Virus record (IMG/VR): IMGVR_UViG_3300032245_001860
Coordinates: 124,001-188,000 of that record
Reading direction: 5' to 3' (one strand)
Length of the DNA: 64,000 nucleotides
The notes below the pieces were generated by a model. It saw only the letters and a list, made by a program, of their open reading frames with translations. It did no database searches and had not been told where the DNA came from. A program made the position numbers and the translations under genes. Each line of letters starts with the position of its first letter. The first letter of the stretch is position 1. Shown one piece after another: positions 1 to 64,000 of the stretch.

Positions 1-83
1 TAGGCAATTACAGGTACTACGATATGGATATGACAATAGGTAACGCATTAGCTACAGTAAAAAAAGAATTTGCAGGAAAATAA
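1..83 (+). CDS. glf: UDP-galactopyranose mutase, C-terminal fragment (gene runs off the left edge)
   Basis: Frame starting at nt 3 reads GNYRYYDMDMTIGNALATVKKEFAGK*, matching the conserved Glf C-terminal motif GRLxxYxYxDMDxxIxxAL. Not in the ORF track. Confidence 0.75.
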   Translation, partial: GNYRYYDMDMTIGNALATVKKEFAGK

Positions 84-169
84 TATAACGAATGCAAAAA
101 ACATATTATGTCTGTCTCTTCAATGAACCTAAAAATAAAAGAAGACAAATATTTTAATGGAACAATATA

Positions 170-622
170 ATGCCACAAAAAATATCTTCAGAAATTAACA
201 ATCTAATTAAAAAAGCAAAAATTTTAGATTCATTAGGAAAATTTAAAGAGTCAGATAATATTTTTGTAAAGTTATCCCAATATTACGTAGAGCAATCAGT
301 CACCAAAGTTCCATCTGTTCAATATTTTGAAATGGATGAAATTGCTGATGAGTACGAAGAAAATGAAAAAAACTATCGTACTAAAAAACCCAATCTTCGT
401 GTCCCTCAATATTTTGATTTAGGTGTTGGTGAAGATGAAGAAAACTTAGAGGGTAAACTCAACGGTCCTGATAGTGTTCCTGGTCCTGCTTATATAGACC
501 CAGGTAATCTTGCCTCAAGCCCATCAATGGCTGGAGATGTTGATTGCTTTACTTGGGAAGAAACTTACGAAAAGAATGTTGATGAAGGCAATGGATGGAA
601 AAATAGAATTCCATTGAGATAG
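170..622 (+). CDS. Hypothetical head-associated protein
   Basis: 150-aa ORF. N-terminal helix LIKKAKILDSLGKFKESDNIFVKLSQ followed by an acidic, Pro-rich region. Lies in the head gene block. Confidence 0.6.
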   Translation: MPQKISSEINNLIKKAKILDSLGKFKESDNIFVKLSQYYVEQSVTKVPSVQYFEMDEIADEYEENEKNYRTKKPNLRVPQYFDLGVGEDEENLEGKLNGPDSVPGPAYIDPGNLASSPSMAGDVDCFTWEETYEKNVDEGNGWKNRIPLR

Positions 623-630
623 GAGAAATT

Positions 631-1122
631 ATGCCAATTCCAATTAAACCAGTTCATTCATTAGATTTGCATGCTGAAATTTTTGATTCACCCTCAATGG
701 AAGGCTTAGGACTGTCAGACATCCAAATCCAACTTTTGGGTATGACCGCAGCACCTAAAAAAGAAGCATCTGTAAAATTAAGCGAAAGATACATTTCTAT
801 GCTTAAGGATATTGATAAAAACATTAACGAAGTTGTTACTGCTGCAAATGCTGCTGTTAATAACAAAGATGGAAAAGTTTGCACAGTTCCAGGTGAAATC
901 TCAGACAATGATCTTTTAGCACTTAAAACTGCAGGATTGATCAGTGGTTATGGCAGATCTGTTTCCTTGACAGATAAAGCAAAATTAGCTTTGAGAGATT
1001 TTTATCTTAGCACAGATACAACTAATGAATTCAGAAAATCAAGAACAAAAGAAAAATTTGATTTAAATGAAGCAAGAACAGTGAAGGTTTCAAACACAAA
1101 ATTTATACGTGTTGCAACTTGA
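631..1122 (+). CDS. Hypothetical protein, possibly read through into the downstream DUF192 domain
   Basis: SD AGGAG upstream; 163 aa; ends KFIRVAT-TGA, with the frame staying open to 1506. Confidence 0.7.
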   Translation: MPIPIKPVHSLDLHAEIFDSPSMEGLGLSDIQIQLLGMTAAPKKEASVKLSERYISMLKDIDKNINEVVTAANAAVNNKDGKVCTVPGEISDNDLLALKTAGLISGYGRSVSLTDKAKLALRDFYLSTDTTNEFRKSRTKEKFDLNEARTVKVSNTKFIRVAT

Positions 1123-1506
1123 CTGAGCAAATCTGACGAACTGGATGTTCGCTTTATAGCAAAAGATGATCATTCAAGGGCAAAAGGCTTAATGCATGCA
1201 AAGCCCTTAAATGAACTTGAAGTAGCATATTTTATATTTCCAACAGAAGATTGTCATTCATTTTGGAATAAAAATGTAGATTTTTCATTAACTTTAGCTT
1301 TTTTAGATAAAGATAATGAGATTGTTGATTTCAAAGACTTAGAAAAGCAAAGTCCTAAACTTGTTAGCCCAGATTCAAACAGAGTTAAATTTGTTGTAGA
1401 AGCTAATAAAGGATTATTCGAAAAACTTGGAATTAAAACTGGGGATAAGCTTATCCTTAAAAATAATAAACTTATAGTTGAAAAAAACCACAAAACAAAA
1501 CCTTAA
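1123..1506 (+). CDS. DUF192-family protein (ORF track starts it at 1192; homology extends back to 1123)
   Basis: Motifs RFIAKDDHSRAKGLM, FIF, SFWNKNVDFSLTLAFLD, VVEANKG and GIKTGDKL match DUF192. The RxxGLM motif starts upstream of the first ATG. Confidence 0.75.
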   Translation: MSKSDELDVRFIAKDDHSRAKGLMHAKPLNELEVAYFIFPTEDCHSFWNKNVDFSLTLAFLDKDNEIVDFKDLEKQSPKLVSPDSNRVKFVVEANKGLFEKLGIKTGDKLILKNNKLIVEKNHKTKP

Positions 1507-1531
1507 AGGAAATTGAGCCTTTTTTTTAGAA
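1507..1531 (+). promoter_or_regulatory. Putative phage late promoter AGG-N17-TAGAA
   Basis: AGG 1507-1509 and TAGAA 1527-1531. The same spacing recurs upstream of other structural genes. Confidence 0.55.
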
Positions 1532-1596
1532 GGTTTTAATAAACCCCGACTATGTATTTAGGGTGCTGTTTGAAATCTTGAGGAGAAAAAATAATT

Positions 1597-2604
1597 ATGG
1601 CTGATAGAATTTTCCCAAACAGATATCAAGAGGAACCTCTTGATTCTGACTTGGTCTACCAAGCAATTAACTGGGATAACTTTAACACCAAACTCGCAGA
1701 AGTTCAAAATGGTGTCAACGTACCAGAACTTCCAGCTGAGTTCAAAGAAGTTCTTGCTAAAAAGAAATCTGAAGACATGCCAGAAGAAGTTGAAGAAATG
1801 TTCAAAAACAAGAACAAAAGAGATGATGCAGATGCTGATGATCTTTCTGATGTTCCTGAGCAACTTCGTGAATTTGTAAAGAAGAAGCAAGACAAATCTA
1901 AGGGCAAGAAGTCCGAAGTAAAAGATGAAGAAGTCAAACCAGTTGAAACTGAAGAAGCTGGTTGGAAAAATGGCAAAAATATGAAGAAAGCTAATACTTT
2001 AGTTTTCAATCATCCTTCACAATTGTCAGCAGAAGCAGTAGAAGCTGCTATTGCAGAAGGTAATCAAGAATTAGCAAATGCTATTCTTGCTGCAAGACAT
2101 GAAAGAAGAGTCAGATTAGCTGGCAAGATTGAAACAAGAATTGCAGAAGAAACTGATAGATCTGTCAAGCTTGCGCAAAGAAGAGCTTACAGAGAAAATT
2201 TAGTTAAGATGGCAGCACAAGAAACTAAGAGTGTCAAGACTGCTAATACTGCCAAGAAGACTGAAACAGCAACAGAAGATGGTTTTGTTAAGGTTTCTAA
2301 TCTTGACAATTCTGCTAAGAAAGCTTTCGCATCTAAGGCCATTGCACAAGGTTTCCCAAAAGAATATGTTGATGCTATTTTAGGTGAATCACAGCCAGTT
2401 GTTGACAATACATCAGAAATCAGAAATGTCATGGCATCTGAATTATCTGAGAATGTAAAGAAAGCAGCTGTTTCTTCAATGGTCAAAGTTGCAACCCTTA
2501 CAGACGCTGATTATTCCAGAATTATTGATTACTGGAAGAATGAGCTTGGTTATGGCGATCAAGAGTGGATCGACGCACTCTTTACCAAAAAGTACGATAA
2601 GTAA
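1597..2604 (+). CDS. Head-associated/scaffold-like protein
   Basis: SD GAGGAG; 335 aa, charged and helical; three short P-x-x-hydrophobic-...-KK repeats; C-terminal DYWKNELGYG motif. Confidence 0.6.
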   Translation: MADRIFPNRYQEEPLDSDLVYQAINWDNFNTKLAEVQNGVNVPELPAEFKEVLAKKKSEDMPEEVEEMFKNKNKRDDADADDLSDVPEQLREFVKKKQDKSKGKKSEVKDEEVKPVETEEAGWKNGKNMKKANTLVFNHPSQLSAEAVEAAIAEGNQELANAILAARHERRVRLAGKIETRIAEETDRSVKLAQRRAYRENLVKMAAQETKSVKTANTAKKTETATEDGFVKVSNLDNSAKKAFASKAIAQGFPKEYVDAILGESQPVVDNTSEIRNVMASELSENVKKAAVSSMVKVATLTDADYSRIIDYWKNELGYGDQEWIDALFTKKYDK

Positions 2605-2618
2605 TTCCTCAAGATTAA

Positions 2619-2647
2619 TATCCCAGGAGGTTTATCCTCCTGGGATA
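2619..2647. terminator. Intergenic 12-bp perfect hairpin (terminator or RNA-processing site)
   Basis: TATCCCAGGAGG-TTTAT-CCTCCTGGGATA; no clear U-tract on the + strand. Confidence 0.55.
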
Positions 2648-2681
2648 AAATTGTAGGAAATAAATATCCAGGGAAATAAAA

Positions 2682-3497
2682 ATGAGTAAATTCAGAAGAG
2701 TACAAGAAACCGAAAACATACCAAATTTTATCACTAATAAATTTGTTGGTGCTTCTGTTGATATCGAAGAAGATCCGTATGCTGAACTTAAGAAAAATTC
2801 AACAGAAAATAGAATTAAGATTTCTAAACAACAAATTGGTATGACTAAGGAAGCTGCAAGTGTAAACAAACCTTGGGAAAAGATCTCTGGTGCATCAATG
2901 TACGATGATCTTCGCCCACAATCATTTGAAGAAAGACTTGCAAATCTTGAAGTTGGAGCTATCAGAAGATCTGATTATGCTTATGACGATGGTGATAATA
3001 CCAGAACTACAACAAGTGGCCTTAAAGCATTTTCAAGTGAAGATTATATGAATGCTATGCTATCAAGATCAGCTTCTATTTTTAATCCAGATATGATTGC
3101 AATATCTGAAGAATTTCTCAGTAGTCAAGAAACAACATCATCTCAAGCAGTTTTAGAACAATCTACAAGAAGAGAAGCAAAAGCATCAAAACATCAAGCT
3201 TGGGAAGAAAAGAATTTAGGAACTCTTAGACAATCTAAAGTTGTCACATCAAGAGCAAATTCAATCTTAAGAACTTCTGCTGAATCAGAATACAATTCTC
3301 AATTTGGAATGATCGACCCAAGTCAATTAGATCAAAGAGAATCAATGAGAGTTGCTAATCAAGAAAAGATTAGAGAACAAAGATTAGCTATTAAGAAAAA
3401 CTTTGATGAAGAAATTTTAAGAAATTCTCAACAAAGACCAAAGACATTATCAGAAATTTACAACAGCATTAATTTGGATTTTGAAGATTTAGATTAA
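2682..3497 (+). CDS. Hypothetical head-region protein
   Basis: 271-aa ORF, SD GGGA, tightly packed with the next gene. Confidence 0.65.
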   Translation: MSKFRRVQETENIPNFITNKFVGASVDIEEDPYAELKKNSTENRIKISKQQIGMTKEAASVNKPWEKISGASMYDDLRPQSFEERLANLEVGAIRRSDYAYDDGDNTRTTTSGLKAFSSEDYMNAMLSRSASIFNPDMIAISEEFLSSQETTSSQAVLEQSTRREAKASKHQAWEEKNLGTLRQSKVVTSRANSILRTSAESEYNSQFGMIDPSQLDQRESMRVANQEKIREQRLAIKKNFDEEILRNSQQRPKTLSEIYNSINLDFEDLD

Positions 3498-3498
3498 T

Positions 3499-4407
3499 AT
3501 GGAAAAGTTATCAAATATGCCAATTGGATCTAATCCAGCTACAGCACCTGAAGGAGCAATTAATAATCAATTGAATGCGCCAGCTGCTGGAATAACTCCT
3601 AAACAACTAAAAGATTTCTTGAACAAGCTTATCAGATACGGTAATAGGCCACCTAAAGAACTTTTAGAAGAATTAGGCAATTTGTCAACTTCAGATAAAA
3701 TTAAAAGCGACAAAATCAAAGATGAATTAAGAAAAATTGGCAATGCTTACACTCATGGTGGTATTGAAACAAAAGACCCATTAAGTGGAAAAAAAGATCC
3801 TACTGGCCACACATTAGCCAAAAGATTATTAGAAAAATTGCCAGGTTTAAGTCAAACCAATCAACATCAAAGATCTATAGAGGGAACAAACGTGTACAAC
3901 AACAGAATTGCACAAACTGTCAAAAAGAAGAAAAAGACAAGAGGAAATCCTTTCAGAGTTTTAATGGGTAAAGTTGGAAAATTGCTTGACCATGGTGTTG
4001 AAAAAAATGACATAGTTCGTTATCTTGCTAAATTGAAATATTGGAACAATGAAACTATAGAAAGAGCAGTAGATATTGTCAGAGATTATAATAAAAAGAA
4101 AAAGAAAGATACTGACAAATTCAAAGAAACAACCGAAAAAGAGGCTTCATCAAACACAAGAACTGTCGTAGCTGCCCTGGATTATGACAGAGAACCTGAT
4201 TTTCACAAAAAGTCAACAGGTGAACTTATTTACAGAGCTTGTTTCTTATTAGATGTTTTAGAAACTGACAAAGAAACTGTTCAACCATTAGATAAACCTA
4301 CTGTTGGCAAAAAAGAAGCCAAGGCAGAATTAGCACTTGTTAAAAAGGCACTTGTTGATAGAGGTTTAGATCAAGAAGAACTTTTACTTTTGGGTATAGG
4401 AAAATAA
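3499..4407 (+). CDS. Hypothetical head-region protein
   Basis: 302-aa ORF with basic patches, 1-nt gaps to neighbouring genes. Confidence 0.65.
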   Translation: MEKLSNMPIGSNPATAPEGAINNQLNAPAAGITPKQLKDFLNKLIRYGNRPPKELLEELGNLSTSDKIKSDKIKDELRKIGNAYTHGGIETKDPLSGKKDPTGHTLAKRLLEKLPGLSQTNQHQRSIEGTNVYNNRIAQTVKKKKKTRGNPFRVLMGKVGKLLDHGVEKNDIVRYLAKLKYWNNETIERAVDIVRDYNKKKKKDTDKFKETTEKEASSNTRTVVAALDYDREPDFHKKSTGELIYRACFLLDVLETDKETVQPLDKPTVGKKEAKAELALVKKALVDRGLDQEELLLLGIGK

Positions 4408-4408
4408 A

Positions 4409-6049
4409 ATGAGCGATAAATACAAAGTAAAAATACATACTCATAATCCAGAAGTTGCAGAAAAATTAGTTAATGGAACTGGCTTATTTCACATGCTCCA
4501 TGACACCATTGCTGGTCTTGGAAAACAATTAAATGAAAAAAGATTTATGCCAGCAGATTCCCCATTTTTTGCACTTACAAAATCTGATTTTGATATAGAT
4601 GACCCAATAGTTTCAAAGTTTTTTGACAATGGTGGTTTAGATAATGCTGTCAAAATTATCAAACTTCAACCCTCAGAAGCACATGGAAAAATGGTTGAGT
4701 GTTACAATGATCTTTACTCTTTCAGAACCGCTTTTGTAGCTAACAATTTACGTAAAGCCTATAATGCTTTACAAAATGCTATTGATTCTACTAATGATGC
4801 AGTTAGATTGGAAAGAATAGCAAATAAAGTTCAACAAAAATCTTCAGGTTATTGGCAAATTGAATCCTTAAATGCAATTGATGAAAGTTTAAAATTAGCA
4901 AATAGTTCTGAAACTAAAACATTAACATATGCCAGAGATTTAGTTTTATCTGGTGACAAAGACTTTTTTACAACTGCTTCAAAATTAGTAAAAAGTATTT
5001 TTGCTGAAGCATATCCAAAGGCTAATACAAGAGTCGCTTACACAACCTTAAGCACACAAGATAATGAACCTTTCTTAATGTGTCCAAAGGGCATTTATCA
5101 AGGCAAACATACTGTACCTATGGAAATCAGCAAATGTAGAGAAAACTGCATTGATTCAAGGGTAAGTAAAGACGGTGTAGTAACTTGTGCTTATCAAGAT
5201 TGGTTGAAAGTTGCATTCGAACCACATGATAAAGTTATGGCAAGATTATACGTCCATAGACATCCTGACAATGATGAAAATCCAATGGAAATTGCTGAGG
5301 GCGAAAGAGGTCATAAACTCAAGGATACAGATTTTGGATATGAAGCAAGATTTGATCATTCTGACCGTGGAGCTAATAAGTTAAGAGGAAAACAAAATCT
5401 TACAGAATCAAGAGAAAAACAACTTGATGATCTCAAATCCACTTCTTATGGTCATACTCGTGAAGATGAACCAAGAAAGAGACCTAAGCAAGCTCAAACT
5501 AATTCTACAAAAGTTATTGAAGATCAATTGCCAAGAAAACAACAAAAAGGTGATCATTTCTTAGAAGCTTTGCTAAATAAACTTAATAGAACAGAATCTG
5601 TTACTGATGAAGTTAGAGAAACTCAATTAGATGATAAGGGTCTTTACAATCACAGAGGCGAGATGGAAGAATCTTACCCTGTTCAATTAGAAAACAGAAA
5701 ACAAGAAAATGTAGATTATAAGGCTGAATTGAACAAAGATTTTGACGAGCCTGAAGAATCTGTTGCTCATTTGTTGAACAAGACTGCAAATAAGAAAGAT
5801 ACCACTCTTAATGGTGAACTTGATGAATCAAGAAGATACATCAAGACAGATGACACAAAAGAAATGCAGTTGAAAGAAAGAAGAACTATCAAGAAAGATG
5901 CTGATATTGATAAAAATATTGAATCTCTTTTAGACGAAGATGATGATTACCATCAATTTTCTGATGAAGACCTAAAGCATTTTGCTCATGAATTAGGGTT
6001 GGACAGCTATCTTGAAGATTCAAGAACTGACAACGATATAGAGTCTTAA
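4409..6049 (+). CDS. Head-region protein with a Cys cluster and repeated E-x-Q-L motifs
   Basis: 546 aa; CPKG...CRENC...CAY cluster; C-terminal repeats REKQLDD, IEDQLPR, RETQLDD, PVQLENR, EMQLKER. Confidence 0.65.
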   Translation: MSDKYKVKIHTHNPEVAEKLVNGTGLFHMLHDTIAGLGKQLNEKRFMPADSPFFALTKSDFDIDDPIVSKFFDNGGLDNAVKIIKLQPSEAHGKMVECYNDLYSFRTAFVANNLRKAYNALQNAIDSTNDAVRLERIANKVQQKSSGYWQIESLNAIDESLKLANSSETKTLTYARDLVLSGDKDFFTTASKLVKSIFAEAYPKANTRVAYTTLSTQDNEPFLMCPKGIYQGKHTVPMEISKCRENCIDSRVSKDGVVTCAYQDWLKVAFEPHDKVMARLYVHRHPDNDENPMEIAEGERGHKLKDTDFGYEARFDHSDRGANKLRGKQNLTESREKQLDDLKSTSYGHTREDEPRKRPKQAQTNSTKVIEDQLPRKQQKGDHFLEALLNKLNRTESVTDEVRETQLDDKGLYNHRGEMEESYPVQLENRKQENVDYKAELNKDFDEPEESVAHLLNKTANKKDTTLNGELDESRRYIKTDDTKEMQLKERRTIKKDADIDKNIESLLDEDDDYHQFSDEDLKHFAHELGLDSYLEDSRTDNDIES

Positions 6050-6050
6050 T

Positions 6051-6566
6051 ATGTGGTACAGAAAAGTTTTAGCATCATTGCCTGGACTATCTAATGCAGC
6101 AGGGCAAAATAAATCAATTTTAGATCAAGAAATTCAAGGCTTAAATGTTAGTGCAGAGCAATTATATCCTGAGCTTGAAGAAATGCTCAAAGAAATGAAT
6201 TTTGAACCTAAAGAATATGAAAAACTTCCTGATCATGCCAGAAGAAATATTTGGGATATCATAGTTCATAAGTACGACACTAATCTATATAACAATTTTG
6301 AAGATTCTGATACTCCAGGATTTGATGCTACTGAAGCAAGAAGACATTCACCTTACCATAGCAATCCATCTGAAACACCTATTGAAGAGCAGTTGGAAGC
6401 TACAAGACATGAAACTGTTGACCGTGAGCCAAACAATATGCTTCAAGCAGAAAAAGGCAATGGCGGTATGACTATGTTCAACGGAAAAGGTGTTTCACAG
6501 TATGCTTCTGGTAAGGGTGCAAGAATGTTCTATGACAATCTCCCTTCTAATCAGACATTGGTATAA
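6051..6566 (+). CDS. Hypothetical protein with an MWYRKVLA leader
   Basis: 171 aa, immediately upstream of the portal; contains IEEQLEATR. Confidence 0.65.
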   Translation: MWYRKVLASLPGLSNAAGQNKSILDQEIQGLNVSAEQLYPELEEMLKEMNFEPKEYEKLPDHARRNIWDIIVHKYDTNLYNNFEDSDTPGFDATEARRHSPYHSNPSETPIEEQLEATRHETVDREPNNMLQAEKGNGGMTMFNGKGVSQYASGKGARMFYDNLPSNQTLV

Positions 6567-6567
6567 T
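6559..6567 (+). promoter_or_regulatory. Extended -10 promoter (TGnTATAAT), probably giving a leaderless portal mRNA
   Basis: TGGTATAAT ends 7 nt before ATG 6575; no SD sequence present. Confidence 0.45.
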
Positions 6568-6574
6568 ATATGTT

Positions 6575-8917
6575 ATGGCAACAAGAAACTCATTGGCATC
6601 AGCAATCAGAACATCAGCATATTCTGTCACTGGTGAATCTGCAAAAGGGTCTGGATTCAATCAAGATCGAAACTATGCAAACAGTAGAATAAATCCTGGT
6701 TTGGGACCGAGTGTCAGACAGGCTCAGTCTATGAACACTGTAACCACTTCTCCAAACTTTTATTCTCCGTTCCTTACCCCTTCATCATTTCAAATCCCAA
6801 ATGCACGAAGAGAAGTTTATCTTTGGGCTAACTGGTGGGTAAATAATGAGCCGAAAGTTGCTGCAGCCATTAACTTCTACACAAACTTTCCATTTTCAGG
6901 TTGGGAATTAGAATGTTCTTCTACATATGTAAAAGACTATTTTGAAAAACTTGTTGAAAAGTTAAACTTCCAAAAATGGCTTCCTCAAATTGCGCACACC
7001 TATTATCTTTTAGGTGATTCTTTTGTTCTTTTATCAATTGAATGCGAGCACTGTAATGGTAGCGGTTGGAATGAAAAGAAGAACGAAGACTGTACTCATG
7101 ATGGTGCGTCTTGGAAATCTATTTCTATCTTAAATCCTGACAGTGTGTTAAAAACCCCAGGAATGCTTGATCAAGAAGGCACTTATGTTTACAGACCAAG
7201 TGCAGAAGAAATTAGAGTTGTCAATGAAAGACAACCTAAAGAAATTTATGACTCAATTCCTGATAGTGTAAAAAGAATGATTTTGAAGGGTGATCCAATC
7301 AAGCTCAATCCTTTATCGATTCACCACTTTAAGCATGGATCAAATCCTTGGGAAGATTATGGAACGTCATTGATCAGACCATTATTTCCTATTCTCACAT
7401 ATAAGGATAAATTGCGTCAAGCTCAGTTTATGATTGCTGATAGATTAATTCTTCCTATCAAAGTTGTCAAAATTGGTTCTGATACTCGCCCAGCATCACA
7501 AGAAGATATTGATGGCGTACAAGATGAACTTGCTGCACTTGCTTCTGATCCTAACCTGACCCTCGTAACCCACCATAACTTTGACCTTGAATGGTATGGT
7601 GCAAATAGTAAGTTCTATGTTGTTACTCCAGAATTTGAAGAAATTAATTCAGAACTTTTAGATGGCTTGATGCTTTCTAAGGCTTTACTTAATGGTGAAG
7701 GACCAACTTATGGAAATGCACAAGTTGGCCTTATGGCAATGGCTCAAAGATTAGAGACATTCAGAAGAGAAGTAGCTCACTGGATTGAATTGAAAATATT
7801 TAGACCAGTTGCTGAGTGGAATGGATTTGTTGTTGAGGGAGAAAGAGGACAAGAAGAGATTATCTACCCAACAATAAAGTTTAATGATTTGCAACTAAGA
7901 GATGATTCGCAAAAACTTCAGATTATGGCTACTGCAAATCAACAAGGTGTTATTTCAAACACTTCGCTAATTGAAGCTTTTGGACTTGATGTTGACCAAG
8001 AAATTGAAAGACTAAGATTTGAACAAGGCGCAAGTTTTATGAAAGAAGGAAACTTTGGTGTTCCAAGTTTCTCTATGAACTTGCAATCAGGACCCGTCAC
8101 TGGGCAGGGTTTTGCAGGTCAACAAGCAGCTCCAGGCGCAGCTCCTCCTGGTGGAATGATGGGTGGAATGCCTGGGATGGAAGCTGGTGGAATGACACCC
8201 CCTATTGCATCATCAAAAGAAGAAAACTATCGTTTAGCATCTATTGTTATTAATCAACTTTACAATGACGCATTAGAAACAAAGAAAGAGCTTTATGGCA
8301 AAAGATATGCCTCAAAAACAATAAAGTCTGCTGCGCATGAAGGATTTATCCAATCAATTATGCCTGTCACTGGTAGAGGTATCCATGGTCCACTTCCTGA
8401 GAAATATGAAGGATTCAATAAAACATTAAGTCCTGAAATTCTTGGTGGTAGTCTTTGCTCTCCATTAAATATTGAAGCTAAATTCGAATATAGACTTGCA
8501 ATGAGTTCAAATGATGAAAATGTAAGAACAGCTTTCAAGCAAAAACAAGAAATGAATCAGCCAAGCTTATATACATCTATTGAAAAGAAACTTTATGGAT
8601 TGTTACTTTCATTAAACATGCCTTATTCTTTATTTGCTCAATACTCTGCAGGACCAACAGGTGATTACACTTTGGATGCAGCTATTCCACAATTGGGCAT
8701 TGGAATAGAAGCTGACGGAGAAATCTGGCATAATAATTTTGACAAGATTGCTAAAGATAAAAAAAGAGATAGTGAATTAGCAAACAATGGATGGATTATC
8801 TTAAGGTTCACAGACAAAGAATTAAATGATCATCCAAATGATGTCTTGAATGTAATTATGCAAGGTATTAGAAAAAGAACAGGACAATCTAATAGCCCAG
8901 AAGAACAAACATTATAA
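6575..8917 (+). CDS. Portal protein with a C-terminal DUF559/Vsr-like endonuclease domain
   Basis: Portal-like segments (EPKVAAAINFYTNFPF, IHHFKH...YGTSLIRP, LSKALLNGEGPTYGNAQV, RREVAHWIELKIFRPVAEWNGF) and position before protease/scaffold/MCP. C-terminus: SIEKKL...AQY...YTLDAAIP..GIGIEADGEIWH...DKKRD..L..NGWIILRF. Confidence 0.85.
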   Translation: MATRNSLASAIRTSAYSVTGESAKGSGFNQDRNYANSRINPGLGPSVRQAQSMNTVTTSPNFYSPFLTPSSFQIPNARREVYLWANWWVNNEPKVAAAINFYTNFPFSGWELECSSTYVKDYFEKLVEKLNFQKWLPQIAHTYYLLGDSFVLLSIECEHCNGSGWNEKKNEDCTHDGASWKSISILNPDSVLKTPGMLDQEGTYVYRPSAEEIRVVNERQPKEIYDSIPDSVKRMILKGDPIKLNPLSIHHFKHGSNPWEDYGTSLIRPLFPILTYKDKLRQAQFMIADRLILPIKVVKIGSDTRPASQEDIDGVQDELAALASDPNLTLVTHHNFDLEWYGANSKFYVVTPEFEEINSELLDGLMLSKALLNGEGPTYGNAQVGLMAMAQRLETFRREVAHWIELKIFRPVAEWNGFVVEGERGQEEIIYPTIKFNDLQLRDDSQKLQIMATANQQGVISNTSLIEAFGLDVDQEIERLRFEQGASFMKEGNFGVPSFSMNLQSGPVTGQGFAGQQAAPGAAPPGGMMGGMPGMEAGGMTPPIASSKEENYRLASIVINQLYNDALETKKELYGKRYASKTIKSAAHEGFIQSIMPVTGRGIHGPLPEKYEGFNKTLSPEILGGSLCSPLNIEAKFEYRLAMSSNDENVRTAFKQKQEMNQPSLYTSIEKKLYGLLLSLNMPYSLFAQYSAGPTGDYTLDAAIPQLGIGIEADGEIWHNNFDKIAKDKKRDSELANNGWIILRFTDKELNDHPNDVLNVIMQGIRKRTGQSNSPEEQTL

Positions 8918-8949
8918 GTAGAAATACTTTATAAATTTAGTATATTCGA

Positions 8950-8980
8950 AAAACCCGTCGAATCCGACGGGTTTTGTTTT
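8950..8980 (+). terminator. Rho-independent terminator, potentially bidirectional
   Basis: AAAACCCGTCG-AATC-CGACGGGTTTT followed by GTTTT. Confidence 0.8.
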
Positions 8981-8982
8981 GT

Positions 8983-9007
8983 AGGTTTTTAAGGCTTTAA
9001 TGCAGAA
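8983..9007 (+). promoter_or_regulatory. Putative late promoter AGG-N17-CAGAA
   Basis: Directly after the terminator and upstream of the protease gene. Confidence 0.55.
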
Positions 9008-9071
9008 CTATTTTTATTAGCCTCCATCCATTTATAAGGTGGATATGGATTGAAAAGTAAGGAAAAGTGTA

Positions 9072-12000
9072 ATGAAAAAGGTTGCAAAAGGTGGAGCAAT
9101 TACTATCAATAGTTTCTTAAATGAAGGTGATAGAAATGTAGCCAGAAATCACATGCTAAAGACAGCCTCCTCAAATATGAGAGAAGCTGCAAAAATTGGT
9201 TTGCAATCATTATATGCTGATCCGAAAGAAGTTTTAGAAAAATACAAAGATTTTGATATTGTTAAAGAAATGCAAGCTCGTAAAGGAGCTAAATTACTTT
9301 GGGTTAGAGCCAGAGCAATAGATGCAGATACTGTCAATGCAAATGGTGACTATTTTTCAAAAGAAGAACTTCTCAAGGAACATGAAATTAAGGGTGAAAA
9401 AATCCCTTCATATAAAACTTTTGAAGGCGTTCCAATTTACACTAACCACAAAAATGATGATATAGAACAAGCTAAAGGAATGGTTGTCTATGCAGAATGG
9501 GACGATAAAGAAAACTGTGTTTATTGTACCTTCTTTGTAGATGAAGAAGCTTATCCTGACATCGCAAGAAATATTAGAACTGGAGTAATTCATGATGTTT
9601 CTATGGGATGTTCTGTTGACTATGGTATTTGTTCAAAGTGTAAAAATAAAGCTTACACTGAAAAAGATTATTGTGAATGTTTGAAAAAATTTAAAGGCAA
9701 GACAGATCCTCAAAGTGGCAAAAAAGTTTATGAAGAAAACTACAAGTTGAAATTTATTGAACTTTCTTGTGTAGGTGATGGTGCTTTTGAAACTTGTGAA
9801 ATTCAAGAAATCTATGATGTAGATGATGTTTTAAGTGCTGCTGAAGATTTAGAAAAGAAAGCCAATGAAATATGTTCAAATATTGTTTTGGCTTTTGATG
9901 GTGCTCCTTCAAACCCAGCTGATAGATTGGCATATGAAAACTGTTTAAGAACCGCTCAATTTGCTTCTAAGACAGCAATAAAACTTGCTCAAAACGCTGG
10001 TACTTTAGTGGGTGGTCCTCTATTAGCCGGACCTGGTGCAAATCAAAATTCTACTGTATCAGCAGTTCTACAAGGTTTAGGTATTGATCCAAGATCAGCG
10101 CTTAATGTTTTAGACTTGATCAACTTATCACTTAACTTTCTTGAAGTTGGTGTTATGAATTTGTTTGCAAGAAAAGATAATGTTGACCTTACTCACGTTG
10201 GCAAGATTACTAAAGCAATGGCTGATTTACAGGGCACCATGCAAGATATGATTGATGATGGTGTTGATGTAGGATCTGGACAAAGACCACAACCAATCAA
10301 TGCAGGACAACAAACACAACAAGCTGTCGCACCTGCTCAAAATCCAACTAATGCTAATGTTGGATTAGCAAACTACACTAATACTGGAAATGTTGGGAGA
10401 ATTATGGATTTTTCAAATCCAATTGAGTCTAATCCAGTAGGTGGGGGTGTAGCCTTAGCAAGTTCAAATATTAATTTAGTTTGGGCTTCAAGAGATGGTA
10501 AAAGAGAAGTATTTGCCAGTACAAATAATAATGTTAGAGAACCATCAAGCAAAGTTTTAAGACTTACGGAAAATTTATTATCTTTAAAGAATGCACTTAA
10601 TGATAGTGAAATTCAAAAGAGAGTAGAAACAGTCATTAGAGTTTCTAATGAGAGAAATAAAAACATAAAAACTAATGCGCCTATTTTGGCGGAGGGCAGA
10701 AATCAAATGGATCATTTTGCAAAAATCGCATCAGAGCAAAGAAAAAAACTTGCTGCTGCTGTCACCATCGACTTTAAAGTTGAAGATGCTTCTGGCAATA
10801 GAGTTGTTTTATCTACTGATGGATCTATAACTGGATACACTGGTGGAAAAAGAACAGCTTGGGAACCTATTTTAACTGAAAATCAAATCAATATGATGGA
10901 AAGTGGTCAAGGTACAAGAGTTGCCGCTGAACTTTTAAATGAGTATGGTAAGTTTGTTAGAACTGCTTTGCTTGATGTTAAAGAAAGATTTGATGACAGA
11001 GAAAAGCAACTTGAAGAAGTAAGATCTGGAGAAGGCTACAATGGTAAATCCAGATACGATGCTATTTCTGAACAACATAAACCTGCTGCTAATGTTACAA
11101 GAGAAGAAGCTTTACAAGACAAGCAAACTGGCATGGGTGCTGATGATGTTAAAGAAAAATTGCTTGCTGACGCTGGACTTTATGGTAGAAAAGTTAAGGA
11201 TTTAGAAGTCAAGAAGTCTTTATTTACCTTAATTGATGAAGTAAATAAGGGTGTTCCAACTGAAGTTCTTGAAAAAAGATTGCAAGAATGTAGAGCGGAC
11301 GGCAAGGCTTCTGCTCATGAGATTATGACAGCAACAATAAATGCTTTGGGTAAAGCAGTTGTTGCTGCGATGGAAACTCCTAATACAATTATGAGAGTTG
11401 CACAAACTCTTGTAAATGAAGAAGCACTTCCTGAAATGGTTGGAACAGCTGCTGCTGCTGCACCAATGGATGAAGCAAATGCAGAAAAGGCAGAATTCTT
11501 TGGAACAGAAGAAGGCCCTATGGATTCTGTTACAGCAGTCCTTAAACAACTTGGAGCAGCTGTAAGTTCTGAAATCACTGCAAAAGATCTTTCTGATGCT
11601 TTGTCGGTTGCAGTTGAAGAAGGCGAAATCACAAAAGAAGGCGTTACAAGAATTGCTGAACTTTTGATGGCTGATGCTAATATTCCTGAAGAAGGGCTTG
11701 ATGTTGAAGCAACTCCATCAAAAAATGAAGAGCTTAAGCAAGCTTTGACAAGTGCAGTTGATTCTGATAAGAATTTAATTTCTAAAGAAGATCTTAAGTC
11801 CGCTATTTCTGCTATGGCAATGTCAACAGAAGAAGCTGGAGTTACACCAGACGAAGTTGTCGATACAGTTGACAGCATGCCTGAAAATCAACTTGTAGCT
11901 GCAATTAATAGAGCAAAAACTGCTTCAGCAACCGAAGCCAGATTGAGAGCAAGAGCAAGAAGAGAATTCTGGGGTGTCAAAATTGCCTCCACAAAAGATA

Positions 12001-13289
12001 TTAGCAATAATGTTATTGGCTGGCTTGCTGATTATTCTACAAACTTTGATATTTCTACCAAGAAAATTGCTTTAGCTGCTAAGAGACTTTGTGAAGATTA
12101 TGAAGTTGCTGAAAGATTGGTAGCGAAGGCCATTGAAACAAAAAATTCAATGGAAAAAACTGCTGGAATGAAGGTTACTCAAAACAAAACTGAATCTCTT
12201 ACTTTTGTTTGTACTGCAGAAGATTTAGATGGTATTTCTCCATCAGACGAAGGCTTTGAAGAATCATTCAAACAAAAGGCTATTTCTGTTCTCCAAGGTC
12301 ATGGATTTACTGTTGATCCAGGGACATTTACATTTACAGATTTGAATGTAAGTAGTACCGGAGATATTACAGCAAGAGTTTCAACAAATGTTACTAAATC
12401 TTTTGATGTTGATGAATCAACTGAAATGGATGCAGAATCACCTGTAGATGAATCTATTGAAGGGACTGTTGAAGGTCCTGTTCAAAATGGCGAAATTGTC
12501 ATGACAGATGCTGCAAGAGTTGCAAGAAGAGAAAGAAGAGCACAACTTTTAGCAAGATATGCTCAAGTTCCTGGTATGGGTGCTGCACCTACTGGACCAG
12601 CCCCTGGTCCAGTAGATCCTAATCTTGGAATCGGAGCTGCACCTGCAGCAACTGATCCTGGTATTTTAGGTATGACTGGTGGAACTCCTGAAGGAGAAGA
12701 TGAAGACCCTATGGCATCAGGAGACACAGAACCAGGCGAAAAGAAACCTTGGGGAAGCATTTGTCCAGTTTGTGGATCTGATGATGTAAACATTTCAGAA
12801 TCTAATGCAGACTGTCAATCATGTGGAACAACTTACAAGATTCTTCAATCTATTGAACTTATTTCACTTGGTGAAAAGGGTAAGGATGGAGCTGCACCTG
12901 AAGAAGGTGGAGAAGATCTTATGGGTGGTTTAGGTGAAATGACTGCACCTGCAGAAACTCCTATGCCAGGTGCTGAAGCTGGAATGGGTGCTCCTGCAGC
13001 TCCTGCAGCTCCAGGTATGGCTCCTGTAGCTAACCTTAAATCAATGTTTAGATTAGCTGCAACTGTAGATTCTGATGTATATCTAAGAACAGCAATGCCA
13101 GACTTTGATAGAGCAACAGAGAAGAGATTGCCAGTAGGTATGATCTGTCCAAGTTGTGGTTCAAGAGAAGCACACAAAGTTAGTAATAATACCTTCTGCT
13201 ATGACTGTGGAAACTATTCAAAAACAACAGTTGCATCCAATAAGAAGAATCCTTCAAAACTTGATGTAACTATCACATGGATTGATTAA
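9072..13289 (+). CDS. Prohead maturation protease fused to a long scaffold/internal-head region with two C-terminal zinc ribbons
   Basis: N-terminal HK97/assemblin-type protease motifs NANGDYF, PIYTNH (His), DVSMGC (Ser), FIELSCVGDGA. Long acidic Ala-rich middle. CPVC..CQSC and CPSC..CYDC ribbons. Confidence 0.75.
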   Translation: MKKVAKGGAITINSFLNEGDRNVARNHMLKTASSNMREAAKIGLQSLYADPKEVLEKYKDFDIVKEMQARKGAKLLWVRARAIDADTVNANGDYFSKEELLKEHEIKGEKIPSYKTFEGVPIYTNHKNDDIEQAKGMVVYAEWDDKENCVYCTFFVDEEAYPDIARNIRTGVIHDVSMGCSVDYGICSKCKNKAYTEKDYCECLKKFKGKTDPQSGKKVYEENYKLKFIELSCVGDGAFETCEIQEIYDVDDVLSAAEDLEKKANEICSNIVLAFDGAPSNPADRLAYENCLRTAQFASKTAIKLAQNAGTLVGGPLLAGPGANQNSTVSAVLQGLGIDPRSALNVLDLINLSLNFLEVGVMNLFARKDNVDLTHVGKITKAMADLQGTMQDMIDDGVDVGSGQRPQPINAGQQTQQAVAPAQNPTNANVGLANYTNTGNVGRIMDFSNPIESNPVGGGVALASSNINLVWASRDGKREVFASTNNNVREPSSKVLRLTENLLSLKNALNDSEIQKRVETVIRVSNERNKNIKTNAPILAEGRNQMDHFAKIASEQRKKLAAAVTIDFKVEDASGNRVVLSTDGSITGYTGGKRTAWEPILTENQINMMESGQGTRVAAELLNEYGKFVRTALLDVKERFDDREKQLEEVRSGEGYNGKSRYDAISEQHKPAANVTREEALQDKQTGMGADDVKEKLLADAGLYGRKVKDLEVKKSLFTLIDEVNKGVPTEVLEKRLQECRADGKASAHEIMTATINALGKAVVAAMETPNTIMRVAQTLVNEEALPEMVGTAAAAAPMDEANAEKAEFFGTEEGPMDSVTAVLKQLGAAVSSEITAKDLSDALSVAVEEGEITKEGVTRIAELLMADANIPEEGLDVEATPSKNEELKQALTSAVDSDKNLISKEDLKSAISAMAMSTEEAGVTPDEVVDTVDSMPENQLVAAINRAKTASATEARLRARARREFWGVKIASTKDISNNVIGWLADYSTNFDISTKKIALAAKRLCEDYEVAERLVAKAIETKNSMEKTAGMKVTQNKTESLTFVCTAEDLDGISPSDEGFEESFKQKAISVLQGHGFTVDPGTFTFTDLNVSSTGDITARVSTNVTKSFDVDESTEMDAESPVDESIEGTVEGPVQNGEIVMTDAARVARRERRAQLLARYAQVPGMGAAPTGPAPGPVDPNLGIGAAPAATDPGILGMTGGTPEGEDEDPMASGDTEPGEKKPWGSICPVCGSDDVNISESNADCQSCGTTYKILQSIELISLGEKGKDGAAPEEGGEDLMGGLGEMTAPAETPMPGAEAGMGAPAAPAAPGMAPVANLKSMFRLAATVDSDVYLRTAMPDFDRATEKRLPVGMICPSCGSREAHKVSNNTFCYDCGNYSKTTVASNKKNPSKLDVTITWID

Positions 13290-13293
13290 ATGC

Positions 13294-13330
13294 AATAAGA
13301 TTAGGGAGATTTGTTCTCCCTAATCTTATT
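13294..13330. terminator. 16-bp perfect hairpin (terminator or processing site)
   Basis: AATAAGATTAGGGAGA-TTTGT-TCTCCCTAATCTTATT. Confidence 0.7.
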
Positions 13331-13336
13331 TAATGC

Positions 13337-13361
13337 AGGTTTAAAAAATAAATTTGTAGAA
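13337..13361 (+). promoter_or_regulatory. Putative late promoter AGG-N17-TAGAA
   Basis: Follows the hairpin; upstream of the scaffold-decoration-MCP operon. Confidence 0.6.
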
Positions 13362-13420
13362 TAAAAAAGAAGTTTCTTGATATACAAGAATTTTGTATTT
13401 TATAAGGGAAGCAGCGAATA

Positions 13421-15022
13421 ATGGAAAAAATGAAGAAAGCCACTAATCAAGATAAATTCAAGGCACTTCGTCTTGCTGAAATTAAGCTCACTGACCAAGA
13501 AGATTACAAAAATTGCGTGAAAGATATGACCAGAACAGCTTCCCTTGATAAGGCTGAAGCAAAAGTTGTAGCTGATGCAATTAGATCTAAGTATCTTCCT
13601 AATGTTCTCAGAGAAGCTGGATTTGAGCCAGTAGATGTAAAACCTATGGTTAACACTGATTCAGAGGCAGAAGAGACTACAGACTTCGCAGATGATGAAA
13701 ACAACGATGATATGGAAGAAATGCATCATTTTGAAGATGATGAAGAAGATTTAGAAGAAGATTTTGAAGAAGATTCAGACGAAGTAGACGATGAAGAAAC
13801 AGCCAAATTTGAAATAGAAGTTCCCGCTGATATGGTTGACGCCGCACAAAAAGCTGTGCAAGAGGCGCTCGACAATCTTCTTGGCGGAGAAGATGACATG
13901 GACATGGATGAAGAAGATGACATGGACGATGAAGATGAAGATCTTGGTGAAGACATGGAAGATGAAGACATGGACATGGAAGATGAAGATATGGAAGAAG
14001 ATTCCGAGCCAAATATGCACACATCAAGTACTGGAGTTAATAAAATGACAAAGCAAGCATTGGCTGCTCGCCGTGCTCAAAGAGAAGCTATCTTAAAGAA
14101 GATTGCTTCCGAAGAAGAGAAATATCCGGCGTCCAGCTCATTTAAGTATAACGAAGATTTAGTAAATATGGAAGGCGAAGTTGATTATCCTTCTATGACA
14201 ATGGAAGGCAGTGAAGGAAACAGCCTTAAGGAACAAAACCCAACTTGGGCAGATCAAAAAGTTCCTACAAACAACGCTGATTCATTACAATTCCCAGATG
14301 TCACTAAGCCAATGAAATTTGAGGGATCTGGTGACGGATCTTTAGAATACACAGTAGATTGGGAATCATTAGAAAACCCTTCTGAGGGATTAGAAGATGT
14401 AAATCTTTTTGAAGTTCCTTCACAAATGCCATCAATGCCACATAAGACAACTGTTCCTAACTCAAGAGTTGCATCAACTGAGAAGGTTGCTGTTCAGTGT
14501 ACTACATGTGGACATAAAATGGAAATGTCAGAAGAAGAAATGGCTTCTGAAAATACCAAATGTCCAAATTGTGACAAAGATGATGACATGGAAGAAGATG
14601 AAGAAACAGATGTTGAATCTAATACAGCAGTAAAACCACTTCCTGGTGGCTATGTTGATATCAAGACTTCTGCTTCATTAGACACTGCAAGAATTAAGAC
14701 TGCTTATTCTTGCTCAAGCAAGTTAGCACTTGCTGGAATCATTGAAAGTTCAGACATTGACTCATATGCTGAGCAAATGCTTAACGATGATCTTAAAGCT
14801 GACGCAATGATTAGACAAACTAAACTTTTACTTTCTGCTGCTCAAGCATCAACTGAAAGAGTTGCTGCAGCTGCTGCTGAAAGAATGAGTGTTAGAACCG
14901 CTTCTGCAAACGGAATTTCAACATCCCCTGCATTCAATGGTAGCTCTGCTGCTAATAGTGCAGCTCTCGACATTCAAGGTGCCTTAAGAGGTACTTGGAC
15001 AATGCCACAAATCGAGGATTAA
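13421..15022 (+). CDS. Capsid scaffolding protein (acidic)
   Basis: 533 aa, long D/E/M tracts, a CxxC..CxxC finger, Ala-rich helical C-terminus, positioned between protease and capsid genes. Confidence 0.65.
   Translation: MEKMKKATNQDKFKALRLAEIKLTDQEDYKNCVKDMTRTASLDKAEAKVVADAIRSKYLPNVLREAGFEPVDVKPMVNTDSEAEETTDFADDENNDDMEEMHHFEDDEEDLEEDFEEDSDEVDDEETAKFEIEVPADMVDAAQKAVQEALDNLLGGEDDMDMDEEDDMDDEDEDLGEDMEDEDMDMEDEDMEEDSEPNMHTSSTGVNKMTKQALAARRAQREAILKKIASEEEKYPASSSFKYNEDLVNMEGEVDYPSMTMEGSEGNSLKEQNPTWADQKVPTNNADSLQFPDVTKPMKFEGSGDGSLEYTVDWESLENPSEGLEDVNLFEVPSQMPSMPHKTTVPNSRVASTEKVAVQCTTCGHKMEMSEEEMASENTKCPNCDKDDDMEEDEETDVESNTAVKPLPGGYVDIKTSASLDTARIKTAYSCSSKLALAGIIESSDIDSYAEQMLNDDLKADAMIRQTKLLLSAAQASTERVAAAAAERMSVRTASANGISTSPAFNGSSAANSAALDIQGALRGTWTMPQIED
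13889..14002 (+). repeat. Coding micro-repeat (GAAGAT/GACATG units) giving an EDDMDM acidic tract
   Basis: Visible tandem degenerate hexamers. Confidence 0.8.
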
Positions 15023-15051
15023 TCCTCACAAAATTTTAGGAGAAATATAAA

Positions 15052-15723
15052 ATGGCTATTCGTGCTTTAAACTCAGTAGTTGTCGCTAACTACGATACAA
15101 CTTCAACCGCTACATGGTCAGCAGGTGTAGGTCTTCAAAGATCCGCAACAGCTGGACAAGTTGCTCTTGCTCAAAGAGCTTATGGTGCTGGTGGAGGTGT
15201 AGGATTTACTGGTGGATTTGCAGGATTCTCTGCAGATGATACTGCAAGATCTGGTAATACCATGATCCTTGCTGACCCAGTAGGTGCATCTTATGTCGAT
15301 GCTTCAGGCGTTCTTCAAGCTAACAACAACGGTTTCTATGTTGTTTCAAAGAGAGCTATTGGCGACTTCCAAGCTGAAAACGTCAATGGATTAACAAACC
15401 CAACTGCTGGTTCCTCAGGTTATGAAGGTCCAAGAAGAGGCGTTGGAGTTTTCAATACACCAGGTGGACAATTTATTACTGACCAATTCAAGGCAGGAGC
15501 TGGTTCATCAACTTCCTTAGGTAACGCAGACACTGGTACTGCAACTTATGTCCCTGGTGCATTACTTACAATTGCTGCTGATGGTTCAGGAAAGATTGTC
15601 GAACTTGCTGGTACAGCTGTTGGTGTTGCGAACGTCTCTGGTGCAGGTATTACAATGCCAGTTGTTGGTGTTGTTGACCGCTATGACTCAGCTGCTGGTC
15701 TTCTTTACTTTACACAAAAGTAA
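15052..15723 (+). CDS. Head decoration/cement protein (putative)
   Basis: Gly/Ala/Thr-rich beta-type 223-aa protein, strong SD, highly biased codons, directly before the MCP. Confidence 0.6.
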   Translation: MAIRALNSVVVANYDTTSTATWSAGVGLQRSATAGQVALAQRAYGAGGGVGFTGGFAGFSADDTARSGNTMILADPVGASYVDASGVLQANNNGFYVVSKRAIGDFQAENVNGLTNPTAGSSGYEGPRRGVGVFNTPGGQFITDQFKAGAGSSTSLGNADTGTATYVPGALLTIAADGSGKIVELAGTAVGVANVSGAGITMPVVGVVDRYDSAAGLLYFTQK

Positions 15724-15756
15724 TAACTTAGGACTTATTTAAGGAGAAAAATTAAA

Positions 15757-16611
15757 ATGTCAATGATTAAAAGAAATACAAATGAGCAAAGAGAAGCCAT
15801 TATTGCAATGGCTCTCGAGACCCCAGAGGGTCGCACAGCTCTCGCACAAGCCATGGTTGAGCCAATCAAGACTTCCTTGATGTACCAAGCTATTGGTAGA
15901 AAGCTTCTCATGGTTGATGAGCTCCCACAAGGCGCTCTTGCAAGATATGAGAGAGACGTAGCAGTTAAGTCCTATGTCATTCCTAAGAGAGGTGCTGTTC
16001 CATCAGCTGAAGTTGAAGCAGAAGAGCTCATCGTTCCAACAATTGAACTTGCTGCTCATCCTCAAATTCGCTTGAATGAAATCAGACAAAGAAGATTCTA
16101 CATTGTCGATAGAGCTCAAGTCCGTGCTAAGGACTCCCTCCAAAGACAAGAAGATACTGAAGTCTTCAAGGTTATCAACGCAGGTGTTCCAACTGACCAA
16201 TCTATCTCTGTTTCCGGTACCCTCCAACCAGAGAACATTAACCTTGCTCTTACTCTTATTGAAGAGCACGAATTGATTGGTGCTAAGGTTGTTCTTCACC
16301 CACAAAGATACAAAGATATTAGAAACTGGGGCAAGGAATTCTTTGATGAGGCAACTCAAAGAGATATCCTCATGACTGGTCTTTATGGCCACATCTACTC
16401 AGCTGACATCCACGTTTCTACAATGGTTCCTAAGAACTCTGTTTACGTTCTTGCTCCAGCACAGTTCTGTGGTGCACTTCCAGTTCGCCAAGACATTACT
16501 GTTCTCCCAGCAGACGATCCAAAGAGACTTAGACTTGGATGGGTTGTTTATGAAGAGCTCGGATTTGCTCTCATTAACGACTATGCAGTTTCAAGAATCA
16601 CCGTTTCCTAA
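15757..16611 (+). CDS. Major capsid protein, HK97 fold (short, encapsulin-like, no delta domain)
   Basis: 284 aa; EPIKTSLMYQAIGRKLL..., AQVRAKDSLQRQEDTEVF, GLYGHIYSADIHVS, GWVVYEELGFAL; strong SD, biased codons, strong terminator behind it. Confidence 0.85.
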   Translation: MSMIKRNTNEQREAIIAMALETPEGRTALAQAMVEPIKTSLMYQAIGRKLLMVDELPQGALARYERDVAVKSYVIPKRGAVPSAEVEAEELIVPTIELAAHPQIRLNEIRQRRFYIVDRAQVRAKDSLQRQEDTEVFKVINAGVPTDQSISVSGTLQPENINLALTLIEEHELIGAKVVLHPQRYKDIRNWGKEFFDEATQRDILMTGLYGHIYSADIHVSTMVPKNSVYVLAPAQFCGALPVRQDITVLPADDPKRLRLGWVVYEELGFALINDYAVSRITVS

Positions 16612-16628
16612 TTTTATATTAGTCAAAC

Positions 16629-16663
16629 AAAAAAAGACCCTTCTTCGGAAGGGTCTTTTTTTT
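16629..16663. terminator. Bidirectional Rho-independent terminator with a cUUCGg tetraloop
   Basis: A7-GACCCTTC-TTCG-GAAGGGTC-T8. Confidence 0.9.
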
Positions 16664-16681
16664 GTCTATTTATTCTTATTG

Positions 16682-16710
16682 TTTACAAAAAGTAGTTTTA
16701 AATGTAAAAT
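16682..16710 (+). promoter_or_regulatory. Sigma70-type promoter of the sugar operon (leaderless)
   Basis: TTTACA-N17-TAAAAT, ending 7 nt before ATG 16718; no SD. Confidence 0.7.
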
Positions 16711-16717
16711 AAAAAAA

Positions 16718-17434
16718 ATGAATATATTAATTCCTATGGCTGGATTAGGCTCAAGATTTCCAAATTCCAAACTTCCAAAGCCACTTATCAATGTCAATGG
16801 TAAACCTATGATACAAAGAGCAGTTGAATCAATGGGCATTGATGGTAAATTGATTTTCATAACTCGACTTGAACACAATTTTGAATTTCAATTAGATAAA
16901 AAACTTAAAGATTTATTTCCAGATTCCAAAGTCATATCAGTCGATTATTTGACTGAAGGTCCAGCATGTACAGCCATGCTTGCTAAAGATCTAATTGACA
17001 AAGATGAACCATTGATTATAGCAAATTGTGATCAAATAATGAATTGGGACCATGAGACTTTTAATTTATTTTGCAAAACATATCCTCATGATGGTTTTGT
17101 TGTAACTTATTTTGCTAACACTGAAAAAAACAGCTATGTAAATATTCGAAATAATGGATTTGCAAAAGAGTTAAAAGAAAAGCAAATAATTTCCAATATT
17201 TCGACCAATGGGATTCATTTTTGGAAAAAAGGTAGCGATTTTGTACAAAGTGTTATAAGGATGATTGAAAAAAACGACCGTGCACCAAACGGAGAATTTT
17301 ATATAGCTCCATCTTATAATTATCTTATTGAAGAAGATAAAAAAATTGGTATCTATCATATCCCTAACTGTCAACATTGGGCAGTTGGAACAGAAGAAGA
17401 TTTAGAGGAATATTTGAGGATTAATAATGACTAA
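16718..17434 (+). CDS. Sugar/polyol-phosphate nucleotidyltransferase (true start 16718, not 16385)
   Basis: MNILIPMAGLGSRF..PKPLI.V.GKPMI, TEGPACT, IANCDQ, EFYIAPSYN, WAVGTEED. Confidence 0.85.
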   Translation: MNILIPMAGLGSRFPNSKLPKPLINVNGKPMIQRAVESMGIDGKLIFITRLEHNFEFQLDKKLKDLFPDSKVISVDYLTEGPACTAMLAKDLIDKDEPLIIANCDQIMNWDHETFNLFCKTYPHDGFVVTYFANTEKNSYVNIRNNGFAKELKEKQIISNISTNGIHFWKKGSDFVQSVIRMIEKNDRAPNGEFYIAPSYNYLIEEDKKIGIYHIPNCQHWAVGTEEDLEEYLRINND

Positions 17435-18077
17435 CGATGAAATTATCAAAAACGACTTGGTTGCAGAAATTAGAATGTTTTCTGATGTAGATGACCATGA
17501 CTATAACGAAGATTTTTTTAGAATGAAACACCCTGGTATGCTTCCATGGCCAAAAGGTGGAGTCAAGACAGAATTTAGTGCTTGGAATAGATCTCAATTA
17601 ACTAAACATTTTTTGAAGGTTGCTCCACATGCTAAGGCTATTCTTGAAATTGGAGTTCACAGAAATGGTGAAGATTCTTCTACTTGGTGTTTTTTGAATT
17701 ATAAAAATAAAGACACATTTTATTTTGGTATTGATATTGTTGACAAATCTTTTTTAGATGATGAAGAAAATAATATTTATACTTTACAAGAAAATTCCTC
17801 ATACACAGAAAAGATTATGAAGGTTATTAGATCCAAAGGTATTGAAAAATTTGACTTCATTTTTATCGACGGTAAGCATAGTATCAATCAAGTATTAGAC
17901 GATTGGAAGTTTACTGAATACTTAGCAGATGGTGGTATTGTTGGCTTCCATGATACAAATTGTCATCCAGGGCCAATGTTATTTGTTGATCATCTTAATA
18001 CTGAAAAGTATAATGTTGAAAAGTGCTGTAAAACTTGGCTTGTTGATTATGGTATTTCATTTGTTTCAAGAAAATGA
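17427..18077 (+). CDS. Class I SAM-dependent methyltransferase (Methyltransf_24-like)
   Basis: ILEIGV, FDFIFIDGKHS...DDW, LADGGIVGFHD. Confidence 0.8.
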   Translation: MTNDEIIKNDLVAEIRMFSDVDDHDYNEDFFRMKHPGMLPWPKGGVKTEFSAWNRSQLTKHFLKVAPHAKAILEIGVHRNGEDSSTWCFLNYKNKDTFYFGIDIVDKSFLDDEENNIYTLQENSSYTEKIMKVIRSKGIEKFDFIFIDGKHSINQVLDDWKFTEYLADGGIVGFHDTNCHPGPMLFVDHLNTEKYNVEKCCKTWLVDYGISFVSRK

Positions 18078-18400
18078 TTATAGATAATATTTCTAACATG
18101 TTCAGAGGCTGGTTCATTGGAAACTTTGAACCAGCTATTTTCAAATCTAAAGATTTTGAAGTTGGAATTCTTTTTCATCCTAAAGGCGAAAAATGGCCTA
18201 AACATTATCATAAAGAAGCAGTAGAAGTTAATGTTTTAATGTCTGGTAGAATGACAATTAATGGAAAACTATTATCATCTGGTAATATATTTCTTATTGA
18301 AAAAAATGAAATTGCTGATCCTGAGTTTTTAGAAGATTGTACAATTGTATGTGTAAAAACTCCATCTATTCCTGGAGATAAATATGAGGTCAAAGAATGA
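18074..18400 (+). CDS. Cupin-domain protein
   Basis: GWFIGNFEP, KHYHKEAVE.NVLMSG cupin metal motif; ATGA overlaps at both ends. Confidence 0.8.
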   Translation: MIIDNISNMFRGWFIGNFEPAIFKSKDFEVGILFHPKGEKWPKHYHKEAVEVNVLMSGRMTINGKLLSSGNIFLIEKNEIADPEFLEDCTIVCVKTPSIPGDKYEVKE

Positions 18401-19572
18401 TTTTTGTAGATGAAATTGATTCGAATAAATACATCAAAGGTTTTTATTATTTAGAGTCTTCAAAAGGTGTTAGAGATGCAGCATGGAATCTTGCTATTGG
18501 ACAGAGTGTTGGAAATCCATTAGTTAGATTGGAAAGAGAAACAGATGAACTTTTTGCAAATCATTCTTGCGTAGTAAAAAACTGCCCTGATTTAGATGCA
18601 AACTCTGGACGTGTAGAAATTGGTTTCCCAGTATCTAATATTGATTTCGCATCTGACGGTATTTCCCAGTTGCTTTGTTTTCTTATGGGTGGACAATTAG
18701 ATATTGATACCATTGAAACATGCTGGCTTGAAAAGCTAATTATTCCTGACTGGGTAATTGAAAAATATTTCAAAATGCCAAAATTTGGTATCACTGGGGC
18801 AAGAGAGTATACCAAGTCATATGACAAGCCTTTATTAGGCGGTATTTGCAAACCAAAAACTGGAATTAGCCCTGATATTCTTTTAGATATGGTCAAAGAA
18901 ATGGTTGATGGTGGAGTTAATTTTATCAAAGAAGATGAAATTATGGCCAATCCTGAATGCTGTTTGCTTGAAGAAAGAGTTTCTCTTATCTCAGATTACA
19001 TCAGAGATAAGAATGTGGTTTATTGTTTCTGTATTAATTCTGATCCAGCACATATTTTAGAGAGAGTCAAGTTTGTTCATCAAGAAGGTGGAAATGGCAT
19101 CCATATCAATTTCTGGTCTGGCATGGGTGTTTACAAGTCAGTAAGAGAATTGGACTTGCCATTGTTTATGCACTTTCAAAAAAGTGGTGACAAGATTCTT
19201 ACAAATAAAAAGCATGCGTTCCATATTGATTGGAGTGTAATTTGTTATCTTGCTGGACTTATGGGTGTTGACTTCATTCATACTGGAATGTGGGGTGGAT
19301 ATGCAAGTGATGATGAAAATGACCTGAGAAATACTATGAGTATTTTGAATGCAAGAAATGTAGTGCCAGCATTGTCATGTGGCATGCATCCTGGAATCGT
19401 AAACACCATTACTGAAAAGTTTGGCATCAACTATCTTGCAAATTGTGGGGGAGCATTACATGGACACCCAAAAGGAACTGTTGCAGGAGCCAAAGCAATG
19501 AGGCAAGCTATCGACAAAACTTACGGTGAAGAATATTTTCAAGCTATAAATAAATGGGGCCTTGTTCAATAA
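18397..19572 (+). CDS. RuBisCO-like protein (form IV RLP)
   Basis: LLGGICKPKTG, GGVNFIKEDE, DFIHTG, PALSCGMHPG, GGALHGHPKGTVAGAKAMRQA; several carboxylase residues substituted. Confidence 0.9.
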   Translation: MIFVDEIDSNKYIKGFYYLESSKGVRDAAWNLAIGQSVGNPLVRLERETDELFANHSCVVKNCPDLDANSGRVEIGFPVSNIDFASDGISQLLCFLMGGQLDIDTIETCWLEKLIIPDWVIEKYFKMPKFGITGAREYTKSYDKPLLGGICKPKTGISPDILLDMVKEMVDGGVNFIKEDEIMANPECCLLEERVSLISDYIRDKNVVYCFCINSDPAHILERVKFVHQEGGNGIHINFWSGMGVYKSVRELDLPLFMHFQKSGDKILTNKKHAFHIDWSVICYLAGLMGVDFIHTGMWGGYASDDENDLRNTMSILNARNVVPALSCGMHPGIVNTITEKFGINYLANCGGALHGHPKGTVAGAKAMRQAIDKTYGEEYFQAINKWGLVQ

Positions 19573-19575
19573 AGC

Positions 19576-20940
19576 ATGCTAAAGCTTGTTGTTTTTGATT
19601 TAGATGGAGTTTTAGTTGAAGCAAAAGAAATTCATTTTGATGCTTTAAATTCTGCATTGAAAAATGTTGATGAAAAATATGTCATATCTTGGGAAGAACA
19701 TCTCAGAACATATGATGGCTTGAAAACATATGACAAACTAAAACTCTTATCTGAATATAAGGGTTTACCACTTGATAAGAGCATTCAAGAAAAAATATTT
19801 AATGATAAACAAATTTTCACAACAAGAGCACTTAATGATCTTCAAAAAAATCAAAAACTAATCGATATTTTTACCAAGTTAAAAGAAGAAAATTTCAAAA
19901 TAGCTTGTTGTTCAAATTCTGTAAAAAATACAGTGGATTTAGTTCTTGATAAGCTTGGCATTGATAAGTTTTTTGACTTAAAATTATCAAATGCAAATGT
20001 AAAATTTGCTAAACCTCATCCAGAAATCTATTGGAAAGCAATGTCTTATTTTGGAGCATTACCTGAAGAAACATTGATTATTGAAGATTCTCCTACTGGG
20101 TTAACTTCAGCATATAAATCTGGAGCTAAAGTATTAAGAGTAAAAGATCCTAATGATTATGATTTTGATAAAATACTTTCATCTTGCAATTCTGTAAAAC
20201 AAAATATTGAAAAATGGGCTGATCAAAAAATGAATGTAATTATTCCAATGGCTGGTCATGGCAGTAGATTTTCTCAAGCTGGATATACATTTCCCAAACC
20301 CTTAATAGAAGTACATGGTAAACCTATGATTCAAGTTGTTATAGATAACTTGAAAGTAGATGCTCATTTTATTTTCATTGTTCAAAAAGAACATAGAGAA
20401 AAATATAATCTTGATTCTATGCTTTCTTTATTAGCTCCAGGTTGCGATATTGTAGATGTAGATAAAGTAACAGAAGGAGCTGCTTGCACTGTATTATTAG
20501 GTAAAGAATTTATCAATAATGACAATCCTCTGGTAATAGCTAATTCAGATCAATTTGTAGAATGGAGTAGTTTAGATTTCTTTTACAAAATGAACGAACA
20601 AAACTTAGATGGTGGTATTGTTTCTTTTAAATCAACACATCCCAAATGGTCTTATGCAAAGGTAGATAGTCAGGGGTTTATTTTAGAAGTAGCTGAAAAG
20701 AAAACTATTTCTGATATTGCTACAGTAGGAATTTATTACTGGAAAAAAGGATCTGATTTTGTCAAGTATGCAGAACAAATGATTGATAAAAATATCAGAG
20801 TAAATAATGAGTTTTATGTATGTCCTGTTTATAATGAAGCTATTTTAGATGGACTTAAGTTTAAAACATTTGATGTGCCAAAAATGTGGGGGCTTGGCAC
20901 ACCTGAAGATTTAGATTATTACTTGGAAATGAATAAATGA
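19576..20940 (+). CDS. HAD-family phosphatase fused to a nucleotidyltransferase
   Basis: N-terminus FDLDGVL, CSNS, KPHPEIY, IEDSPTG (beta-PGM/CbbY-type HAD). C-terminus MNVIIPMAGHGSRF..PKPLI, IANSDQ, WGLGTPEDL. Confidence 0.88.
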   Translation: MLKLVVFDLDGVLVEAKEIHFDALNSALKNVDEKYVISWEEHLRTYDGLKTYDKLKLLSEYKGLPLDKSIQEKIFNDKQIFTTRALNDLQKNQKLIDIFTKLKEENFKIACCSNSVKNTVDLVLDKLGIDKFFDLKLSNANVKFAKPHPEIYWKAMSYFGALPEETLIIEDSPTGLTSAYKSGAKVLRVKDPNDYDFDKILSSCNSVKQNIEKWADQKMNVIIPMAGHGSRFSQAGYTFPKPLIEVHGKPMIQVVIDNLKVDAHFIFIVQKEHREKYNLDSMLSLLAPGCDIVDVDKVTEGAACTVLLGKEFINNDNPLVIANSDQFVEWSSLDFFYKMNEQNLDGGIVSFKSTHPKWSYAKVDSQGFILEVAEKKTISDIATVGIYYWKKGSDFVKYAEQMIDKNIRVNNEFYVCPVYNEAILDGLKFKTFDVPKMWGLGTPEDLDYYLEMNK

Positions 20941-21809
20941 AAAGACTAACTGCTATTTACTGGGTCAAGAATGAAGCAAGATATATTCCTGAGTGGATAG
21001 AATTTCACTTGATGCAAGGATTTGAACATTTTATACTTTATGATAACAATTCTACTGATGGAAGTCAAGAAATACTACGACCATATATTGATGCTGAAAT
21101 TTTGGAATTAAGATCATATCCAGCAGAAATGAAACAGAGATGTCTAAATAGGCCTTTAGGGGCAAAAAACTATTGGGTGGCTGAAACATGTATGCTTGAA
21201 CAAAGAAAGAAGTCAGACTGGCTTCATTTTCATGCTGTAGATGAATTTACATACTGCCCAGATGGTACAGACTTGAAAGATTTTCTTACAGAGTTTGATA
21301 AGTATGGTGGGCTTTCAGTTTGTTGGCAATGTTATAACTCAAATGGACATATAAATAGACCTGAAGGACTTGTAATTGAAAACTACAATGTGAGAGTCCC
21401 AGATCCAATGTGTCATGTTAAAACATTCCTTAAGGTTGGTCGTGCTAAGCAAACTTGTGGATCTTTGCACAATTGGGAATATATTGGAAACTATCAATCA
21501 GTCAATGAAAATCATAAACCTGTAGTGGGATCATTTTGTCCAGATGATTTTTCCTTCAATAGAATAAGAAATCATCACTATGTAACTATGTCTCGTGAAG
21601 AATTTGATATCAAGACAAATAAAGGTATTTTAGATTCAGCTTGGGCAGAAAACAGAAGAAGGCATAATTATGATTATCAATTTGATGATTACAATAATAG
21701 AGAACATATCTTCGATGATATTCTAAAACCTTGGGTACCTAAAGTAAAAGAAGCTATTATGAAAAGGTATCACACTAATAAAGATTTTTTACCTTTAATA
21801 AATCATTAA
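20937..21809 (+). CDS. Glycosyltransferase (GT-A fold, GT92/GT2-like)
   Basis: VKNEARYIPEWIEFH...GFEHFILYDNNSTDG, VDEF, INHY-like NHHYVTMSREEF. Confidence 0.75.
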   Translation: MKRLTAIYWVKNEARYIPEWIEFHLMQGFEHFILYDNNSTDGSQEILRPYIDAEILELRSYPAEMKQRCLNRPLGAKNYWVAETCMLEQRKKSDWLHFHAVDEFTYCPDGTDLKDFLTEFDKYGGLSVCWQCYNSNGHINRPEGLVIENYNVRVPDPMCHVKTFLKVGRAKQTCGSLHNWEYIGNYQSVNENHKPVVGSFCPDDFSFNRIRNHHYVTMSREEFDIKTNKGILDSAWAENRRRHNYDYQFDDYNNREHIFDDILKPWVPKVKEAIMKRYHTNKDFLPLINH

Positions 21810-21810
21810 A

Positions 21811-21840
21811 TATAAACCCATCGAAATCGATGGGTTTATA
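21811..21840. terminator. Bidirectional terminator between convergent genes
   Basis: TATAAACCCATCG-AAAT-CGATGGGTTTATA; includes the kinase stop codon. Confidence 0.8.
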
Positions 21841-22816
21841 TTTTTGCGACAGAAGCTCCATCAAAATCAAATTTAAAATTGAAAGGCTTGTTATTGTAAA
21901 ACTTTTGTTTGATTTTATTCTGAGCATATGAATCAGCAAAAAGCATCATAAAGCCCCCACCACCAGCTCCTAATATTTTTCCTCCCTTAGCTCCACAAAG
22001 CTTAGCTTCTTCATACATTTCATTGATTTCTAAATTAGAAATATCATCTGACACTTCTTTTTTAAGTTGCCAAGAATAATCAAGCATTTCACCAAAGTGT
22101 GTTAGATCTTTTTTAATTAAGTTAATTTTAAATTGTTGAGCTAATTCAACCATGGTTTTTATATTCTGAAAACTTTTATCATTATCAATCATTCTTTTGC
22201 TTTGATTTTTAAGAATGTCGTCAGCAGATCTACCTTTACTTGTATGCAGCAATATGAGGTTATTTTCAAGATATTCTATAGTATCTTCATCTAAAGTTAT
22301 TGTATTAGTTGAGACACCTCTATCAGCAAATTCATGAACATTGAATCCACCATAAGAACAAGCGTATTGGTCTTGTTTTCCAATAGGCTTTTTACATAAA
22401 TTAATTTCTATGATACAGGCTAACTCTGCCAATGAACCTTTACTTAGTATCTCTTCTGAATATTTATAATTTTCTATTGCTTTGATTAATCCAACAGCGA
22501 AAGCACTTGAAGCACCCATTCCTGTTCCATTGGAGGGTAAGTCGGAAATAGAGGCTATTTCGATACCATTTGTAATATCAAAATACTTCAAGGTATGTTT
22601 TACGATGTCATGCTTTAAGTCATCTAAATTATTGACATTTTCTGTAATAGAATAGCTCAATCTAATGGAATCATCAAACTTTTTATTCAATGATATATAT
22701 AAATACTTATTTATAGAAGCAGAAACGACCATTCCAGGGCTTTGGTTGTAAAAAGAAGATAAATCAGAACCGCCCCCAAAAAAACTTATTCTAAATGGAG
22801 TTTTACTTACTATCAT
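21836..22816 (-). CDS. hddA: GHMP-family sugar kinase, D-glycero-alpha-D-manno-heptose-7-phosphate kinase-like (start MIVSK at 22816)
   Basis: TPFRISFFGGGSD, DLPSNGTGMGASSAF, IGKQDQY, KILGAGGGGF. Confidence 0.75.
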   Translation of the reverse strand: MIVSKTPFRISFFGGGSDLSSFYNQSPGMVVSASINKYLYISLNKKFDDSIRLSYSITENVNNLDDLKHDIVKHTLKYFDITNGIEIASISDLPSNGTGMGASSAFAVGLIKAIENYKYSEEILSKGSLAELACIIEINLCKKPIGKQDQYACSYGGFNVHEFADRGVSTNTITLDEDTIEYLENNLILLHTSKGRSADDILKNQSKRMIDNDKSFQNIKTMVELAQQFKINLIKKDLTHFGEMLDYSWQLKKEVSDDISNLEINEMYEEAKLCGAKGGKILGAGGGGFMMLFADSYAQNKIKQKFYNNKPFNFKFDFDGASVAKI

Positions 22817-22841
22817 ATGACTATTGTACAATTAGCATATG
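22814..22841. promoter_or_regulatory. Palindromic bidirectional leaderless promoter
   Basis: CAT-ATGACT-ATTGTACAAT-TAGCAT-ATG: the palindromic core gives a TACAAT -10 box on each strand, each 6 nt from an ATG. Confidence 0.65.
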
Positions 22842-23651
22842 AGAAACGCAATTATTACATACGCTCAAGGTAATGACTTTGTAGAAACATTAGATTCTGA
22901 AATTTTCTTAAAAAATCTTAACAAACATAAAACATTTAGGAAATATTGTTTTACAAAAGACCTCAATCAAAAGAACTTAGATATGTTGAGTAAATATTTT
23001 GATGAAGTTTTTGTTTGCTCAAATCCTATTTACAATAGTGCAAGAGATAGATTTATGTCTTATTACTTATGGATGATTGATAATTATAAAAATTTTGACA
23101 AAATTATGCATTTGGATTTTCGAGATATAGTTATTCAAAAAGATCCATTTGAGTTTATGAATAATCATTGGGACAAAGATATTTTTGTAGTGTCTGAAGG
23201 TATGAAAATTAAAGACAACTATTGGAATAAAATGGATATGACTTATTTCAATAACACTCAAATCCAATTTCATAAAGATGATTTTTCAGATTATTATGTT
23301 ATTAACGGTGGGACTATTGGCGGTAATATTTTTCCTCTTTCGCAATTATTTTTGATGCTTTGGGTCAACAGCAATAGAAACAGTCAATCAAATACTGACC
23401 AAGCTACATTAAATTACTTATATCCTTACCTCAAAGCTAACCCAAAAGTTATGGTATGCCATCCTCTTGAAGACAATTTTTGTGCTACTGGAGAGGGAAT
23501 TAAGTATGGTAATGTGCCAGTAAAATACAATGACACTCAAGTTGCAGATCAAAATTATGAAAACTATTATATTTTTCATCAGTGGGATAGAACAGAAGTT
23601 GCAGATAAAATTAGACAAAAACAAAAGGAATCTTTGTCTTTTGTGATTTAG
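22839..23651 (+). CDS. Putative glycosyltransferase (GT-A-like)
   Basis: RDRF..Y, IMHLDFRDIVIQKDPF (DxxD), INGGTIGG, DQATLNYL, HQWDR. Confidence 0.6.
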   Translation: MRNAIITYAQGNDFVETLDSEIFLKNLNKHKTFRKYCFTKDLNQKNLDMLSKYFDEVFVCSNPIYNSARDRFMSYYLWMIDNYKNFDKIMHLDFRDIVIQKDPFEFMNNHWDKDIFVVSEGMKIKDNYWNKMDMTYFNNTQIQFHKDDFSDYYVINGGTIGGNIFPLSQLFLMLWVNSNRNSQSNTDQATLNYLYPYLKANPKVMVCHPLEDNFCATGEGIKYGNVPVKYNDTQVADQNYENYYIFHQWDRTEVADKIRQKQKESLSFVI

Positions 23652-23686
23652 AAGGTTACATGACTTATAATGTCTAAATTCTAAGT

Positions 23687-24322
23687 ATGTGGTACAAAAA
23701 AGCATTTATTCAATCAGAATTTTGGAACGAAGAGAAAACTAACGACCCAAAATCTTTGAAGGATGCTTTTTTTGGCGTCATAACAGATTCTAAAACAAGA
23801 ACCAATGATCCATATAAGATTTTTGGCAATCTAAAAACTTACAAAAACAAAGTACTTAATGAATCTCCAGAAATGACACAAGAAATAGAACAATCTTTCA
23901 ATGATGCTGTAGATTCATTAAAATCAGAATTTCCAGACTTTAATGAAAGCTCTAATAATGCTTCTGGTAATTGGCTTGAAATAGCTGAAAGTTATCTTGG
24001 CACTCCATATAAATTTGGTGGAGATGATGAAAGAGGTATTGATTGCTCAGCTTTCATTCAAAAAGTATTTCCAGATTTACCAAGAACTGCGAACGAACAA
24101 ATGAAAGTTGGTTCTGATGTCCCTATTGATGATATTTCTCAATGGCAGCCGGGAGATAGAATTTATTTTGATATGAATGCAAGATTAAGATCTGGAGACG
24201 CAGACCATACTGGTATTTATTTGGGAAATAATGAATTTATTCAAGCTTCATCAAGCAAAGGTGTAGTAAAGACACCTATCAATAATTTCTATGAACAAAA
24301 AATCATTGCTGTAAAGAGATAA
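23687..24322 (+). CDS. NlpC/P60 cell-wall endopeptidase with an MWYKKA leader
   Basis: YLGTPYKFGG, GIDCSAF (Cys), LPRTANEQ, PGDRIYF, HTGIYLG (His), FIQASS. Confidence 0.88.
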   Translation: MWYKKAFIQSEFWNEEKTNDPKSLKDAFFGVITDSKTRTNDPYKIFGNLKTYKNKVLNESPEMTQEIEQSFNDAVDSLKSEFPDFNESSNNASGNWLEIAESYLGTPYKFGGDDERGIDCSAFIQKVFPDLPRTANEQMKVGSDVPIDDISQWQPGDRIYFDMNARLRSGDADHTGIYLGNNEFIQASSSKGVVKTPINNFYEQKIIAVKR

Positions 24323-24889
24323 TTACCCACCATTTTTTACTGCTAAAATTAATTGAATAGCTTCAAACTCTCTTATAGACAATTCTTCAAATTCTTTTTT
24401 AGATAGGCTTACTATCCCTTTAGTCATATAATCAACTTCAATTATCATGGGGTGAAGTGGGAAAACTTCAGAATTGTTTGGATCAAAATATTTTTTTGAA
24501 TTAGTGTATATTTCATTTACCTCAGAACTTGATAAATGTAAATATTTTTGATAAATAATCCAAAAATCTTCGACAAAAGAAAATGATAAATCTTCAAATT
24601 TAAAATCTATTTTGATATCTTGGTCATTGCAAATTTCAAGTAAAGATTTTTGGATTATTTCTCTTTTTTCTTTTTCGGAATTTAAGTAATAATTTTTATT
24701 TTGTTGCTTAAGAGAAATAGCATCTATCTCAAGCCCTTCTTTCCAGGACAATTCTTTAAAAACAATTTTATGATTTTGAATAATTTCTGAATGAACTTTT
24801 TCAAAATTTAATGTTTTATTGTCAGTATGTATTTGATTATTTTTTTCAATGTAACTGACAATTTTATTCAATGCATCTTCAATTTGCAT
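24323..24889 (-). CDS. Putative tail assembly chaperone
   Basis: 188 aa, follows a tube-like gene; ELSWKEGLEID...; C-terminal ELSIREFEAI resembles chaperone C-termini. Confidence 0.4.
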   Translation of the reverse strand: MQIEDALNKIVSYIEKNNQIHTDNKTLNFEKVHSEIIQNHKIVFKELSWKEGLEIDAISLKQQNKNYYLNSEKEKREIIQKSLLEICNDQDIKIDFKFEDLSFSFVEDFWIIYQKYLHLSSSEVNEIYTNSKKYFDPNNSEVFPLHPMIIEVDYMTKGIVSLSKKEFEELSIREFEAIQLILAVKNGG

Positions 24890-26259
24890 TATCCGTTTAT
24901 CCCAAAAATCCCACTTGTAATTTCATTAATTAAGTTTTGAATACTAACTGTTTGTGAGCTGCTAAATTCTGCTTTATTTTGATTAAGATTATTACTTGGT
25001 AAATAAGTTCCTGATGGTACTCTTGCTCTCCACTTGTAAGTATGAGTGTATCCACCGCCAGGAGTTATAGAGACAGTCGGATTAGACCAATCTACATTTT
25101 TCATTGCATAAAAGAAAGGACCGCCAAAATACACAGAAAGCTCAGAAGTATTAGGCTGTTGTAAAGTTTTATTAAAGCAGAAATAAGTTATAGAGCCAGT
25201 AACTTCTCTGCTTTGTAATGAAGCAAATTTTGGACCAATATCATCTCTTTTATAATCAGTGGTGTAAGGATTTGTAAACTCCAAATTAACATTTTGTGTT
25301 ATATTCATAGAAAAATCAATTATCTTATATGTTGGAGGTAGATTTTTATAGGTATCTACTTTTGCTTTCAAAGACAAGTAGTTATCATAAAATTTGAAAT
25401 CAATTACAAAATCTAACAAAGATGCTGAACGATATCTGTGATAATCATAATTGATACCTGCTAAGTCAGCAGCATTTTCAACAATAGGACTTCCTTGTAA
25501 ATCATTCATTTCATTGTAGATGATTGGCTCTATTCCAGGTTTTCTTTTTACTGCTCCTGTTGGATTAGCAGCACTGTATAGTGAAATTTCTGGTGATATA
25601 AGAATTTTTCCACCAATAAAATTACAACTCACTGAAACTGCACTTAATGATTCTCCGCCTTTAGCTGAAAAATTAATACTACTTAGAAAAATTGGACCAA
25701 AACTATAGTGTGCATTTACTGTGCTGCATACCATAAGAGGAAACATTGGTATTTTTGAAGCTAAATATACAAGCATTTCTGCAGCGTTTTGATCATTGAG
25801 ATAATTGATGTAACTTGGAGCAACACTAAGTAAAGTGTCGTAATTTGAAATTCCAATATTTATCAATGGGCTAAATTCAAATGATCCTGAATAAATTTGT
25901 GATGAATAACTTGGAGTATTTTCTAAAGTAAGCGGTAAAAAAGAAGATAACCTTTTATAAACTTCAGATCCAGAATCATCATTAAAACTTCTTGCAAAAA
26001 TCTGTTTCCATGGAGCGTCAGTGCTTACTGTTTTTCTATCAACTTTTGAGTGAATAAAACCTGGAATTTTGTCAGCTAAACTATACAAATCCCACACATA
26101 TGCTGGATTCAAACCTCCTCTTTTATTGCTCAAAGAAGAACCATATGACATTTGCATCAAATTAAATATAGTTTGATCTAAGTCATACAAAGATAAAAGA
26201 AATATATTATGTGTTTTTGAGGGACTATAAGGGAGAACTGTATTATTATAGTTTGGCAT
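24889..26259 (-). CDS. Tail-tube-like protein (tube paralogue/baseplate tube initiator)
   Basis: LSSINFSAKGGE..VSCNFIG; IIDFSMNITQN...SREVTGSITYF tube-type beta motifs. Confidence 0.5.
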   Translation of the reverse strand: MPNYNNTVLPYSPSKTHNIFLLSLYDLDQTIFNLMQMSYGSSLSNKRGGLNPAYVWDLYSLADKIPGFIHSKVDRKTVSTDAPWKQIFARSFNDDSGSEVYKRLSSFLPLTLENTPSYSSQIYSGSFEFSPLINIGISNYDTLLSVAPSYINYLNDQNAAEMLVYLASKIPMFPLMVCSTVNAHYSFGPIFLSSINFSAKGGESLSAVSVSCNFIGGKILISPEISLYSAANPTGAVKRKPGIEPIIYNEMNDLQGSPIVENAADLAGINYDYHRYRSASLLDFVIDFKFYDNYLSLKAKVDTYKNLPPTYKIIDFSMNITQNVNLEFTNPYTTDYKRDDIGPKFASLQSREVTGSITYFCFNKTLQQPNTSELSVYFGGPFFYAMKNVDWSNPTVSITPGGGYTHTYKWRARVPSGTYLPSNNLNQNKAEFSSSQTVSIQNLINEITSGIFGING

Positions 26260-26261
26260 TT

Positions 26262-26648
26262 TTATCTCCCATCAGTAATTTCAAGCCATCGTGAAGCTAA
26301 ATTTTTCACGATGTCGTATTGCATTTTATTTATTAAATCTAAATTTACTGGATACACTGCATTTTCGTTTTCAGATTTAATTCTTATTTCTCTGAAAAAA
26401 GATAATAAAATTGATTTACAAAATACTGAAGATCTCAATAAGGGTTTTCCGTTTACAGCATTTATGATACTTGCATCTTCTATTATCTTTGACATTGATT
26501 CAAAGTCTCTTCCTGCAGCAAGAGCAGTGAGATTAATATCGCCACTTTCTTTGATTTTAAAGCCAATATTGTTTCCAATACTGTCAAATATATAATGACC
26601 TTTAATTTCAACTAAAAATAGCTTGTTTTTATCTATAAAAATACTCAT
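26262..26648 (-). CDS. Putative tail assembly chaperone
   Basis: 128 aa directly after a tube-domain gene; PVNLDLINKMQYDIVKNLASRWLE resembles TAC C-termini. Confidence 0.45.
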   Translation of the reverse strand: MSIFIDKNKLFLVEIKGHYIFDSIGNNIGFKIKESGDINLTALAAGRDFESMSKIIEDASIINAVNGKPLLRSSVFCKSILLSFFREIRIKSENENAVYPVNLDLINKMQYDIVKNLASRWLEITDGR

Positions 26649-29548
26649 TACAATTCGCCTGTAGGTCTTGGATATGGATCATAAGATAAACTGTCTACAA
26701 CCACAGACCAAGATATTGATTTGCTTTGAACACTTTCCACTGTAGAATTAGTACTGTCAGGTGTCCATGTAATTTGAGGCAATTCTAATGTAAATGGTCC
26801 AAAGTTGAACAATATACCACTCTTATTTATGTTACTTGGTCCTGATAATCTTTCAGCTAATAACCAAGGTTTCATAGGGCTGTTATACTTGATAGTTCCA
26901 CTTATATTTCTGCCATTAGAATAGTAAGCATATGGCTGTAAGTTTTTATTGAAATTTTCAGTATTGTCACTTGATTTTGAGTTTAGTGAATAAACTGGCT
27001 CTAAATTATTCTTGATGTCAATTGTCATTTCAGTAATTTCAAAATCTCTCAAGTCATATTCTTGGTACCCATGGAACAATTTGGATGTTTTAGCATCTCC
27101 CATATTGAATGTAAAATTAGAAGTAGATGATTGAGAATTAGATACAGTTACTAAAGAAGAGTTCAATAAATAATTGGGTTTTCTATTATTGATGTTTGAC
27201 ATAATAGTATCAAAATTATTGAAGAAATTCTTCTGATATTTTCTATCTAAATCAGTAAATTTTACATTTATATTAGCTACTATATTTTCTCCTGGCACAA
27301 TTCTCAAAGTAATAGAATCAACTAAACATCCACTGAATAATCCTTCTTTAGCAGAGAATAGCGAAAATGAAGGCTCTCTGTTTGTTGCAGGATTTGTTGC
27401 GCTTGCCCAAATGTAAGATTTATATGGTGTGTGAGAATATGATGTTGAAGGTGAAAATACAATAGTTTTGGTTTCTTTATCTATATTTAGCACAGTGATA
27501 GTTTCAGTAGTTTCAGTATTGTCATCTGACCTAATAAATGCTTCATATCCAGTTCCCAAACTAATAAAATCAGAAACATTATCAATAGTAAATCTATCTG
27601 TAGCACCTATTGCGGAATTCATGTCTGATGCTAAGATTCTACCAACAAAATTATTCGTTGATCCTTTGTAACCTTGTATACAATAGTCATATAAAGCTGC
27701 AAATGAAGGATCAACATCTCCCCATGATTCAATTTTAACAGGCATCGTAAAATCAAAAGAAAATTCTCTTTTATCAATCTTAAATGTTGTTGGGCTTGCG
27801 CCTTCTCCAGCTAATCTTTTTTCAAAATTTGAATTTTGCTTATAAGACAAATTCATGTTGTTTATTGAGAACATGTAATCTGTATTCAAGCTTGCAAATG
27901 ACATATCGTAATAAGGATCATTATTTACATCTTTTGAAATTGCTACACAATCATAATAACCCATTTCATATGTTGGATAATGTAGTTCATTCAAGAAAGA
28001 TAAAGTTTTAATTTCTCTCAAAAGTTCATGAAGACCATCTTGCTCAGTTGAAATTATTGAATATGGATAAATAAAAGAATCATAGAGCAGTTTGTGTAAA
28101 CCTAAAATATCAGAAGTTGTTCCTGAAAATGGTCTTATGTACGCTTGAGTCCTTAATGTGTGTAGTCCAGTTATTTCTACTGTCTTAATTGGATAAGGAA
28201 TTATAAATGCTTGGCTATATAATGTGTGTAATCCTGTTTGTTCATCATTATTTGCACCATGAGGGCGAATAAAGGCTTGTGCGTATAATCTGTGGAAACC
28301 TGTTTTTTCAGTTGAAATTTGAGGATTAGGATAAATATATGCTTGTGTATATAAAGTATGTAATCCTAACTTTTCAATTGATTGTATTGGTCTTGGAGTG
28401 ATATTTGCATTAGTTCTTATTGATGGTATCGGGTAACCAGAATCATCAGGCAAAATTACAGGAGCATAATTAAGTGTATTTTCAGTAGTTCTTACAGAAA
28501 ATGGAGTTATGAATGCCTGAGTGCTTAATCTATGCAATCCTGATCTTTCTACAGAAATTATAGATCTGTCTCTAAGATTTACTAAAGCAGTAAGTCGATT
28601 ATTTCCAATAACTTCAAGTGAACTTATTGGGTAATTTCTTATATTTACATTTCCTGGATTTAGTCTATGTCTTCCAATAATTTCTTGAGTTGTTTGTCCA
28701 AAAGGTCTAATATTGCTAATAGTTGCAATTTTAGTTCCTGGAGCTGGTATTTGCAAATTAACAGTTTCTAACGACTTTACAGCATATGGACCTATTGTAA
28801 CTGGTCTTACTGTTAATCTGTGAATAAAATTGCTCATCAAAACACCAGCTATTGGATATGGTGCAATACTTGGTAGAGTATATGTGAATGTTATAAGTAC
28901 ACTGTCTAATCCCCAACCTGGAATATTTTTAGCAACACTTGCTAAACTAAACCCTGCAGCAAAAGAAAACCCAGGCGTTGTATTTGTAGTTTGCCAAGTT
29001 AATGGGTTTAACAAAATAGCTCTTTGTACTGCAGTTAAACCTTGAGAAAGATCATAGTTGTATGTTGTATATGTCTGAGGCCACAAACCAGCTTGCTCTA
29101 TTCTTGGAAGAGCTGTTTGCCTTATTAAAGGCAGTGATACTTGAACTCTTGCATCAAAAACTTGAGCAAAAGTTCCTGAACCATCATTACTGGCAACTTT
29201 TCTTACAGAAACAGTAACATTACTAATTGTCCAAGATGTATTTGGCTTTACTGCAATATTAGAAAGAAAAAGAGTATCAGTCCACTGATTGTTTAAAACC
29301 CAATTGCTGACATTTGCATTAAAAGCTCCACTGTCTTGATCAAATGTCATAAAGCTTGTGTCATTAGCTTGTATAGTTGTTACATCAGGAATATTAGGCG
29401 ATGGATTTGCTCCTATTGGTCTTGAACCATTTGGACAACCTACCCAGCTCCATAGAGCATTTGGTGATACATTATTAATACCTGCAGGATATGTAAATGT
29501 TTGATTGGAACTTGCTGCATTTAAAAAATACGTTGTATGCGTTGGCAT
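26648..29548 (-). CDS. Virion protein: N-terminal beta domain, 22-aa repeats, C-terminal tail-tube-like domain
   Basis: C-terminus FSGCLVDSITLRIVPGENIVANINVK and FEITEMTIDIKNNLEPVYSL...GRNISGTI; SD GAGG. Confidence 0.6.
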   Translation of the reverse strand: MPTHTTYFLNAASSNQTFTYPAGINNVSPNALWSWVGCPNGSRPIGANPSPNIPDVTTIQANDTSFMTFDQDSGAFNANVSNWVLNNQWTDTLFLSNIAVKPNTSWTISNVTVSVRKVASNDGSGTFAQVFDARVQVSLPLIRQTALPRIEQAGLWPQTYTTYNYDLSQGLTAVQRAILLNPLTWQTTNTTPGFSFAAGFSLASVAKNIPGWGLDSVLITFTYTLPSIAPYPIAGVLMSNFIHRLTVRPVTIGPYAVKSLETVNLQIPAPGTKIATISNIRPFGQTTQEIIGRHRLNPGNVNIRNYPISSLEVIGNNRLTALVNLRDRSIISVERSGLHRLSTQAFITPFSVRTTENTLNYAPVILPDDSGYPIPSIRTNANITPRPIQSIEKLGLHTLYTQAYIYPNPQISTEKTGFHRLYAQAFIRPHGANNDEQTGLHTLYSQAFIIPYPIKTVEITGLHTLRTQAYIRPFSGTTSDILGLHKLLYDSFIYPYSIISTEQDGLHELLREIKTLSFLNELHYPTYEMGYYDCVAISKDVNNDPYYDMSFASLNTDYMFSINNMNLSYKQNSNFEKRLAGEGASPTTFKIDKREFSFDFTMPVKIESWGDVDPSFAALYDYCIQGYKGSTNNFVGRILASDMNSAIGATDRFTIDNVSDFISLGTGYEAFIRSDDNTETTETITVLNIDKETKTIVFSPSTSYSHTPYKSYIWASATNPATNREPSFSLFSAKEGLFSGCLVDSITLRIVPGENIVANINVKFTDLDRKYQKNFFNNFDTIMSNINNRKPNYLLNSSLVTVSNSQSSTSNFTFNMGDAKTSKLFHGYQEYDLRDFEITEMTIDIKNNLEPVYSLNSKSSDNTENFNKNLQPYAYYSNGRNISGTIKYNSPMKPWLLAERLSGPSNINKSGILFNFGPFTLELPQITWTPDSTNSTVESVQSKSISWSVVVDSLSYDPYPRPTGEL
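28020..28700 (-). repeat. About 7-9 protein repeats of ~22 aa, consensus S-x-E-x-x-GLH-x-L-x-x-QA-[FY]-I-x-P
   Basis: SVERSGLHRLSTQAFITP, SIEKLGLHTLYTQAYIYP, STEKTGFHRLYAQAFIRP, NDEQTGLHTLYSQAFIIP, TVEITGLHTLRTQAYIRP, TSDILGLHKLLYDSFIYP, STEQDGLHELL. Confidence 0.85.
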
Positions 29549-29563
29549 ATTTTATACCTCTGC

Positions 29564-32026
29564 TTACGGAACAGTTTCAACTGTTATTAAATCATAAATG
29601 TCCCATAGAATTGGTCCATTTCCTACTCTTGTTACATTGGCTCCTGGGCTTACTACTACATTTGTCACTCTGTCATATAAATCAGATTCAGTTCCGATTA
29701 AAAATCTTGTATCTCTTGCAGTTCCTTTTGGCACAGTTGTAGTCATAGTAACTTCTGTACCACCTATTCCATATTTAGCAGTCACAGAGACAAACAACTC
29801 ATTTTTAATTGTTTTATCTGTTGTACTTGCTATTGCCACGGAAGATCCATTAAATATCAACCCTGTGTCATCAACAATATCATCTACTGGAGGAACATAT
29901 ACAGATAATCTTCTTGCAGTGTTTGCTATCCTGTTAGTAAATTTTATTCCTCTTCTAAAAGATTCTCCAACAGTATTTCCATTATCAAGGTATCCTCTAA
30001 CTTGGAAATAAGCACTTCCGCCAGTGCTTGACCAAGTGCTTGAACCAGTGAAATCTGAATTCAAAGTCTTTATCTGACCAGAACCTGAACTCAAGATTCT
30101 GGCCCTTAAAGAAGTGGTACCAAGCCCAGTAGTAAAATCAGTAGGTTTATTTATTACTAACCAATAATTAGTGTTAGCATCTAAATTAACACCAGGTGTG
30201 AATTTTACAGTGTAACTTGCACTACCTTCTGTAATATCAGTATATAGAAGGATAGGTTGATCTGAAAGTGGAGCACTATAATTAGGAGATCCACCAGAAT
30301 TTCCATAAATAGTAAAATTCAATCCTGTAGACCCAGTTGATGCAACTTGATTAGGTGCATTGAATCCTAATTTCAATGTTACTCCACCAATAAAACAGTC
30401 TTCGTTAGTGGTTATTTTAAAAGCTGTATTTTTATTATCTAAATTTAAAAAACTATTATCAGTTACCGGAACTATTGTAGAATATGGTGGATTTTGAATA
30501 TCATCAACTAATGTTATTCTTTTTTCTGTAGATTCAGTGGATAAGCTTGGTCTTTTGTAAATATGATAAAATAATGCATTGGTTGTACCTAAACCTTGCC
30601 ATTTTAATTCAACCATATAATTTGAATTAGTTACATTTGTAGAAACTTTACTAACATATGTAGGAACTGTTTCAACATAGGATGTTCCTGCAATAGAAGA
30701 TACTGCACTTACTCCATAAATTTGGGTTCCTGGAGAAAGAGAAGATAGACTTGCAGATGAAGTTATGATGGTACCTGTAAGTTCAGAAGTTCCTATTCCA
30801 GAAGTGCCTAATACTGCTGAATTGTACGATACCAAGTCGCCTCTAAAAACAGCAAATGTATGTTGTAAATCTTGAGCTGTTCTATTGAAATAAGCTTTTG
30901 TAAAGTTTAAAGGAAATTCGAATCTCTCTAAGCCACTAAATGACACTCCCTTTGAATAGTACTGAGTTGGTCTAAAAGGTTGTAATGACCAAAACTGATT
31001 TGCATTTAGATTAGTGCCTTGAATTAATTCATTAGAATAAGATCTTATAGCATCAACAAAATTATTTATAACAATATCGTTTCTGTAAGAATTTAAGTTA
31101 GATATCGCAGCATTACAAGAGTTTACTACATCTTGAACATCATCTGTATTTCCAAGTATCAAATTACTTGAGGTTGACGTTGGGATATCATTTGCAGTTC
31201 TAACGAAGGTATCCTGTAAATTTCCAGCCACTCTTGGATTTTCTGGATTCTTGACTAATATTTTTCCAACTGGTATCCAAGATGAAGGCAATGGTGGGAA
31301 ATAATTAAAAACATAAGGATCTTCGTTTGCAGTTTCTACAGGAAAACCAGTCAAATACTTAAGTTTTGGTTGAAAAACAAACTTTACTGGAGTATCAACA
31401 GGAACTGTGGATGGGAGAATACCATAACTTGATCCATTATAGAAAGTAGAATCTAAGATTAAACCATTACCACTAACACCACTAAACTTCAGATATAAAG
31501 ATCCAACATGTGCTTCTAATGGAAAACCTAAGCTTAAGGCTGTATCAACACTTGTTACATAAAGTATATTTAATCCAGATGTAGATGCAGTACTTACAGT
31601 TGTATTGAAAGTTTGAATGGCTTTTTGAGCTTCTGATATAGGTATACCTACTGTGATTCCATATTTATGCGCAGTTGATCCTGATCCTACCAAGTTATAA
31701 TCTTTGACAAATTCTTTTTTTATCGGAATCTTTTGTTGAACAAGTTGAATGAGAGATCCATTATAAGATATTGTTCCAGATCCATAAACAACATTATATT
31801 GATCAGATGAAAAGCTATAGCTTGGTATAAAACCTAAAGGATTTGTTTCAACAATTCCAAAATATGGATATCCAGTTTGTGCAGTTGTGAGCAGATTATT
31901 TATTTCAAAAATAGCTGAAGATGGAGTATCAACATCTCCTACACCAAGTGTCATAGCATCAGAAATATTGCCAGCATTTTTAGCTATTTCTAAAATTATT
32001 TCTTCTATTTTTGATGATATTGCCAT
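29564..32026 (-). CDS. Virion structural protein (tail/baseplate region)
   Basis: 820 aa, S/T/G/N-rich; jelly-roll-like module ending NTNYWLVI. Confidence 0.55.
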   Translation of the reverse strand: MAISSKIEEIILEIAKNAGNISDAMTLGVGDVDTPSSAIFEINNLLTTAQTGYPYFGIVETNPLGFIPSYSFSSDQYNVVYGSGTISYNGSLIQLVQQKIPIKKEFVKDYNLVGSGSTAHKYGITVGIPISEAQKAIQTFNTTVSTASTSGLNILYVTSVDTALSLGFPLEAHVGSLYLKFSGVSGNGLILDSTFYNGSSYGILPSTVPVDTPVKFVFQPKLKYLTGFPVETANEDPYVFNYFPPLPSSWIPVGKILVKNPENPRVAGNLQDTFVRTANDIPTSTSSNLILGNTDDVQDVVNSCNAAISNLNSYRNDIVINNFVDAIRSYSNELIQGTNLNANQFWSLQPFRPTQYYSKGVSFSGLERFEFPLNFTKAYFNRTAQDLQHTFAVFRGDLVSYNSAVLGTSGIGTSELTGTIITSSASLSSLSPGTQIYGVSAVSSIAGTSYVETVPTYVSKVSTNVTNSNYMVELKWQGLGTTNALFYHIYKRPSLSTESTEKRITLVDDIQNPPYSTIVPVTDNSFLNLDNKNTAFKITTNEDCFIGGVTLKLGFNAPNQVASTGSTGLNFTIYGNSGGSPNYSAPLSDQPILLYTDITEGSASYTVKFTPGVNLDANTNYWLVINKPTDFTTGLGTTSLRARILSSGSGQIKTLNSDFTGSSTWSSTGGSAYFQVRGYLDNGNTVGESFRRGIKFTNRIANTARRLSVYVPPVDDIVDDTGLIFNGSSVAIASTTDKTIKNELFVSVTAKYGIGGTEVTMTTTVPKGTARDTRFLIGTESDLYDRVTNVVVSPGANVTRVGNGPILWDIYDLITVETVP

Positions 32027-32028
32027 TT

Positions 32029-32943
32029 TTAATTTACCAGTCTATGTCTGCCTAATGTTTGCTGTGATACAACGCTCTTTAGTTGAAATTGATGTATGAC
32101 ATTGATACCAATTTCATTACTTATAAAGTCTCTTAGCTCTTTTGGCAGTTGAGGATTAGCTGTTTCCCAATAGGTTTGGAAATTTGGACTCCAACCATCT
32201 AAATCAATCCATTTTTGAACTAACTTTGTTATATTTTCAAGCAAATCAGAATCAAAATTAATTATATCTTGATTAGCTTGAAGTACCCTTGGAGCAATTT
32301 TAGTATATAAAGTTTCCTCAGGTAATCCAAAATAGCCTCTTGGTTTTCTCTCATCTCGCACAAAAATAAAAACTCTATCTTTTTTATACTCGTTAGAATA
32401 CTTTTCAACATCTAAGATAAACTTAAAAAGCATTACACTTGTCGTTGAATTGTTTGTAGGATATGGAAAATAAATGTCAGTGCTATACTTGAGAATGTCT
32501 TCTATCTCTGAAAAAGAAATATCTTTGGAAAAAATACAAGTATCTCCATTAGGTTGATTTATAGATTTACATAAAGAAAAAACAACTTCTTCGTCCGATG
32601 TAATCCAAGCTGTGCCCAAAACATAACAATTAGAAATTTCTGTAAGATTATCTAAAATATCAGAAGCAGAAAAACCAAATTGATTTCTTGAAGTGTCTGG
32701 CAACTCAACTCTTACATCTGAATTGTATATAATTCCCTTTCCTAATACAAAAATGTTTTTCATCATTTCTGTATTAGATGGGTCAACATACGACAACCCA
32801 TAATTAAGTTTCAATGAATCATTATTGTTTATTGCCAAACTATATTCAATTGTTGACTGAGATATATCATTTACAGAAATTGCTATATTGTAGGATTTTA
32901 CAAGATTGTTCAAGATCAATGCTGAAGCATAATTAGGTGTCAT
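32029..32943 (-). CDS. Hypothetical protein (tail operon)
   Basis: 304-aa ORF coupled to its neighbours. Confidence 0.6.
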   Translation of the reverse strand: MTPNYASALILNNLVKSYNIAISVNDISQSTIEYSLAINNNDSLKLNYGLSYVDPSNTEMMKNIFVLGKGIIYNSDVRVELPDTSRNQFGFSASDILDNLTEISNCYVLGTAWITSDEEVVFSLCKSINQPNGDTCIFSKDISFSEIEDILKYSTDIYFPYPTNNSTTSVMLFKFILDVEKYSNEYKKDRVFIFVRDERKPRGYFGLPEETLYTKIAPRVLQANQDIINFDSDLLENITKLVQKWIDLDGWSPNFQTYWETANPQLPKELRDFISNEIGINVIHQFQLKSVVSQQTLGRHRLVN

Positions 32944-35900
32944 TATTTGCTCCTCAAAACAATTCTGTCACCAGGAGATGATCCAAAATTTGCATCGTTT
33001 ATTTCACTTAATGTTTTTCCTACGTAAACTAATGATAATCTTTCAATATTAGTGTCAATTAATATAGGTTCATTGGATGGAACTTGATAGAAGCTTTCAT
33101 CAATATTTTGCCAAGTAGTAGTTCCTCTAATTTTCCAAAGACCTATCAATGTTTGCCCAGTGCCAGCTAAATTTTTGAAGTTATTAAATTGCACTTCAAG
33201 AGACACTCTTTCACCAGGAGAAGAAAGATTGTGATAAAAAGTTACACCAGTTGCAGAACTTGATTTCCAATTATCAATGGTTGGAGTTGAAGCATTATTT
33301 ACAAAAACCCTAACTCCATAAGAAGAAATAAATTTGAAATCAATGGATGTTCCTATACTGGATTTAGCAAAGAAATCTCCCATAGCATATCCATTGAGAT
33401 AGCTATATTGAGAATCTATATTGTAGTTATTGAAATCTAAATTATAAGTGGCTGTAATAGAATCTGAACTTATATTTTTATCTAAAAAATTATAGTTGTA
33501 TTTTGCTCTTTTGTACCAATTCGTAATCCAAGTTGGAGATTCCTCAAGTAAAAAAGTTGTTGTAGCCAATCCGCCATTTTTATAATAATTTATATTGACA
33601 TAAATATCATTTGCTCTTCCAATATAAGAAGAATAGTTAGTGCCAAAACCTACAATAGAATTATTGAAAGAACCCAAAAGATTTGATGAAAGATGAACAT
33701 TATATTTATCATCAGATGTACTGTAAACAATATTTGTTATACTTGTTCCAGCAGAAATATTTGAATCAGCAGAAACACCTAATCCTATTAACAATTTATT
33801 GCTATAGTTTGTTGCTCCTATAGAAATGATATTTGAACTTCCAACTCCAGTAGATATAATATTTTCTTTTTTAAAAAATAAAGATCTTGGATATATATAC
33901 AAATCATCATTTACAGTATTGCAATTAAAATTCCAATAACCATCAACTTTGTAATTTGATTGTTCTCTATATTTATTTGGTGGAGGTAAAGTCAAATTGC
34001 TTGAACTAAAATCTCTGTTAAAAGATCCATACAATTCAATATCTGGCTGAAAGAATTCAACAAATGCTGTTCCTTCATAAGATGTCCAACCAGTAGAAGT
34101 CTTGATTGCTAAATTTGTTGAAGCACCGATAGCAGAATATTCTTTGATTCCAAGTTCGTATTTATATCTTACAGAGTAATTTTGCTTATTAGCTGTAACT
34201 CCAGACCCCGAAACAACCATTGTTGTTGAAGATCCAATTGCAACTATTGGATACCAAGTATTTATGTTAGATCCATTTGTAGAGCCAATGCCAAATTCTG
34301 CATTTATTTTATATCTTGAAAAATCTGCATATGTATTTGTATTTTTATCATAAATGCCTGATACATTATTGCTTGAAATATTTGCAAGCCCATTTGTATG
34401 CGGGTCATATTCTGGCGGCAATGTATCGGTGTAAAGAACTAACCAATAGTTTTTATTTTTGAAAAACTTATAATATAAATCAAAATAGTAGTCATCTGTT
34501 AAGTTTGTAATGTTTTTAGTGAAGACTGAAGATCCAGTGCATAAAACTTCATCTGGTAAATTATTTTTATCAGAATAAAGATATGCTTTTATTTTTGCAT
34601 TTTGATTAATATAATCGGATGTATTTCTAAGCTTAACTCTGAATGATTTTATTTCTTGATTTTGTTCACAATGAATTCTAACAGCAATATAATTATCTGA
34701 TATCAATTGTAAACTATTGAATGAACTTTGATTTATTGAACTTCCTGTACTTGCAAATATTCCTTGATCTCTAATATTTTCAATATAATTTACAGAATTA
34801 TCGGTTAAGTAAAAACCAGACTTACCAATTATAAATGAATCAGATCTTGTGCTACGTATATCTGTAACAGGATTTATTTTATCTAATAAATTGTTGCCAT
34901 ATAAATGTTCTGTATTATTTATCCAATAATAATTTTGATTTAGAGAATAATTTGCAACTGAAAAACCTAATTCTGCAATAGTTTCAAATAAATTATTAGG
35001 TTTTGATGTGTCTACAGCATAAAAAGAATCTGTTATAGCAAATCCTGATTTGGCACTTATAATTTCATCTTTAGTGATAGATGGATTTTGTGACAACAAA
35101 TTGCTTTCAAATTCATCTTCAGTTATTCTTAGAGAATTCATAGGCATATTTTGTTTAAAATCTATATCAGAGAATCTTTCAGGCTTCAAATCAGGGATAA
35201 CTGCTGAATACCCATATATTGCAAAATCAGATATATCATTCAATGTTGAGCTTTTATAATAGCCGACTGTAGATAAATTGTTGTCAACTCTATATTGATA
35301 ATCTGAATCTGTTAAAAAATATGATGAAGCATTTAGGAACAAATCCTTGAAAAAGTATTCATTTTTAGAATTCTTAAACTTAATTCTAAAAGTATAATCT
35401 TTGTCCAGACCATTCAATGATTCTGTTAGTGTATCTAAATCAGTTGAGTTTACTTTTTCCAAATAAACTTCAAAGTTAGAATCAGAAGACAATAATGTTT
35501 TATTATTATATAAACTTGTTCCATTAAAGCCAGCAATTACAGTAGATGGTATGTCCCCTGCAAATGAATTTATGACTTCAGATGCATCATTATTGAACTG
35601 TATGGCAAATGGTTCGGAGTCAGATATCAATAAGTTATCTTTTGGACTTTTTAAAAGATTATGCAAAGATATTTTTTCTAATGATCCAAAGCTGTTAAAA
35701 TGTCCTTCGTTTTTGATTTTAGAAATATCATATCTTGAAAATCTTGAAATAATTCTTCTTGCAAGATTGTTAAATAGTCTATTGTATTCATTTTGTCTTA
35801 ATTTAGTGGATAGCCTAATAAATGTATCAATAAAATATTTTGTAATATTTTCATCAGATTGTGGAGATATTAAAGAATTATCTGAAAGAAGTTCGATATA

Positions 35901-37391
35901 AATTATTGATCTGTCATCTTCCAATCCATCATATAAAATGTAGTCTTTTGAAAAACTATTTCCATTTCCAGGATATTGTGCTATGACGTTTGCTATCAAG
36001 TTATATCCTTCTGGAACTTCAGGATAATATGTGAAATTTTCCCAAGAATCTGGTACTTCATTGTAAGGAAATGGTTCACCAACAATAACTTCAAAATCTA
36101 TATTTGGTTCATCAAAGTAAACACCTGAATTTTTAGAAATAATTCTGATTCCAATGTAGTCTTCAAATGATAATAATTTTGTACCTAATATAGTACCTGT
36201 TGATCCTGTTGATCCTACTATATTGTCATTTACTTTATATCTAAAAGGATTTTTGACTTCATTGTAAATACTTTCTCTGTAAATATGATTTGTATGATTG
36301 GTGTTATATAGATAGACATTTGTATCATTAACACCAGTTTTGGAAAATCCTATACCGCTTGTAATATTTTTGTTGAAAAATGATTTAGTAGCAAAAATAT
36401 ACCAATTGGTGTTTAAACTATTTGGATAAAAGCTTAAACTTGTTCCGGGTATGTAAACAGGGTAAGAGTTTAAATAAAAAGTATCCCTTGTGCCCCAATA
36501 AATTACAAAATGAAAAAACAAGTTTGGATCCCATGTAATTCCTGACGGTAAAATAATTTTTATTAGGTAGTGATCTCTTGTTCTGGATATATTTCCATTG
36601 ATATCAGATTCTGAAATTTCAAAAGCCAGCTTTACAAGTGTGTCTGATACCCCTACTACACCCATAGAAGAATTAATTGTGCTATCAGATAAACTGCTTG
36701 TAATCAATCTACGGTGAGAATATATTGCTAAATCAATAGGTGTATTAGTGTATGGATTTATATTTTCTGAGCCATCAAGGTATTTTTTAGGTATTACTAT
36801 TCTGCATTCTGTTGGATAAGAGCCAGAGACATTTAACACAGATATCCATCTTGCAAAATTAAACAAAGGTACTCTTGAATATGTAGTTCCTGTATATCTT
36901 ATTGGAAAAGAATAATTAATTCTTGAAACTCCGGTGCCAGGCTCACCAAGAGTGTTGTAAATTATGTAATTAGTATTTGCAAGTCCTGATGAATTATATT
37001 TTGGTATATAATTTGAAAATGCATTGTAATCATAAATATTCCATCCTTCTAATGATGGAGGAGAAACAATATCAGGATTCCATATCGAAGACACACCAAA
37101 ACCTGATAGTCTTTTATTAACTGCTACAGATCCACCTTGCATTACAAAATCAGAAATGTCAAGTGTATTGAAAGTATTAAAATCTGAGTTAGTGTTACCA
37201 AAAGCAGATTTCTTATTTAAGTCATAATCGTGAAAAATACTTGAACCACGAACTTTAATAAAATTATTTTCAAAAACTAATCTTATTGTTTTTCCAGAAA
37301 AGGTATTACCCATCAAATTTCTTAATGCTTTTTTAGCATTTCCAATTTGATTTGCAGCAAATATTATTCCTTTTCGTTTTGCAGTGCTCAT
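32943..37391 (-). CDS. Large virion protein with a C-terminal PA14-like domain
   Basis: 1482 aa; FISSYGVRVFVNN...IDNW...SLEVQFNN...LIGLWK resembles PA14; internal AYLYSDKNNLP...KNYWLVL module. Confidence 0.55.
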   Translation of the reverse strand: MSTAKRKGIIFAANQIGNAKKALRNLMGNTFSGKTIRLVFENNFIKVRGSSIFHDYDLNKKSAFGNTNSDFNTFNTLDISDFVMQGGSVAVNKRLSGFGVSSIWNPDIVSPPSLEGWNIYDYNAFSNYIPKYNSSGLANTNYIIYNTLGEPGTGVSRINYSFPIRYTGTTYSRVPLFNFARWISVLNVSGSYPTECRIVIPKKYLDGSENINPYTNTPIDLAIYSHRRLITSSLSDSTINSSMGVVGVSDTLVKLAFEISESDINGNISRTRDHYLIKIILPSGITWDPNLFFHFVIYWGTRDTFYLNSYPVYIPGTSLSFYPNSLNTNWYIFATKSFFNKNITSGIGFSKTGVNDTNVYLYNTNHTNHIYRESIYNEVKNPFRYKVNDNIVGSTGSTGTILGTKLLSFEDYIGIRIISKNSGVYFDEPNIDFEVIVGEPFPYNEVPDSWENFTYYPEVPEGYNLIANVIAQYPGNGNSFSKDYILYDGLEDDRSIIYIELLSDNSLISPQSDENITKYFIDTFIRLSTKLRQNEYNRLFNNLARRIISRFSRYDISKIKNEGHFNSFGSLEKISLHNLLKSPKDNLLISDSEPFAIQFNNDASEVINSFAGDIPSTVIAGFNGTSLYNNKTLLSSDSNFEVYLEKVNSTDLDTLTESLNGLDKDYTFRIKFKNSKNEYFFKDLFLNASSYFLTDSDYQYRVDNNLSTVGYYKSSTLNDISDFAIYGYSAVIPDLKPERFSDIDFKQNMPMNSLRITEDEFESNLLSQNPSITKDEIISAKSGFAITDSFYAVDTSKPNNLFETIAELGFSVANYSLNQNYYWINNTEHLYGNNLLDKINPVTDIRSTRSDSFIIGKSGFYLTDNSVNYIENIRDQGIFASTGSSINQSSFNSLQLISDNYIAVRIHCEQNQEIKSFRVKLRNTSDYINQNAKIKAYLYSDKNNLPDEVLCTGSSVFTKNITNLTDDYYFDLYYKFFKNKNYWLVLYTDTLPPEYDPHTNGLANISSNNVSGIYDKNTNTYADFSRYKINAEFGIGSTNGSNINTWYPIVAIGSSTTMVVSGSGVTANKQNYSVRYKYELGIKEYSAIGASTNLAIKTSTGWTSYEGTAFVEFFQPDIELYGSFNRDFSSSNLTLPPPNKYREQSNYKVDGYWNFNCNTVNDDLYIYPRSLFFKKENIISTGVGSSNIISIGATNYSNKLLIGLGVSADSNISAGTSITNIVYSTSDDKYNVHLSSNLLGSFNNSIVGFGTNYSSYIGRANDIYVNINYYKNGGLATTTFLLEESPTWITNWYKRAKYNYNFLDKNISSDSITATYNLDFNNYNIDSQYSYLNGYAMGDFFAKSSIGTSIDFKFISSYGVRVFVNNASTPTIDNWKSSSATGVTFYHNLSSPGERVSLEVQFNNFKNLAGTGQTLIGLWKIRGTTTWQNIDESFYQVPSNEPILIDTNIERLSLVYVGKTLSEINDANFGSSPGDRIVLRSK

Positions 37392-38197
37392 TATCTATAA
37401 TTTATTGCATTTGTTGGTACATTGTCTGGACCGAATTGAGTTTGTTTTACAAGTTCTTTAGCGGTTATTGTAATGTTTCCGCCTTTCATCAAAGCTCTTC
37501 CAGTAGCATCGTCAGAAAATGTCCCTTCATTACAACTTACATCATACAAAATTCTTATAGGTTCTACTAAGTCAGTTTGCATACGTAAAATATTTTTTCT
37601 TGCTGTAGCAGACAAATTTGTCACTGTTTCTGCATTTCGCACATCTTCAAACATTCTTAAAAAAGATTCTGTAGCTAAAGAAGAATTGGGCAATGTTGGG
37701 GGTGGAATAGAAAGGGGGTGTGTTTCAGCCCAAAGAGCATTATAATCTGATTGAACTATAGCTGCATAAGGAGAAAGAATGTCATCTCCTGGATTTGCTG
37801 GATTACCGTGAGTTATTAGAAAATGTTCAGGAGATAAAGTAAACTTTTGACAAATTGGACAAATATCTATTACCCACATTCTTCTATGTTTTCTTAATAT
37901 TGCAAGCATTAATCTTGTAGCCTCTTGGACTAATCTCTCTGAGAGATCAATATTATCAGCTCCTGCATCAATCTCTACACTTATACTATGTGTAAATTCT
38001 TGCATTCCAAGAGCTATATCTTTGATGTTGCTTTTACCGCCCTTGAAAGTTACAGAGAGATTAGTGTTCTTGATGTCTCTTTCACCTACATACCAAGCAG
38101 TTATAGGACGATCATAAATAATCACTTTCCCGTTAATGTCTTGTGGCATTTCATAAAATAAAATGCCTCTCAAGGTATCGTAAATTCTATCTAACAT
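37391..38197 (-). CDS. Tail completion/terminator-like protein
   Basis: Follows the head-tail connector gene; QEFTHSISVEIDAG...ERLVQEATRLMLAILRKH; CxxC insert. Confidence 0.45.
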   Translation of the reverse strand: MLDRIYDTLRGILFYEMPQDINGKVIIYDRPITAWYVGERDIKNTNLSVTFKGGKSNIKDIALGMQEFTHSISVEIDAGADNIDLSERLVQEATRLMLAILRKHRRMWVIDICPICQKFTLSPEHFLITHGNPANPGDDILSPYAAIVQSDYNALWAETHPLSIPPPTLPNSSLATESFLRMFEDVRNAETVTNLSATARKNILRMQTDLVEPIRILYDVSCNEGTFSDDATGRALMKGGNITITAKELVKQTQFGPDNVPTNAINYR

Positions 38198-38206
38198 TTA
38201 CCTTAC

Positions 38207-38701
38207 CTACTGATTTTTACCTTTTGAGCTACCATCTTTTTTTGGATTATTTGGGATACCACGCAAGGTAGATCTAACAAATCTATCTCCTCTTGTGTTT
38301 CTCTGACCAAACAGTCTTATTTCACCATTTTGAATTCTAACAAGCTCATTCATAGCAAAATCGAATCTATCTTTTTGTGCTTCAGAAAATTGTTTGTCTG
38401 CGCCTTGAAGTGCTTGTGAATAGTACATTTGAGCAGCTAAAATGGCACAAATAACAGGGATTGGGTGAGGATAAGTAACTTCTCCACCCATATTCATTTG
38501 TTTCAAAGGAACATCGTAAATTATAGCTAAATTAGCATCAATCTGTGCTGAAGCTTGTCCGATAAAAAAATCCAGATTTACATTTGAAGCTGTCTCTGGA
38601 GCTGGGTTTCTGAAATTAGGATTTGGGTTTGATCCTTCAGTCACCACATTTGGTGGCAAATACTGTTTAACTTGGTCAGTATTACAATATGCTCTGGCCA
38701 T
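38207..38701 (-). CDS. Head-tail connector, Mu gp36/DUF1320-like
   Basis: AYCNTDQVK, QASAQIDANL..IYDVPL, ICAILAA..YY, RFDFAMNELVRIQNGEI. Confidence 0.75.
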   Translation of the reverse strand: MARAYCNTDQVKQYLPPNVVTEGSNPNPNFRNPAPETASNVNLDFFIGQASAQIDANLAIIYDVPLKQMNMGGEVTYPHPIPVICAILAAQMYYSQALQGADKQFSEAQKDRFDFAMNELVRIQNGEIRLFGQRNTRGDRFVRSTLRGIPNNPKKDGSSKGKNQ

Positions 38702-39383
38702 TATTCAATCCTCCAGACTTAGGTTTAAGATATTTAGGAACAAAATCTACGCCTTCTTCAGGACGCAATAAATTCATTTTTTCTGCTGTTTTTCTGTCTA
38801 ACAATGTAAAAACATCTGTATTTTCAAGGTCTGTAGCAGATGTGGCTCCAGAAGAAACAAATTTTGGAAAATCAATATTCAAGTCTCTGTAACCACCGAT
38901 TTTGGAATTGAAAATTTCTACTGCATCTGGAGCGCTGTCGCTTCCTTGAAGTTTATCTAACAATAAGGCTTGCCTTTTTGTTATATTAGAAGCAACAACA
39001 AAACCATTGTAGGAGTGAGCAGTTCTACAAGCTTCGGCAAATGTAAGGTTGGGTTTTAAAGGTTGCTGCATATTATAAATATACAGTTCAATGCCTTCTT
39101 GACAAATGTAAGTTTGCCCAGGAACTACAACTATGTCCATTTGCTGTACTTTCGCCATTTGGACGGCTTTCCAACCAATTGATGAATTTTTTGGTGTCAA
39201 GATACCAATAATATCAAGGCCCTTAATAATGGCAGCTGTAAGAATTGATTTTATAGTTGAATTCAAGTAGTTTTCATCAGTAAAAGCTTTTTCTTCATCA
39301 ATGAAAACACAAAGATCAACCCTCAATACGTGCTTTCTAAGGGCTGTACATTGTTTTGAAGTTTGATACCAGGAGCGTCTCAT
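38682..39383 (-). CDS. PHP-fold protein lacking the metal ligands
   Basis: RVDLCVF (for DLHxH), AAIIKGLDIIGILT (for GLDxxAITDH), VVVPGQT (for PGxE), VVASN (for AHP), DAVEIFNS. Confidence 0.6.
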   Translation of the reverse strand: MRRSWYQTSKQCTALRKHVLRVDLCVFIDEEKAFTDENYLNSTIKSILTAAIIKGLDIIGILTPKNSSIGWKAVQMAKVQQMDIVVVPGQTYICQEGIELYIYNMQQPLKPNLTFAEACRTAHSYNGFVVASNITKRQALLLDKLQGSDSAPDAVEIFNSKIGGYRDLNIDFPKFVSSGATSATDLENTDVFTLLDRKTAEKMNLLRPEEGVDFVPKYLKPKSGGLNNGQSIL

Positions 39384-39393
39384 ATTTAGTTTT

Positions 39394-39418
39394 TTCTAAA
39401 TATTCAGCCTGTAATCCT
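39394..39418 (-). promoter_or_regulatory. Putative late promoter AGG-N17-TAGAA (minus strand) for the neck/tail operon
   Basis: Plus strand shows TTCTA 39394-39398 and CCT 39416-39418; ATG lies 10 nt downstream. Confidence 0.55.
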
Positions 39419-39421
39419 TGA

Positions 39422-40042
39422 TTATCTTTTCTTTCCGCAGTCAGGACAGAACTTTTCCGTTCCAGGAAAACTATATCCACACTCTGAACAAAATTTTGGC
39501 ATTTGAGCACTGCCACATTTTAAACAATATTGAGCATCTTTAGGAAGAGCATACATACATTCTTTGTTGGAACAATATTTTGAATTATTAAGTGCTGTAG
39601 ATGATTTTATCGAATTGCTAATGTTAGAAGCTATTTGTGCACCAGAACCTGAAAGAACTTCTTGTTTTGAAATTCCAGCATTAGAATTGGCTAAATCATC
39701 AAGTTCTGAGATCAATTCGGAATATAAGCTTCTACCCTCAATATGTGGCTGAATTGTGGATTTTTGTGTTTCTATAAGACTTTGAACTGTAAGGGGAGTT
39801 TCATTTTCTATTTTCAATGAATCTGATAATTTTGAAATAAGCTCATCATTTTCAAGCCATCCTTCAGAATTAGCTTCAACCTCCCCATTTTCGTTTAAAG
39901 CAAGTTTGATATGAGAGACGTCAAGCAAATTATCTTCACCCAAAATGGTATGCCCAAATTGGTTTTTAGAAACTTTGCCTGCTTCTTCTTTTTTTGAAGT
40001 CGTAAAGCTATGTCGTAGATTTTTTATTTCTTGATCGTCCAT
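39422..40042 (-). CDS. Double zinc-ribbon protein (probable start 40042, alternatively 40048)
   Basis: C-terminal CSNKEC...CLKCG...CSECG...CPDCG; TATAAT 6 nt upstream of ATG 40042; the ORF-track extension to 40138 overlaps the preceding gene. Confidence 0.7.
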   Translation of the reverse strand: MDDQEIKNLRHSFTTSKKEEAGKVSKNQFGHTILGEDNLLDVSHIKLALNENGEVEANSEGWLENDELISKLSDSLKIENETPLTVQSLIETQKSTIQPHIEGRSLYSELISELDDLANSNAGISKQEVLSGSGAQIASNISNSIKSSTALNNSKYCSNKECMYALPKDAQYCLKCGSAQMPKFCSECGYSFPGTEKFCPDCGKKR

Positions 40043-40055
40043 AGCCATATTATAC

Positions 40056-40460
40056 TTATTGTTGTTTCTTTTTGTCGTCTCTTCTCTCGTACTTAAAACT
40101 GACAACCTCAAACTTTGGCATTTCGTTACCTGCTGCATATTCAGATGTCATGTCTTCACTTGCATTACTTTGGTTTTCAATCGCTTGAAGAATTTTTGAC
40201 ATCAATTGAGTGTCAGGAATTGGACCATCTTTGCTTGCTTTAATTTCAACTGCAAATGAATGGATTGTCCCACTATCATTCACAACATTGACATTAGCTC
40301 TTTGTTTTGCAAAAGACTCAATCTTTGGATTACCTACTGTATTTATCATAGGATTGGTATCCATATCAGTTATCATATTGTCAATGTTACCAGCAAGTTC
40401 AGGATTGGCTTGTGCAATCTTCTTGTGTATTGAAACCAACTTATCTCTTAAGCTACTCAT
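40056..40460 (-). CDS. Hypothetical protein
   Basis: 134 aa, SD GGGAG, N-terminal LRDKLVSIHKKIAQ. Confidence 0.65.
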   Translation of the reverse strand: MSSLRDKLVSIHKKIAQANPELAGNIDNMITDMDTNPMINTVGNPKIESFAKQRANVNVVNDSGTIHSFAVEIKASKDGPIPDTQLMSKILQAIENQSNASEDMTSEYAAGNEMPKFEVVSFKYERRDDKKKQQ

Positions 40461-40488
40461 TTTTTACTCCCAAAAACATTTCGTTTTT

Positions 40489-40518
40489 TTTACACCCGAT
40501 AAAAGGGATAACTATAAT
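40489..40518 (+). promoter_or_regulatory. Orphan sigma70-like promoter pointing into the AT-rich repeat array
   Basis: TTTACA-N18-TATAAT; no credible plus-strand gene downstream until 42986. Confidence 0.5.
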
Positions 40519-40525
40519 TACTAAT

Positions 40526-40608
40526 TAAATTGTTAATTTAAATTGTTAAATTTTAAATTGTTAAATTAAATTAGTAAATTTAAATAATCTAATTTAAATT
40601 GCAAAATT
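40526..40608. repeat. AT-rich array of six degenerate 13-15 bp repeats (TAAATTGTTAA...)
   Basis: Exact TAAATTGTTAA at 40526, 40539 and 40554; degenerate copies at 40567, 40581 and 40595. Confidence 0.8.
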
Positions 40609-40621
40609 TAGAAATACTCTT

Positions 40622-41731
40622 TTAGTTTGCTCCTCCAATATTCCAGATATATCTAAAGAATCTTGATCTTCCACCTGGCATATTGAACTCTGGAACAACT
40701 ATTCCTCTTATACCTGGATATCTTGATATAGGTAGTTTTTCTAAAAGCTTGTCAAAATCTTCTTTGTACATACCTGCTGTTTCTTTTATGTTTGAAAATA
40801 TAGAAGCATCAGGATCTTCTAACAATAGTCTTCTCTGTCTTTGAGTAAGCTGGACTAATAAACTTCTAAGAAGATAATATGCAGCTCCGAAAACTAATGC
40901 TGGATCATAGTAATAAGGTACTGATGCAATCGATGGGTACTTTGAAGCACCAGGTTGAGCATTAATCACTTGTAATGCCATATTTAGGCTTGAATTCATA
41001 TGTTGTGATGTGAACGCCTTAACGTTATATGAAACAAAGACTGTGTCATAAGATTGTATTGCTTGAGGAGTACCATCACTTTTAACAAAATAAATATTCC
41101 CCATATAATCACATTTGTATTTTAATCCATCTGAGTAATTGTTTCCGTTAGTGTAGTTATTTATTGCACCATCTCGGTTATATTCTATAGGGTTGTAGTC
41201 AGGATTAATTGTTTTGTAAATTGGATCATATTCTGATAAAGTGAACATTGCATCTTGATCACCTTCGTTTGAAGATCCTGTAATTCTTACTTCTGGTCTT
41301 GGGTAAAAATTCCAAAAAGGAAATGCTACTGTAGCTTGTGTTCTACCTTTTCTAAAAAGCACTTCTTCATCATAAATAGGAATATTCAAGAGATGTTCAA
41401 GCTCATATCTTAAGCTTGATTTAATTAGTAATTCATCACCATTTATTGGAGCTGATGTTGATAAAACTGTAGTGAGGTCATTCCCTATTTCTTGAATTTT
41501 ATAAAAGCTTGATGGTGACCCTCCCCCATCTACATATTCATTTATTGGAAATAACACTTCATCAATTTCTGTATATGTTCCATCAAAATAATCACTTCTA
41601 AAAATTTTATATGAATAAACGCCTGACAGAGTATATCTTTCCCATTCTATGAAAATTCCTGGGTTTGCTGCATTTGTATTATAATAAACTAAGTTGCTTT
41701 GCGAGAAAGATAATTGTGTGAATTCTGACAT
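40622..41731 (-). CDS. Neck/head-tail adaptor-like protein with an N-terminal Fn3-like segment
   Basis: IEWE..SYKIFRS..GTY..I..YVD..SFYKI; C-terminal helical LNMALQVINAQP...ALVFGAAYYLL; SD GGAG. Confidence 0.55.
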   Translation of the reverse strand: MSEFTQLSFSQSNLVYYNTNAANPGIFIEWERYTLSGVYSYKIFRSDYFDGTYTEIDEVLFPINEYVDGGGSPSSFYKIQEIGNDLTTVLSTSAPINGDELLIKSSLRYELEHLLNIPIYDEEVLFRKGRTQATVAFPFWNFYPRPEVRITGSSNEGDQDAMFTLSEYDPIYKTINPDYNPIEYNRDGAINNYTNGNNYSDGLKYKCDYMGNIYFVKSDGTPQAIQSYDTVFVSYNVKAFTSQHMNSSLNMALQVINAQPGASKYPSIASVPYYYDPALVFGAAYYLLRSLLVQLTQRQRRLLLEDPDASIFSNIKETAGMYKEDFDKLLEKLPISRYPGIRGIVVPEFNMPGGRSRFFRYIWNIGGAN

Positions 41732-41742
41732 TTATTTCTCCA

Positions 41743-41770
41743 TAAAAAAAAGCTACCCAAACGGGTAGCT
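41743..41770 (-). terminator. Rho-independent terminator (minus strand)
   Basis: AGCTACCC-loop-GGGTAGCT followed by T8 on the minus strand. Confidence 0.75.
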
Positions 41771-41797
41771 TCTATTTTCCGTTCTTCTTGTTCTTTT

Positions 41798-42571
41798 CTA
41801 AACTCTACGGAATGAGCCCTTTTCTCCATCGGAATCCATTGCTTCCAAATCGATAGCTTCTGCAATAGGAGCTTCATCTATTCCAGCATAATCAAAATCA
41901 CCACCAGCAATATATCCATCTCTATTTATATTTGTCATTTGCATTTTTTGTACTGCTGTACCATTAGCATTTTCACTTGATGTTGCTACATATGCCTGTG
42001 CTTTTCTTGTAGTTCCTGACACTGATGAATTTGCATCCATATTTTTTTGCATATTGATCATTCTTCCAACTAAATTTGGATCTTTCTGAACTTGATCTGC
42101 AAAATCTTCTACTGACAAATCATCTCCTCTTAGTTGAGCTTGTTGCTGAGCAATATCTAAAGCCATTGCATATGACAATGAATCATTTGCATACCCTGCA
42201 GTGCTTATAGTCCCATCTGGGTTATAAGCCTTTTCAGCATCGATTGTCTCTGCTTGAAGTTGCTTTCCATCTACTTCAACATCTTGAAGCCTTAGATTAT
42301 TTTGTTGTTTAAGTAGCTCTTTCTTTTCTCGTATAGCTTGCCTTTCTTCAATTTGATCAAACTGATCTAATGTAATTTTTTTAAGCAAACCCATACGCAA
42401 AGATTGTCTAAGATCTTTGGAGTTTTTCACATGAGCTGGATCCATCCATGTAAGATCAATTGCTTGCAGTGGAGCAAAATTTAGCTTAATATCACTTACA
42501 TAGTGAGGACCAAGAGTTACATTTTGCACTACGAAGGATTCTGGTTCGTTAGATTCTGGAGTATTACTCAT
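41798..42571 (-). CDS. Hypothetical virion-associated protein
   Basis: 257 aa; VQNVTLGPHYVSDIKL..P..AIDL N-terminal domain followed by a coiled coil. Confidence 0.6.
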   Translation of the reverse strand: MSNTPESNEPESFVVQNVTLGPHYVSDIKLNFAPLQAIDLTWMDPAHVKNSKDLRQSLRMGLLKKITLDQFDQIEERQAIREKKELLKQQNNLRLQDVEVDGKQLQAETIDAEKAYNPDGTISTAGYANDSLSYAMALDIAQQQAQLRGDDLSVEDFADQVQKDPNLVGRMINMQKNMDANSSVSGTTRKAQAYVATSSENANGTAVQKMQMTNINRDGYIAGGDFDYAGIDEAPIAEAIDLEAMDSDGEKGSFRRV

Positions 42572-42920
42572 ATTTTTTTACCTTTTTGTCTACTGGTAAA
42601 GATGTGATACCATCAAGTCCTTCTTTACCTGTCCATAACTCATTAGTATTAGCTTCTCTACTATCTGGATCATAAGATTTTTTTCTTACATCTCTCTGAT
42701 CTTTCACATAATCAGCCATATCTTTTCTATTTTTATTAGAACCGAATTTCTTTTCATTTGCAGTTAATCCGTGAAGAACACTAACATCTGAGAATTTTCT
42801 AATCGCAAATCCATTTCCACATGGGCAAGGGATTTCTGATTTATATTCACTAAAAGAAAGTCTGACTGTGTAAGTTTTTTCAACTTCATCACAGTTGCAA
42901 ATGTATTCATAGCGTGGCAT
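42564..42920 (-). CDS. FmdB-family zinc-ribbon protein
   Basis: MPRYEYICNC...CPCG...RKFS. Confidence 0.7.
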   Translation of the reverse strand: MPRYEYICNCDEVEKTYTVRLSFSEYKSEIPCPCGNGFAIRKFSDVSVLHGLTANEKKFGSNKNRKDMADYVKDQRDVRKKSYDPDSREANTNELWTGKEGLDGITSLPVDKKVKKYE

Positions 42921-42985
42921 TTTGAAGCTAACCTTAAAGGTATTTGTACAATAATTTATGAAATTGTTTTCATAAGGAGATTATT

Positions 42986-43168
42986 ATGTCATCAGAAAAT
43001 TTGTCAGATGCAGCCACAACTCACCAAATGTATTGCGTAAAATGCAGAACAATGGTAACTATCACTGCTCCTAAAAAAGTTGTCATGAAGTCAAGCAGAC
43101 ATGCATTGCAAGGTAAATGTCCTCATTGTTCCATTTCAACCTACAAAATCATTGCCAAAACAGAGTAA
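42986..43168 (+). CDS. Small zinc-finger protein (DUF5679-like)
   Basis: YCVKCR...KSSRHALQGKCPHC..TYKI; SD AGGAG. Confidence 0.7.
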   Translation: MSSENLSDAATTHQMYCVKCRTMVTITAPKKVVMKSSRHALQGKCPHCSISTYKIIAKTE

Positions 43169-43171
43169 ATC

Positions 43172-46100
43172 ATGTTTCAAAAAATTTCAGCACCTAAAAA
43201 ATTTAAAGATTTTTTCAAGAGAAATCCGTCACCTCCTGCACCTGGTGATGTAGATACTCCTCCAACAAAGACTCCTAAAGAAAAAGATCCAGTTGCTTCA
43301 GGAGCTGCTGGAGCTGCAACGGGGGCAGCTGTAAGTGCTGTTTCAGATTTAGCCAATAAACTAATGAGTTCTAAAAACCCTGCTGATGTTTTTATTGGAA
43401 AGGTTATGGACAATGCTAAAAGACAAGGAGAAAATGCTGAACAACTACAGATAGAACTTGGAGAAAGAGAAGTTCTAATTTCTCAACTTTTAATAAGCAT
43501 TCCAGAACCTTTATTGGCTAAATATTTTGATGAGTTTCTTTTTCAAAAAGATATACCTTGGACTGCTACAAGAGAGTTTATGCAGAAAGCAATTAATGCA
43601 GAAAAACAAGGTTCTTCTGCCCGTGATGTTTTAGATTTTGCTTTGGTATTTTATGATAAAAGAAGAAATTATGGCAATACCCTATATATCATAGACACAG
43701 CATTAGATCTTCAGCCCAGTATGAGAAATGTAAACATTTTTCAGTATTTAAAAGAAAGTTTACAAGGGATTAGAAAGACTGGATTAAATTTCTTATTATT
43801 AGGCCCTGAAAATCTTGATAATGCTATTGTTCTTAATAAACTTATGGGAATGGTTTTAGCAAGAGGTTCTGAAGACATAGAAGCTTTACGAAGAGAATAT
43901 CAAAAAAGCAAAGATCAACTTCAAAGAAAAAGAGAAGTTGCAGACAGATTTAGAGGCATTTATGACATTATGATGTCAATGGAATTCCAAAGTGCATTAA
44001 AAAGAAATGTCCAATTTGTTACTGAGCAATTTGCACTTTCTGCTAATGATCCTGAAGTACAATCTTTTGCAAGAATTCTTTATGATATAAAATTGGGACA
44101 ACAATTTAGAAGTGAAATTTTTGCATCTTTAGAAGGTAGACAAACAGCTGAAAAATCTCCAGGATTGGCTGAACAAAATGCAAGACCTTCGACAAGAACC
44201 ACTTCTACAAATCTTAAATTTGTCAAAGCTCAAGTAGCACAAACAAAACTAAATCCTGAGTTTGTTAAGAATTTTACTAACTATATTATAAGACTTCAAC
44301 AGGGTGCATCCGGTTTGCTAATGAAGTGTGAAAACCCGAAACCAAATGAAAAACAGTTAGCCGATGAAGTTAAAGGTCTTATTAGTAGTGCAAATATTAA
44401 TTTTACAGATGCAATCAGATTGTTAAAAAGTCAAAACATTAATTTCAAAGATGTTTATGATTTATATTATGCTGCTATGAAAAAGTTTAGTACTGTTGAC
44501 TCAATTCAAAAGCAATATGCAAGTACTACTACTGCCAAAACTGACGCTACTAACTTTAGATTTGCACAAAATCCTGTAAATACACCTCCAGGTGTAGCTG
44601 TAAATGTTACAGGAGATAGCTCAGGAGCAGGAGGCGGAAACGGAAAATTTCTTTCTGATGAAGCTGCAAAAGTAGCTAATACAATTTTCAAAGGTACAGC
44701 AGCAGGAGTAGGAGTTATTGCTTTTACTGCTTTTGGAGATCTTAAGACTGCATTAGCTGCTGGAACTGCTCTTTATTTGCAACAAAAAAATGAAAATGCT
44801 CTTAAAATTGCTAAAGAAGCTGGTATTGAACCACCTGTAGATGAAACTCCACAATATGTTTTAGAAGATGCCGCAGAAGCACTTAAAGCTTTGGGTGCCA
44901 ATGATCTGCAGCAAAAAGAATTTCTTGCTAATGATCAATTTATATCACAAGTTGAAGCTACTGTCAATGCTATGGAAAGACGATTAGTATTAGTTATAGA
45001 TGCTCAGGTCAAGACTGCAGACAGTAATGTTGAAACTCCTTTAGAAAGTCCAGAAAAAGTCGATAAACTTTACAGAGATTTTATGGCTTACCTAAGACAA
45101 GCTAATCAGTACTGTTCAAGACAAATAGACTTAGTAAACTTTATTACTAAAAATTCAAAAAATCCAACAGTAAAAATGAAGCTTGGTTCAATTAATCAAT
45201 ATCAAGCTAAGGTTGGAGAAAAAGTAGAAACAGTTAGATCTAAAATATCTGAATATGCTTCTTTGACCGAAATTATATCTAATGTTCAAAGCCAAAAGTT
45301 TTTATTGGTGAAAATCAAAGAACTTATGCCTCAGTTAGAAAAATATCTTTCAACTGGTTTATCTGTAGCAGATGTACTTGGTTCAGAAGGTGGAGTGCTT
45401 GATAAAATTAAGCAATATATAGATTTAGAAAAAGACAGCTATTTTAAACTTTTCAAAAAATGGCAAGATTTAGTAGCTAAATTTCCAAATCTTAATTTTA
45501 ACGCAGCAAATGCTCCTGAAACATTAGAAGGACAATCTCAAGTAAATGTGCCTACTTCTGTTGCTCCAACAACAACAGTTTCAGAAGGAGTATCTGTTCA
45601 AGGAACAAATACGAGTGAAGGTGGAGATTTAGTAGGTTACCAAAGATCTGCAAGTCTTCAGTTTTCTAATTTGATGTTTGAAAAAAATGTAAAGGTTGCA
45701 GCAGTCGATCCACAACAACAAGCAAAATATAATTATTATATTAACAGAATGAAAGATCCAAATATAAACTTGCAATCTTTAGTAAGAGCTTTAGACAGTG
45801 ACGCAACATTCACAGATGCTGGTTTGAAATTGTTAGCAAGAAATGCTATATTGCAAAAATCAGTAAGTCAATTTGGTGCTTCTTTAACTCAAAGACCAGC
45901 ATATGAAGGAAGTTACACAAATGATCAAGGGCAGCCTGTAGCACCTCCAAATCAGCAAACAACCCAGCCTGTTGGACAAACTGTCAATCAACCAGCTACT
46001 CCACCTCAAGGAGCAGCAGGAGTGGGTTCAACCACACCTGGAAGAGAACTTTCTACTCCTGCAGAACTAAGCTTATACACAGATGTGAAAAATGCTTATA

Positions 46101-46531
46101 AAGATATTGAAATAGAAACAAAGAACTACGGAATTTTACCAAGTGCTGACACTCTTGATTATGATCCAAAAAGAATGATTGCAAGCATGAGAGCACAGTT
46201 GCAAAAAGTATTTGAGAAAATTCAGGGCATGCAAACTATATATTATAAATTATTACAAAATCCTCAAGATTTTGGAGGCATCATACCAGCATTGAGAACT
46301 AATTCTGCAAATAAATTTTTAAAATTAGCAAAGTTTGAAAAAGTTGAAAACTTAAATCAAGAATCTAAAGAAGTAGAATCTGACCAAAGATTTAGAGACT
46401 ATTGGGATAAAGAATTAGGTTATGGTCCATGGGGTACTACTGTGGATGAAAAACCTGAACATTCTGATAAAACTTATGAAGAAGAAAAAAAACTTCATCC
46501 TCAAAGAACTTCTAAATTTAAGAAAATCTAA
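43172..46531 (+). CDS. Large alpha-helical virion protein (internal/ejection protein or tape-measure candidate)
   Basis: 1119 aa, helical, with an Ala/Gly-rich hydrophobic segment (AAGVGVIAFTAFG); C-terminal DYWDKELGYG. Confidence 0.5.
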   Translation: MFQKISAPKKFKDFFKRNPSPPAPGDVDTPPTKTPKEKDPVASGAAGAATGAAVSAVSDLANKLMSSKNPADVFIGKVMDNAKRQGENAEQLQIELGEREVLISQLLISIPEPLLAKYFDEFLFQKDIPWTATREFMQKAINAEKQGSSARDVLDFALVFYDKRRNYGNTLYIIDTALDLQPSMRNVNIFQYLKESLQGIRKTGLNFLLLGPENLDNAIVLNKLMGMVLARGSEDIEALRREYQKSKDQLQRKREVADRFRGIYDIMMSMEFQSALKRNVQFVTEQFALSANDPEVQSFARILYDIKLGQQFRSEIFASLEGRQTAEKSPGLAEQNARPSTRTTSTNLKFVKAQVAQTKLNPEFVKNFTNYIIRLQQGASGLLMKCENPKPNEKQLADEVKGLISSANINFTDAIRLLKSQNINFKDVYDLYYAAMKKFSTVDSIQKQYASTTTAKTDATNFRFAQNPVNTPPGVAVNVTGDSSGAGGGNGKFLSDEAAKVANTIFKGTAAGVGVIAFTAFGDLKTALAAGTALYLQQKNENALKIAKEAGIEPPVDETPQYVLEDAAEALKALGANDLQQKEFLANDQFISQVEATVNAMERRLVLVIDAQVKTADSNVETPLESPEKVDKLYRDFMAYLRQANQYCSRQIDLVNFITKNSKNPTVKMKLGSINQYQAKVGEKVETVRSKISEYASLTEIISNVQSQKFLLVKIKELMPQLEKYLSTGLSVADVLGSEGGVLDKIKQYIDLEKDSYFKLFKKWQDLVAKFPNLNFNAANAPETLEGQSQVNVPTSVAPTTTVSEGVSVQGTNTSEGGDLVGYQRSASLQFSNLMFEKNVKVAAVDPQQQAKYNYYINRMKDPNINLQSLVRALDSDATFTDAGLKLLARNAILQKSVSQFGASLTQRPAYEGSYTNDQGQPVAPPNQQTTQPVGQTVNQPATPPQGAAGVGSTTPGRELSTPAELSLYTDVKNAYKDIEIETKNYGILPSADTLDYDPKRMIASMRAQLQKVFEKIQGMQTIYYKLLQNPQDFGGIIPALRTNSANKFLKLAKFEKVENLNQESKEVESDQRFRDYWDKELGYGPWGTTVDEKPEHSDKTYEEEKKLHPQRTSKFKKI

Positions 46532-46552
46532 TGATTTAGTATAATTATTTAC

Positions 46553-47509
46553 ATGGAAGATAAAAGCATCAGTTTTTTGAGATATGTAAAAGTAGCTCAA
46601 GAATCAGATGCTTTTTTTGAGTCTGAGCAATTTTGTCCATTTATTCAAGTTCAACTATCTACTTCTCACTCAACTATTCCATTAGAAGCAAATTTCTATA
46701 CTGCTGGAAATACAAATAATCCTGAAGACTATACTTTGCCAGATATTAGTGATACAGTTTCTCCTAAAAAACTTATCAGATTGAATGCTTTCAATTCTAA
46801 TTTGAATGACAAGATTACAACTTATGAATTTGAAAATGATAAAGAAGTTGTTCAAGAAGAAATATTTGAACCTTTTGTAAATGAAGAAGCCAAGAGACTT
46901 TTAGCTTTTATGAGAAATAGACCAAAGCAAAAGTCTAAAAACATTAACACACATTTATCATTGGGCTCTTCAAATTATAGTGAACATATTTTTGAAATTA
47001 GGTCCAGGAATTTTGAAGAGAAAAAAAGTGAATTTTCTTATGAAGAAAATGAAACTGTTACATTAAGCAATGGCACAAAAGTTACTTCAAGATCTAAAAA
47101 ACCAACAGTAAATAAAGTCGATAATGTTACTAATGTAAATAACACTCAAGAAATAAATAATAAAATTGAAAATCAAAGGATAGAATATAAGTCTAACAAT
47201 ATTAGCTATGACTTATATAATCAAAGTTTTCCAACAAATATAGATTTTACTAACAATTTTAATACAACTAATATAGTTCAAGATATAAAAACAGAAATTA
47301 TTCAAGAAGTGAATTCAAGTATAACAAAGCTTGAGAATACTTTTGTTAATCAATCAGTCACAAGAAATGAAATAACACAAGTTGAGAATAATATAATCAA
47401 AGTTATTGAAGAAAAAATAGTTGAAAGAGATTCAAGATTATTAGAAAAAATTGAAGAAAAAACAAAGAAGGATTTGAAATCTTTTAGTAGAGATTTTCTA
47501 AACAGCTAA
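46553..47509 (+). CDS. Hypothetical protein, N/E/I-rich C-terminus
   Basis: 318 aa; TATAAT 7 nt upstream of the ATG. Confidence 0.6.
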   Translation: MEDKSISFLRYVKVAQESDAFFESEQFCPFIQVQLSTSHSTIPLEANFYTAGNTNNPEDYTLPDISDTVSPKKLIRLNAFNSNLNDKITTYEFENDKEVVQEEIFEPFVNEEAKRLLAFMRNRPKQKSKNINTHLSLGSSNYSEHIFEIRSRNFEEKKSEFSYEENETVTLSNGTKVTSRSKKPTVNKVDNVTNVNNTQEINNKIENQRIEYKSNNISYDLYNQSFPTNIDFTNNFNTTNIVQDIKTEIIQEVNSSITKLENTFVNQSVTRNEITQVENNIIKVIEEKIVERDSRLLEKIEEKTKKDLKSFSRDFLNS

Positions 47510-47510
47510 A

Positions 47511-50500
47511 ATGCCAAAGAACTTACTTAATGATAGAGATATTGATGAATTTTATGTCAATATACAACCTTCACAACTTCAATTTCATTATGTTGATTAT
47601 CACTATACAACAAGAATAGGTGCAGCATATACAAGACCAGCTTATATCCCTGCAGGTTTGGCTCCAAGTTATGTTTTGCCTACTACAATTGATTGTATTG
47701 GACACTGGAATAATGCTGGATTCCAAAGTAGTGTTTATGTTGTAAAAACTGAACTTACATCTACAGCTCTATTGACACAATATTTGGGATATGTACCTTT
47801 CAATAATCACACAGTAGCCATGTATGATTATTTCATGACTGTTCAACTTAATACAGGATTTGGCGCTGCAACAAATAGAGTTTACACTTTACCGCTTCAT
47901 AGAGGATTTTCAGCTCACCAAAGAACAGTTGGAGCAGCTCAGGTATGGGTTGGTGATTATTTAACTACAGTAGCTGCTCCAGCTCCAGGTGTATATGAAA
48001 AAGTTATATCTTTAGGGATTGAATTTATATATAGAGCAGTTAGAACAGACAATATTTATTCTGATACAAAATATGTAACAGTTGATAATACTCAAATTCC
48101 TCCGAAAAAATATTTAGATATTTATGAATCAATAAATCCTCCTGTTTTATTGTCTTTCACAGTAAATGTTGTAAGTGGTAATGCCACTAATACATTTGGA
48201 ACTATCAATTTCATAGGATCAATTGCACAGTTACCTCCAAATTTTGTTGTTCAAGGTCTTATAAACTTTAGCAGAGTGACAGGGAGACACTCTATAGGAT
48301 TTACATATACAGGGCCAGCTACACAAATAGATAGAGCTACATACACTCTTGGATTCAGATTCAGATTTACTGGTGAAGATTTTAGAGCATACAACACTGC
48401 TTTAGCTCTTTGGAACTATGATACAAGAACAACAGGATGGGATTATTCGAATGGAGGTAGGTCTTTAAGAGGCTTACTCAATCTTAATAATGCTGGGTTT
48501 GACAACTTCTTACTTCAAAATAAAAGCACTTTAAGAAGTGCATTTGTTTCTGCAAATACAGCTACAACAATAAGTTTTGCGAGAACATCAGTATCAGCAA
48601 CAGATAATAGATCTTTGCCTTTTATAGACTTCAATATAACAGGAAGATTTTCAAGAGGATACGCTGAATTAACAGATGCAACTGGTCTTGCTGGAATGAA
48701 TTTAACATTTCCAAAAATAGTTAGAGTAATTCCGCAACTCAAAATTTTTGACAAAGATCATATTTACACAAATGATAATATTTATTATGCAATAAAGTCT
48801 CCACAAGGAAATACAAATCTTGATCAAGTGCCTTCTTTGTGGAATGCGTCTCAAACATTATCTTTTACTAATTTTGACTCAAGAGCTTTTGTAACTCAAG
48901 CTACAAGATCTTTAGCAAACTATCTTGCAGCTGGTACTTCTGTTCAAGTATTTAATAAAGCCACTCAAAATAATTACTTAGGTAAACAGCTTTTAACAAT
49001 AGATCTTGACGCTCGTGTGGGTGGAGCAAAGTTAGGAGCAGCATTAAACACAAGAGATTCTAATACTGATGCAGCAGTATACATGAGGGGACAGATGATC
49101 CCAGCAATGACTTACAATAGAAGAACAGCTCTTGACTTGACATCAATTTTCAATGTTGTAAATTTACTTAACAAGCCAACTAATAGCATAACAGGCATTT
49201 ACTTAAATGCATATCGTTATCTTAGATTTACTGTAAATGCAGCTCCAGGGCTTGTAAATCTTACTCATCCATACAGACTGACAATTTGGGAATCTGCAGC
49301 AGATAAAATTATTGAAAAATATTGGAATGGAACAATCACTTTTCCAGGTAGAACTTCTGTCACAGTTACCATTGATTTACTGTTTCCAAATTATCCAGGT
49401 TTAGAGATAGATACTCAAGATGATCCATATCCAAGATCCAGAAATATTATTGACGCAAATGAAAAAGTCAATAATGTTTATTATGGGTGCAATAGAGTAC
49501 TAAGAATAGACTTAAATTCTAATGGTAATGTTTTTGATCCTAATGCTTTTAGTTGTCAGGCTTTGATAATACCTACAGCAACAAATGCAGATATTTTAAA
49601 TTTCATTCCTTCATCTGGTACAGACATAAATCTCAAAGAAATAGAAGTTCCGACTATTTTAAATAATGTAACAACTTCAACTTATGGAAGAAGATTTTTA
49701 TTGATGAGGCATGACAATAAACCTGAAGAAGAGACTGACATTGTTTACAATTCTGTTGGTGGTGTTTTAACAAAGAATAACCTTACAGTTTTAGATTTTG
49801 TAAATAGACTCAACTCATTGCATAATGGACTGAATTGCACTTCACTCAATAACACGTTACCAGCTGTGAATTTACAAGGTTTTCATTGGAATATTAGCTC
49901 TACTGCAATAAAAGACAATACTTCAATAACAGTAGGTTATAACACCACTGCGACCATAAATGCTTCTGAAATTTATCAAGGTGTATATTTAGATTTTCCA
50001 CCTTTTATTCAAGATTTTAACAATCATGCAATAGCTGACACTTGGTTAAACCAAGTCAATCCTTTGAGAAGATTAGAAACTGATACTGTCCATATGGAAA
50101 TTAGAGCTTATTGCAATCTAAGAGGCTATGCTTATGGTTCCGAAAGTGATGCAAATAACCTTCCTTTGACTGGTGCAAATAAATTGTCTAATGGAGAAGT
50201 TGTTGTTTCTGGAGGAGGAGTTGATAAATCTTCTACTTCTATAACTGCAAGTTCTGGAACTATACTAAATGGATTTTATACTACAGGCAGACCTCATGTT
50301 TATCCACCCTACGATTATTTGACTGCTCAAAATAATTCAGTTTCAATTAGAATAGGAGCTGCACAAGTTGGCAATTTTTCTACTTTCGCTAAATTTTTGC
50401 CAGCAAAAGCTACAAGAGTTTCATTTGGTTTTGTTCAACCATATATAACAAATCCTTATATATCTTTGGCATCAGGATATAATTATGTTTCAGCTAATGA

Positions 50501-51677
50501 AATATTAACAAAAAATCAAATAGCTGTATGTCTTGGTCAAACTTACAATTCTTTATCGCCATATATTGCTCCAAGCTCTGCCACTGCTGCAAGATTAAAT
50601 GCTGATGGTCTTTTAAGAATATTATTAATAAATTCTTATGATAATCAATCTTATGATTTAGTTCCCATTTCGAATTCTGCTTCTTTAATAAAAAATGGAT
50701 TCAACCCTAACTTAATAATAAAAAATACAAGCAATGATTTGACAAGCAATTTATTTACTGAGTCTTACTACAATGGAAATGTTTCAAACTCTATAGCTTT
50801 CAATAATCCATCTTTACTTGACGAAAACTCTTGGTATTATTATGATGACCCTCAGTATATTATGTCAAAATGCTTTGCTTTTACTGACAACAATAGTTAT
50901 TCATCATCTCCTTATCACAATGATTTATATTGTTTAGGTACATTAAGAAATACACTATTTTTGCAAAAAACATCATTTGATAGAATATTACAAATTAGTT
51001 CAGCAGCACAATATAATCAAACCCCTAATGTTCCTGAACAAGTTTATTTAATAGATGGTGCTAACTATACTGGGACCGAATTTACTGGAGTAATAACTTC
51101 TAATACTAATTCTGGAATTGTAAACAAGCCTGGATCTCTTGTTCAAATTGATGACAACATATTGTTAGCATTTTATAATCTATCAGCTGACTTAACAAAT
51201 ATTTATTGTAGGTTGATTGAATATGGAGTTACTTCAGCAAGAATAACTTTAGTAAATTCTGCAACTGTTTCTTCAAATATCTTGACTGCACTTTCAAATG
51301 TATCGGCTATTTTTGATCCAGTTTTCAATGTTGTAAGGTTTGTGTTTATGACATCTTTGACAGTGGCTGGAACAAATTATAATAATATAGTTTATTCTGA
51401 AGCTCCCTATGTTGAAGGAACAATTTCTGCACCAACTACATTCCATCATATAGCTGGAAATTTTACAAATGGTCAATTTATAGCAAATAATGTTTTTTAT
51501 ACGGCTACAAACAATGATAATCAAGTTTTGCCTTATCAAAAACCTGGCATAGTTGTTTACAATAATTCTGACCAAAAAGGGCAAGTTGGAATATTTTATG
51601 TAAATAACAGTGGGGCTTTATGCTCAACAAGTATTATTCCCTTTGTAAGCACTGATCCAAAAATAGAGTACAAATAA
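47511..51677 (+). CDS. Large virion structural protein (baseplate/tail)
   Basis: 1388 aa, beta-rich, N/T/S-rich; propeller-like C-terminus. Confidence 0.55.
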   Translation: MPKNLLNDRDIDEFYVNIQPSQLQFHYVDYHYTTRIGAAYTRPAYIPAGLAPSYVLPTTIDCIGHWNNAGFQSSVYVVKTELTSTALLTQYLGYVPFNNHTVAMYDYFMTVQLNTGFGAATNRVYTLPLHRGFSAHQRTVGAAQVWVGDYLTTVAAPAPGVYEKVISLGIEFIYRAVRTDNIYSDTKYVTVDNTQIPPKKYLDIYESINPPVLLSFTVNVVSGNATNTFGTINFIGSIAQLPPNFVVQGLINFSRVTGRHSIGFTYTGPATQIDRATYTLGFRFRFTGEDFRAYNTALALWNYDTRTTGWDYSNGGRSLRGLLNLNNAGFDNFLLQNKSTLRSAFVSANTATTISFARTSVSATDNRSLPFIDFNITGRFSRGYAELTDATGLAGMNLTFPKIVRVIPQLKIFDKDHIYTNDNIYYAIKSPQGNTNLDQVPSLWNASQTLSFTNFDSRAFVTQATRSLANYLAAGTSVQVFNKATQNNYLGKQLLTIDLDARVGGAKLGAALNTRDSNTDAAVYMRGQMIPAMTYNRRTALDLTSIFNVVNLLNKPTNSITGIYLNAYRYLRFTVNAAPGLVNLTHPYRLTIWESAADKIIEKYWNGTITFPGRTSVTVTIDLLFPNYPGLEIDTQDDPYPRSRNIIDANEKVNNVYYGCNRVLRIDLNSNGNVFDPNAFSCQALIIPTATNADILNFIPSSGTDINLKEIEVPTILNNVTTSTYGRRFLLMRHDNKPEEETDIVYNSVGGVLTKNNLTVLDFVNRLNSLHNGLNCTSLNNTLPAVNLQGFHWNISSTAIKDNTSITVGYNTTATINASEIYQGVYLDFPPFIQDFNNHAIADTWLNQVNPLRRLETDTVHMEIRAYCNLRGYAYGSESDANNLPLTGANKLSNGEVVVSGGGVDKSSTSITASSGTILNGFYTTGRPHVYPPYDYLTAQNNSVSIRIGAAQVGNFSTFAKFLPAKATRVSFGFVQPYITNPYISLASGYNYVSANEILTKNQIAVCLGQTYNSLSPYIAPSSATAARLNADGLLRILLINSYDNQSYDLVPISNSASLIKNGFNPNLIIKNTSNDLTSNLFTESYYNGNVSNSIAFNNPSLLDENSWYYYDDPQYIMSKCFAFTDNNSYSSSPYHNDLYCLGTLRNTLFLQKTSFDRILQISSAAQYNQTPNVPEQVYLIDGANYTGTEFTGVITSNTNSGIVNKPGSLVQIDDNILLAFYNLSADLTNIYCRLIEYGVTSARITLVNSATVSSNILTALSNVSAIFDPVFNVVRFVFMTSLTVAGTNYNNIVYSEAPYVEGTISAPTTFHHIAGNFTNGQFIANNVFYTATNNDNQVLPYQKPGIVVYNNSDQKGQVGIFYVNNSGALCSTSIIPFVSTDPKIEYK

Positions 51678-54600
51678 TGTCAATTTCCATTCCTGACGAT
51701 AGAGAACTAAAAGTTAGTGTCAAACTTTCTGCAATATATATGCCAGAAGTTGGTCAAGCTAATGGATATTACTCAGTGTTTAATTTTGCTCCAGATCCAC
51801 AAAATCTAAGGCCTATAAATTACGATAATAAAAATAACAACCCTAAAATAGTTTTCAATTCAGGTGGAACTCAAGGTACTCCAACAACTGAATATGAAGT
51901 TTCTAAACTTGGTTCAAGAGTAAGGTCAGTACCCTCATTGCAAAATGCTCATATTGTAGAACCAATGACTCATCCAACTTCTTCATCTTGTACCTTTGCT
52001 TTTGGTGGAATTATTCCGGCTACAGATCACCCAATTTTCAATATGCTGAAGGGCCCAACAGCAGCGGAGTTTACAGCTTTTCCAGGCTACAACCCTACAA
52101 GAGTTTCCACTGTTGCAAATTTATCAATTCCTAATTTGTCATATAATTTTAGTGATTTAGATAATTTTAATCCATTGATACCATTCGTTAAAGAGTATGG
52201 TTCTACAGCTTTTGGCAGGGTAGTAATACCTCCTGGTGGTTTAACATTATCAATTCCGGCTCCAGGAGGAGGAGTAAACTTTTCTCACCAATTGATGGCA
52301 AAAAATCTCAATGCCACAGGATCATTTACAACTTATAATATTTGGAATTTAGTCAATACTGCTGAAGTGCCATTATCCACTCAAGTAAATGAATATGAAG
52401 GTCCTGTAGGCGCTTCTGTATCTGGTAAAAACAATGCTTCAATAAAAACAATTAGAGATGGAATAAACGGCTCAAGACTTTTTATTGACTCTAAGGGCAA
52501 AGGAAAATCTTGTATTGTAAAAAGAATTTTTCCAACTTCTAAAGATGTTGTTTTTCAGAATCCATATATATTTTTTCCAACCAAAATAGCAGTAACATCA
52601 ACGCGTGGAAATTACGAAGAGAATGTTTTAAATGGAGAACAAATCACTGCAGTTTCTGGAATAAATAATGGCTTTCATATTCAGCTATCCAATCTAAATG
52701 CATCAGCTTCAGATTCCAATATTAGTGTCATTTATGATGACAGAAATCCAAAAGACAATACTGCATACAGCTTAACAATAAATTTAGCTCCAAATACTAT
52801 TCCTCAAATAATTTTAAAATATAAAAAGAATGGCGTGGACTTGTTTTACCAGTACACACAAATTAAGGCTCCATTATTTGACGGAAAAGCAACTTTGGGT
52901 TATGACATATTTGTGCATTTTGTTGGTACTGTCATTTTAGTTGGTTTTTCTCCTGACCAATCAACTTGGAACTCTATATACCCAGAAGAACTTACATTTC
53001 AGACTGCAAATCCAGCTAACACTGTTATAGACAGTAAAGCTCATATTGAACCATATTTCGGAAAAGATACTTCTTATGTAAAAATACTTGCAAAAAATGC
53101 AAGTTTTGAAATGAGATATTCTTCAATTTTGTTCAATAATTATTCAAAGCCATCTTTGACTGATATTATAAACTATGAATCACCAAGCACTGGTTTTATA
53201 ACAAATACTCTTATTTCAACAGATCCTAATTTATTTCCAACTAATACTACTAATAAATTATTAAATACTAAAAATCATATCTTGATGACATTTACATCTC
53301 CATCAGATAAAAACACATTAATTTCACCAGGAAACATTGAAGATACCTTTCATAATGCAAAATATTACGGATTGTATGGTTCAAGATATTCTACAATTCC
53401 TGATAAAACAATTTCTGCAATGCCTGACTGGAGAACTTTTCTTCCATCTCTTTCCACAACAAATCCTACTGATTTTATTTTTAAGAAAATAGCTTCTTCT
53501 TTCGACAATCAAGGCAGAGAAACAAACAAGCCATTTATAGACAGAAAACAATCTCAATTATGGGGAAATTTGTTTTTTAATGGCACTATAGAGGGTCCAG
53601 CATTTTTAAGTTTGGAATCACCAGCTCAAAATACTTTTCAGCAAGTTGATTTTCTTACAGACATAGTAAAAGGTGAACTTACTCCTTGGGTTTCATCTAT
53701 AAGTGTTTCTTGTTCTTGTGATGAACCTAATTTTTCTTTAGTCAAGAAAACAGCATCTATAAGTTTGACTAATTTAGATACAACACCTGAAGGTCTTAGA
53801 ATATTAGAACTTATTGAGAAAAATGTTTTAGTTGTGACTGTTACTGCTGGTTACGGAAAACTTGGATCAGAACATACTTATTTTCAAGGTGCTATCACAA
53901 ATGTCAATACCACAAGAACTGGAAGTAATAGCAGTATGTCTTTGGATTGTCTTGATTTAGGCAATTACATTATTGACAATTTGTATTTTGATTATATTGT
54001 TCCTTTTGGTAACAGATCTATAAAAACATGTATTCAAGCAATAATGAATTTTTCTGGTTTTTCAAAATACTATTCGCTTAGAAATGATCAACCGACAACC
54101 ATAGGTGGTGTTCAAGTTGGTGGTATAGGAGGTTTGAATCTAAGAATAGTAAACAATCCAGCTGCAGCTCCTGATGCAATAAGAGCTACAAACCTTGATA
54201 AAATTGGAGATAAGCTAAAAGTATTTTTGACTAAATTATTTGAACTTGAAAAACTTCCTACATTTAGATGGGATGAAAGATCTGGTTTTGTTCTTGATGC
54301 AAGATATGCAGTAACAAACTTAGACACTGACTTAAAGTTTTTTGGTTATGATTTAGATACAAAACAAACTTACAACTTAAGAACTACAGGTCCGAATAGT
54401 AATAATGTAAATATCAGTATTCCAGATTGGCATGGATTATTGAGTGGTTCTTTTAATGTAAATACTAATGTCAATCCATTGTCATATCATGTATCAACTT
54501 ACGGTTTTACATTATTTGGTCTGGAAGAATATCATACTCAAGATAAAGAGCATGACATAAAAATGTCACAAGTTGCATTTAATAATATTGTAAATTCCAT

Positions 54601-54967
54601 TGTCAACACTGGTCTTCCAGTTCCTGGCAAGTATGTTGGTTTCAGAAAAAAAGTTATTGATAGTCTTGATAAAAATGAATTGCCGACAAAAGACCTTGTA
54701 GCACTAAAACATCAACAAAATGAGTTCATAACAAGTAACCCAATACATAGTTTGTCGTTCAACTGTTATGTCACGAGACCATTAACTTTCCATGGATGCT
54801 TTACTATCACGGCAATCGATGGAAATGATGTTACCGATGTTACAAGTAAATATATCTATCAGTCAGTAAATTACACTATTGATAAATCTCAAAACTTAAT
54901 TACTGCTCAAGTACAAGGTTATGCTCATCCTTGGTCTATTAGAGATTTACAAGTTAATGGAGAGTAA
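51677..54967 (+). CDS. Baseplate hub-like protein
   Basis: C-terminal VSSISVSCS..TASISL..VTVTAGYG..YFQGAITNV..SLDCLDL and final YIYQSVNYTID, typical of gp27/gpD-type hubs. Confidence 0.5.
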   Translation: MSISIPDDRELKVSVKLSAIYMPEVGQANGYYSVFNFAPDPQNLRPINYDNKNNNPKIVFNSGGTQGTPTTEYEVSKLGSRVRSVPSLQNAHIVEPMTHPTSSSCTFAFGGIIPATDHPIFNMLKGPTAAEFTAFPGYNPTRVSTVANLSIPNLSYNFSDLDNFNPLIPFVKEYGSTAFGRVVIPPGGLTLSIPAPGGGVNFSHQLMAKNLNATGSFTTYNIWNLVNTAEVPLSTQVNEYEGPVGASVSGKNNASIKTIRDGINGSRLFIDSKGKGKSCIVKRIFPTSKDVVFQNPYIFFPTKIAVTSTRGNYEENVLNGEQITAVSGINNGFHIQLSNLNASASDSNISVIYDDRNPKDNTAYSLTINLAPNTIPQIILKYKKNGVDLFYQYTQIKAPLFDGKATLGYDIFVHFVGTVILVGFSPDQSTWNSIYPEELTFQTANPANTVIDSKAHIEPYFGKDTSYVKILAKNASFEMRYSSILFNNYSKPSLTDIINYESPSTGFITNTLISTDPNLFPTNTTNKLLNTKNHILMTFTSPSDKNTLISPGNIEDTFHNAKYYGLYGSRYSTIPDKTISAMPDWRTFLPSLSTTNPTDFIFKKIASSFDNQGRETNKPFIDRKQSQLWGNLFFNGTIEGPAFLSLESPAQNTFQQVDFLTDIVKGELTPWVSSISVSCSCDEPNFSLVKKTASISLTNLDTTPEGLRILELIEKNVLVVTVTAGYGKLGSEHTYFQGAITNVNTTRTGSNSSMSLDCLDLGNYIIDNLYFDYIVPFGNRSIKTCIQAIMNFSGFSKYYSLRNDQPTTIGGVQVGGIGGLNLRIVNNPAAAPDAIRATNLDKIGDKLKVFLTKLFELEKLPTFRWDERSGFVLDARYAVTNLDTDLKFFGYDLDTKQTYNLRTTGPNSNNVNISIPDWHGLLSGSFNVNTNVNPLSYHVSTYGFTLFGLEEYHTQDKEHDIKMSQVAFNNIVNSIVNTGLPVPGKYVGFRKKVIDSLDKNELPTKDLVALKHQQNEFITSNPIHSLSFNCYVTRPLTFHGCFTITAIDGNDVTDVTSKYIYQSVNYTIDKSQNLITAQVQGYAHPWSIRDLQVNGE

Positions 54968-54971
54968 CTAA

Positions 54972-55190
54972 ATGGCATTCAAAAGTCTTTCAGCAGCGAT
55001 TAATTCTCGTATAGTTCAAGCTCAGAGCAATATGATGGCATCTGTCAAATTAAGTTCAGCAACAATGAACAACATGGGTGTTGTCAAAGCTAATGAAGGC
55101 ATACTTTCTGAGGATCAAAATGTTTTAACCTGGGGAAATTCAACCTGGGGAGTGGAAAAAGTTACATCTTTTTATAAGCCGAAAAGTTAG
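54972..55190 (+). CDS. Small hypothetical protein
   Basis: 72 aa, coupled to its neighbours. Confidence 0.55.
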   Translation: MAFKSLSAAINSRIVQAQSNMMASVKLSSATMNNMGVVKANEGILSEDQNVLTWGNSTWGVEKVTSFYKPKS

Positions 55191-55195
55191 AATTA

Positions 55196-58100
55196 ATGGG
55201 AAATACACCTTTTTATAATTTAGGATATCTGGAACCAAGCCAAGATTTATCAAAAAATTTAGATCTCGATGAAAAAAGATTTAAGACAATTGATACTCAA
55301 CTTTATGCTGTCTATCAAATTTTCAGAAATGGCATCATAGAAGATTCCAATAATAATGTTTCTTGGCAAGTTGAAACATATGCAGATACAAATAAATTTT
55401 TAAAGGTTTCTGTTACATCTGGAAAAGGACATGTTGCTTATAAAGCTGCCGAAACAACAGCTTCAAAAGATGTAACTTTGCCTGTTATTCCTCTTGATGC
55501 AACAGAGGTCAAAATTTGGATTTATGCAGTTGAAAATCTAAATACTCCAGTTACAAAAGATGTTGATTTTATTGCATCTTTGCTTAGAATAGATGACATA
55601 GACAATTATGTCAACGTTGGTGGTGTTGTTGTAAATGTATCAGCAAACACAATATCTGTATTTACTGACGAAAGACAAATTATCACAATATTCAGTTCAT
55701 TGTCTTCTTCTTTGACAAATCATAAGCATATTGGTGGTTCTGTAAACCCAGCGCCTATTAATTTACAAGACCATGTGATTAATAAATTATCTGGTGAATA
55801 TATAGATAATTTGAATCTTGATAAAGTTACCACTGGAAAACTTGACGCTGCAAGATTACCTCAAATTGATCACAATACTTTGACAAATAAAGGAACTCTT
55901 ACACATACTCAGATTGATTCATTACTCACTCAGTATTTAGAACAAGATAGTACTTACAAGCTTGCTGATTTATCAATAGCTAATAGATTGCAAACATTGG
56001 TAGCCTTGAAAAAACAATCAGGATTTGAGTATATTGATAAAACTCAAATAAATACTATTGTATATGTGCCTGGAATTTGGCCCAATACTCTTGCAAATAC
56101 ATCTACAGGGACAACATCTAACTTTAGTGATAGAAATGTGCCAGGAGCCTTAATTGGAGCCACAATTTTAGATTCTGCTCCATGGTCAAGTGGTTTAGGG
56201 ATAAGTGGTTCTACTTCTGATTCAGTTTTTTCAGATGTAAGAACTTATGCAACAAGAAGAGATTTTGAGACAGCTAAAACTTATAACCAAGATCAAAGCA
56301 TTGGATTTTTTGAAAACATTACAATTGTTGGTGATAATCTTGATGATTCAGCTGGTTATTTCACCATATCTAATCCATTAAACTTTAGTGCAATAGAACA
56401 ACCAGTTACAAATATTTTCAACGAAGCAAGTGGTTGGAATAGGGCAATCAACACTACATCTAATTATTCTGGTGGAACAGTTAGCGTTGATACAAGATTG
56501 TATTCTTACAAGCTATTTGACAACCCAATTCCAATGAATGAAGTAAGTAAAGTTGGTATTGGTTTTTCTGTTGGTTTAGGCACAACTTCATCAAAAATTG
56601 GACAGATATATATGTATCTTGTTCTTGGTTCTGATGATAATGATCCACAATTTGCTAATGACATTGCTGTAACTTTTGATAGTGGCCAATATTTTCCAAC
56701 AACAGGTCCTTCAAAACTTTATCTTTCTTCTACAGATGGATCAGAAATTGGATATAAAATATTTGATGACTCCACAGATTCTGCAAGCATTGGTTCAAGT
56801 GTATACAAAATTGTATCTCTTGAAAATTTATGGCCAGCTCAAAATAGAACTTCCGTTAAGGGACTTGGTTTTTATTGGTCTTCCTTAAAAGGTTGGAATC
56901 CAGAAAAGTCTATTAATTTTTACTTGAACACTCCAAGTGACGATCAAGTAAATCCCTACCCTTACAATTATGATACTTTGCAAACAGCGAGAAAATCATC
57001 AGCTACAAACAGCACAGCATCTATGTTCTTATGGAATGATTCTTTGTATGCTGGGACAGGAAAGTTTTTATTTAGATTTGATTCTGGATTAAACAATACA
57101 ATTTATAACTTAGTACAATGGACATCCTCAAAGCCATCTGGAACTACTTATTCTTTGACAACCAGAACAGATATCAATAATACTGTTTTTGATGATCTTG
57201 CAAATATAGATGATTCAACAGAACTTGCTTATGGATACTTGGCATCTACTTCCAGCCAAGGTAGATATTTAGATGTTTTAGTGACATTAAATTCCGATTC
57301 TACTAAAGCTTATGCCCCAGAGTTTGATTTATTAAAGATTTATTATTCAACTGTAGGAACTGGCAATACTAAAACATATAATGCAAGATTCTCTAATTTC
57401 TCAACAGCTCAAACTGGCTGGGAAACTGAACAATATTATGCTAAAAATATTGGATTTGGAAGTACATATTTTGAAGACAATAGATTGAAAAACACAATGA
57501 AAATCTCTTCTACCAATTCTATTGGTAACTGGATTTTCTTGCGTAACAATTCGGCTATATCTGCATACACCTCACAAACTGAAGTAATTTATGAGGACGG
57601 TATAGACATTGCAAATTTGTCAACTTATCTTTCTCCAGTTCAAATTTACAATAAATCATTAGACAGAGGGTTTAGTAGTCCTAAAGATTTCCAAGCTTTA
57701 GCTAACGGTTCAAATTTATATAGTGACACTCTTAATGACAGAGTTGTAATGTTTGATCTTGATGGAAATATCACAAGAATTATTCAAGGCAATTTGAGAC
57801 TAAAGCAATCTAATAGAGATTTTGTCGTTTTAGGTGCTTATTTTAATCCAACCATAAGAAAAATATGGGTTGCATTTTCTCAAAATATTTCAACTACAAC
57901 TCCATTTGACCCAACCAAAATTTACATTGACTATGACAGTATTTCAGTAAGGTTAGATGATACAAGAATAGATCAAAACAATACAGGTTTATTTGATTTA
58001 GTTTCTAATACATCATCTACATTAGAAATCACATTTAAGAATAATGATTTAGGCATAGCTTTGTCTGCAGCAATCAGTTCAGCAAGAATTAAAAGAATTA

Positions 58101-58897
58101 GATTTGATAAAGGTGCTGTTACAAATGGTGGGTTTGCTCAAAATACAGTCGGAGTAGGAACAGCAACAACAAACACAACCTCTCAAAAAACTGCAAATTC
58201 ATTATCTTACTTAAGTTCCTACAGTTCTGTATATTCAGGAACTGCTTCTACATCTTATGGATTACCTGTTACAACCTTAATTTCATCTTCAACAAATGAT
58301 TTCAACGCAGATAATATAGTTCCAACTCCTGATGTTTTAGATCCAGTAGGTGATGTTGGAAATGTTTCTGTAGATTTATTTGAGGGTCCAATACATTTTG
58401 CAAATATTTACAATCCAATTTCTGTCCATTATTCGAACAGTAAAATTATAATTGCTCAGCCTTTTAGTGATTCTGTTTTAGCTTTTAATGATGATTCTTC
58501 TTTATCATTGGCATGGAAGATATCAAGTGATGTAGCAGAGTTTATAGACACTAAGCTTGGATCTGTTTATGAATTATCCGACGGTGTTGTCATATTAGGT
58601 TGTCCAATCACAGATAACAATGCGACAGGTAGATTGATAAAATACAGAGTCTCTGGTGGAATTATTGAAACAAAACTATTATTCAATAATCTTGATGTAA
58701 TAAAAGCTTTACCTGGGCCTGATCAAGATAATTTTTATGTTCTTTTAGATGATTCTGTCAATAATGGCACAAACACAAGATTGAAGTTAGTTGATATTTC
58801 TGGAAATATTATTTCTGTTTGGGGTGAAAATTATGAAATTATCCACCCTAAAGGATTGAGATTACTTTCTAATAATGACATTTTGGTATCTGAATAA
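55196..58897 (+). CDS. Virion structural protein with a C-terminal beta-propeller/NHL-like region
   Basis: TPFYNLGYLEP N-terminus; SDTLNDRVV, IIIAQPFSDSV, HPKGLRLL repeats. Confidence 0.55.
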   Translation: MGNTPFYNLGYLEPSQDLSKNLDLDEKRFKTIDTQLYAVYQIFRNGIIEDSNNNVSWQVETYADTNKFLKVSVTSGKGHVAYKAAETTASKDVTLPVIPLDATEVKIWIYAVENLNTPVTKDVDFIASLLRIDDIDNYVNVGGVVVNVSANTISVFTDERQIITIFSSLSSSLTNHKHIGGSVNPAPINLQDHVINKLSGEYIDNLNLDKVTTGKLDAARLPQIDHNTLTNKGTLTHTQIDSLLTQYLEQDSTYKLADLSIANRLQTLVALKKQSGFEYIDKTQINTIVYVPGIWPNTLANTSTGTTSNFSDRNVPGALIGATILDSAPWSSGLGISGSTSDSVFSDVRTYATRRDFETAKTYNQDQSIGFFENITIVGDNLDDSAGYFTISNPLNFSAIEQPVTNIFNEASGWNRAINTTSNYSGGTVSVDTRLYSYKLFDNPIPMNEVSKVGIGFSVGLGTTSSKIGQIYMYLVLGSDDNDPQFANDIAVTFDSGQYFPTTGPSKLYLSSTDGSEIGYKIFDDSTDSASIGSSVYKIVSLENLWPAQNRTSVKGLGFYWSSLKGWNPEKSINFYLNTPSDDQVNPYPYNYDTLQTARKSSATNSTASMFLWNDSLYAGTGKFLFRFDSGLNNTIYNLVQWTSSKPSGTTYSLTTRTDINNTVFDDLANIDDSTELAYGYLASTSSQGRYLDVLVTLNSDSTKAYAPEFDLLKIYYSTVGTGNTKTYNARFSNFSTAQTGWETEQYYAKNIGFGSTYFEDNRLKNTMKISSTNSIGNWIFLRNNSAISAYTSQTEVIYEDGIDIANLSTYLSPVQIYNKSLDRGFSSPKDFQALANGSNLYSDTLNDRVVMFDLDGNITRIIQGNLRLKQSNRDFVVLGAYFNPTIRKIWVAFSQNISTTTPFDPTKIYIDYDSISVRLDDTRIDQNNTGLFDLVSNTSSTLEITFKNNDLGIALSAAISSARIKRIRFDKGAVTNGGFAQNTVGVGTATTNTTSQKTANSLSYLSSYSSVYSGTASTSYGLPVTTLISSSTNDFNADNIVPTPDVLDPVGDVGNVSVDLFEGPIHFANIYNPISVHYSNSKIIIAQPFSDSVLAFNDDSSLSLAWKISSDVAEFIDTKLGSVYELSDGVVILGCPITDNNATGRLIKYRVSGGIIETKLLFNNLDVIKALPGPDQDNFYVLLDDSVNNGTNTRLKLVDISGNIISVWGENYEIIHPKGLRLLSNNDILVSE

Positions 58898-58898
58898 A

Positions 58899-59822
58899 AT
58901 GATAACACTTATAAATGAAAAGAGTAAAACAATACATGTAAACAAAACTTTAGATATAAGTTTTGTTTCTAAAAATATTTCTTTTGAAGAATCCAAAATA
59001 ACAATAGATGATGTTTTTCAAATAAATCTTTTACCCGAAGATGACACTTTATTTTTTAATTTTGATAATACTAACAATTTAAAAAATTCATTTTTGTTGA
59101 ATTTTAATTATGATATTTTGGTAGAAGTAAAGTTTAATAGTGTTTTGTTTGCAAAAGATGATTACAATTATTATGTCACTTCAGATAATTGCCTTTTTGA
59201 AGTAGATAATGAAGGAATTGTTATAGTAAGAATAAATGATAAAAGTTCATCAATAAAATTGTCTTATTATAATCATCATAAAAAACAAGATAGTTTCAAA
59301 ACATTAAGTTATGCTGCAAATGCCACGTTTATAACTGAAAATGATTATGTTCCAGAGTTTTCCATAGCAACATTTGATGATAGTAACTTTGCAATATCAA
59401 GACCTATAAGACAAGGTGTTCCAATTATTTCAACTGTTCCATCTTTTATTGACGGCAACTCTTCTGCAGCCGATGTTTCATTTTTCAATACTGGTAAAGG
59501 CAATTATTACAAAACTATTTATTTTAGAATCATTTGCAACAAAATAATGGAAAATATTTCTCCAAATGATTTGTCTGAATTGAAGTTGAAAATATATATG
59601 CCAAATGGATTAGATACTGTAAAAACTGCCATTTACAATGATATGTATTTAGTGTCTAATGATTCGACAAATAACTATTCAATATACAGATCAAGTTTTA
59701 ATTTCTATATCCAAGGCAATTATGACGGAATTGACTATGTTGATGGGTACATGTATACAGATGTCCATGTTCCCTTAACTGTACAAACAATTATGCCTAT
59801 TGAGATTGATTTCAGTCTCTAA
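58899..59822 (+). CDS. Hypothetical protein (probable start 58899)
   Basis: ATG 1 nt after the upstream stop; very AT-rich. Confidence 0.55.
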   Translation: MITLINEKSKTIHVNKTLDISFVSKNISFEESKITIDDVFQINLLPEDDTLFFNFDNTNNLKNSFLLNFNYDILVEVKFNSVLFAKDDYNYYVTSDNCLFEVDNEGIVIVRINDKSSSIKLSYYNHHKKQDSFKTLSYAANATFITENDYVPEFSIATFDDSNFAISRPIRQGVPIISTVPSFIDGNSSAADVSFFNTGKGNYYKTIYFRIICNKIMENISPNDLSELKLKIYMPNGLDTVKTAIYNDMYLVSNDSTNNYSIYRSSFNFYIQGNYDGIDYVDGYMYTDVHVPLTVQTIMPIEIDFSL

Positions 59823-59823
59823 T

Positions 59824-59848
59824 AGGTCTATTTTCTGTCAAATAAGAA
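59824..59848 (+). promoter_or_regulatory. Putative late promoter variant AGG-N17-AAGAA
   Basis: Intergenic, same spacing as the other copies. Confidence 0.45.
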
Positions 59849-59884
59849 TATTAAAAACAAAATAAACAAGCCTTGGTGGATCAT

Positions 59885-62800
59885 ATGGCCTTTGATGTCA
59901 CAATAATTTTACCCAATAATCTAAGAAGTGGATATTTACAATCAGAGTTTGTAGCTTCTGGTTTAGCATATACCACTAATAAATTTTCATTTGATCCATC
60001 TCTTGACACCAATAGAAATCAAATTAGTTTAGGATTTCAATTAAGAAATAAAACAACTCGCGATCTTACTACTTTAGCAAGAATCAAAACTCTTTCTTTG
60101 TCAAATGATCCCTACTTTGAGCCAACATCTACTATTACTATTAGTAATTGGCCACCTAACCCAGAATTATTCAATTCAACTTATGATTATACTTACGATA
60201 TAAATACAAACTATTTTTTCGATAACACATTGAATCAAGGTTCGTTTGGAGGAACATCTTCAGGATCTGGTTTATTCAAGGTAAATAACTGGGCTTTATC
60301 TGCAAATGGTGGACTTTCAAGAGTTTATCTAAAAGCAATTATTGAAGCCCCTAATGGTCAGCTTGTTGAATACCCTAATGGATACGGAATTTATGACACA
60401 ATCATTTGGGAAGGCACTTTACCAACAAATCCTGACAAACTTGAATACTCTTCTTTGAAGACAGGGTACACAGGTAAAAGTTCTATCTTCAACTTCAAAT
60501 CATCAACATCAAAAGCTCAAACAAATGATGATGGCATAGGTGCTTATCTTTTTAGTTCATATGAAGTTACAAGTACTGGCAATACAGTTGATTTGTATTC
60601 CCATGTTGGAAACACAGTTTATAGATCATTATGCCCATCATCAAGCATAGCATCTACGGGATCAAATGCTTATAATTTCTATACAGACTCTGGAATCACT
60701 ACCTACAGTTCAAGATCTTACACAATAAACTCTGGAGCAGCAGTTTCATCATATGGATTCAATAGTGGTGTAATATTATATAGTAACTCAAAAGTTTTAC
60801 CAACTACAGATAAGCCAGATATCATGGTTCAAGGTTATCTTAATTATTACACTGGAAGTATTAGAGACACTTCTCACGCTTATCTAAAACTTTATAGACT
60901 TCCAGAATATCAAGCCACTAATCACGAATTAGCCTTAAGAGTTGATATTCCTGAAAATGACAACCCAACCTCATATCTTTACACTATCACTAATGGAACA
61001 GCTTCTACAAGTCAGCAAGTGACCACATTGCCAAATAGCTTATTACCATTACTAAAGAGTGGTGGACTATATGAAATGTATTATTCACAACTTGATAATA
61101 CATATGCATATGTAGAAGGATATTTCACTCCTACATCTGACCAAGATCAATCTTCAAGAAAAAGTTACCTTATTGCAAATTCCTTAATAACAAGTTTTGG
61201 ATCAACTACTTTAGGCGCTGCACTTGGTTATCAAAGATCTGCAGCTTTAGGATCCTCTTCAAATGTAAATATTGGAGAACTTTGTATTGCTCGAGGTAAA
61301 AATATTCTTTCTGCAGATATTGGCGATTGCTTAAATGATAATCTTACAAGCTCTAATTCTCCTGTTGTATCTATCACATCAGATTGGACTGGTGCTCAAA
61401 ATGTTGATTATATTTACTTGAATGACATCAACCCAGACATTTCATTTGAATATAGCGCTAATTCTTCTTATTTTGAAATTCAAAAAATTGATGTAAACAA
61501 TACTTTATTGAACAAAAATGTTTCTGAAATTCAATTGTATAAACCATCGATGTCTACAAGATGCTCATTAGAAGTAAAAGTTAGACATAGAACTGATGAT
61601 TTCTATATTGCACTAAGTCAAAAATCTTCTTATAGACCACACACTGAAAATAATCTTCAGGTTGAATGGGATAGCCCTATGGGTTCAAGATGCTTAGACT
61701 CTTTTGTTTATGCTGAAAATCCTGTAAACGCTCCAACTATTTCAGTAGTATTTAGTAAAGTTAAAAATCAAATAATTATTCTTCAAAGAAATGAAGATAA
61801 TACAATATCTAAAACACTTCTTAAGACTTACAAACCAAGTGATACATATGATCGATATCTGATTGAAATTACAGACAAAGTTCCTAATTATCTTGAAAGC
61901 AAATCGGTAAATAGCACTTGGATATTTGTCAAAGCTATAACAGGTTCTAATTTAGATGTTCTGGGGTATGCAAGATTAAATAACAAAATGCCAAGCTCTT
62001 CTTCAGGATTAGGTTATTATGCAGCTTGTGGATTTATAAATTCTTCTTACAATAATTCCAGTAGCACAACATATAATAGAATTTATGAAATGATTTTTAG
62101 AGGTATGCCAAGTTTAAATAACTTGGAAACTGAAAATTATGCTTCAATCAGAACAGTTTCACTTGCACCTGAAGCAATTTCTAATAACAAGTTTTATTTA
62201 GGTCAAAAGTTATTATCTGGTCTTACTGACTTTCAAGACTTTATTTATTCTAATCCAGAATCAAGTGCAATAGGTGTAACAGTAGTTGTAGCTTCCAATG
62301 GAACAAATGTAAACACTGCTACTATAGCTTCATCTACTGTTGATGGAGTTTCCTTAGCTTCTTTGCCTGTAAATTCTTACGTTTTACTTAAGGATCAAAC
62401 AAATCTTTCTCAGAATGGTTTATATCTTAAGAGTGGTACATCAACATACACTTTAGATACTTCCAATTACAATGTTCCATATAATATTACAAATGGAGAT
62501 GTAAATGGTGGAGCTACTTTTTATAAAATAAAAACTCAGAAAGATAATGAAGTTGCAGATTTATTTTTATCAACAAGTTATTTTGCTCAAATAAATATAG
62601 GACAAATTTCAAATTTTGTTTCTTCTTTGAGAGCACAACTTTTTGAATTTAAATTGAACTTTACAAATTATGAAGTTCCAGTTGATCTGACCAAAATAAA
62701 AACAAGATTTTACAGTGACGTAAGTGATTCACCTGATTTCGACAACCCACTTACTGATTGGCTTACTATAGCAACAACACCACTAATAGACACTTATACT

Positions 62801-63856
62801 GTCGCACCTCATCATAATTTAGTTCAAGTTATAATGTCTGACACAGCAAACTCAGCTCCTTCTGTATCTTCTTTAGATAAAATTTGGGTTCAGATTGTAC
62901 TTCCTTTCAACACAGCTTTAGCATCAGCATTTGGACCATCAACTACTTCATCTTATATAACAAAAGGAAAGTTTACTTATTATAAAATTGCTAATAATCT
63001 TTGGCATAAACTTTTTGCAAGATATACAAGTAAATCTTTCAATGCTACACACAAAAATATACAGCATGCAAGAATGAGAGCTAAGTCTCATGCTCAATTA
63101 GAATCTAATTCGACAAATATAACTGGGCCTGTTACAGTTGATATTTTAGGACCTCAATACAATGGTGGTATTCCAAAAATTGACAATCTTACAAATGATA
63201 ACTTGAGATCTATTGAACTTTCAATATTAGCTGAAGACAATGAGTCTGGAATATTAGCTTTCAGAGTTGGCAGATATATTGATAACTTTAGAACTCAATA
63301 CACTCCTTGGATGTCTTGGAATCAGTTTACTGTAGATAATGGTGGTAAATATTTTATTTATCTTTATGGAAATTTGAATTATTACACTTCTGGAACAGCA
63401 AACTCAACTTTTGATTATCAGAATATGGGTTTTTCTGGACCAAGAAAAATTTGGATTCAGTTGATGGACTATTCTGGTAATGTAAGTCAATCTTATCCAA
63501 TAACTTTTGTAGCTCAATCTTGGGGTTTAGTAGACACACAACCTCCAATTGGTAGTGCTTCTTTCTATAATCCAAAAACATATTCAAATGTTGAGGTTAC
63601 TAACTTAATATCTTCAGTTGTAAAGTTAGAAGCCAGCGATACTGTATCAGGTGTCAAAGATTTCAAAATGAGAAGAATTTATGACTCTGGAGCTGATGAT
63701 TGGAGTAACTGGCAATACTACAGTCCATATACAAATGTTAGCCTCAGTGGAGAAAAAGACGGAGTTAAAAAAGTAGAATTTTTATTTAGAGATTTTGGAA
63801 ACAACGCAATGCAACCAGAAATAATTTGGGAAAAAGTAAAGAGGCCAAGCAAATAA
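59885..63856 (+). CDS. Large tail-fibre/baseplate-associated protein with Ig-like modules (probable start ATG 59885)
   Basis: STVDGVSL..NSYVLLKDQTNLSQNGLY matches a common phage fibre motif; two DxxSG..FR/MR...W.xW modules at the C-terminus. Confidence 0.6.
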   Translation: MAFDVTIILPNNLRSGYLQSEFVASGLAYTTNKFSFDPSLDTNRNQISLGFQLRNKTTRDLTTLARIKTLSLSNDPYFEPTSTITISNWPPNPELFNSTYDYTYDINTNYFFDNTLNQGSFGGTSSGSGLFKVNNWALSANGGLSRVYLKAIIEAPNGQLVEYPNGYGIYDTIIWEGTLPTNPDKLEYSSLKTGYTGKSSIFNFKSSTSKAQTNDDGIGAYLFSSYEVTSTGNTVDLYSHVGNTVYRSLCPSSSIASTGSNAYNFYTDSGITTYSSRSYTINSGAAVSSYGFNSGVILYSNSKVLPTTDKPDIMVQGYLNYYTGSIRDTSHAYLKLYRLPEYQATNHELALRVDIPENDNPTSYLYTITNGTASTSQQVTTLPNSLLPLLKSGGLYEMYYSQLDNTYAYVEGYFTPTSDQDQSSRKSYLIANSLITSFGSTTLGAALGYQRSAALGSSSNVNIGELCIARGKNILSADIGDCLNDNLTSSNSPVVSITSDWTGAQNVDYIYLNDINPDISFEYSANSSYFEIQKIDVNNTLLNKNVSEIQLYKPSMSTRCSLEVKVRHRTDDFYIALSQKSSYRPHTENNLQVEWDSPMGSRCLDSFVYAENPVNAPTISVVFSKVKNQIIILQRNEDNTISKTLLKTYKPSDTYDRYLIEITDKVPNYLESKSVNSTWIFVKAITGSNLDVLGYARLNNKMPSSSSGLGYYAACGFINSSYNNSSSTTYNRIYEMIFRGMPSLNNLETENYASIRTVSLAPEAISNNKFYLGQKLLSGLTDFQDFIYSNPESSAIGVTVVVASNGTNVNTATIASSTVDGVSLASLPVNSYVLLKDQTNLSQNGLYLKSGTSTYTLDTSNYNVPYNITNGDVNGGATFYKIKTQKDNEVADLFLSTSYFAQINIGQISNFVSSLRAQLFEFKLNFTNYEVPVDLTKIKTRFYSDVSDSPDFDNPLTDWLTIATTPLIDTYTVAPHHNLVQVIMSDTANSAPSVSSLDKIWVQIVLPFNTALASAFGPSTTSSYITKGKFTYYKIANNLWHKLFARYTSKSFNATHKNIQHARMRAKSHAQLESNSTNITGPVTVDILGPQYNGGIPKIDNLTNDNLRSIELSILAEDNESGILAFRVGRYIDNFRTQYTPWMSWNQFTVDNGGKYFIYLYGNLNYYTSGTANSTFDYQNMGFSGPRKIWIQLMDYSGNVSQSYPITFVAQSWGLVDTQPPIGSASFYNPKTYSNVEVTNLISSVVKLEASDTVSGVKDFKMRRIYDSGADDWSNWQYYSPYTNVSLSGEKDGVKKVEFLFRDFGNNAMQPEIIWEKVKRPSK

Positions 63857-64000
63857 TGAATAAAACATTATATACTGCCATGACTACTTGGCAAGGACCA
63901 TATGATTCAGAAAGTGTTGTTTATTTAGCTGGCATTACCCAAAAAATATACAAAAATCTCAAATTAGTTAACAGTTTTGACCCAGATTATCCCGACAACA
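63856..64000 (+). CDS. Partial hypothetical protein (runs off the right edge)
   Basis: ATG overlaps the previous TAA; reads MNKTLYTAMTTWQGPYDSESVVYLAG... with no stop before the window ends. Confidence 0.55.
   Translation, partial: MNKTLYTAMTTWQGPYDSESVVYLAGITQKIYKNLKLVNSFDPDYPDN

What the first reader, a model, noticed from the sequence alone, without database searches (positions are those of the whole stretch)
170..46620. Recurring [KR]-x-A(Q/S/A) motif and WY[KR]K leaders: candidate protease-linked capsid cargo-addressing system
Seen: head-region and several distant proteins repeat the same short basic motif, often at N-termini or domain borders. Examples: FVKLSQ (170); FIRVAT (631); MKKAN, VKMAAQ, VKTAN, VKVAT (1597); NRIAQ (3499); TRVAY, PKQAQ, NKTAN (4409); MWYRKVLA (6051); VRQAQ, YRLAS, KRYAS (portal); MKKVAK, LKTASS, LRTAQ, IKLAQ, AKIASE, VKIAST, ARYAQ (protease); TRTASL, KKIASE, SRVAST, VRTASA (scaffold); MWYKKA (NlpC/P60); HKKIAQ (40460); VKAQVAQ, FRFAQ, VKVAA (43172); YVKVAQ (46553). 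It looks far rarer in the sugar enzymes and fibre genes. Established: large-phage prohead proteases cut many head proteins at short motifs (T4 gp21 at I/L-x-E, phiKZ gp175 at S/A/G-x-E). Inference: this protease has a different, basic-residue specificity, and the motif or leader tags unrelated domains (peptidoglycan hydrolase, nuclease, DUF192) for packaging and release inside the head.
Basis: partly seen in the sequence, partly recalled or inferred. Interest (0 to 1): 0.78.

Follow-up and report, generated by a model that had tools for sequence, protein, structure and literature searches.

The report
Protease cut-site code and cargo tag
An uncultivated 316-kb phage and its relatives carry a statistically solid short motif (Lys/Arg-x-Ala-Ser/Gln) in their head proteins, and a matching six-residue start (Met-Trp-Tyr-Lys/Arg-x-Ala) on about ten unrelated proteins. 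Together these most likely form the cut-site code of the capsid protease and a tag that loads proteins into the capsid.

Summary
The motif is real, but only in the head module. [KR]-x-A-[QSNYT] occurs 40 times against about 11 expected in seven head proteins (z about 8). This survives shuffling within 10-residue blocks. The rest of the window is at chance (28 vs 27).

Many sites are kept in 15-22 orthologues, with K/R swaps and a free x position. In 115 giant homologues of the 1405-aa protein the motif is 2.8-fold enriched (1317 vs 476), while three control patterns sit at 1.0. In 65 single-domain homologues the sites pile up just before and just after the protease domain.

That domain has the T4 gp21 / herpesvirus assemblin fold (Z 10.4), with an invariant Ser177 and a nearly invariant His126.

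Ten proteins of the 316-kb genome start MWY[KR]. Seven of these continue x-A and one x-S; an eleventh starts MSWYRLAQ. Only two of the eleven are paralogues. Related huge phages carry 5-12 such starts each.

Best reading: a prohead serine protease that cuts [KR]-x-A↓[S/Q/N], plus a T4-CTS-like N-terminal tag. Cleavage and encapsidation are inferred, not shown. The DUF192 call was not reproduced.

The parts
9072..13289 (+). 1405-aa polyprotein: a disordered N-terminal peptide (aa 1-39), a prohead serine protease domain (aa about 45-250, nt 9204-9821), then about 1150 aa of mostly helical scaffold-like sequence ending in two zinc ribbons.
   Evidence: phrog_18299 'head maturation protease', E 3e-16. 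AlphaFold2 model with pLDDT 85.9. Best solved match is T4 gp21 5JBL (Foldseek prob 1.0; VIA-align Z 10.4), followed by herpesvirus proteases at Z 7-9.5. The model of aa 240-1405 is mostly helical with long low-confidence stretches.
9447..9602 (+). Candidate catalytic pair: His126 (nt 9447-9449, in N-H) and Ser177 (nt 9600-9602, in D-V-S-M-G).
   Evidence: Ser177-Met-Gly is invariant and Asn125-His126 nearly invariant in 22 homologues down to 34% identity. Weak Pfam Peptidase_S78 hits in 2 members.
9159..9191 (+). Motif sites KTAS (aa 30) and REAA (aa 37) in the disordered peptide upstream of the protease domain.
   Evidence: Kept in 16/16 orthologues. pLDDT below 50 for aa 1-39. Distant homologues show a peak of sites just before the domain.
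9855..9992 (+). Motif sites KKAN (aa 262), RTAQ (aa 293) and KLAQ (aa 304) just after the protease domain. These resemble the herpesvirus release site.
   Evidence: Kept in 15/16, 14/16 and 16/16 orthologues. In 65 distant homologues, 83 sites fall within 0-60 aa after the domain end.
10722..12566 (+). Further conserved sites in the scaffold-like part: KIAS 551, KLAA 559, RVAA 616, RVAQ 775, KTAS 949, KIAS 970, RYAQ 1162.
   Evidence: Each kept in 15-16 of 16 orthologues, with K/R swaps and a variable x position. Coordinates.
13421..15022 (+). 533-aa scaffold-like protein with conserved sites RTAS (aa 38), KIAS (aa 227) and RTAS (aa 492). The last lies 39 aa before a conserved C-terminal tail, like the herpesvirus maturation site.
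   Evidence: 6 sites vs 1.1 expected. Sites kept in 15/15 orthologues. Alignments of both termini.
6575..8917 (+). Portal protein (core aa 58-490) with a C-terminal DUF559/Vsr-like nuclease domain (aa 669-765, nt 8579-8869). Conserved sites: R-x-A at aa 48, RLAS at aa 553 (nt 8231) and RYAS at aa 577 (nt 8303). The last two lie in the linker between the two domains.
   Evidence: Pfam Portal_Mu at 1.5e-9 and DUF559 at 5e-8; phrog_16240 at 2e-35. Site 553 is kept in 18/19 orthologues (KLAS, RLAS, KFAS, KVAS) and site 577 in 19/19 (RTAS, RYAS, RFAS, RLAS), where flanking identity is only 0.42-0.53.
1597..6049 (+). Four head-module proteins of unknown function (1597-2604, 2682-3497, 3499-4407, 4409-6049). 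All but 3499-4407 carry conserved sites, e.g. KLAQ 191; RVAN 223; RKAY 115, RIAN 136, RVAY 208, KQAQ 360, KTAN 458.
   Evidence: Sites kept in 19-22 of 21-22 orthologues, with x variable and flank identity 0.39-0.75. The two sites in 3499-4407 are not conserved.
6051..6566 (+). 171-aa protein just upstream of the portal that starts MWYRKVLAS. It is a leader-bearing protein inside the head module.
   Evidence: 35 of the 36 related loci have an orthologue starting MWY[KR] (MWYKQVLAQ, MWYRKVVS, MWYRIAKD, MWYRIVKAQ); the 36th locus lacks the region.
23687..24322 (+). 211-aa NlpC/P60 peptidoglycan peptidase that starts MWYKKAF.
   Evidence: Pfam NLPC_P60 at 4.5e-19. Homologues down to 48% identity start MWY[KR], with one exception at 58% (P0173). 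Three more distant partial matches start MWYK, MWYS and MWYR, and a fourth carries MWYS after ten residues. Bacterial C40 homologues start with signal-peptide-like or other unrelated sequences, and several carry LysM domains.
263..280 (+). FVKLSQ in ORF 170-622. This is a degenerate site with Ser in place of Ala.
   Evidence: Aligns to FEKIAQ, FNKFAQ or FEKVAQ in 17 of 21 distinct orthologue sequences.
1102..1119 (+). FIRVAT, six residues from the C-terminus of ORF 631-1122.
   Evidence: Aligns to FKKVGS, FRKVGS, FKKVAS or FKKIAT in relatives. The small residue at the Ala position varies among A and G.
15757..16611 (+). Major capsid protein (284 aa). It has no motif site, so no sign of cleavage. 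Listed as context.
   Evidence: phrog_2522 at 5e-67. 0 sites. 96-99% identical in relatives.

Best explanation
The window holds the head module of an uncultivated 316-kb phage.

Proposed mechanism:
- The protein at 9072-13289 is a polyprotein with an N-terminal prohead serine protease of the T4 gp21 / HK97 / herpesvirus assemblin fold, fused to about 1150 aa of scaffold-like sequence.
- This protease recognises [hydrophobic]-x-[K/R]-x-[A, rarely S/G]-[S/Q/N/Y] and cuts after the small residue (P3 = K/R, P1 = Ala).
- By doing so it frees itself from the polyprotein at sites on both sides of its domain.
- It chops the scaffold part and the 533-aa scaffold-like protein. One of these cuts lies 39 aa from the C-terminus of the 533-aa protein.
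- It trims the portal N-terminus and detaches the nuclease domain fused to the portal C-terminus.
- It processes several small head proteins.

The leader:
- Ten proteins of the genome begin M-W-Y-[K/R], most continuing x-A. This is the shortest N-terminal peptide that can hold positions P6 to P1 of such a site.
- The leader most likely works like the T4 capsid targeting sequence. It brings unrelated enzymes into the assembling prohead and is then clipped off, leaving the cargo free in the capsid for delivery with the DNA.

Shown here: the motif, its enrichment, its conservation and its placement at domain borders; the protease fold and the invariant Ser177 and nearly invariant His126; the leader, its modularity and its spread through a clade.

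Inferred: that the motif is cut, where the cut falls, and that leader proteins are packaged.
For: 1. Enrichment is confined to head proteins and is robust to local composition.
2. Motif K/R and Ala columns are more conserved than other K/R and Ala columns of the same proteins (0.87 vs 0.73, p 0.007; 0.77 vs 0.66, p 0.02). The x column is average. Many sites are islands in poorly conserved linkers.
3. In 115 giant homologues (one per 50%-identity cluster) [KR].A[QSNYT] is 1317 vs 476 expected, while A.[KR], [KR]A and [KR]..A sit at 0.99-1.04.
4. In the 79 most distant homologues, K.A is the top pair pattern apart from Cys pairs (2001 vs 1122, z 26). The dipeptide AS is 1439 vs 903. P1' is Ser 2.8-fold. 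P5 is Met 3.4-fold, Trp 2.5-fold and Leu 2.4-fold, which fits M-W-Y-K-x-A.
5. In 65 single-domain homologues of at least 1000 aa, sites pile up just before and within 60 aa after the protease domain and are sparser inside it (0.47 vs 0.78 per 100 aa).
6. The fold matches T4 gp21 (Z 10.4) and herpesvirus proteases. Ser177 is invariant and His126 nearly invariant.
7. T4 gp21 (L/I-x-E) and SPN3US gp245 (A-x-E) read P3-x-P1 (PMC9026906, PMC10052503). Herpesvirus polyproteins have protease plus scaffold in one chain and cut after Ala at a release site and a maturation site, e.g. YLQA-T and VQA-S (PMC4498786).
8. Leader: all 10 MWY[KR] strings in six frames are ORF starts. Upstream DNA is not conserved. 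Tyr, K/R and Ala codons vary.
9. Only one paralogue pair exists among the 11 leader proteins. Their domains are unrelated.
10. The leader DNA pattern occurs 12 times in a 358-kb relative and 5-9 times in four more distant genomes of 300-441 kb, against 0-1 for the reversed control. Smaller, incomplete records have 1-5.
11. All five distant genomes tested carry the protease polyprotein. 54 of 73 pattern hits in IMG/VR are true ORF starts.
12. Phage homologues of the NlpC/P60 enzyme keep the leader, while bacterial ones start with unrelated sequences, some signal-peptide-like, and several carry LysM domains.
Against: - No protein-level data exist: no virion proteome, no neo-N-termini, no enzyme assay.
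- In the AlphaFold2 model of aa 240-1405 (mean pLDDT 62), several conserved sites lie inside predicted helices rather than exposed loops.
- Some sites in the conserved portal core (aa 281, 305) may be structural, not cut.
- The residue after the leader's Ala is not always S/Q/N (F, I, K and E occur). In the protein at 6051 the Ala is two residues later (MWYRKVLAS), so the leader and the internal motif are not identical.
- A six-residue tag is shorter than the 10-residue T4 CTS.
- Leader genes are scattered through the genome rather than sitting with the head genes.
- Relatives that share the K-x-A signal (phage G, mycobacteriophage Alice) lack the MWY leader. The two features are therefore separable.
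Confidence: 0.6

Rival explanations
1. The motif is a binding or structural motif, not a cut site. For example, it could be a repeated basic contact between scaffold or core proteins and the capsid interior, the portal or DNA. The MWY leader could be a docking peptide that is never removed.
For: Several sites lie in predicted helices. Scaffold proteins do use short basic helices to bind coat proteins (general knowledge). There is no direct evidence of cleavage.
Against: A strict small residue two positions after K/R, followed by Ser/Gln, is the pattern of a protease pocket that needs a small P1. Sites cluster at both ends of the protease domain across 65 distant homologues. Sites also sit in linkers between unrelated domains, such as portal and nuclease. 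No periodic spacing was noticed among the predicted fragment lengths (not formally tested).
Confidence: 0.15
2. The internal motif is the protease cut site, but the MWY[K/R] leader serves another purpose. It could be a processing-dependent activation switch (zymogen control timed to late infection), a stability signal, or a sorting tag for some other destination. In that case the tagged proteins are not capsid cargo.
For: Leader genes are dispersed through the genome. Phage G and mycobacteriophage Alice share K-x-A but lack the leader. The residue after the leader is variable.
Against: The leader contains the same [K/R]-x-A core, and Trp/Met at P5 is also favoured at internal sites. One leader protein is encoded directly upstream of the portal in every relative examined that covers that region. 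The prohead protease is expected to be active only inside proheads (general knowledge of this protease class). The domain set (cell-wall peptidase, Nudix, PcfJ-like) suits early-acting injected proteins. The precedent is the T4 CTS (PMC9026906).
Confidence: 0.2
3. Chance, composition or a nucleotide-level signal. On this view the motif reflects Ala/Lys-rich composition or codon bias, and ATGTGGTAYARR is an RNA or DNA element at gene starts.
For: The genome is AT-rich and Lys-rich. K and R in the leader are nearly always AAA or AGA in this genome.
Against: z stays at 8 or above under block shuffles. Permuted control patterns are flat, apart from a mild A.R excess in the head set. The rest of the window is at chance. 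Upstream DNA is not conserved. TAC/TAT, AAA/AAG/AGA/AGG and all Ala codons occur. K/R swaps are conservative at the protein level. The reversed-pattern control gives 0-1 hits.
Confidence: 0.03

Closest known systems
T4 prohead protease gp21 with the capsid targeting sequence (CTS) of the internal proteins IPI, IPII, IPIII and Alt
   Same: The protease has the same fold (Z 10.4 to 5JBL). A short N-terminal peptide is shared by unrelated proteins and contains the protease's own motif. Many head proteins are processed, including the portal and scaffold. Autoprocessing occurs at the ends of the protease.
   Different: The motif is [K/R]-x-A, not L/I-x-E; [LIV].E and [AGS].E are not enriched here (ratios 1.18 and 0.96). 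The leader is 6 residues, not 10, with a different sequence. The protease is fused to a scaffold-like polyprotein of more than 1100 aa. The capsid protein shows no sign of cleavage. Nothing has been shown experimentally.
Herpesvirus pUL26 (assemblin plus scaffold) with release and maturation sites cut after Ala
   Same: An N-terminal protease and a C-terminal scaffold sit in one chain. There is a site cluster right after the protease domain and a site about 40 aa from the C-terminus of a scaffold protein. Ala is inferred at P1 and Ser at P1'. The fold matches at Z 7-9.5.
   Different: P3 is basic here and hydrophobic in herpesviruses. There are many more sites per chain. The catalytic third residue was not examined. 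This is a bacterial virus with a separate 533-aa scaffold-like protein, not an in-frame nested gene.
phiKZ gp175 and SPN3US gp245 giant-phage prohead proteases with ejection-protein propeptides
   Same: These are large phages in which one protease cuts many head and ejected proteins at a three-residue P3-x-P1 motif, with Ser favoured at P1' (PMC10052503).
   Different: Their motif is (S/A/G)-x-E or A-x-E. Their propeptides are long and protein-specific, not one shared six-residue start. Their protease is not fused to a giant scaffold.
Giant protease fusions of cultured phages (mycobacteriophage Alice gp90, 1511 aa; phage G gp19 region)
   Same: Alice has the same gene order (portal ... protease fusion, small protein, capsid protein). 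K.A is the top pair pattern in Alice gp90 (19 vs 8.8). Some phage G head proteins show mild K.A excess.
   Different: Only 30-36% identity. No MWY leader is present. No cleavage motif has been published for them in the papers searched.

Membership tests
Prohead serine protease of the gp21 / HK97 (S78) / herpesvirus assemblin fold | Characteristic protease fold | tested here: met
   AlphaFold2 model with pLDDT 85.9. Top Foldseek hit is T4 gp21 5JBL. VIA-align Z 10.4 over 130 residues, then more than 20 herpesvirus protease entries at Z 7-9.5.
Prohead serine protease of the gp21 / HK97 (S78) / herpesvirus assemblin fold | Conserved catalytic Ser and His | tested here: inconclusive
   Ser177 is invariant and His126 nearly invariant in 22 homologues. 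Their superposition on the catalytic residues of gp21 was not checked, and no activity was measured.
Prohead serine protease of the gp21 / HK97 (S78) / herpesvirus assemblin fold | Sequence match to curated family models | tested here: inconclusive
   phrog_18299 'head maturation protease' at E 3e-16. Pfam Peptidase_S78 matches only weakly (E 0.0067) in 2 of 22 homologues, and the window protein itself has no Pfam hit.
Prohead serine protease of the gp21 / HK97 (S78) / herpesvirus assemblin fold | Gene placed between the portal and capsid genes | tested here: met
   Portal 6575-8917, protease 9072-13289, capsid protein 15757-16611.
T4-type capsid targeting sequence system | One short N-terminal peptide shared by otherwise unrelated proteins | tested here: met
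   10 MWY[KR] starts plus 1 MSWY start. Only one paralogue pair. Unrelated Pfam domains.
T4-type capsid targeting sequence system | The peptide ends in the cut motif of the prohead protease | tested here: inconclusive
   The leader holds [K/R]-x-A, the core enriched in head proteins, and Trp at P5 fits the family-wide preference. Whether it is cut is unknown, and the next residue varies.
T4-type capsid targeting sequence system | Tagged proteins are found inside capsids, and the tag is sufficient for packaging | not testable with these tools
   The phage is uncultivated and no virion proteome was available.
Herpesvirus-type protease-scaffold polyprotein | Release site right after the protease domain and a maturation site near the scaffold C-terminus | tested here: met
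   As motif positions only. Sites lie at aa 262, 293 and 304. In 65 homologues, 83 sites fall within 60 aa after the domain end. [KR]TAS lies 39 aa from the C-terminus of the 533-aa protein in 15/15 orthologues.
T4 gp21 / phiKZ gp175 cleavage specificity (Glu at P1) | Enrichment of L/I-x-E or S/A/G-x-E in the substrates | tested here: not met
   [LIV].E ratio is 1.18 and [AGS].E ratio 0.96 in 115 homologues, against 2.77 for [KR].A[QSNYT].

The most novel reading that the evidence does not exclude
A whole clade of uncultivated huge phages (about 260-440 kb) uses a capsid-cargo address that can be read from sequence. Any protein starting M-W-Y-[K/R]-x-A would be loaded into the prohead, possibly by docking in the substrate groove of the still-inactive protease polyprotein, and then released by a cut after Ala. 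The injected proteome of these phages could then be listed from genome sequence alone. The protease family would share Ala-Ser cutting with herpesviruses rather than Glu cutting with T4.
Probability: 0.4. Interest if true: 0.8.

Novelty: new variant of a known kind. Interest (0 to 1): 0.68.

Why it matters
Prohead-protease motifs and capsid targeting sequences have been worked out experimentally in only a few cultured phages, such as T4, phiKZ and SPN3US. Here a different code can be read directly from sequence, and it holds across at least 115 protein clusters of giant protease polyproteins.

If the code is real, it would do three things:
- Predict the mature ends of head proteins in many uncultivated huge phages.
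- List their likely injected proteins, which here include a cell-wall peptidase, a Nudix-HAD enzyme, PcfJ-like proteins and a portal-borne nuclease. These are candidates for host takeover or anti-defence.
- Offer a six-residue tag for loading foreign proteins into large capsids.

It would also link phage and herpesvirus maturation more closely, because both would have a protease-scaffold polyprotein cut after Ala.

Tried and rejected
- **Composition artefact.** Rejected by whole-protein and 10-40-residue block shuffles and by permuted control patterns.
- **Nucleotide-level signal at gene starts.** Rejected. Upstream DNA is not conserved, codons vary and reversed controls are empty.
- **Leader proteins as one paralogous family.** Rejected. 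Only one pair is related.
- **T4 or phiKZ type Glu motifs.** Not enriched.
- **ClpP or S49 type protease.** Not supported. The fold is gp21/assemblin.
- **Direct sequence match to solved structures or Pfam for the protease.** Nothing useful. Fold search was needed.
- **MWY leader in phage G and mycobacteriophage Alice.** Absent.
- **Orthologues of the NlpC/P60 protein in five related huge phages.** None found. Homologues were found in the large protein database instead.
- **Using the AlphaFold2 model of aa 240-1405 to ask whether sites are exposed.** Inconclusive. Mean pLDDT is 62, with sites both in helices and at helix ends next to disordered stretches.
- **Literature searches** for a published K-x-A motif, for MWYK/MWYR, or for phage G cleavage sites. 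Nothing relevant in the held library.
- **DUF192 claim.** No Pfam hit in the window ORFs tested, including 6051-6566.
- **N-terminal sites other than MWY.** The excess is modest. With MWY included, 23 strict-motif sites start in the first 30 residues against 10.7 expected.

Full report
**Context.** The window is bases 124001-188000 of a single 315,852-bp virus record. Bases 1-17,000 hold a head module on the + strand:
- small ORFs of unknown function
- a portal at 6575-8917 (phrog_16240, E 2e-35; Pfam Portal_Mu)
- a 1405-aa protein at 9072-13289, whose residues 52-244 match head maturation protease families
- a 533-aa protein at 13421-15022
- a 223-aa protein
- a 284-aa major capsid protein at 15757-16611

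The nearest cultured relative by portal is Bacillus phage G, at 30% identity. IMG/VR holds 36 related loci with portals 66-97% identical.

- A blind scan of all short patterns over seven head proteins ranks R.A (44 vs 16) and R.AQ (8 vs 0.6) highest among the patterns with enough counts.
- For [KR].A[QSNYT], the head set gives 40 vs 11 (z 8.8). The other 39 ORFs give 28 vs 27. Most neighbouring patterns ([KR]A, [KR]..A, A.K) are flat; A.R is mildly raised (26 vs 15.5).
- Shuffling only within 10-residue blocks keeps z at 8.5.
- Sugar and fibre genes are at baseline, not depleted.
The KVAQ near the start of 46553 is not kept in its one orthologue.
- FVKLSQ in ORF 170 corresponds to F-x-K-x-A-Q in most relatives. 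FIRVAT in ORF 631 corresponds to [KR]-[VI]-[GA]-[ST]. Together these suggest that the Ala position tolerates Ser or Gly.

**Conservation.** In alignments with 15-22 distinct orthologues, many sites are kept as a motif while K and R swap and x varies. Often this happens where the flanks are only 40-55% conserved. Examples:
- portal 553: KLAS, RLAS, KFAS, KVAS
- portal 577: RTAS, RYAS, RFAS, RLAS
- 4409 protein 115: RYAY, RKAY, RTAY, RHAY
- polyprotein 304, 551, 775, 970 and 1162

Over all sites, motif K/R and Ala columns are more conserved than other K/R and Ala columns (p 0.007 and 0.02). The x column is average.

**Independent replication.** A full-library search with the first 300 residues found 2674 clusters at E below 0.001. 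Most of the best 150 are proteins of 1000-2600 aa with the protease domain at the N-terminus.
- In the 115 that are at least 700 aa, [KR].A[QSNYT] is 1317 vs 476 expected. Nearly every member shows a 2-5-fold excess. A.[KR], [KR]A and [KR]..A are at 0.99-1.04.
- In the 79 most distant members, a blind pair scan ranks K.A first after Cys pairs (2001 vs 1122). It also finds AS enriched (1439 vs 903).
- Around [KR].A in that set, the next residue is Ser 2.8-fold, x prefers T/L/V/I, and the residue two before K/R is Met 3.4-fold, Trp 2.5-fold or Leu 2.4-fold.
- Two huge phages with only 45-47% protease identity show the same signal in their 2003-2008-aa polyproteins (17 vs 6.1 and 20 vs 5.7).
- Mycobacteriophage Alice gp90 (1511 aa, same gene order) has K.A as its top pair.

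**Where the sites sit.**
- In 65 single-domain homologues of at least 1000 aa, sites are sparse inside the protease domain (0.47 vs 0.78 per 100 aa). They peak just before it and in the 60 residues after it.
- In the window protein these are KTAS 30 and REAA 37, in a segment modelled as disordered, and KKAN 262, RTAQ 293 and KLAQ 304.
- The 533-aa protein has an invariant [KR]TAS 39 residues before a conserved C-terminal tail.
- The portal has two invariant sites between its core and a C-terminal DUF559 nuclease domain.
- The capsid protein has none.

**The enzyme.** An AlphaFold2 model of residues 1-300 (pLDDT 85.9) matches T4 gp21 best (Foldseek prob 1.0; VIA-align Z 10.4). Many herpesvirus proteases follow at Z 7-9.5. 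Ser177 (in DVSMG) is invariant and His126 nearly invariant across 22 homologues.

T4 gp21 (L/I-x-E) and SPN3US gp245 (A-x-E) read a P3-x-P1 motif (PMC9026906, PMC10052503). Herpesvirus enzymes of the same fold cut after Ala, at a release site and a maturation site in a protease-scaffold polyprotein, e.g. YLQA-T and VQA-S (PMC4498786). By this analogy I infer P3 = K/R, P1 = Ala and a cut before Ser/Gln/Asn. This step is inference.

**The leader.**
- Genome-wide, all ten MWY[KR] strings in any frame are ORF starts. Seven continue x-A, one continues x-S, and the protein at 6051 has its Ala two residues later. One more protein starts MSWYRLAQ.
- From the genome's rough Trp and Tyr frequencies, about 0.15 such starts would be expected in 322 ORFs. 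This estimate is my own; no script computed it.
- Upstream DNA differs and codons vary, so selection acts on the peptide.
- The proteins are unrelated except for one pair. They include two PcfJ-like proteins, a Nudix plus HAD fusion and an NlpC/P60 peptidase.
- A 358-kb relative has 12 such starts, five of them in adjacent genes. Four more distant genomes of 300-441 kb have 5-9; smaller, incomplete records have 1-5. Reversed-pattern controls give 0-1.
- All five distant genomes tested carry the polyprotein.
- 54 of 73 exact pattern hits in 2.9 million viral contigs are true ORF starts.
- Phage homologues of the NlpC/P60 enzyme keep MWY[KR] down to 48% identity (one exception). Bacterial homologues start instead with unrelated sequences, some signal-peptide-like, and several carry LysM domains.
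- The leader is the shortest peptide that can supply P6-P1, and its Trp fits the P5 preference seen at internal sites.

**Interpretation and limits.** The simplest account is a prohead protease code plus a T4-CTS-like tag, in a herpesvirus-like protease-scaffold arrangement. Nothing here shows cleavage or packaging.
- The model of residues 240-1405 is of modest quality and places several sites within helices.
- The leader and the internal motif are similar, not identical.
- Phage G and Alice share K-x-A but lack the leader.
- No paper in the held library describes this motif or leader. That library is incomplete.

I rate this a new variant of a known kind of system. It is well supported as a sequence feature and moderately supported as a mechanism.

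Noticed in passing
window 8579-8869 (portal aa 669-765): The portal carries a C-terminal DUF559/Vsr-like endonuclease domain (Pfam E 5e-8). Full-length portals of relatives have similar total length (766-798 aa). A nuclease fused to a portal and possibly released inside the capsid is unusual.
   Followed up: partly
window 15757-16611: The 284-aa capsid protein is 96-99% identical in relatives whose portal, protease and scaffold are only 55-70% identical. This suggests very strong constraint or recent exchange of this one gene.
   Followed up: no
L135/L138 (G007:C1:80242-82266); also P0009, P0013, P0014, P0024 and others: In many homologues the protease domain match is split near query residue 181, just after the catalytic DVSMGC segment. 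In G007 the split spans about 1.1 kb within one open frame. This looks like an intein inserted at the active site.
   Followed up: no
window 9630-9680 and 12760-13240: A Cys cluster (C187, C190 and C201 invariant) is inserted in the protease domain right after the catalytic Ser. Two zinc-ribbon motifs close the polyprotein. C..C is the most enriched pair in the family.
   Followed up: no
G001:C1:226884-229228 (loci L062-L066): Five neighbouring genes of the 358-kb relative all start MWY[KR]. This is a cluster of leader-bearing genes, reminiscent of the internal-protein genes of T4-like phages.
   Followed up: no
genome 30402-33894 (outside the window): Three small proteins start with similar helices ending in K-[IT]-A-N (…SSLIKIANTLD, …ASLNKIANELD, …AKLLKTANDLD). 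They are possible small internal proteins with an N-terminal site.
   Followed up: no
window 16385-17434 and 17427-23651: The ORF at 16385 overlaps the end of the capsid gene by 226 nt, and its family match begins at aa 110, so its true start is probably later. A block of sugar-nucleotide and glycosyl enzymes sits between the capsid gene and the tail genes.
   Followed up: no
L145 (Mycobacterium phage Alice 42678-47213): Alice gp90, annotated 'hypothetical protein', is a 1511-aa protease fusion of the same family and gene order. Public annotations of this gene in cluster C mycobacteriophages mostly miss the protease.
   Followed up: partly

What the first reader, a model, noticed from the sequence alone, without database searches (positions are those of the whole stretch)
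1507..59848. Conserved bipartite motif AGG-N17-xAGAA upstream of structural operons: candidate phage late promoter
Seen with identical spacing in intergenic DNA: 1507-1531 (TAGAA), 8983-9007 (CAGAA), 13337-13361 (TAGAA), minus strand 39418-39394 (TAGAA) and 59824-59848 (AAGAA), with a looser copy at 42938-42962 (ATGAA). Two copies sit right behind terminator hairpins. A rough hand estimate expects only a few chance hits across the whole window, almost all in coding DNA, so the positional clustering is the signal. Inference: these are -35/-10 elements for a phage-encoded alternative sigma factor or RNA polymerase not present in this window.
Basis: partly seen in the sequence, partly recalled or inferred. 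Interest (0 to 1): 0.62.

Follow-up and report, generated by a model that had tools for sequence, protein, structure and literature searches.

The report
Late promoters of a jumbo phage
The AGG-N18-AGAA motif is a real, conserved two-block promoter in front of the head and other virion gene clusters of an uncultivated freshwater jumbo phage. It is most likely read by the host RNA polymerase carrying a phage-encoded sigma factor that resembles bacterial SigH. This is a clean but ordinary kind of phage gene control.

Summary
All six sites exist as described. The motif is not enriched over the whole window (11 hits vs 10.6 expected). It is enriched in intergenic DNA: 5 vs 0.35 expected in the window, 9 vs 2.2 in the 316-kb genome. 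Only the N18 spacing is enriched. An exhaustive scan of spaced word pairs in an independent relative ranks AGG-N18-AGAA first. A motif sampler run without prior on 42 diverged orthologous upstream regions recovers R(C/A)AGG(T/A)-N16-(T)AGAA. All six sites are conserved in relatives whose spacers have diverged. Three sites form terminator-promoter-operon units around the protease and capsid genes.

No phage RNA polymerase was detected. Three sigma-70-family genes lie outside the window. One is conserved in all five large relatives examined and consistently scores best against SigH models. Published SigH promoters (-35 AGGA, -10 GAAT, 17-18 nt spacer) match this motif's blocks and spacing.

No transcription start has been mapped, and the assignment to the SigH-like sigma rather than the second conserved sigma is inferred. 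This is a new member of a known kind, of moderate interest.

The parts
1507..1531 (+). Promoter copy AGGAAATTGAGCCTTTTTTTTAGAA, 65 nt upstream of gene 1597-2604 (function unknown).
   Evidence: Exact match. Both blocks are conserved in relatives L091-L105 with 45-50% protein identity and a different distance to the ATG. The G002 orthologue also carries the motif. PWM built from relatives only: 14.3 bits.
8950..8975 (+). Intrinsic terminator hairpin after the portal gene (6575-8917), directly upstream of the next promoter.
   Evidence: Found by the terminator scan. Fold -17.4 kcal/mol, z -4.1. The hairpin is conserved in relatives.
8983..9007 (+). Promoter copy AGGTTTTTAAGGCTTTAATGCAGAA, 64 nt upstream of the 1405-aa prohead-protease fusion gene (9072-13289).
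   Evidence: Recovered without prior by the motif sampler in 22 non-redundant orthologous regions. The downstream gene matches head maturation protease phrog_18299.
13294..13330 (+). Strong terminator hairpin (16-bp stem) after the protease gene.
   Evidence: Fold -23.2 kcal/mol, z -7.2.
13337..13361 (+). Best promoter copy, gcAGGTTTAAAAAATAAATTTGTAGAAt, 59 nt upstream of operon 13421-15022, 15052-15723 and the major capsid gene 15757-16611.
   Evidence: Top hit of the genome-wide scan with the PWM built from relatives only (24.1 bits). Conserved in 20 non-redundant relatives. RNA-library contig depth is about 0 in 13167-13363 and rises from 13364 on, which is weak evidence.
16627..16665 (+). 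Terminator closing the capsid operon.
   Evidence: -21.1 kcal/mol, z -6.0. RNA contig depth drops to 0 after 16713.
39394..39418 (-). Promoter copy AGGATTACAGGCTGAATATTTAGAA, starting four bases after the stop codon of the upstream gene. It lies 10 nt before the ATG of gene 38682-39383, the first of a long minus-strand cluster. The mRNA may be nearly leaderless.
   Evidence: L107 keeps both blocks with a changed spacer. L108 has AGG-N18-AGTA. The G002 orthologue has the motif at the same 10-nt distance. PWM 17.3 bits.
42938..42962 (+). Variant copy AGGTATTTGTACAATAATTTATGAA (TGAA in place of AGAA), 23 nt upstream of gene 42986-43168 and the following large genes.
   Evidence: The whole 29-nt element, spacer included, is conserved in L115-L117, whose downstream protein is only 24-66% identical. 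The conserved spacer contains the palindrome TTGTACAA, which suggests an additional binding site.
59824..59848 (+). Promoter copy tAGGTCTATTTTCTGTCAAATAAGAAt, 36 nt upstream of the 1323-aa gene 59885-63856.
   Evidence: TAGGT-N17-nGAAT is conserved in L110-L113 down to 35% protein identity, with diverged spacers. PWM score below 9 bits because of the T before AGG.

Best explanation
The motif is the late (virion-gene) promoter class of a roughly 316-kb jumbo phage that has no RNA polymerase of its own.

Host core RNA polymerase is redirected by a phage-encoded sigma-70-family factor. That factor contacts R(C/A)AGG(T/A) as the -35 element and (T)AGAA as the -10 element, which lies in the same register as TATAAT: T-12, A-11, G-10, A-9, A-8. 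Eighteen bases separate AGG from AGAA.

Transcription should start about 7-8 nt after GAA. It runs through one operon and stops at a hairpin terminator that abuts the next promoter.

The most likely reader is the conserved SigH-like sigma encoded at genome 110929-111624, 13 kb upstream of the window, next to the clamp-loader gene in a replication-type neighbourhood. This gives a cascade: host-sigma early promoters, then the phage sigma, then virion genes.

Shown: the motif, its spacing, position, orientation and conservation; the sigma genes; no detectable polymerase gene.

Inferred: promoter activity, the start site, late timing, and which sigma reads it.
For: - Intergenic enrichment: 5 vs 0.35 expected in the window and 9 vs 2.2 in the genome.
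- Enrichment only at N18, in two genomes.
- Top-ranked spaced word pair in an unbiased scan.
- A motif sampler run without prior recovers it in 42 non-redundant orthologous upstream regions.
- All six sites are conserved while their spacers drift.
- Six orthologous gene pairs in G000 and G002 carry it upstream in both genomes.
- Terminator-promoter-operon layout.
- Downstream genes include the protease, the capsid operon and a gene with a minor-tail-protein match.
- No beta, beta' or T7-like polymerase; three sigma genes.
- The 231-aa sigma scores 117 bits (E 9e-34) on SigH models. The next specific family scores about 31 bits.
- Its orthologues are present in 5 of 5 large relatives at 33-76% identity. 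The two most divergent ones, rescanned, also score best on SigH at about 111-113 bits.
- Its region 4.2 helix, K-x-V-DNALTRIRKK, equals that of a Bacillota SigH that passes the NCBIfam cut-off.
- SigH promoters are -35 AGGA and -10 GAAT with a 17-18 nt spacer (PMC12456013).
- C. difficile SigH promoters read AAAGGA...GTAGAAT, which equals AGG-N17/18-AGAA (PMC7438776 Table 3).
Against: - No transcription start is mapped.
- The only RNA data are metatranscriptome contigs of close relatives. One low-depth contig begins at 13320, upstream of the predicted start.
- The sigma scores below the NCBIfam SigH cut-offs (117 vs 208-295 bits), so it is SigH-like and not a SigH equivalog.
- The base after GAA is G more often than T, and the fourth base of the -35 block is T more often than A. 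The motif is not identical to AGGA/GAAT.
- A second sigma (187 aa) is equally conserved and adjacent.
- The region 4.2 comparison is partly circular, because the cellular sequences were retrieved with that peptide pattern.
- The host is unknown and the samples are freshwater. SigH is a Bacillota family.
- The genome is estimated 88% complete, so a divergent polymerase could have been missed.
Confidence: 0.7

Rival explanations
1. The motif is a promoter, but it is read by the second conserved phage sigma (187 aa, genome 114792-115355, generic sigma-70/ECF-like). The SigH-like factor would then serve another gene class.
For: This sigma is present in 5 of 5 relatives at 41-59% identity. It always lies 3-4 kb from the SigH-like gene. 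No experiment links either sigma to the motif.
Against: It has no affinity to any family with an AGG/GAA-type promoter. As I recall, ECF-type promoters usually carry AAC in the -35 block and CGT in the -10 block, and neither is seen here. The SigH-like factor gives a specific match in both blocks and in spacing.
Confidence: 0.14
2. A host sigma reads the sites. Either the host's own SigH-type factor does so, or the host primary sigma uses the TATAAT-like TAGAA block while a phage activator bound at cAGGt replaces the -35 contact, as in T4 MotA/AsiA sigma appropriation.
For: TAGAA lies in the TATAAT register, with T-12 and A-11 kept. Relaxed copies AGGT-N17-TATAAT occur in other intergenic regions. 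Early genes clearly use host-type TTGACA-N17-TGnTATAAT promoters.
Against: T-7, essential for primary sigma factors (established knowledge), is not conserved. G is the most common base there. The phage carries a conserved sigma whose family matches the motif. No MotA/AsiA-like gene was looked for.
Confidence: 0.1
3. The motif is not a promoter. It would be a binding site for a DNA-binding regulator or packaging/replication protein, or an RNA element in the transcripts.
For: Site 42938 is conserved through its whole spacer, including a palindrome. In some relatives the motif is flanked by an inverted repeat.
Against: At the other sites only two short blocks at fixed spacing are conserved and the spacer is free. 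The position is always between a terminator or stop codon and the next gene, and the orientation follows that gene. No Rfam family matches. The region around site 1507 folds no better than shuffles (z -1.7).
Confidence: 0.05
4. The sites are chance matches of a low-complexity pattern in AT-rich DNA.
For: The whole-window count equals the shuffle expectation, 11 vs 10.6. The pattern was defined after looking at these sites.
Against: Independent replication in G002: 21 vs 4.0 expected, top-ranked word pair, and only the N18 spacing enriched. The sites are also conserved at orthologous positions.
Confidence: 0.01

Closest known systems
SigH (sigma-H) dependent promoters of Bacillota (B. subtilis, C. 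difficile, Sporomusa)
   Same: -35 AGGA and -10 GAAT with a 17-18 nt spacer (PMC12456013). C. difficile examples read AAAGG(A/T)-N-GTAGAAT, which equals AGG-N17/18-AGAA (PMC7438776). An R two bases before AGG is also seen here; I recall it from the B. subtilis consensus RnAGGAwWW. The phage sigma's best family is SigH.
   Different: The spacing is strictly N18 here, whereas most of the C. difficile examples read here use N17. The fourth base of the -35 block is T more often than A. The T of GAAT is not conserved, and G is preferred. The sigma is below the SigH equivalog cut-offs. The setting is a lytic-type jumbo phage from freshwater, not the sporulation or transition-state regulon of a Bacillota cell.
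Bacillus phage SPO1 middle and late promoters read by phage sigmas gp28 and gp33/34
   Same: The same strategy: early genes use the host sigma A, then phage-encoded sigma factors on host core polymerase read new -35/-10 pairs (PMC13401047 abstract). From memory, the SPO1 middle -35 is AGGAGA.
   Different: From memory only, not tested: SPO1 middle -10 is TTTnTTT and SPO1 late is CGTTAGA/GATATT, which differ from AGAA. No homology of these sigmas to gp28 or gp34 was tested here.
Group 2 jumbo phages (no RNA polymerase, phage-encoded sigma factors; Iyer et al. 2021, PMC7824862)
   Same: No polymerase gene and several sigma factors, so host core polymerase is presumably recruited.
   Different: Group 2 is defined by a gp23-type capsid, T4 gp33 and a T4-like late system. 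Here the capsid matches phrog_2522 and the portal is Mu-like. The late promoter is bipartite, not the single -10 box TATAAATA of T4.
Phage-encoded sporulation-like sigma factors (Schwartz et al. 2022, PMC9429907)
   Same: Phage genomes carrying homologues of Bacillota alternative sigma factors.
   Different: In that survey, sporulation-like sigmas occurred only in phages of Bacillota, and the text does not mention SigH. The factor here is SigH-like. It comes from freshwater samples, and a relative is embedded in an Armatimonadota MAG contig.

Membership tests
SigH-type promoter | -35 element AGGA | tested here: met
   AGG is invariant. The fourth base is T or A in almost all of the 42 sampled sites and in all six window sites. 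T is more common than the canonical A.
SigH-type promoter | -10 element GAAT | tested here: inconclusive
   GAA is nearly invariant in the near clade. The following base is G, then C, A or T, and T occurs at only 2 of the 6 window sites. The distant clade uses ATAA or TTAA.
SigH-type promoter | 17-18 nt between AGGA and GAAT | tested here: met
   AGG-N18-AGAA equals AGGw-N18-GAA. Only this spacing is enriched. The range comes from PMC12456013.
SigH-type promoter | Transcription depends on a SigH-family sigma and starts about 7 nt after the -10 block | not testable with these tools
   Only assembled metatranscriptome contigs were available, and contigs cannot show starts.
SigH sigma factor (NCBIfam TIGR02859 / NF006148 equivalogs) | Score at or above the curated cut-off (208-295 bits) | tested here: not met
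   The score is 117 bits (E 9e-34). SigH is the best family, but the score is below the cut-off. The two most divergent phage orthologues score about 111-113 bits. The protein should therefore be called SigH-like, not SigH.
Sigma-70 family | Region 2 (PF04542) and region 4 (PF04545) present | tested here: met
   In the 231-aa sigma, region 2 passes the cut-off at 34 bits. Region 4 is covered by the full-length SigH and sigma-70/ECF model matches, residues 10-214. The 191-aa sigma passes on both Pfam domains and the 187-aa sigma on region 4.
Canonical primary-sigma promoter (TTGACA-N17-TATAAT) | TTGACA-like -35 and conserved T at -7 | tested here: not met
   The consensus scan lists no sigma-70-type promoter at any of the motif sites it covered, window 1-17000. 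The aligned sites show cAGGt at -35 and no conserved T-7. True host-type promoters occur in the early region.
T4-type late promoter | Single -10 box TATAAATA without a -35 element | tested here: not met
   The aligned sites have a conserved upstream block at fixed spacing and TAGAA, not TATAAATA.
Promoter of a phage-encoded RNA polymerase | A phage polymerase gene in the genome | tested here: not met
   PF00562 and PF00623 give no match while the controls respond. PF00940 gives no match, but its control did not respond either. Very divergent polymerases and the missing 12% of the genome cannot be excluded.

The most novel reading that the evidence does not exclude
A widespread clade of freshwater jumbo phages (300-480 kb) has taken over a SigH-type sigma factor together with its AGGA/GAAT promoter grammar to run its virion-gene programme. 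The SigH family is otherwise tied to the transition state, sporulation and competence in Bacillota. The hosts may lie outside Bacillota, because a syntenic relative sits in a 1.36-Mb contig of an Armatimonadota MAG. Sigma and promoter would co-evolve: the -10 block is AGAA in the near clade and ATAA/TTAA in the distant clade, where the sigma is only 37% identical, while the -35 block and the region 4.2 helix stay fixed.
Probability: 0.3. Interest if true: 0.55.

Novelty: new member of a known kind. Interest (0 to 1): 0.4.

Why it matters
The result gives a ready map of transcription units for the virion module of an uncultivated jumbo-phage clade with more than 150 related contigs in IMG/VR. 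It also gives a promoter-sigma pair that can be tested in vitro without culturing the phage.

If the SigH-like assignment holds, it extends phage use of Bacillota-type alternative sigma factors to SigH and to freshwater phages of unknown host. The orthogonal sigma/promoter pair could be useful for synthetic biology.

The principle itself, a phage sigma cascade with a class-specific bipartite promoter, has been textbook knowledge since SPO1 and T4.

Tried and rejected
- An alternative core, TTGTAG/ATGCAG, seemed to recur around sites 8983 and 13337. It is not enriched in intergenic DNA (5.2% of hits vs 5.8% of the genome), so I dropped it.
- Plain k-mer enrichment of intergenic DNA only returned GC-rich terminator words.
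- The first scan of spaced word pairs was swamped by the repeated early cassette. It worked only after repetitive intergenic regions were removed.
- The PWM scan of the whole genome is only about 2-fold above null, because the motif carries little information. Coding-region hits are mostly noise.
- A tblastn search of the phage collection with gene 13421 found nothing.
- The search for related loci found no relatives of gene 43172 and only one of gene 59885. The genome search on related records replaced it. One search was a frame slip, corrected.
- RNA evidence. Only Logan contigs of freshwater and riverine metatranscriptomes hold parts of the stretch, at 5-8% of sampled words. Laid on 5,901 bases, within the operators' 6,000-letter limit, they show depth rising after 13364 and ending at the terminator near 16665. 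They cannot show starts, and one contig begins at 13320. I treat this as compatible, not as proof.
- Britton 2002 and Saujet 2011 are not held in the library. The SigH consensus is cited from PMC12456013 and PMC7438776 instead.
- PHROG scans left most of the large window proteins unannotated. 'Structural operons' is therefore shown for the head module and is only suggested for the rest.
- The large protein searches, structure prediction and complex prediction were not used, because the claim does not depend on them.
Full report
**Context.** The window is bases 124001-188000 of a single 315,852-bp contig with 33% G+C. It is an IMG/VR virus record rated 88% complete. The window holds a Mu-like portal with a C-terminal nuclease-like domain (6575-8917). 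It also holds a 1405-aa protein with an N-terminal prohead-protease domain (9072-13289), the major capsid protein (15757-16611, phrog_2522, 5e-67) and many large unannotated proteins. One of these has a weak baseplate-hub match. The phage collection has no relative. IMG/VR holds 156 stretches that encode a relative of the capsid protein.

**The observation.**
- The pattern is not rare. It occurs 11 times in the window against 10.6 expected.
- The intergenic hits are not noise. The window's roughly 2 kb of intergenic DNA has 5 matches where dinucleotide shuffles give 0.35, and none of 300 shuffles reaches 5. The whole genome's intergenic DNA has 9 against 2.2 expected.
- None of the nine lies in the early region at 1-28 kb, although that region has dozens of intergenic spacers.
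- A control that keeps composition and context intact is to vary the spacer. AGG-N(k)-AGAA in intergenic DNA peaks only at k=18 (9 vs 1-5 at other k).

**Independent replication.** I fetched a related genome, G002 (358 kb; structural proteins about 45-70% identical).
- Its intergenic DNA has 21 matches against 4.0 expected (maximum 11 in 200 shuffles), again only at k=18.
- I ran an exhaustive scan of every 3-mer, N8-26 spacer and 4-mer combination (about 300,000 in all) on non-repetitive intergenic DNA. It ranks AGG-N18-AGAA first in G002 (11 vs 0.67 at other spacers, p about 2e-10). It also ranks first in the two genomes pooled (18 vs 1.78).
- This removes the concern that the pattern was defined after seeing the sites.

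**Conservation.** The order portal, protease, g13421, g15052, capsid is conserved in 80 related loci.
- A Gibbs sampler with no prior information, run on 42 non-redundant upstream regions of the protease and g13421 orthologues, converged on R(C/A)AGG(T/A)-N16-(T)AGAA. The register is the same in essentially every sequence, while the spacers differ freely.
- Site 1507 is conserved in relatives at 45-50% identity with a different distance to the start codon.
- Site 39418 is kept in L107 and appears as AGG-N18-AGTA in L108.
- Site 59824 appears as TAGGT-N17-nGAAT down to 35% identity.
- Site 42938 is conserved over a full 29 nt, including the palindrome TTGTACAA.
- Six orthologous gene pairs in G000 and G002 carry the motif upstream in both genomes. 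One of them is a gene outside the window, at 75607-78198.

**Layout.**
- Portal gene, then hairpin 8950-8975, then promoter 8983-9007, then the protease gene.
- Hairpin 13294-13330, then promoter 13337-13361, then g13421, g15052 and the capsid gene, then hairpin 16627-16665.
- The motif always points at the next gene, 10-65 nt from its start codon.
- No Rfam family and no tRNA lies in the window.

**What reads it.**
- The genome shows no RNA polymerase beta, beta' or T7-like gene. The T7-like search had no working control, and divergent enzymes could be missed.
- It has three sigma-70-family genes, none of them in the window.
- The 231-aa protein at 110929-111624 follows a clamp-loader gene. 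It scores 117 bits (E 9e-34) on the NCBIfam SigH models. The next specific family scores about 31 bits. The score is below the equivalog cut-offs, so the protein is SigH-like and not SigH.
- Orthologues exist in all five large relatives examined at 33-76% identity. The two most divergent ones, scanned separately, again score best on SigH.
- The closest cellular sequences are one from an Armatimonadota MAG and SigH-type sigmas of Clostridia. One of them, from an unclassified Bacillota MAG, passes the SigH cut-off and has the same region 4.2 helix, DNALTRI(R/K)KK. That helix was also the retrieval pattern, so this point is partly circular.
- A second sigma (187 aa) is equally conserved and adjacent. 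The third is less conserved.

**The match to SigH promoters.**
- Sporomusa SigH promoters have -35 AGGA and -10 GAAT with 17-18 nt spacers, 'resembling B. subtilis and C. difficile' (PMC12456013).
- SigH-assigned promoters of genes down-regulated in a C. difficile sigH mutant read, for example, AAAGGAAAATATTCTTTTATGTAGAAT. This equals AGG-N17/18-AGAA (PMC7438776 Table 3).
- The phage motif corresponds to the 18-nt spacing version.
- There are two differences. The fourth base of the -35 block is T more often than A, and the T of GAAT is not conserved.
- In TATAAT register the -10 block is T-12, A-11, G-10, A-9, A-8. The lack of a conserved T-7 argues against the host primary sigma.

**RNA.**
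- Only assembled contigs of freshwater and riverine metatranscriptomes hold parts of the region.
- On 11000-16900, depth is near zero in 13167-13363. It rises from 13364, is highest over the capsid gene, and is zero beyond 16713.
- That pattern fits the proposed unit. However, contigs cannot show starts, intergenic DNA of relatives maps poorly, and one contig begins at 13320. I count this as compatible only.

**Verdict.** My best estimates are:
- about 0.85 that these are promoters of a phage-sigma class;
- about 0.7 for the full statement that names the SigH-like factor as the likely reader.

The kind of system is well known, so this is a new member of a known kind and of moderate interest.

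Noticed in passing
outside the window: G000:C1:1000-27000: More than 25 copies of an early cassette. Each has a 24-nt palindrome (TGGGGTGATAATATTATCACCCCA, with variants), then AAATAA, then a host-type promoter TTGACA/TTGCA-N17-TGnTATAAT. The cassettes are often preceded by a terminator. tRNA-like sequence lies at 5.4-7 kb. The extended -10 box and strong GGAGG ribosome sites suggest a host with a canonical primary sigma.
   Followed up: partly
L126, L160, L162 (G008:C5:136000-173300): A 1.36-Mb contig of an Armatimonadota MAG (JAFDWS010000002.1) contains a syntenic relative of this phage at 54% G+C. The capsid protein is 78% identical, and the portal-protease-capsid block is present. Clamp loader, sigma and the next gene are 62-73% identical to phage G006. 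It could be a giant prophage, an assembly chimera or a host clue. rpoB is on another contig.
   Followed up: partly
L038 and L162 (relatives): In the distant clade (sigma 37% identical) the -35 block TAGGT is kept, but the -10 block is CATAA or CTTAA instead of TAGAA. This may reflect co-evolution of sigma and promoter.
   Followed up: no
window 18397-19572 and 16385-20940: A RuBisCO large-chain-like protein (PF00016, 6e-33) sits just downstream of the capsid operon, next to a HAD-phosphatase/nucleotidyl-transferase fusion and a weak MobA-like nucleotidyl-transferase match (below cut-off). This is an unusual auxiliary gene set for a phage.
   Followed up: no
window 6575-8917: The portal protein carries a C-terminal DUF559 / restriction-endonuclease-like domain, residues 669-765.
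   Followed up: no
window 40525-40610: About six tandem copies of a 14-nt unit (TTAAATTGTTAAT) lie in the spacer upstream, on the minus strand, of gene 40056-40460. This may be an array of protein-binding sites. There is no AGG-N18-AGAA motif here.
   Followed up: partly
window 42936-42964: The variant promoter is conserved through its entire spacer, AAGGTAyTTGTACAAnAnTTyTATGAAAT, including the palindrome TTGTACAA. This holds in relatives whose downstream protein is only 24-30% identical. It suggests an overlapping regulator site.
   Followed up: partly
window 39383-39418 (minus strand): GAA lies only 10 nt from the ATG, with no Shine-Dalgarno sequence. The same 10-nt distance is kept in the G002 orthologue. 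A start 7-8 nt after GAA would give a nearly leaderless mRNA.
   Followed up: partly
relatives L032-L037, L046, L162 (upstream of the protease gene): The promoter is bracketed by an inverted repeat, TTTTTTGAAAA ... TTTTCAAAAAA, which is absent from the window's copy.
   Followed up: no
genome 47708, 65675, 250262, 303756, 304114, 308535; window 23653: Intergenic copies of AGGT-N17-(T)ATAAT or GTAA share the -35 block and spacing but have a TATAAT-like -10 block. They may be a second promoter class or weaker members of the same class.
   Followed up: no

Follow-up and report, generated by a model that had tools for sequence, protein, structure and literature searches.

Portal proteins of a deep clade of large phages carry a C-terminal Vsr/DUF559-type nuclease domain

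The 64,000-nucleotide window analyzed here encodes a phage portal protein that ends in a nuclease domain of the Vsr/DUF559 type, and this C-terminal domain looks intact, with catalytic residues that are nearly invariant among its relatives. The nuclease was acquired once and has been fused to the portal gene ever since. The best reading of these observations is that the portal carries a catalytically active nuclease into the capsid, and the virion probably carries up to twelve copies of it.

The gene (Table 1) is one uninterrupted 780-aa frame, and it originates from a 316-kb IMG/VR phage record (88% complete) that is distantly related to Bacillus phage G. Its product has four parts: a Mu-type portal core, a linker rich in Gly, Ala, Pro, and Met, a helical spacer, and a DUF559/Vsr-like nuclease domain of the EDxHD type. 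The initial annotation was placed at 8220-8917 (aa 549-780), which corresponds to the helical spacer and the nuclease domain. The portal core is matched by Pfam Portal_Mu (PF06074) over aa 220-471 (E 1.5e-9, 38.1 bits against a cut-off of 23.9) and by five PHROGs portal families, of which phrog_16240 is the best (E 2e-35). It also shares 29.6% identity over aa 20-488 with phage G gp14 (E 5e-61), which is annotated as a portal, and its mean column conservation is 0.76-0.95. By homology with other portals, the 780-aa protein is assumed to form a dodecameric ring at one capsid vertex. The spacer (aa 548-660) is predicted by AF2 to consist of helices with disordered stretches; no Pfam family was found in aa 540-670, even at E values up to 10, and an HMM built for the spacer matches close relatives only.

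The locus is a head module, given the major capsid protein gene downstream (Table 1). The portal gene is followed, after a 154-nt gap in which no small ORF was found, by a gene for a prohead protease with a long scaffold-like extension. This gene is homologous to that of phage G gp19 and is kept directly downstream of the portal in relatives; its product is the candidate enzyme should the portal tail be processed.

Table 1. Coordinates of the portal-nuclease gene, its parts and active-site codons, and neighboring head genes in the window.
Feature	Position	Strand	Evidence or remark
Whole portal-nuclease gene (780 aa, P0001)	6575..8917	+	One ORF; Pfam Portal_Mu and DUF559; >100 relatives with the same layout
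Portal core (aa 55-495)	6737..8059	+	PHROG portal families; phage G gp14 match; conservation; dN/dS
Low-complexity Gly/Pro/Ala/Met-rich tether (aa 496-547)	8060..8215	+	Composition; lowest conservation
Helical spacer, subfamily-specific (aa 548-660), holding RLAS, RYAS, KSAA, RLAM, and RTAF	8216..8554	+	AF2 helices
DUF559/Vsr-like (EDxHD-type) endonuclease domain (aa 661-765)	8555..8869	+	Pfam; PDB profile matches; AF2/Foldseek; dN/dS
E670 codon (= Vsr E25, I-Bth0305I E170)	8582..8584	+	Kept in 100/102
D701 codon (= Vsr D51, I-Bth0305I D196), Mg-binding Asp	8675..8677	+	Kept in 102/102
E712-A713-D714 codons, catalytic E-x-D motif, intein site in relatives	8708..8716	+	E and D each kept in 100/102
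H719 codon (= Vsr H69, I-Bth0305I H213), proposed general base	8729..8731	+	Kept in 102/102
D728 codon (= Vsr D97, I-Bth0305I D222)	8756..8758	+	Kept in 100/102
1405-aa protein, N-terminal prohead protease and long scaffold-like extension	9072..13289	+	phrog_18299 head maturation protease, aa 86-241
Major capsid protein gene	15757..16611	+	phrog_2522, E 5e-67; phage G gp27 homolog, E 3e-93

The nuclease domain was characterized by family, fold, and active site. Pfam DUF559 (PF04480) matches aa 669-765 above its curated cut-off (E 5e-8, 33.2-34.7 bits against 20.6). The AF2 model of the domain (pLDDT mostly 75-94) has 3R3P, 3HRL, and Vsr (1CW0, 1VSR) as its top Foldseek matches, which points to the Vsr-type alpha/beta nuclease fold. 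All of the residues listed in the initial annotation are present and conserved (E670, Q689, D701, E712-A-D714-G, W718-H719, D728, R731-D732, L735, G739-W740, and R744-F745), and at each of the six active-site positions (E670, D701, E712, D714, H719, and D728) no more than two of the 102 aligned domains deviate. The Asp, Glu, and His equivalences in Table 1 are taken from profile alignments to PDB sequences and from PMC3239194, except that the equivalence of E670, of which the profile alignment stops short, is assigned by its place in the motif. From these sequence features, we infer that the domain is catalytically active.

The best structural match is I-Bth0305I (3R3P; TM 0.70-0.71 on the target, profile E 4e-5), an EDxHD homing endonuclease from Bacillus phage 0305phi8-36 whose catalytic E, D, H, and D, as well as an additional acidic residue before the His (PMC3239194), are also found in the portal nuclease. 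However, I-Bth0305I is intron-encoded and sporadic and bears N-terminal NUMOD/HTH repeats, whereas the portal nuclease, although it has the EDxHD motif, has no separate NUMOD/HTH module and is not mobile, being an in-frame C-terminal domain that is inherited vertically within one clade. In a profile search of the PDB, the best match is the DUF559 protein NGO0050 of Neisseria gonorrhoeae (3HRL; E 4.7e-7, fold TM 0.68). Other DUF559 (PF04480) proteins are small, free-standing bacterial proteins or phage helicase fusions, and none is part of a virion protein. Escherichia coli Vsr (1VSR, 1CW0) belongs to the same fold class and has equivalent catalytic Asp, His, and Asp residues, but it also has a zinc site and a Dcm-type methyltransferase partner, both of which are absent here: the nuclease region (aa 661-780) contains no Cys, and therefore no Vsr zinc site, and PF00145 (C5 cytosine methyltransferase, Dcm-type) is absent from the 316-kb, 88%-complete record. 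A link to the Vsr-Dcm system was rejected for lack of PF00145, and Pfam places the domain in DUF559 rather than in Vsr.

Over 100 relatives, assembled independently (JGI, ENA, NCBI, and Logan), have the portal-nuclease layout, and the fusion is kept down to ∼37% portal identity. In a tree of the portal core, the 116 cluster representatives that bear the nuclease group together without exception in a single clade (support 0.965), and complete portals without the nuclease domain, including that of phage G, fall outside it. Four tips within the clade lack the domain, and each is a truncated or disrupted gene: in one, the nuclease is still encoded downstream of a frameshift, and the others end 0-38 aa past the portal core. 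No loss of the nuclease domain was seen among the complete representatives in the clade, nor was any swapping of the C-terminal domain, which is the same in all 116. The members are large phages, apparently from freshwater, and none is cultured. Values of dN/dS are 0.005-0.009 for the nuclease, 0.012-0.016 for the portal core, and 0.06-0.07 for the linker and spacer in close pairs; the nuclease domain is under strong purifying selection, as strong as that on the portal. The divergence of the nuclease is also correlated with that of the core (r = 0.91; Mantel 0/2000). The central claim of the initial annotation, a portal fused to an intact-looking Vsr/DUF559-type nuclease, is borne out by the retention of the fusion and the near-invariance of the catalytic residues, and the domain is neither absent nor degenerate in complete relatives within the clade.

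In public annotation, the portals of this clade are mislabeled as ‘very-short-patch-repair endonuclease’. A word search with aa 655-780 for free-standing relatives of the nuclease yielded only short proteins on short contigs, and the two that were checked are fragments, because both start at contig ends, at breaks in the low-complexity linker. One locus (L039), which has the linker and nuclease module but no portal core upstream, was treated as a probable chimera rather than as a gene in its own right; its join lies in low-complexity sequence, beside unrelated repeat-rich ORFs.

A LAGLIDADG intein is present in 10 representatives, between the catalytic Glu and the Cys that replaces A713. Inteins typically sit at functionally indispensable sites. 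The portal and terminase genes of the clade are hot spots for mobile inteins, and a single portal gene may contain up to five or more. With an intein in the catalytic motif and such numbers in a single portal gene, this locus is a rich case for intein biology.

The tether of the protein under study (aa 496-547) comprises 12 Gly, 8 Pro, 7 Ala, and 6 Met among its 52 residues. Across the clade, linkers are 74-231 aa long (31% Gly, 10% Ala, 10% Pro, and 8% Met), they are the least conserved region of the whole protein, and they are of low complexity, with no motif common to the clade; assemblies are often broken or frameshifted here. Five short motifs had been proposed in the initial annotation as cleavage sites for the prohead protease. 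All five are present, but only RLAS, RYAS, and KSAA recur, and in close relatives only, while RLAM and RTAF are unconserved even there. Regular-expression and shuffle tests of 101 linkers found no enrichment of protease-type [SAG]-x-E motifs relative to shuffled linkers ([GAS]ME, 16 observed versus 14.4 expected; [GAS].E, 79 observed versus 83.4 expected); the only enriched elements are GGM, GDMG, GAP, and GMP repeats. The proposed sites were not upheld, and since the linker has no conserved cleavage motif, release by the prohead protease is unsupported.

In portals, the stem, wing, and crown are within the capsid, and the T4 portal tolerates C-terminal GFP fusions (PMC9958956); by homology with solved portals, the C-terminus of the 780-aa portal would be on the crown side, in the capsid interior. 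Published work describes enzymatic effectors joined to portal or MuF domains and predicts that they are packaged and injected (PMC5512222; PMC5576092). We tentatively lean toward a comparable role here, with the capsid-interior location, release, ejection, and target of the nuclease all inferred. On this reading, the domain added to the portal gene by a single fusion would be a functional Vsr/EDxHD-type DNA endonuclease, joined to the portal crown by a floppy Gly/Ala/Pro/Met tether of 50-230 residues. Because the nuclease is tethered to the crown end, each prohead would take up to twelve copies into the capsid, where they would surround the inner opening of the DNA channel; the suggestion of up to twelve copies per vertex in the initial annotation is reasonable by homology with solved portals (PMC9958956). 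The portal would thereby act as a capsid-targeting device for a virion-borne nuclease. The tether would most likely be severed during head maturation, with the prohead protease encoded by the next gene, and the freed nuclease of ∼15-25 kDa would leave with the DNA at infection, its substrate then being DNA inside the new host. The phage’s own DNA may be spared because Vsr-like enzymes are typically specific for certain sequences or structures. Counting against an ejected effector, no immunity gene was seen directly downstream of the portal gene, and no DNA-modification gene turned up in the 316-kb, 88%-complete record, which lacks a C5 methyltransferase and a ThyA-like gene (PF00303, sought as a sign of hydroxymethyl-pyrimidine protection), leaving the sparing of the phage’s own DNA unexplained. 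In addition, a nuclease that never varies or is swapped within the clade fits a core morphogenetic role better than that of an arms-race effector.

Such a role could be filled if the nuclease were never released, an alternative that we consider somewhat unlikely overall. Twelve tethered, active domains at the inner portal mouth would then act on the phage’s own DNA, perhaps by nicking or end processing while packaging is under way, once it is finished, or when ejection begins, as a morphogenetic step rather than as an effector. Vsr-type enzymes are nickases (PMC3239194), which is consistent with this alternative, as are a conservation like that of core machinery (one acquisition, neither loss nor swapping among complete representatives, dN/dS no higher than in the core, and correlated divergence), the placement of an intein within the catalytic motif, and a tether that is long, flexible, and always present yet has no conserved cleavage motif. 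On the other side, the terminase has an intact nuclease (see below), so that no known cut is missing, and an active nuclease held permanently within its own genome would need tight control, which is unexplained here. We know of no precedent for an enzyme that acts on packaged DNA within the capsid. It is rather doubtful that the twelve tethered nucleases are fixed packaging or ejection machinery that cuts or nicks its own genome inside the capsid; such cutting would serve, for example, end processing, torsion relief, or DNA release at ejection, and no such step is known among tailed phages.

The remaining explanations are less probable. Action in the cytoplasm before assembly, with the fusion serving co-expression only, appears distinctly unlikely; the nuclease would then either promote this portal allele over those of co-infecting relatives, by homing or exclusion, or attack host DNA late in infection. 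In favor of this explanation, I-Bth0305I, a phage homing endonuclease, is closest to the domain in both solved fold and sequence; the closest viral folds belong to small Vsr-like or homing endonucleases that stand alone; and the portal and terminase genes are intein hot spots. The initial annotation had raised a captured homing-type endonuclease, which is plausible as an origin because of the match to the I-Bth0305I fold. As a present role it is unlikely, because the single acquisition, the absence of loss among complete representatives, and the vertical co-divergence with the core contrast with the sporadic spread of homing genes, and because the Pfam search of aa 540-670 turned up no DNA-binding module, whether NUMOD, HTH, or another type. 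Catalytic residues that are almost invariant across a deep clade likewise differ from the gain and decay cycle of homing genes, and a maintained tether suggests that location matters. Nuclease folds are often recycled as binding domains, and the fold could have been kept as a DNA-binding or structural plug without catalysis, for example to hold a genome end or nucleate the scaffold; in SPP1, the head protein gp7 is bound to the portal and binds DNA (PMC5576092). A binding-only role is highly unlikely, however, given that the metal-binding and general-base residues are all kept in 100 or more of the 102 domains and that an intein sits exactly at the catalytic motif, neither of which would be expected without catalysis. 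Initial searches raised the idea that the portal nuclease makes the headful cut in place of an absent terminase nuclease: Terminase_6N, Terminase_6C, and TerL_nuclease (Pfam) had no match in the window’s own record and phage G TerL had none in that record or in five related ones. TerL was then found with PHROGs (G000:C1:119776-121893; phrog_2, E 1.9e-25); this candidate had no phmmer match among PDB sequences, but its C-terminal 291 aa adopt the RNase-H-like nuclease fold of terminases (G20c TerL nuclease, TM 0.76-0.78; T4 gp17), and its acidic residues D501, D574, D670, D671, and D674 are invariant. With TerL found and confirmed by fold, the replacement idea is scarcely tenable and was dropped; with the nuclease domain of the terminase in place, that of the portal is an additional one. 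Finally, some assemblies do break in the low-complexity linker, and one record is frameshifted there, but the chance that an assembly or frameshift artifact joins two separate genes is negligible, as it is refuted by a continuous ORF in more than 100 independent assemblies.

The fusion adds to the known portal/MuF-effector fusions of polyvalent proteins and MuF polymorphic toxins, which likewise combine a head-internal anchor with a C-terminal enzyme, often a nuclease (PMC5512222; PMC5576092). In those systems the C-terminal domains are polymorphic and swapped, often together with an immunity gene, whereas here one domain is fixed across the clade; the portal-borne domains described there are PBECR, 2H, and InPase, with no Vsr/DUF559 among them. 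Bacillus phage G gp14, the closest cultured relative of the portal core (the major capsid protein and protease are also homologous), has a C-terminal extension of its own (648 aa in total) but no DUF559 or other nuclease domain. T4 endonuclease VII (gp49) is likewise a second nuclease, besides the terminase, that is tied to the portal vertex and packaging. Golz and Kemper are said to have reported in 1999 that gp49 binds the portal protein gp20. In packaging, endonuclease VII releases arrested Y-DNA from the motor (PMC9958956). However, gp49 is a separate protein of a different fold that acts on branched DNA outside the head, while the nuclease described here is covalently attached on what would be the inner side of the portal. 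No description of a portal-DUF559 or portal-Vsr fusion was found in the literature searched.

Portals are among the best-studied phage machines, and we know of none that carries its own nuclease. Throughout this deep clade, each portal subunit comes with an intact nuclease. Ejection would make the portal a carrier that brings an injected enzyme to the capsid in stoichiometric amounts; if the nuclease is retained, packaging or ejection in these phages would include an unknown DNA-cutting step. Either way, the nuclease domain is small, soluble-looking, and directly assayable.

Both halves of the portal-nuclease protein (P0001) are recognized within one open reading frame: Portal_Mu matches aa 220-471 (E 1.5e-9) and DUF559 matches aa 669-765 (E 5e-8), each above its curated Pfam cut-off, with a weaker match to REase_MTES_1575 over the same C-terminal stretch. 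Five PHROGs portal families also match (top E 2e-35). The fusion proposed in the initial annotation is borne out. For aa 545-780, an AlphaFold2 model with 32 homologs as input has a mean pLDDT of 79 (nuclease-domain block means mostly 75-94), and its top PDB fold match is the catalytic domain of the homing endonuclease I-Bth0305I (3R3P; TM 0.70-0.71 on the target; sequence profile E 4e-5). The DUF559 protein NGO0050 (3HRL; TM 0.68; profile E 4.7e-7) and Escherichia coli Vsr are also among the best matches. Active-site equivalents were assigned using the EDxHD site defined relative to Vsr in the description of I-Bth0305I (PMC3239194). Having no cysteine, the nuclease domain lacks the zinc site that true Vsr has.

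Features of the portal-nuclease protein and neighboring genes (window coordinates unless prefixed G000:C1, which denotes the full record)
Feature	Position in P0001 (aa)	Nucleotide coordinates	Strand	Remarks
Portal-nuclease ORF (P0001)		6575-8917	+	780 aa
Portal core	55-495
Low-complexity tether	496-547	8060-8215	+	Gly/Pro/Ala/Met-rich, by composition
Spacer	548-660			Part helical, part disordered; no recognizable family (AlphaFold2 model, Pfam)
Nuclease domain	661-765
C-terminal tail	766-780			Short, variable
E670	670			Vsr E25
D701	701			Vsr D51, metal-binding
E712	712			Family-specific acidic residue at the position of Vsr F62
D714	714			Vsr H64 / I-Bth0305I N208
H719	719			Vsr H69, proposed general base
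D728	728			Vsr D97
Protease-scaffold gene, next after portal gene		9072-13289	+	1405 aa; N-terminal head-maturation protease
Major capsid protein		15757-16611
TerL		G000:C1:119776-121893		705 aa; phrog_2, E 1.9e-25

The catalytic residues are strongly conserved, in keeping with the earlier impression of an intact domain. Among 102 aligned nuclease domains (P0001 and 101 representatives with overall identities to it of 37-60%), D701, H719, G739, and W740 are invariant, E670, E712, D714, D728, D732, R744, and F745 are present in 100, and R731 in 97. Nei-Gojobori dN/dS for the two closest DNA relatives is 0.005-0.009 in the nuclease, 0.012-0.016 in the core, and 0.06-0.07 in the linker plus spacer; these values are approximate, given high dS (0.7-1.8) even in the closest pairs, and the order of the regions is consistent. 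Pairwise identities of core and nuclease are correlated across 47 diverse members (r = 0.91; Mantel, 0/2000 permutations), a sign of joint evolution of the two parts.

Most representatives are 1,100-3,000 aa long, owing to class-1 LAGLIDADG inteins at recurrent sites in the gene. In ten of them an intein lies within the nuclease domain itself, precisely with the catalytic Glu on one side and, on the other, a Cys replacing A713 (...G-V-E / C-L-H-P ... S-H-N / C-D-G-x-W-H). Inteins characteristically occupy indispensable, highly conserved motifs, and this placement fits an active site whose loss the phage would not tolerate. The portal gene of the clade is an intein hot spot, with at least six recurrent sites and up to five or more inteins per gene (relatives P0160-P0276; longest product 3,003 aa, P0268). 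The sites map near aa 85, 103, 158, 344, and 380 of P0001 and between 712 and 713; the P0001 gene is itself outside the intein-bearing set.

A word-based search returned 421 relatives, and nearly all of the best 120 are 760-800 aa proteins with portal and DUF559/MTES_1575 domains, at identities down to 48%; the same fused gene occurs in 36 IMG/VR loci. Because the boundaries of the fusion depend on the domain being missing beyond the clade, an exhaustive search of cluster representatives was performed (2,922 at E ≤ 1e-3; 320 at E ≤ 1e-30), and HMMs of the core, linker, and nuclease were used to scan the best 150. Core coverage of 85% or more was reached by 130 sequences, comprising these representatives along with a few close relatives and the portal of Bacillus phage G (gp14); 116 of the 130 have the nuclease domain. 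In a portal-core tree (one FastTree run, LG+gamma, rooted on the single outgroup gp14), all 116 form one clade (support 0.965). Four domain-less tips fall within it, each truncated or interrupted (0-38 aa beyond the core), and the ten complete domain-less portals, phage G among them, all lie outside. This pattern indicates a single acquisition of the nuclease domain, and no loss was seen among complete representatives. Two of the four domain-less tips were looked up. In P0162 (L064:4480-4720, NCBI GCA_040384225.1), the gene is split by a single-base shift within a linker G-run, and the linker and nuclease carry on in the next frame; this could reflect a sequencing error, or else a genuine or programmed shift yielding a portal without nuclease. 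P0245 is from a 1.9-kb contig at 2.5x coverage. Another relative's locus (L039:2900-6100, 16.5-kb contig) has the linker-plus-nuclease module and protease-scaffold gene, with unrelated repeat-rich ORFs, one with a RING-finger-like Cys/His motif, where the portal core would be expected; the contig was probably assembled as a chimera at low-complexity sequence.

The putative cleavage motifs of the initial annotation fared unevenly when 32 diverse close relatives were compared: around RLAS, residues Y552, A555, and N560 recur, the R-x-A-S and K-S-A-A-H-E stretches do so less strictly, and RLAM and RTAF do not. Clade-wide, linkers are 74-231 aa long (median 94; 31% Gly, 10% Ala, 10% Pro, 8% Met), and an HMM of the spacer matches in close relatives only. 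Compared with shuffled linkers, they are not enriched in protease-type motifs; the enriched words are GGM, GDMG, GAP, and GMP repeats. The C-terminal tails of GroEL, which are flexible and fill the ring center, have similar GGM repeats, a resemblance only. Cleavage of the tether by the neighboring protease is possible, since unstructured Gly-rich tethers are easy substrates, although the sequences lend it no specific support. The GGM-type repeats (GGT GGA ATG) place several in-frame ATGs after purine-rich Gly codons, and internal initiation yielding free nuclease is conceivable from this arrangement.

The surroundings of the gene are a head module. In the downstream protein, a prohead protease (aa ∼52-244) is fused to a long Ala/Glu-rich scaffold-like region with two CxxC...CxxC zinc-ribbon-like motifs close to the C-terminus; the gene is kept downstream of the portal in relatives (38% identity). 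Phage G, the closest cultured relative, has homologs of the portal (gp14), protease (gp19), and major capsid protein (gp27), although portal identity is only 29.6% and gp14 (648 aa) has no nuclease domain. Two paralogs in the window (16385-17434 and 19576-20940, +) both carry a phrog_3980 domain, whose function is unknown (E 3e-59 and 4e-81); in the second, within the head/virion module, it is fused to a HAD-superfamily hydrolase-like N-terminus. The window also contains a run of very large ORFs (43172-63856, +, continuing to ∼G000:C1:204549) of 1119, 318, 1388, 1096, 1233, 315, and 1327 aa, followed by 1002, 1735, and 2832 aa. Pfam gave no match for the five largest inside the window (1119-1388 aa); for the 1119-aa ORF, PHROGs gave none either. 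Elsewhere in the record are a RIIA-like protein, a DnaB-like helicase, a RecJ-like exonuclease, and a class I ribonucleotide reductase large subunit (G000:C1:1234-3219, 87079-88806, 97588-99393, and 102288-104720). TerL, encoded ∼9 kb upstream of the portal gene and ∼4.2 kb before the window, is highly divergent, escaping both Pfam terminase models and phage G TerL, and has an N-terminal extension of ∼215 aa with Cys-rich motifs; some homologs (∼1,070 aa; P0363-P0394) also bear a LAGLIDADG intein.

Solved portal structures have the clip facing outward and, within the capsid, the stem, the wing, and the crown (C-terminal end); the T4 portal tolerates C-terminal GFP fusions (PMC9958956). Because the C-terminal end is internal, each prohead would by analogy carry up to twelve nuclease domains, on tethers reaching tens of nanometers. 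Enzymatic domains fused to portal or MuF proteins have been read as packaged, injected effectors (PMC5512222, PMC5576092), and on this precedent we tentatively favor release of the nuclease from the portal followed by co-ejection. This reading is weakened by the lack of a conserved cleavage site in the linker and by an evolutionary pattern of core machinery rather than of a polymorphic weapon. The same two observations favor a nuclease that remains on its tether and works at the portal on the phage's own DNA, which we regard as a somewhat unlikely, if serious, alternative to co-ejection. Whether released or tethered, the enzyme must mostly spare the packaged genome, which suggests an enzyme with site or structure specificity, as members of the Vsr family have. 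Its location, activity, release, and target are inferred here.

Other roles are less likely than either of these. Exclusion or homing in the cytoplasm is improbable: the captured homing-type endonuclease raised initially is plausible as an ancestor, a free-standing Vsr-like homing gene downstream of the portal gene, since the nearest viral folds are small Vsr-like endonucleases, but a conventional homing role at present was rejected, as no DNA-binding module was found in the protein and inheritance is vertical. Still less probable is a nuclease fold retained for binding only. Replacement of the terminase nuclease is highly improbable and was rejected as a stand-in role because TerL, with both Walker motifs (A and B) plus invariant acidic residues in its C-terminal half, has a nuclease domain of its own (AlphaFold2 model of aa 415-705; TM 0.76-0.78 to the G20c TerL nuclease, with T4 gp17, Sf6, and HK97 also matched). 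An artefactual fusion is hardly credible. A Vsr-Dcm repair pair was also dismissed, as the linear 315,852-bp IMG/VR virus record, whose bases 124001-188000 are the window, encodes no C5 methyltransferase, provisionally, given its CheckV completeness estimate of 88%.

No portal with a DUF559/Vsr-like domain was found in a collection of 50,697 phage records, where domain matches are in helicase genes or adjoin DNA methylase genes. Our literature search turned up no account of either a portal-DUF559 or a portal-Vsr fusion, nor do the accessible portions of a jumbo-phage comparative review mention a portal-nuclease fusion; the automatic JGI name for these portals is 'very-short-patch-repair endonuclease'. 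Enzymes fused to head-internal anchors are already known as a kind of system. Unlike the polymorphic, weapon-like effectors fused to portal or MuF proteins, the present clade, known here from sequences, has the pattern of core machinery, and what is new is a DUF559/Vsr-like enzyme on the portal, its fixation across a whole deep clade, and its level of conservation.
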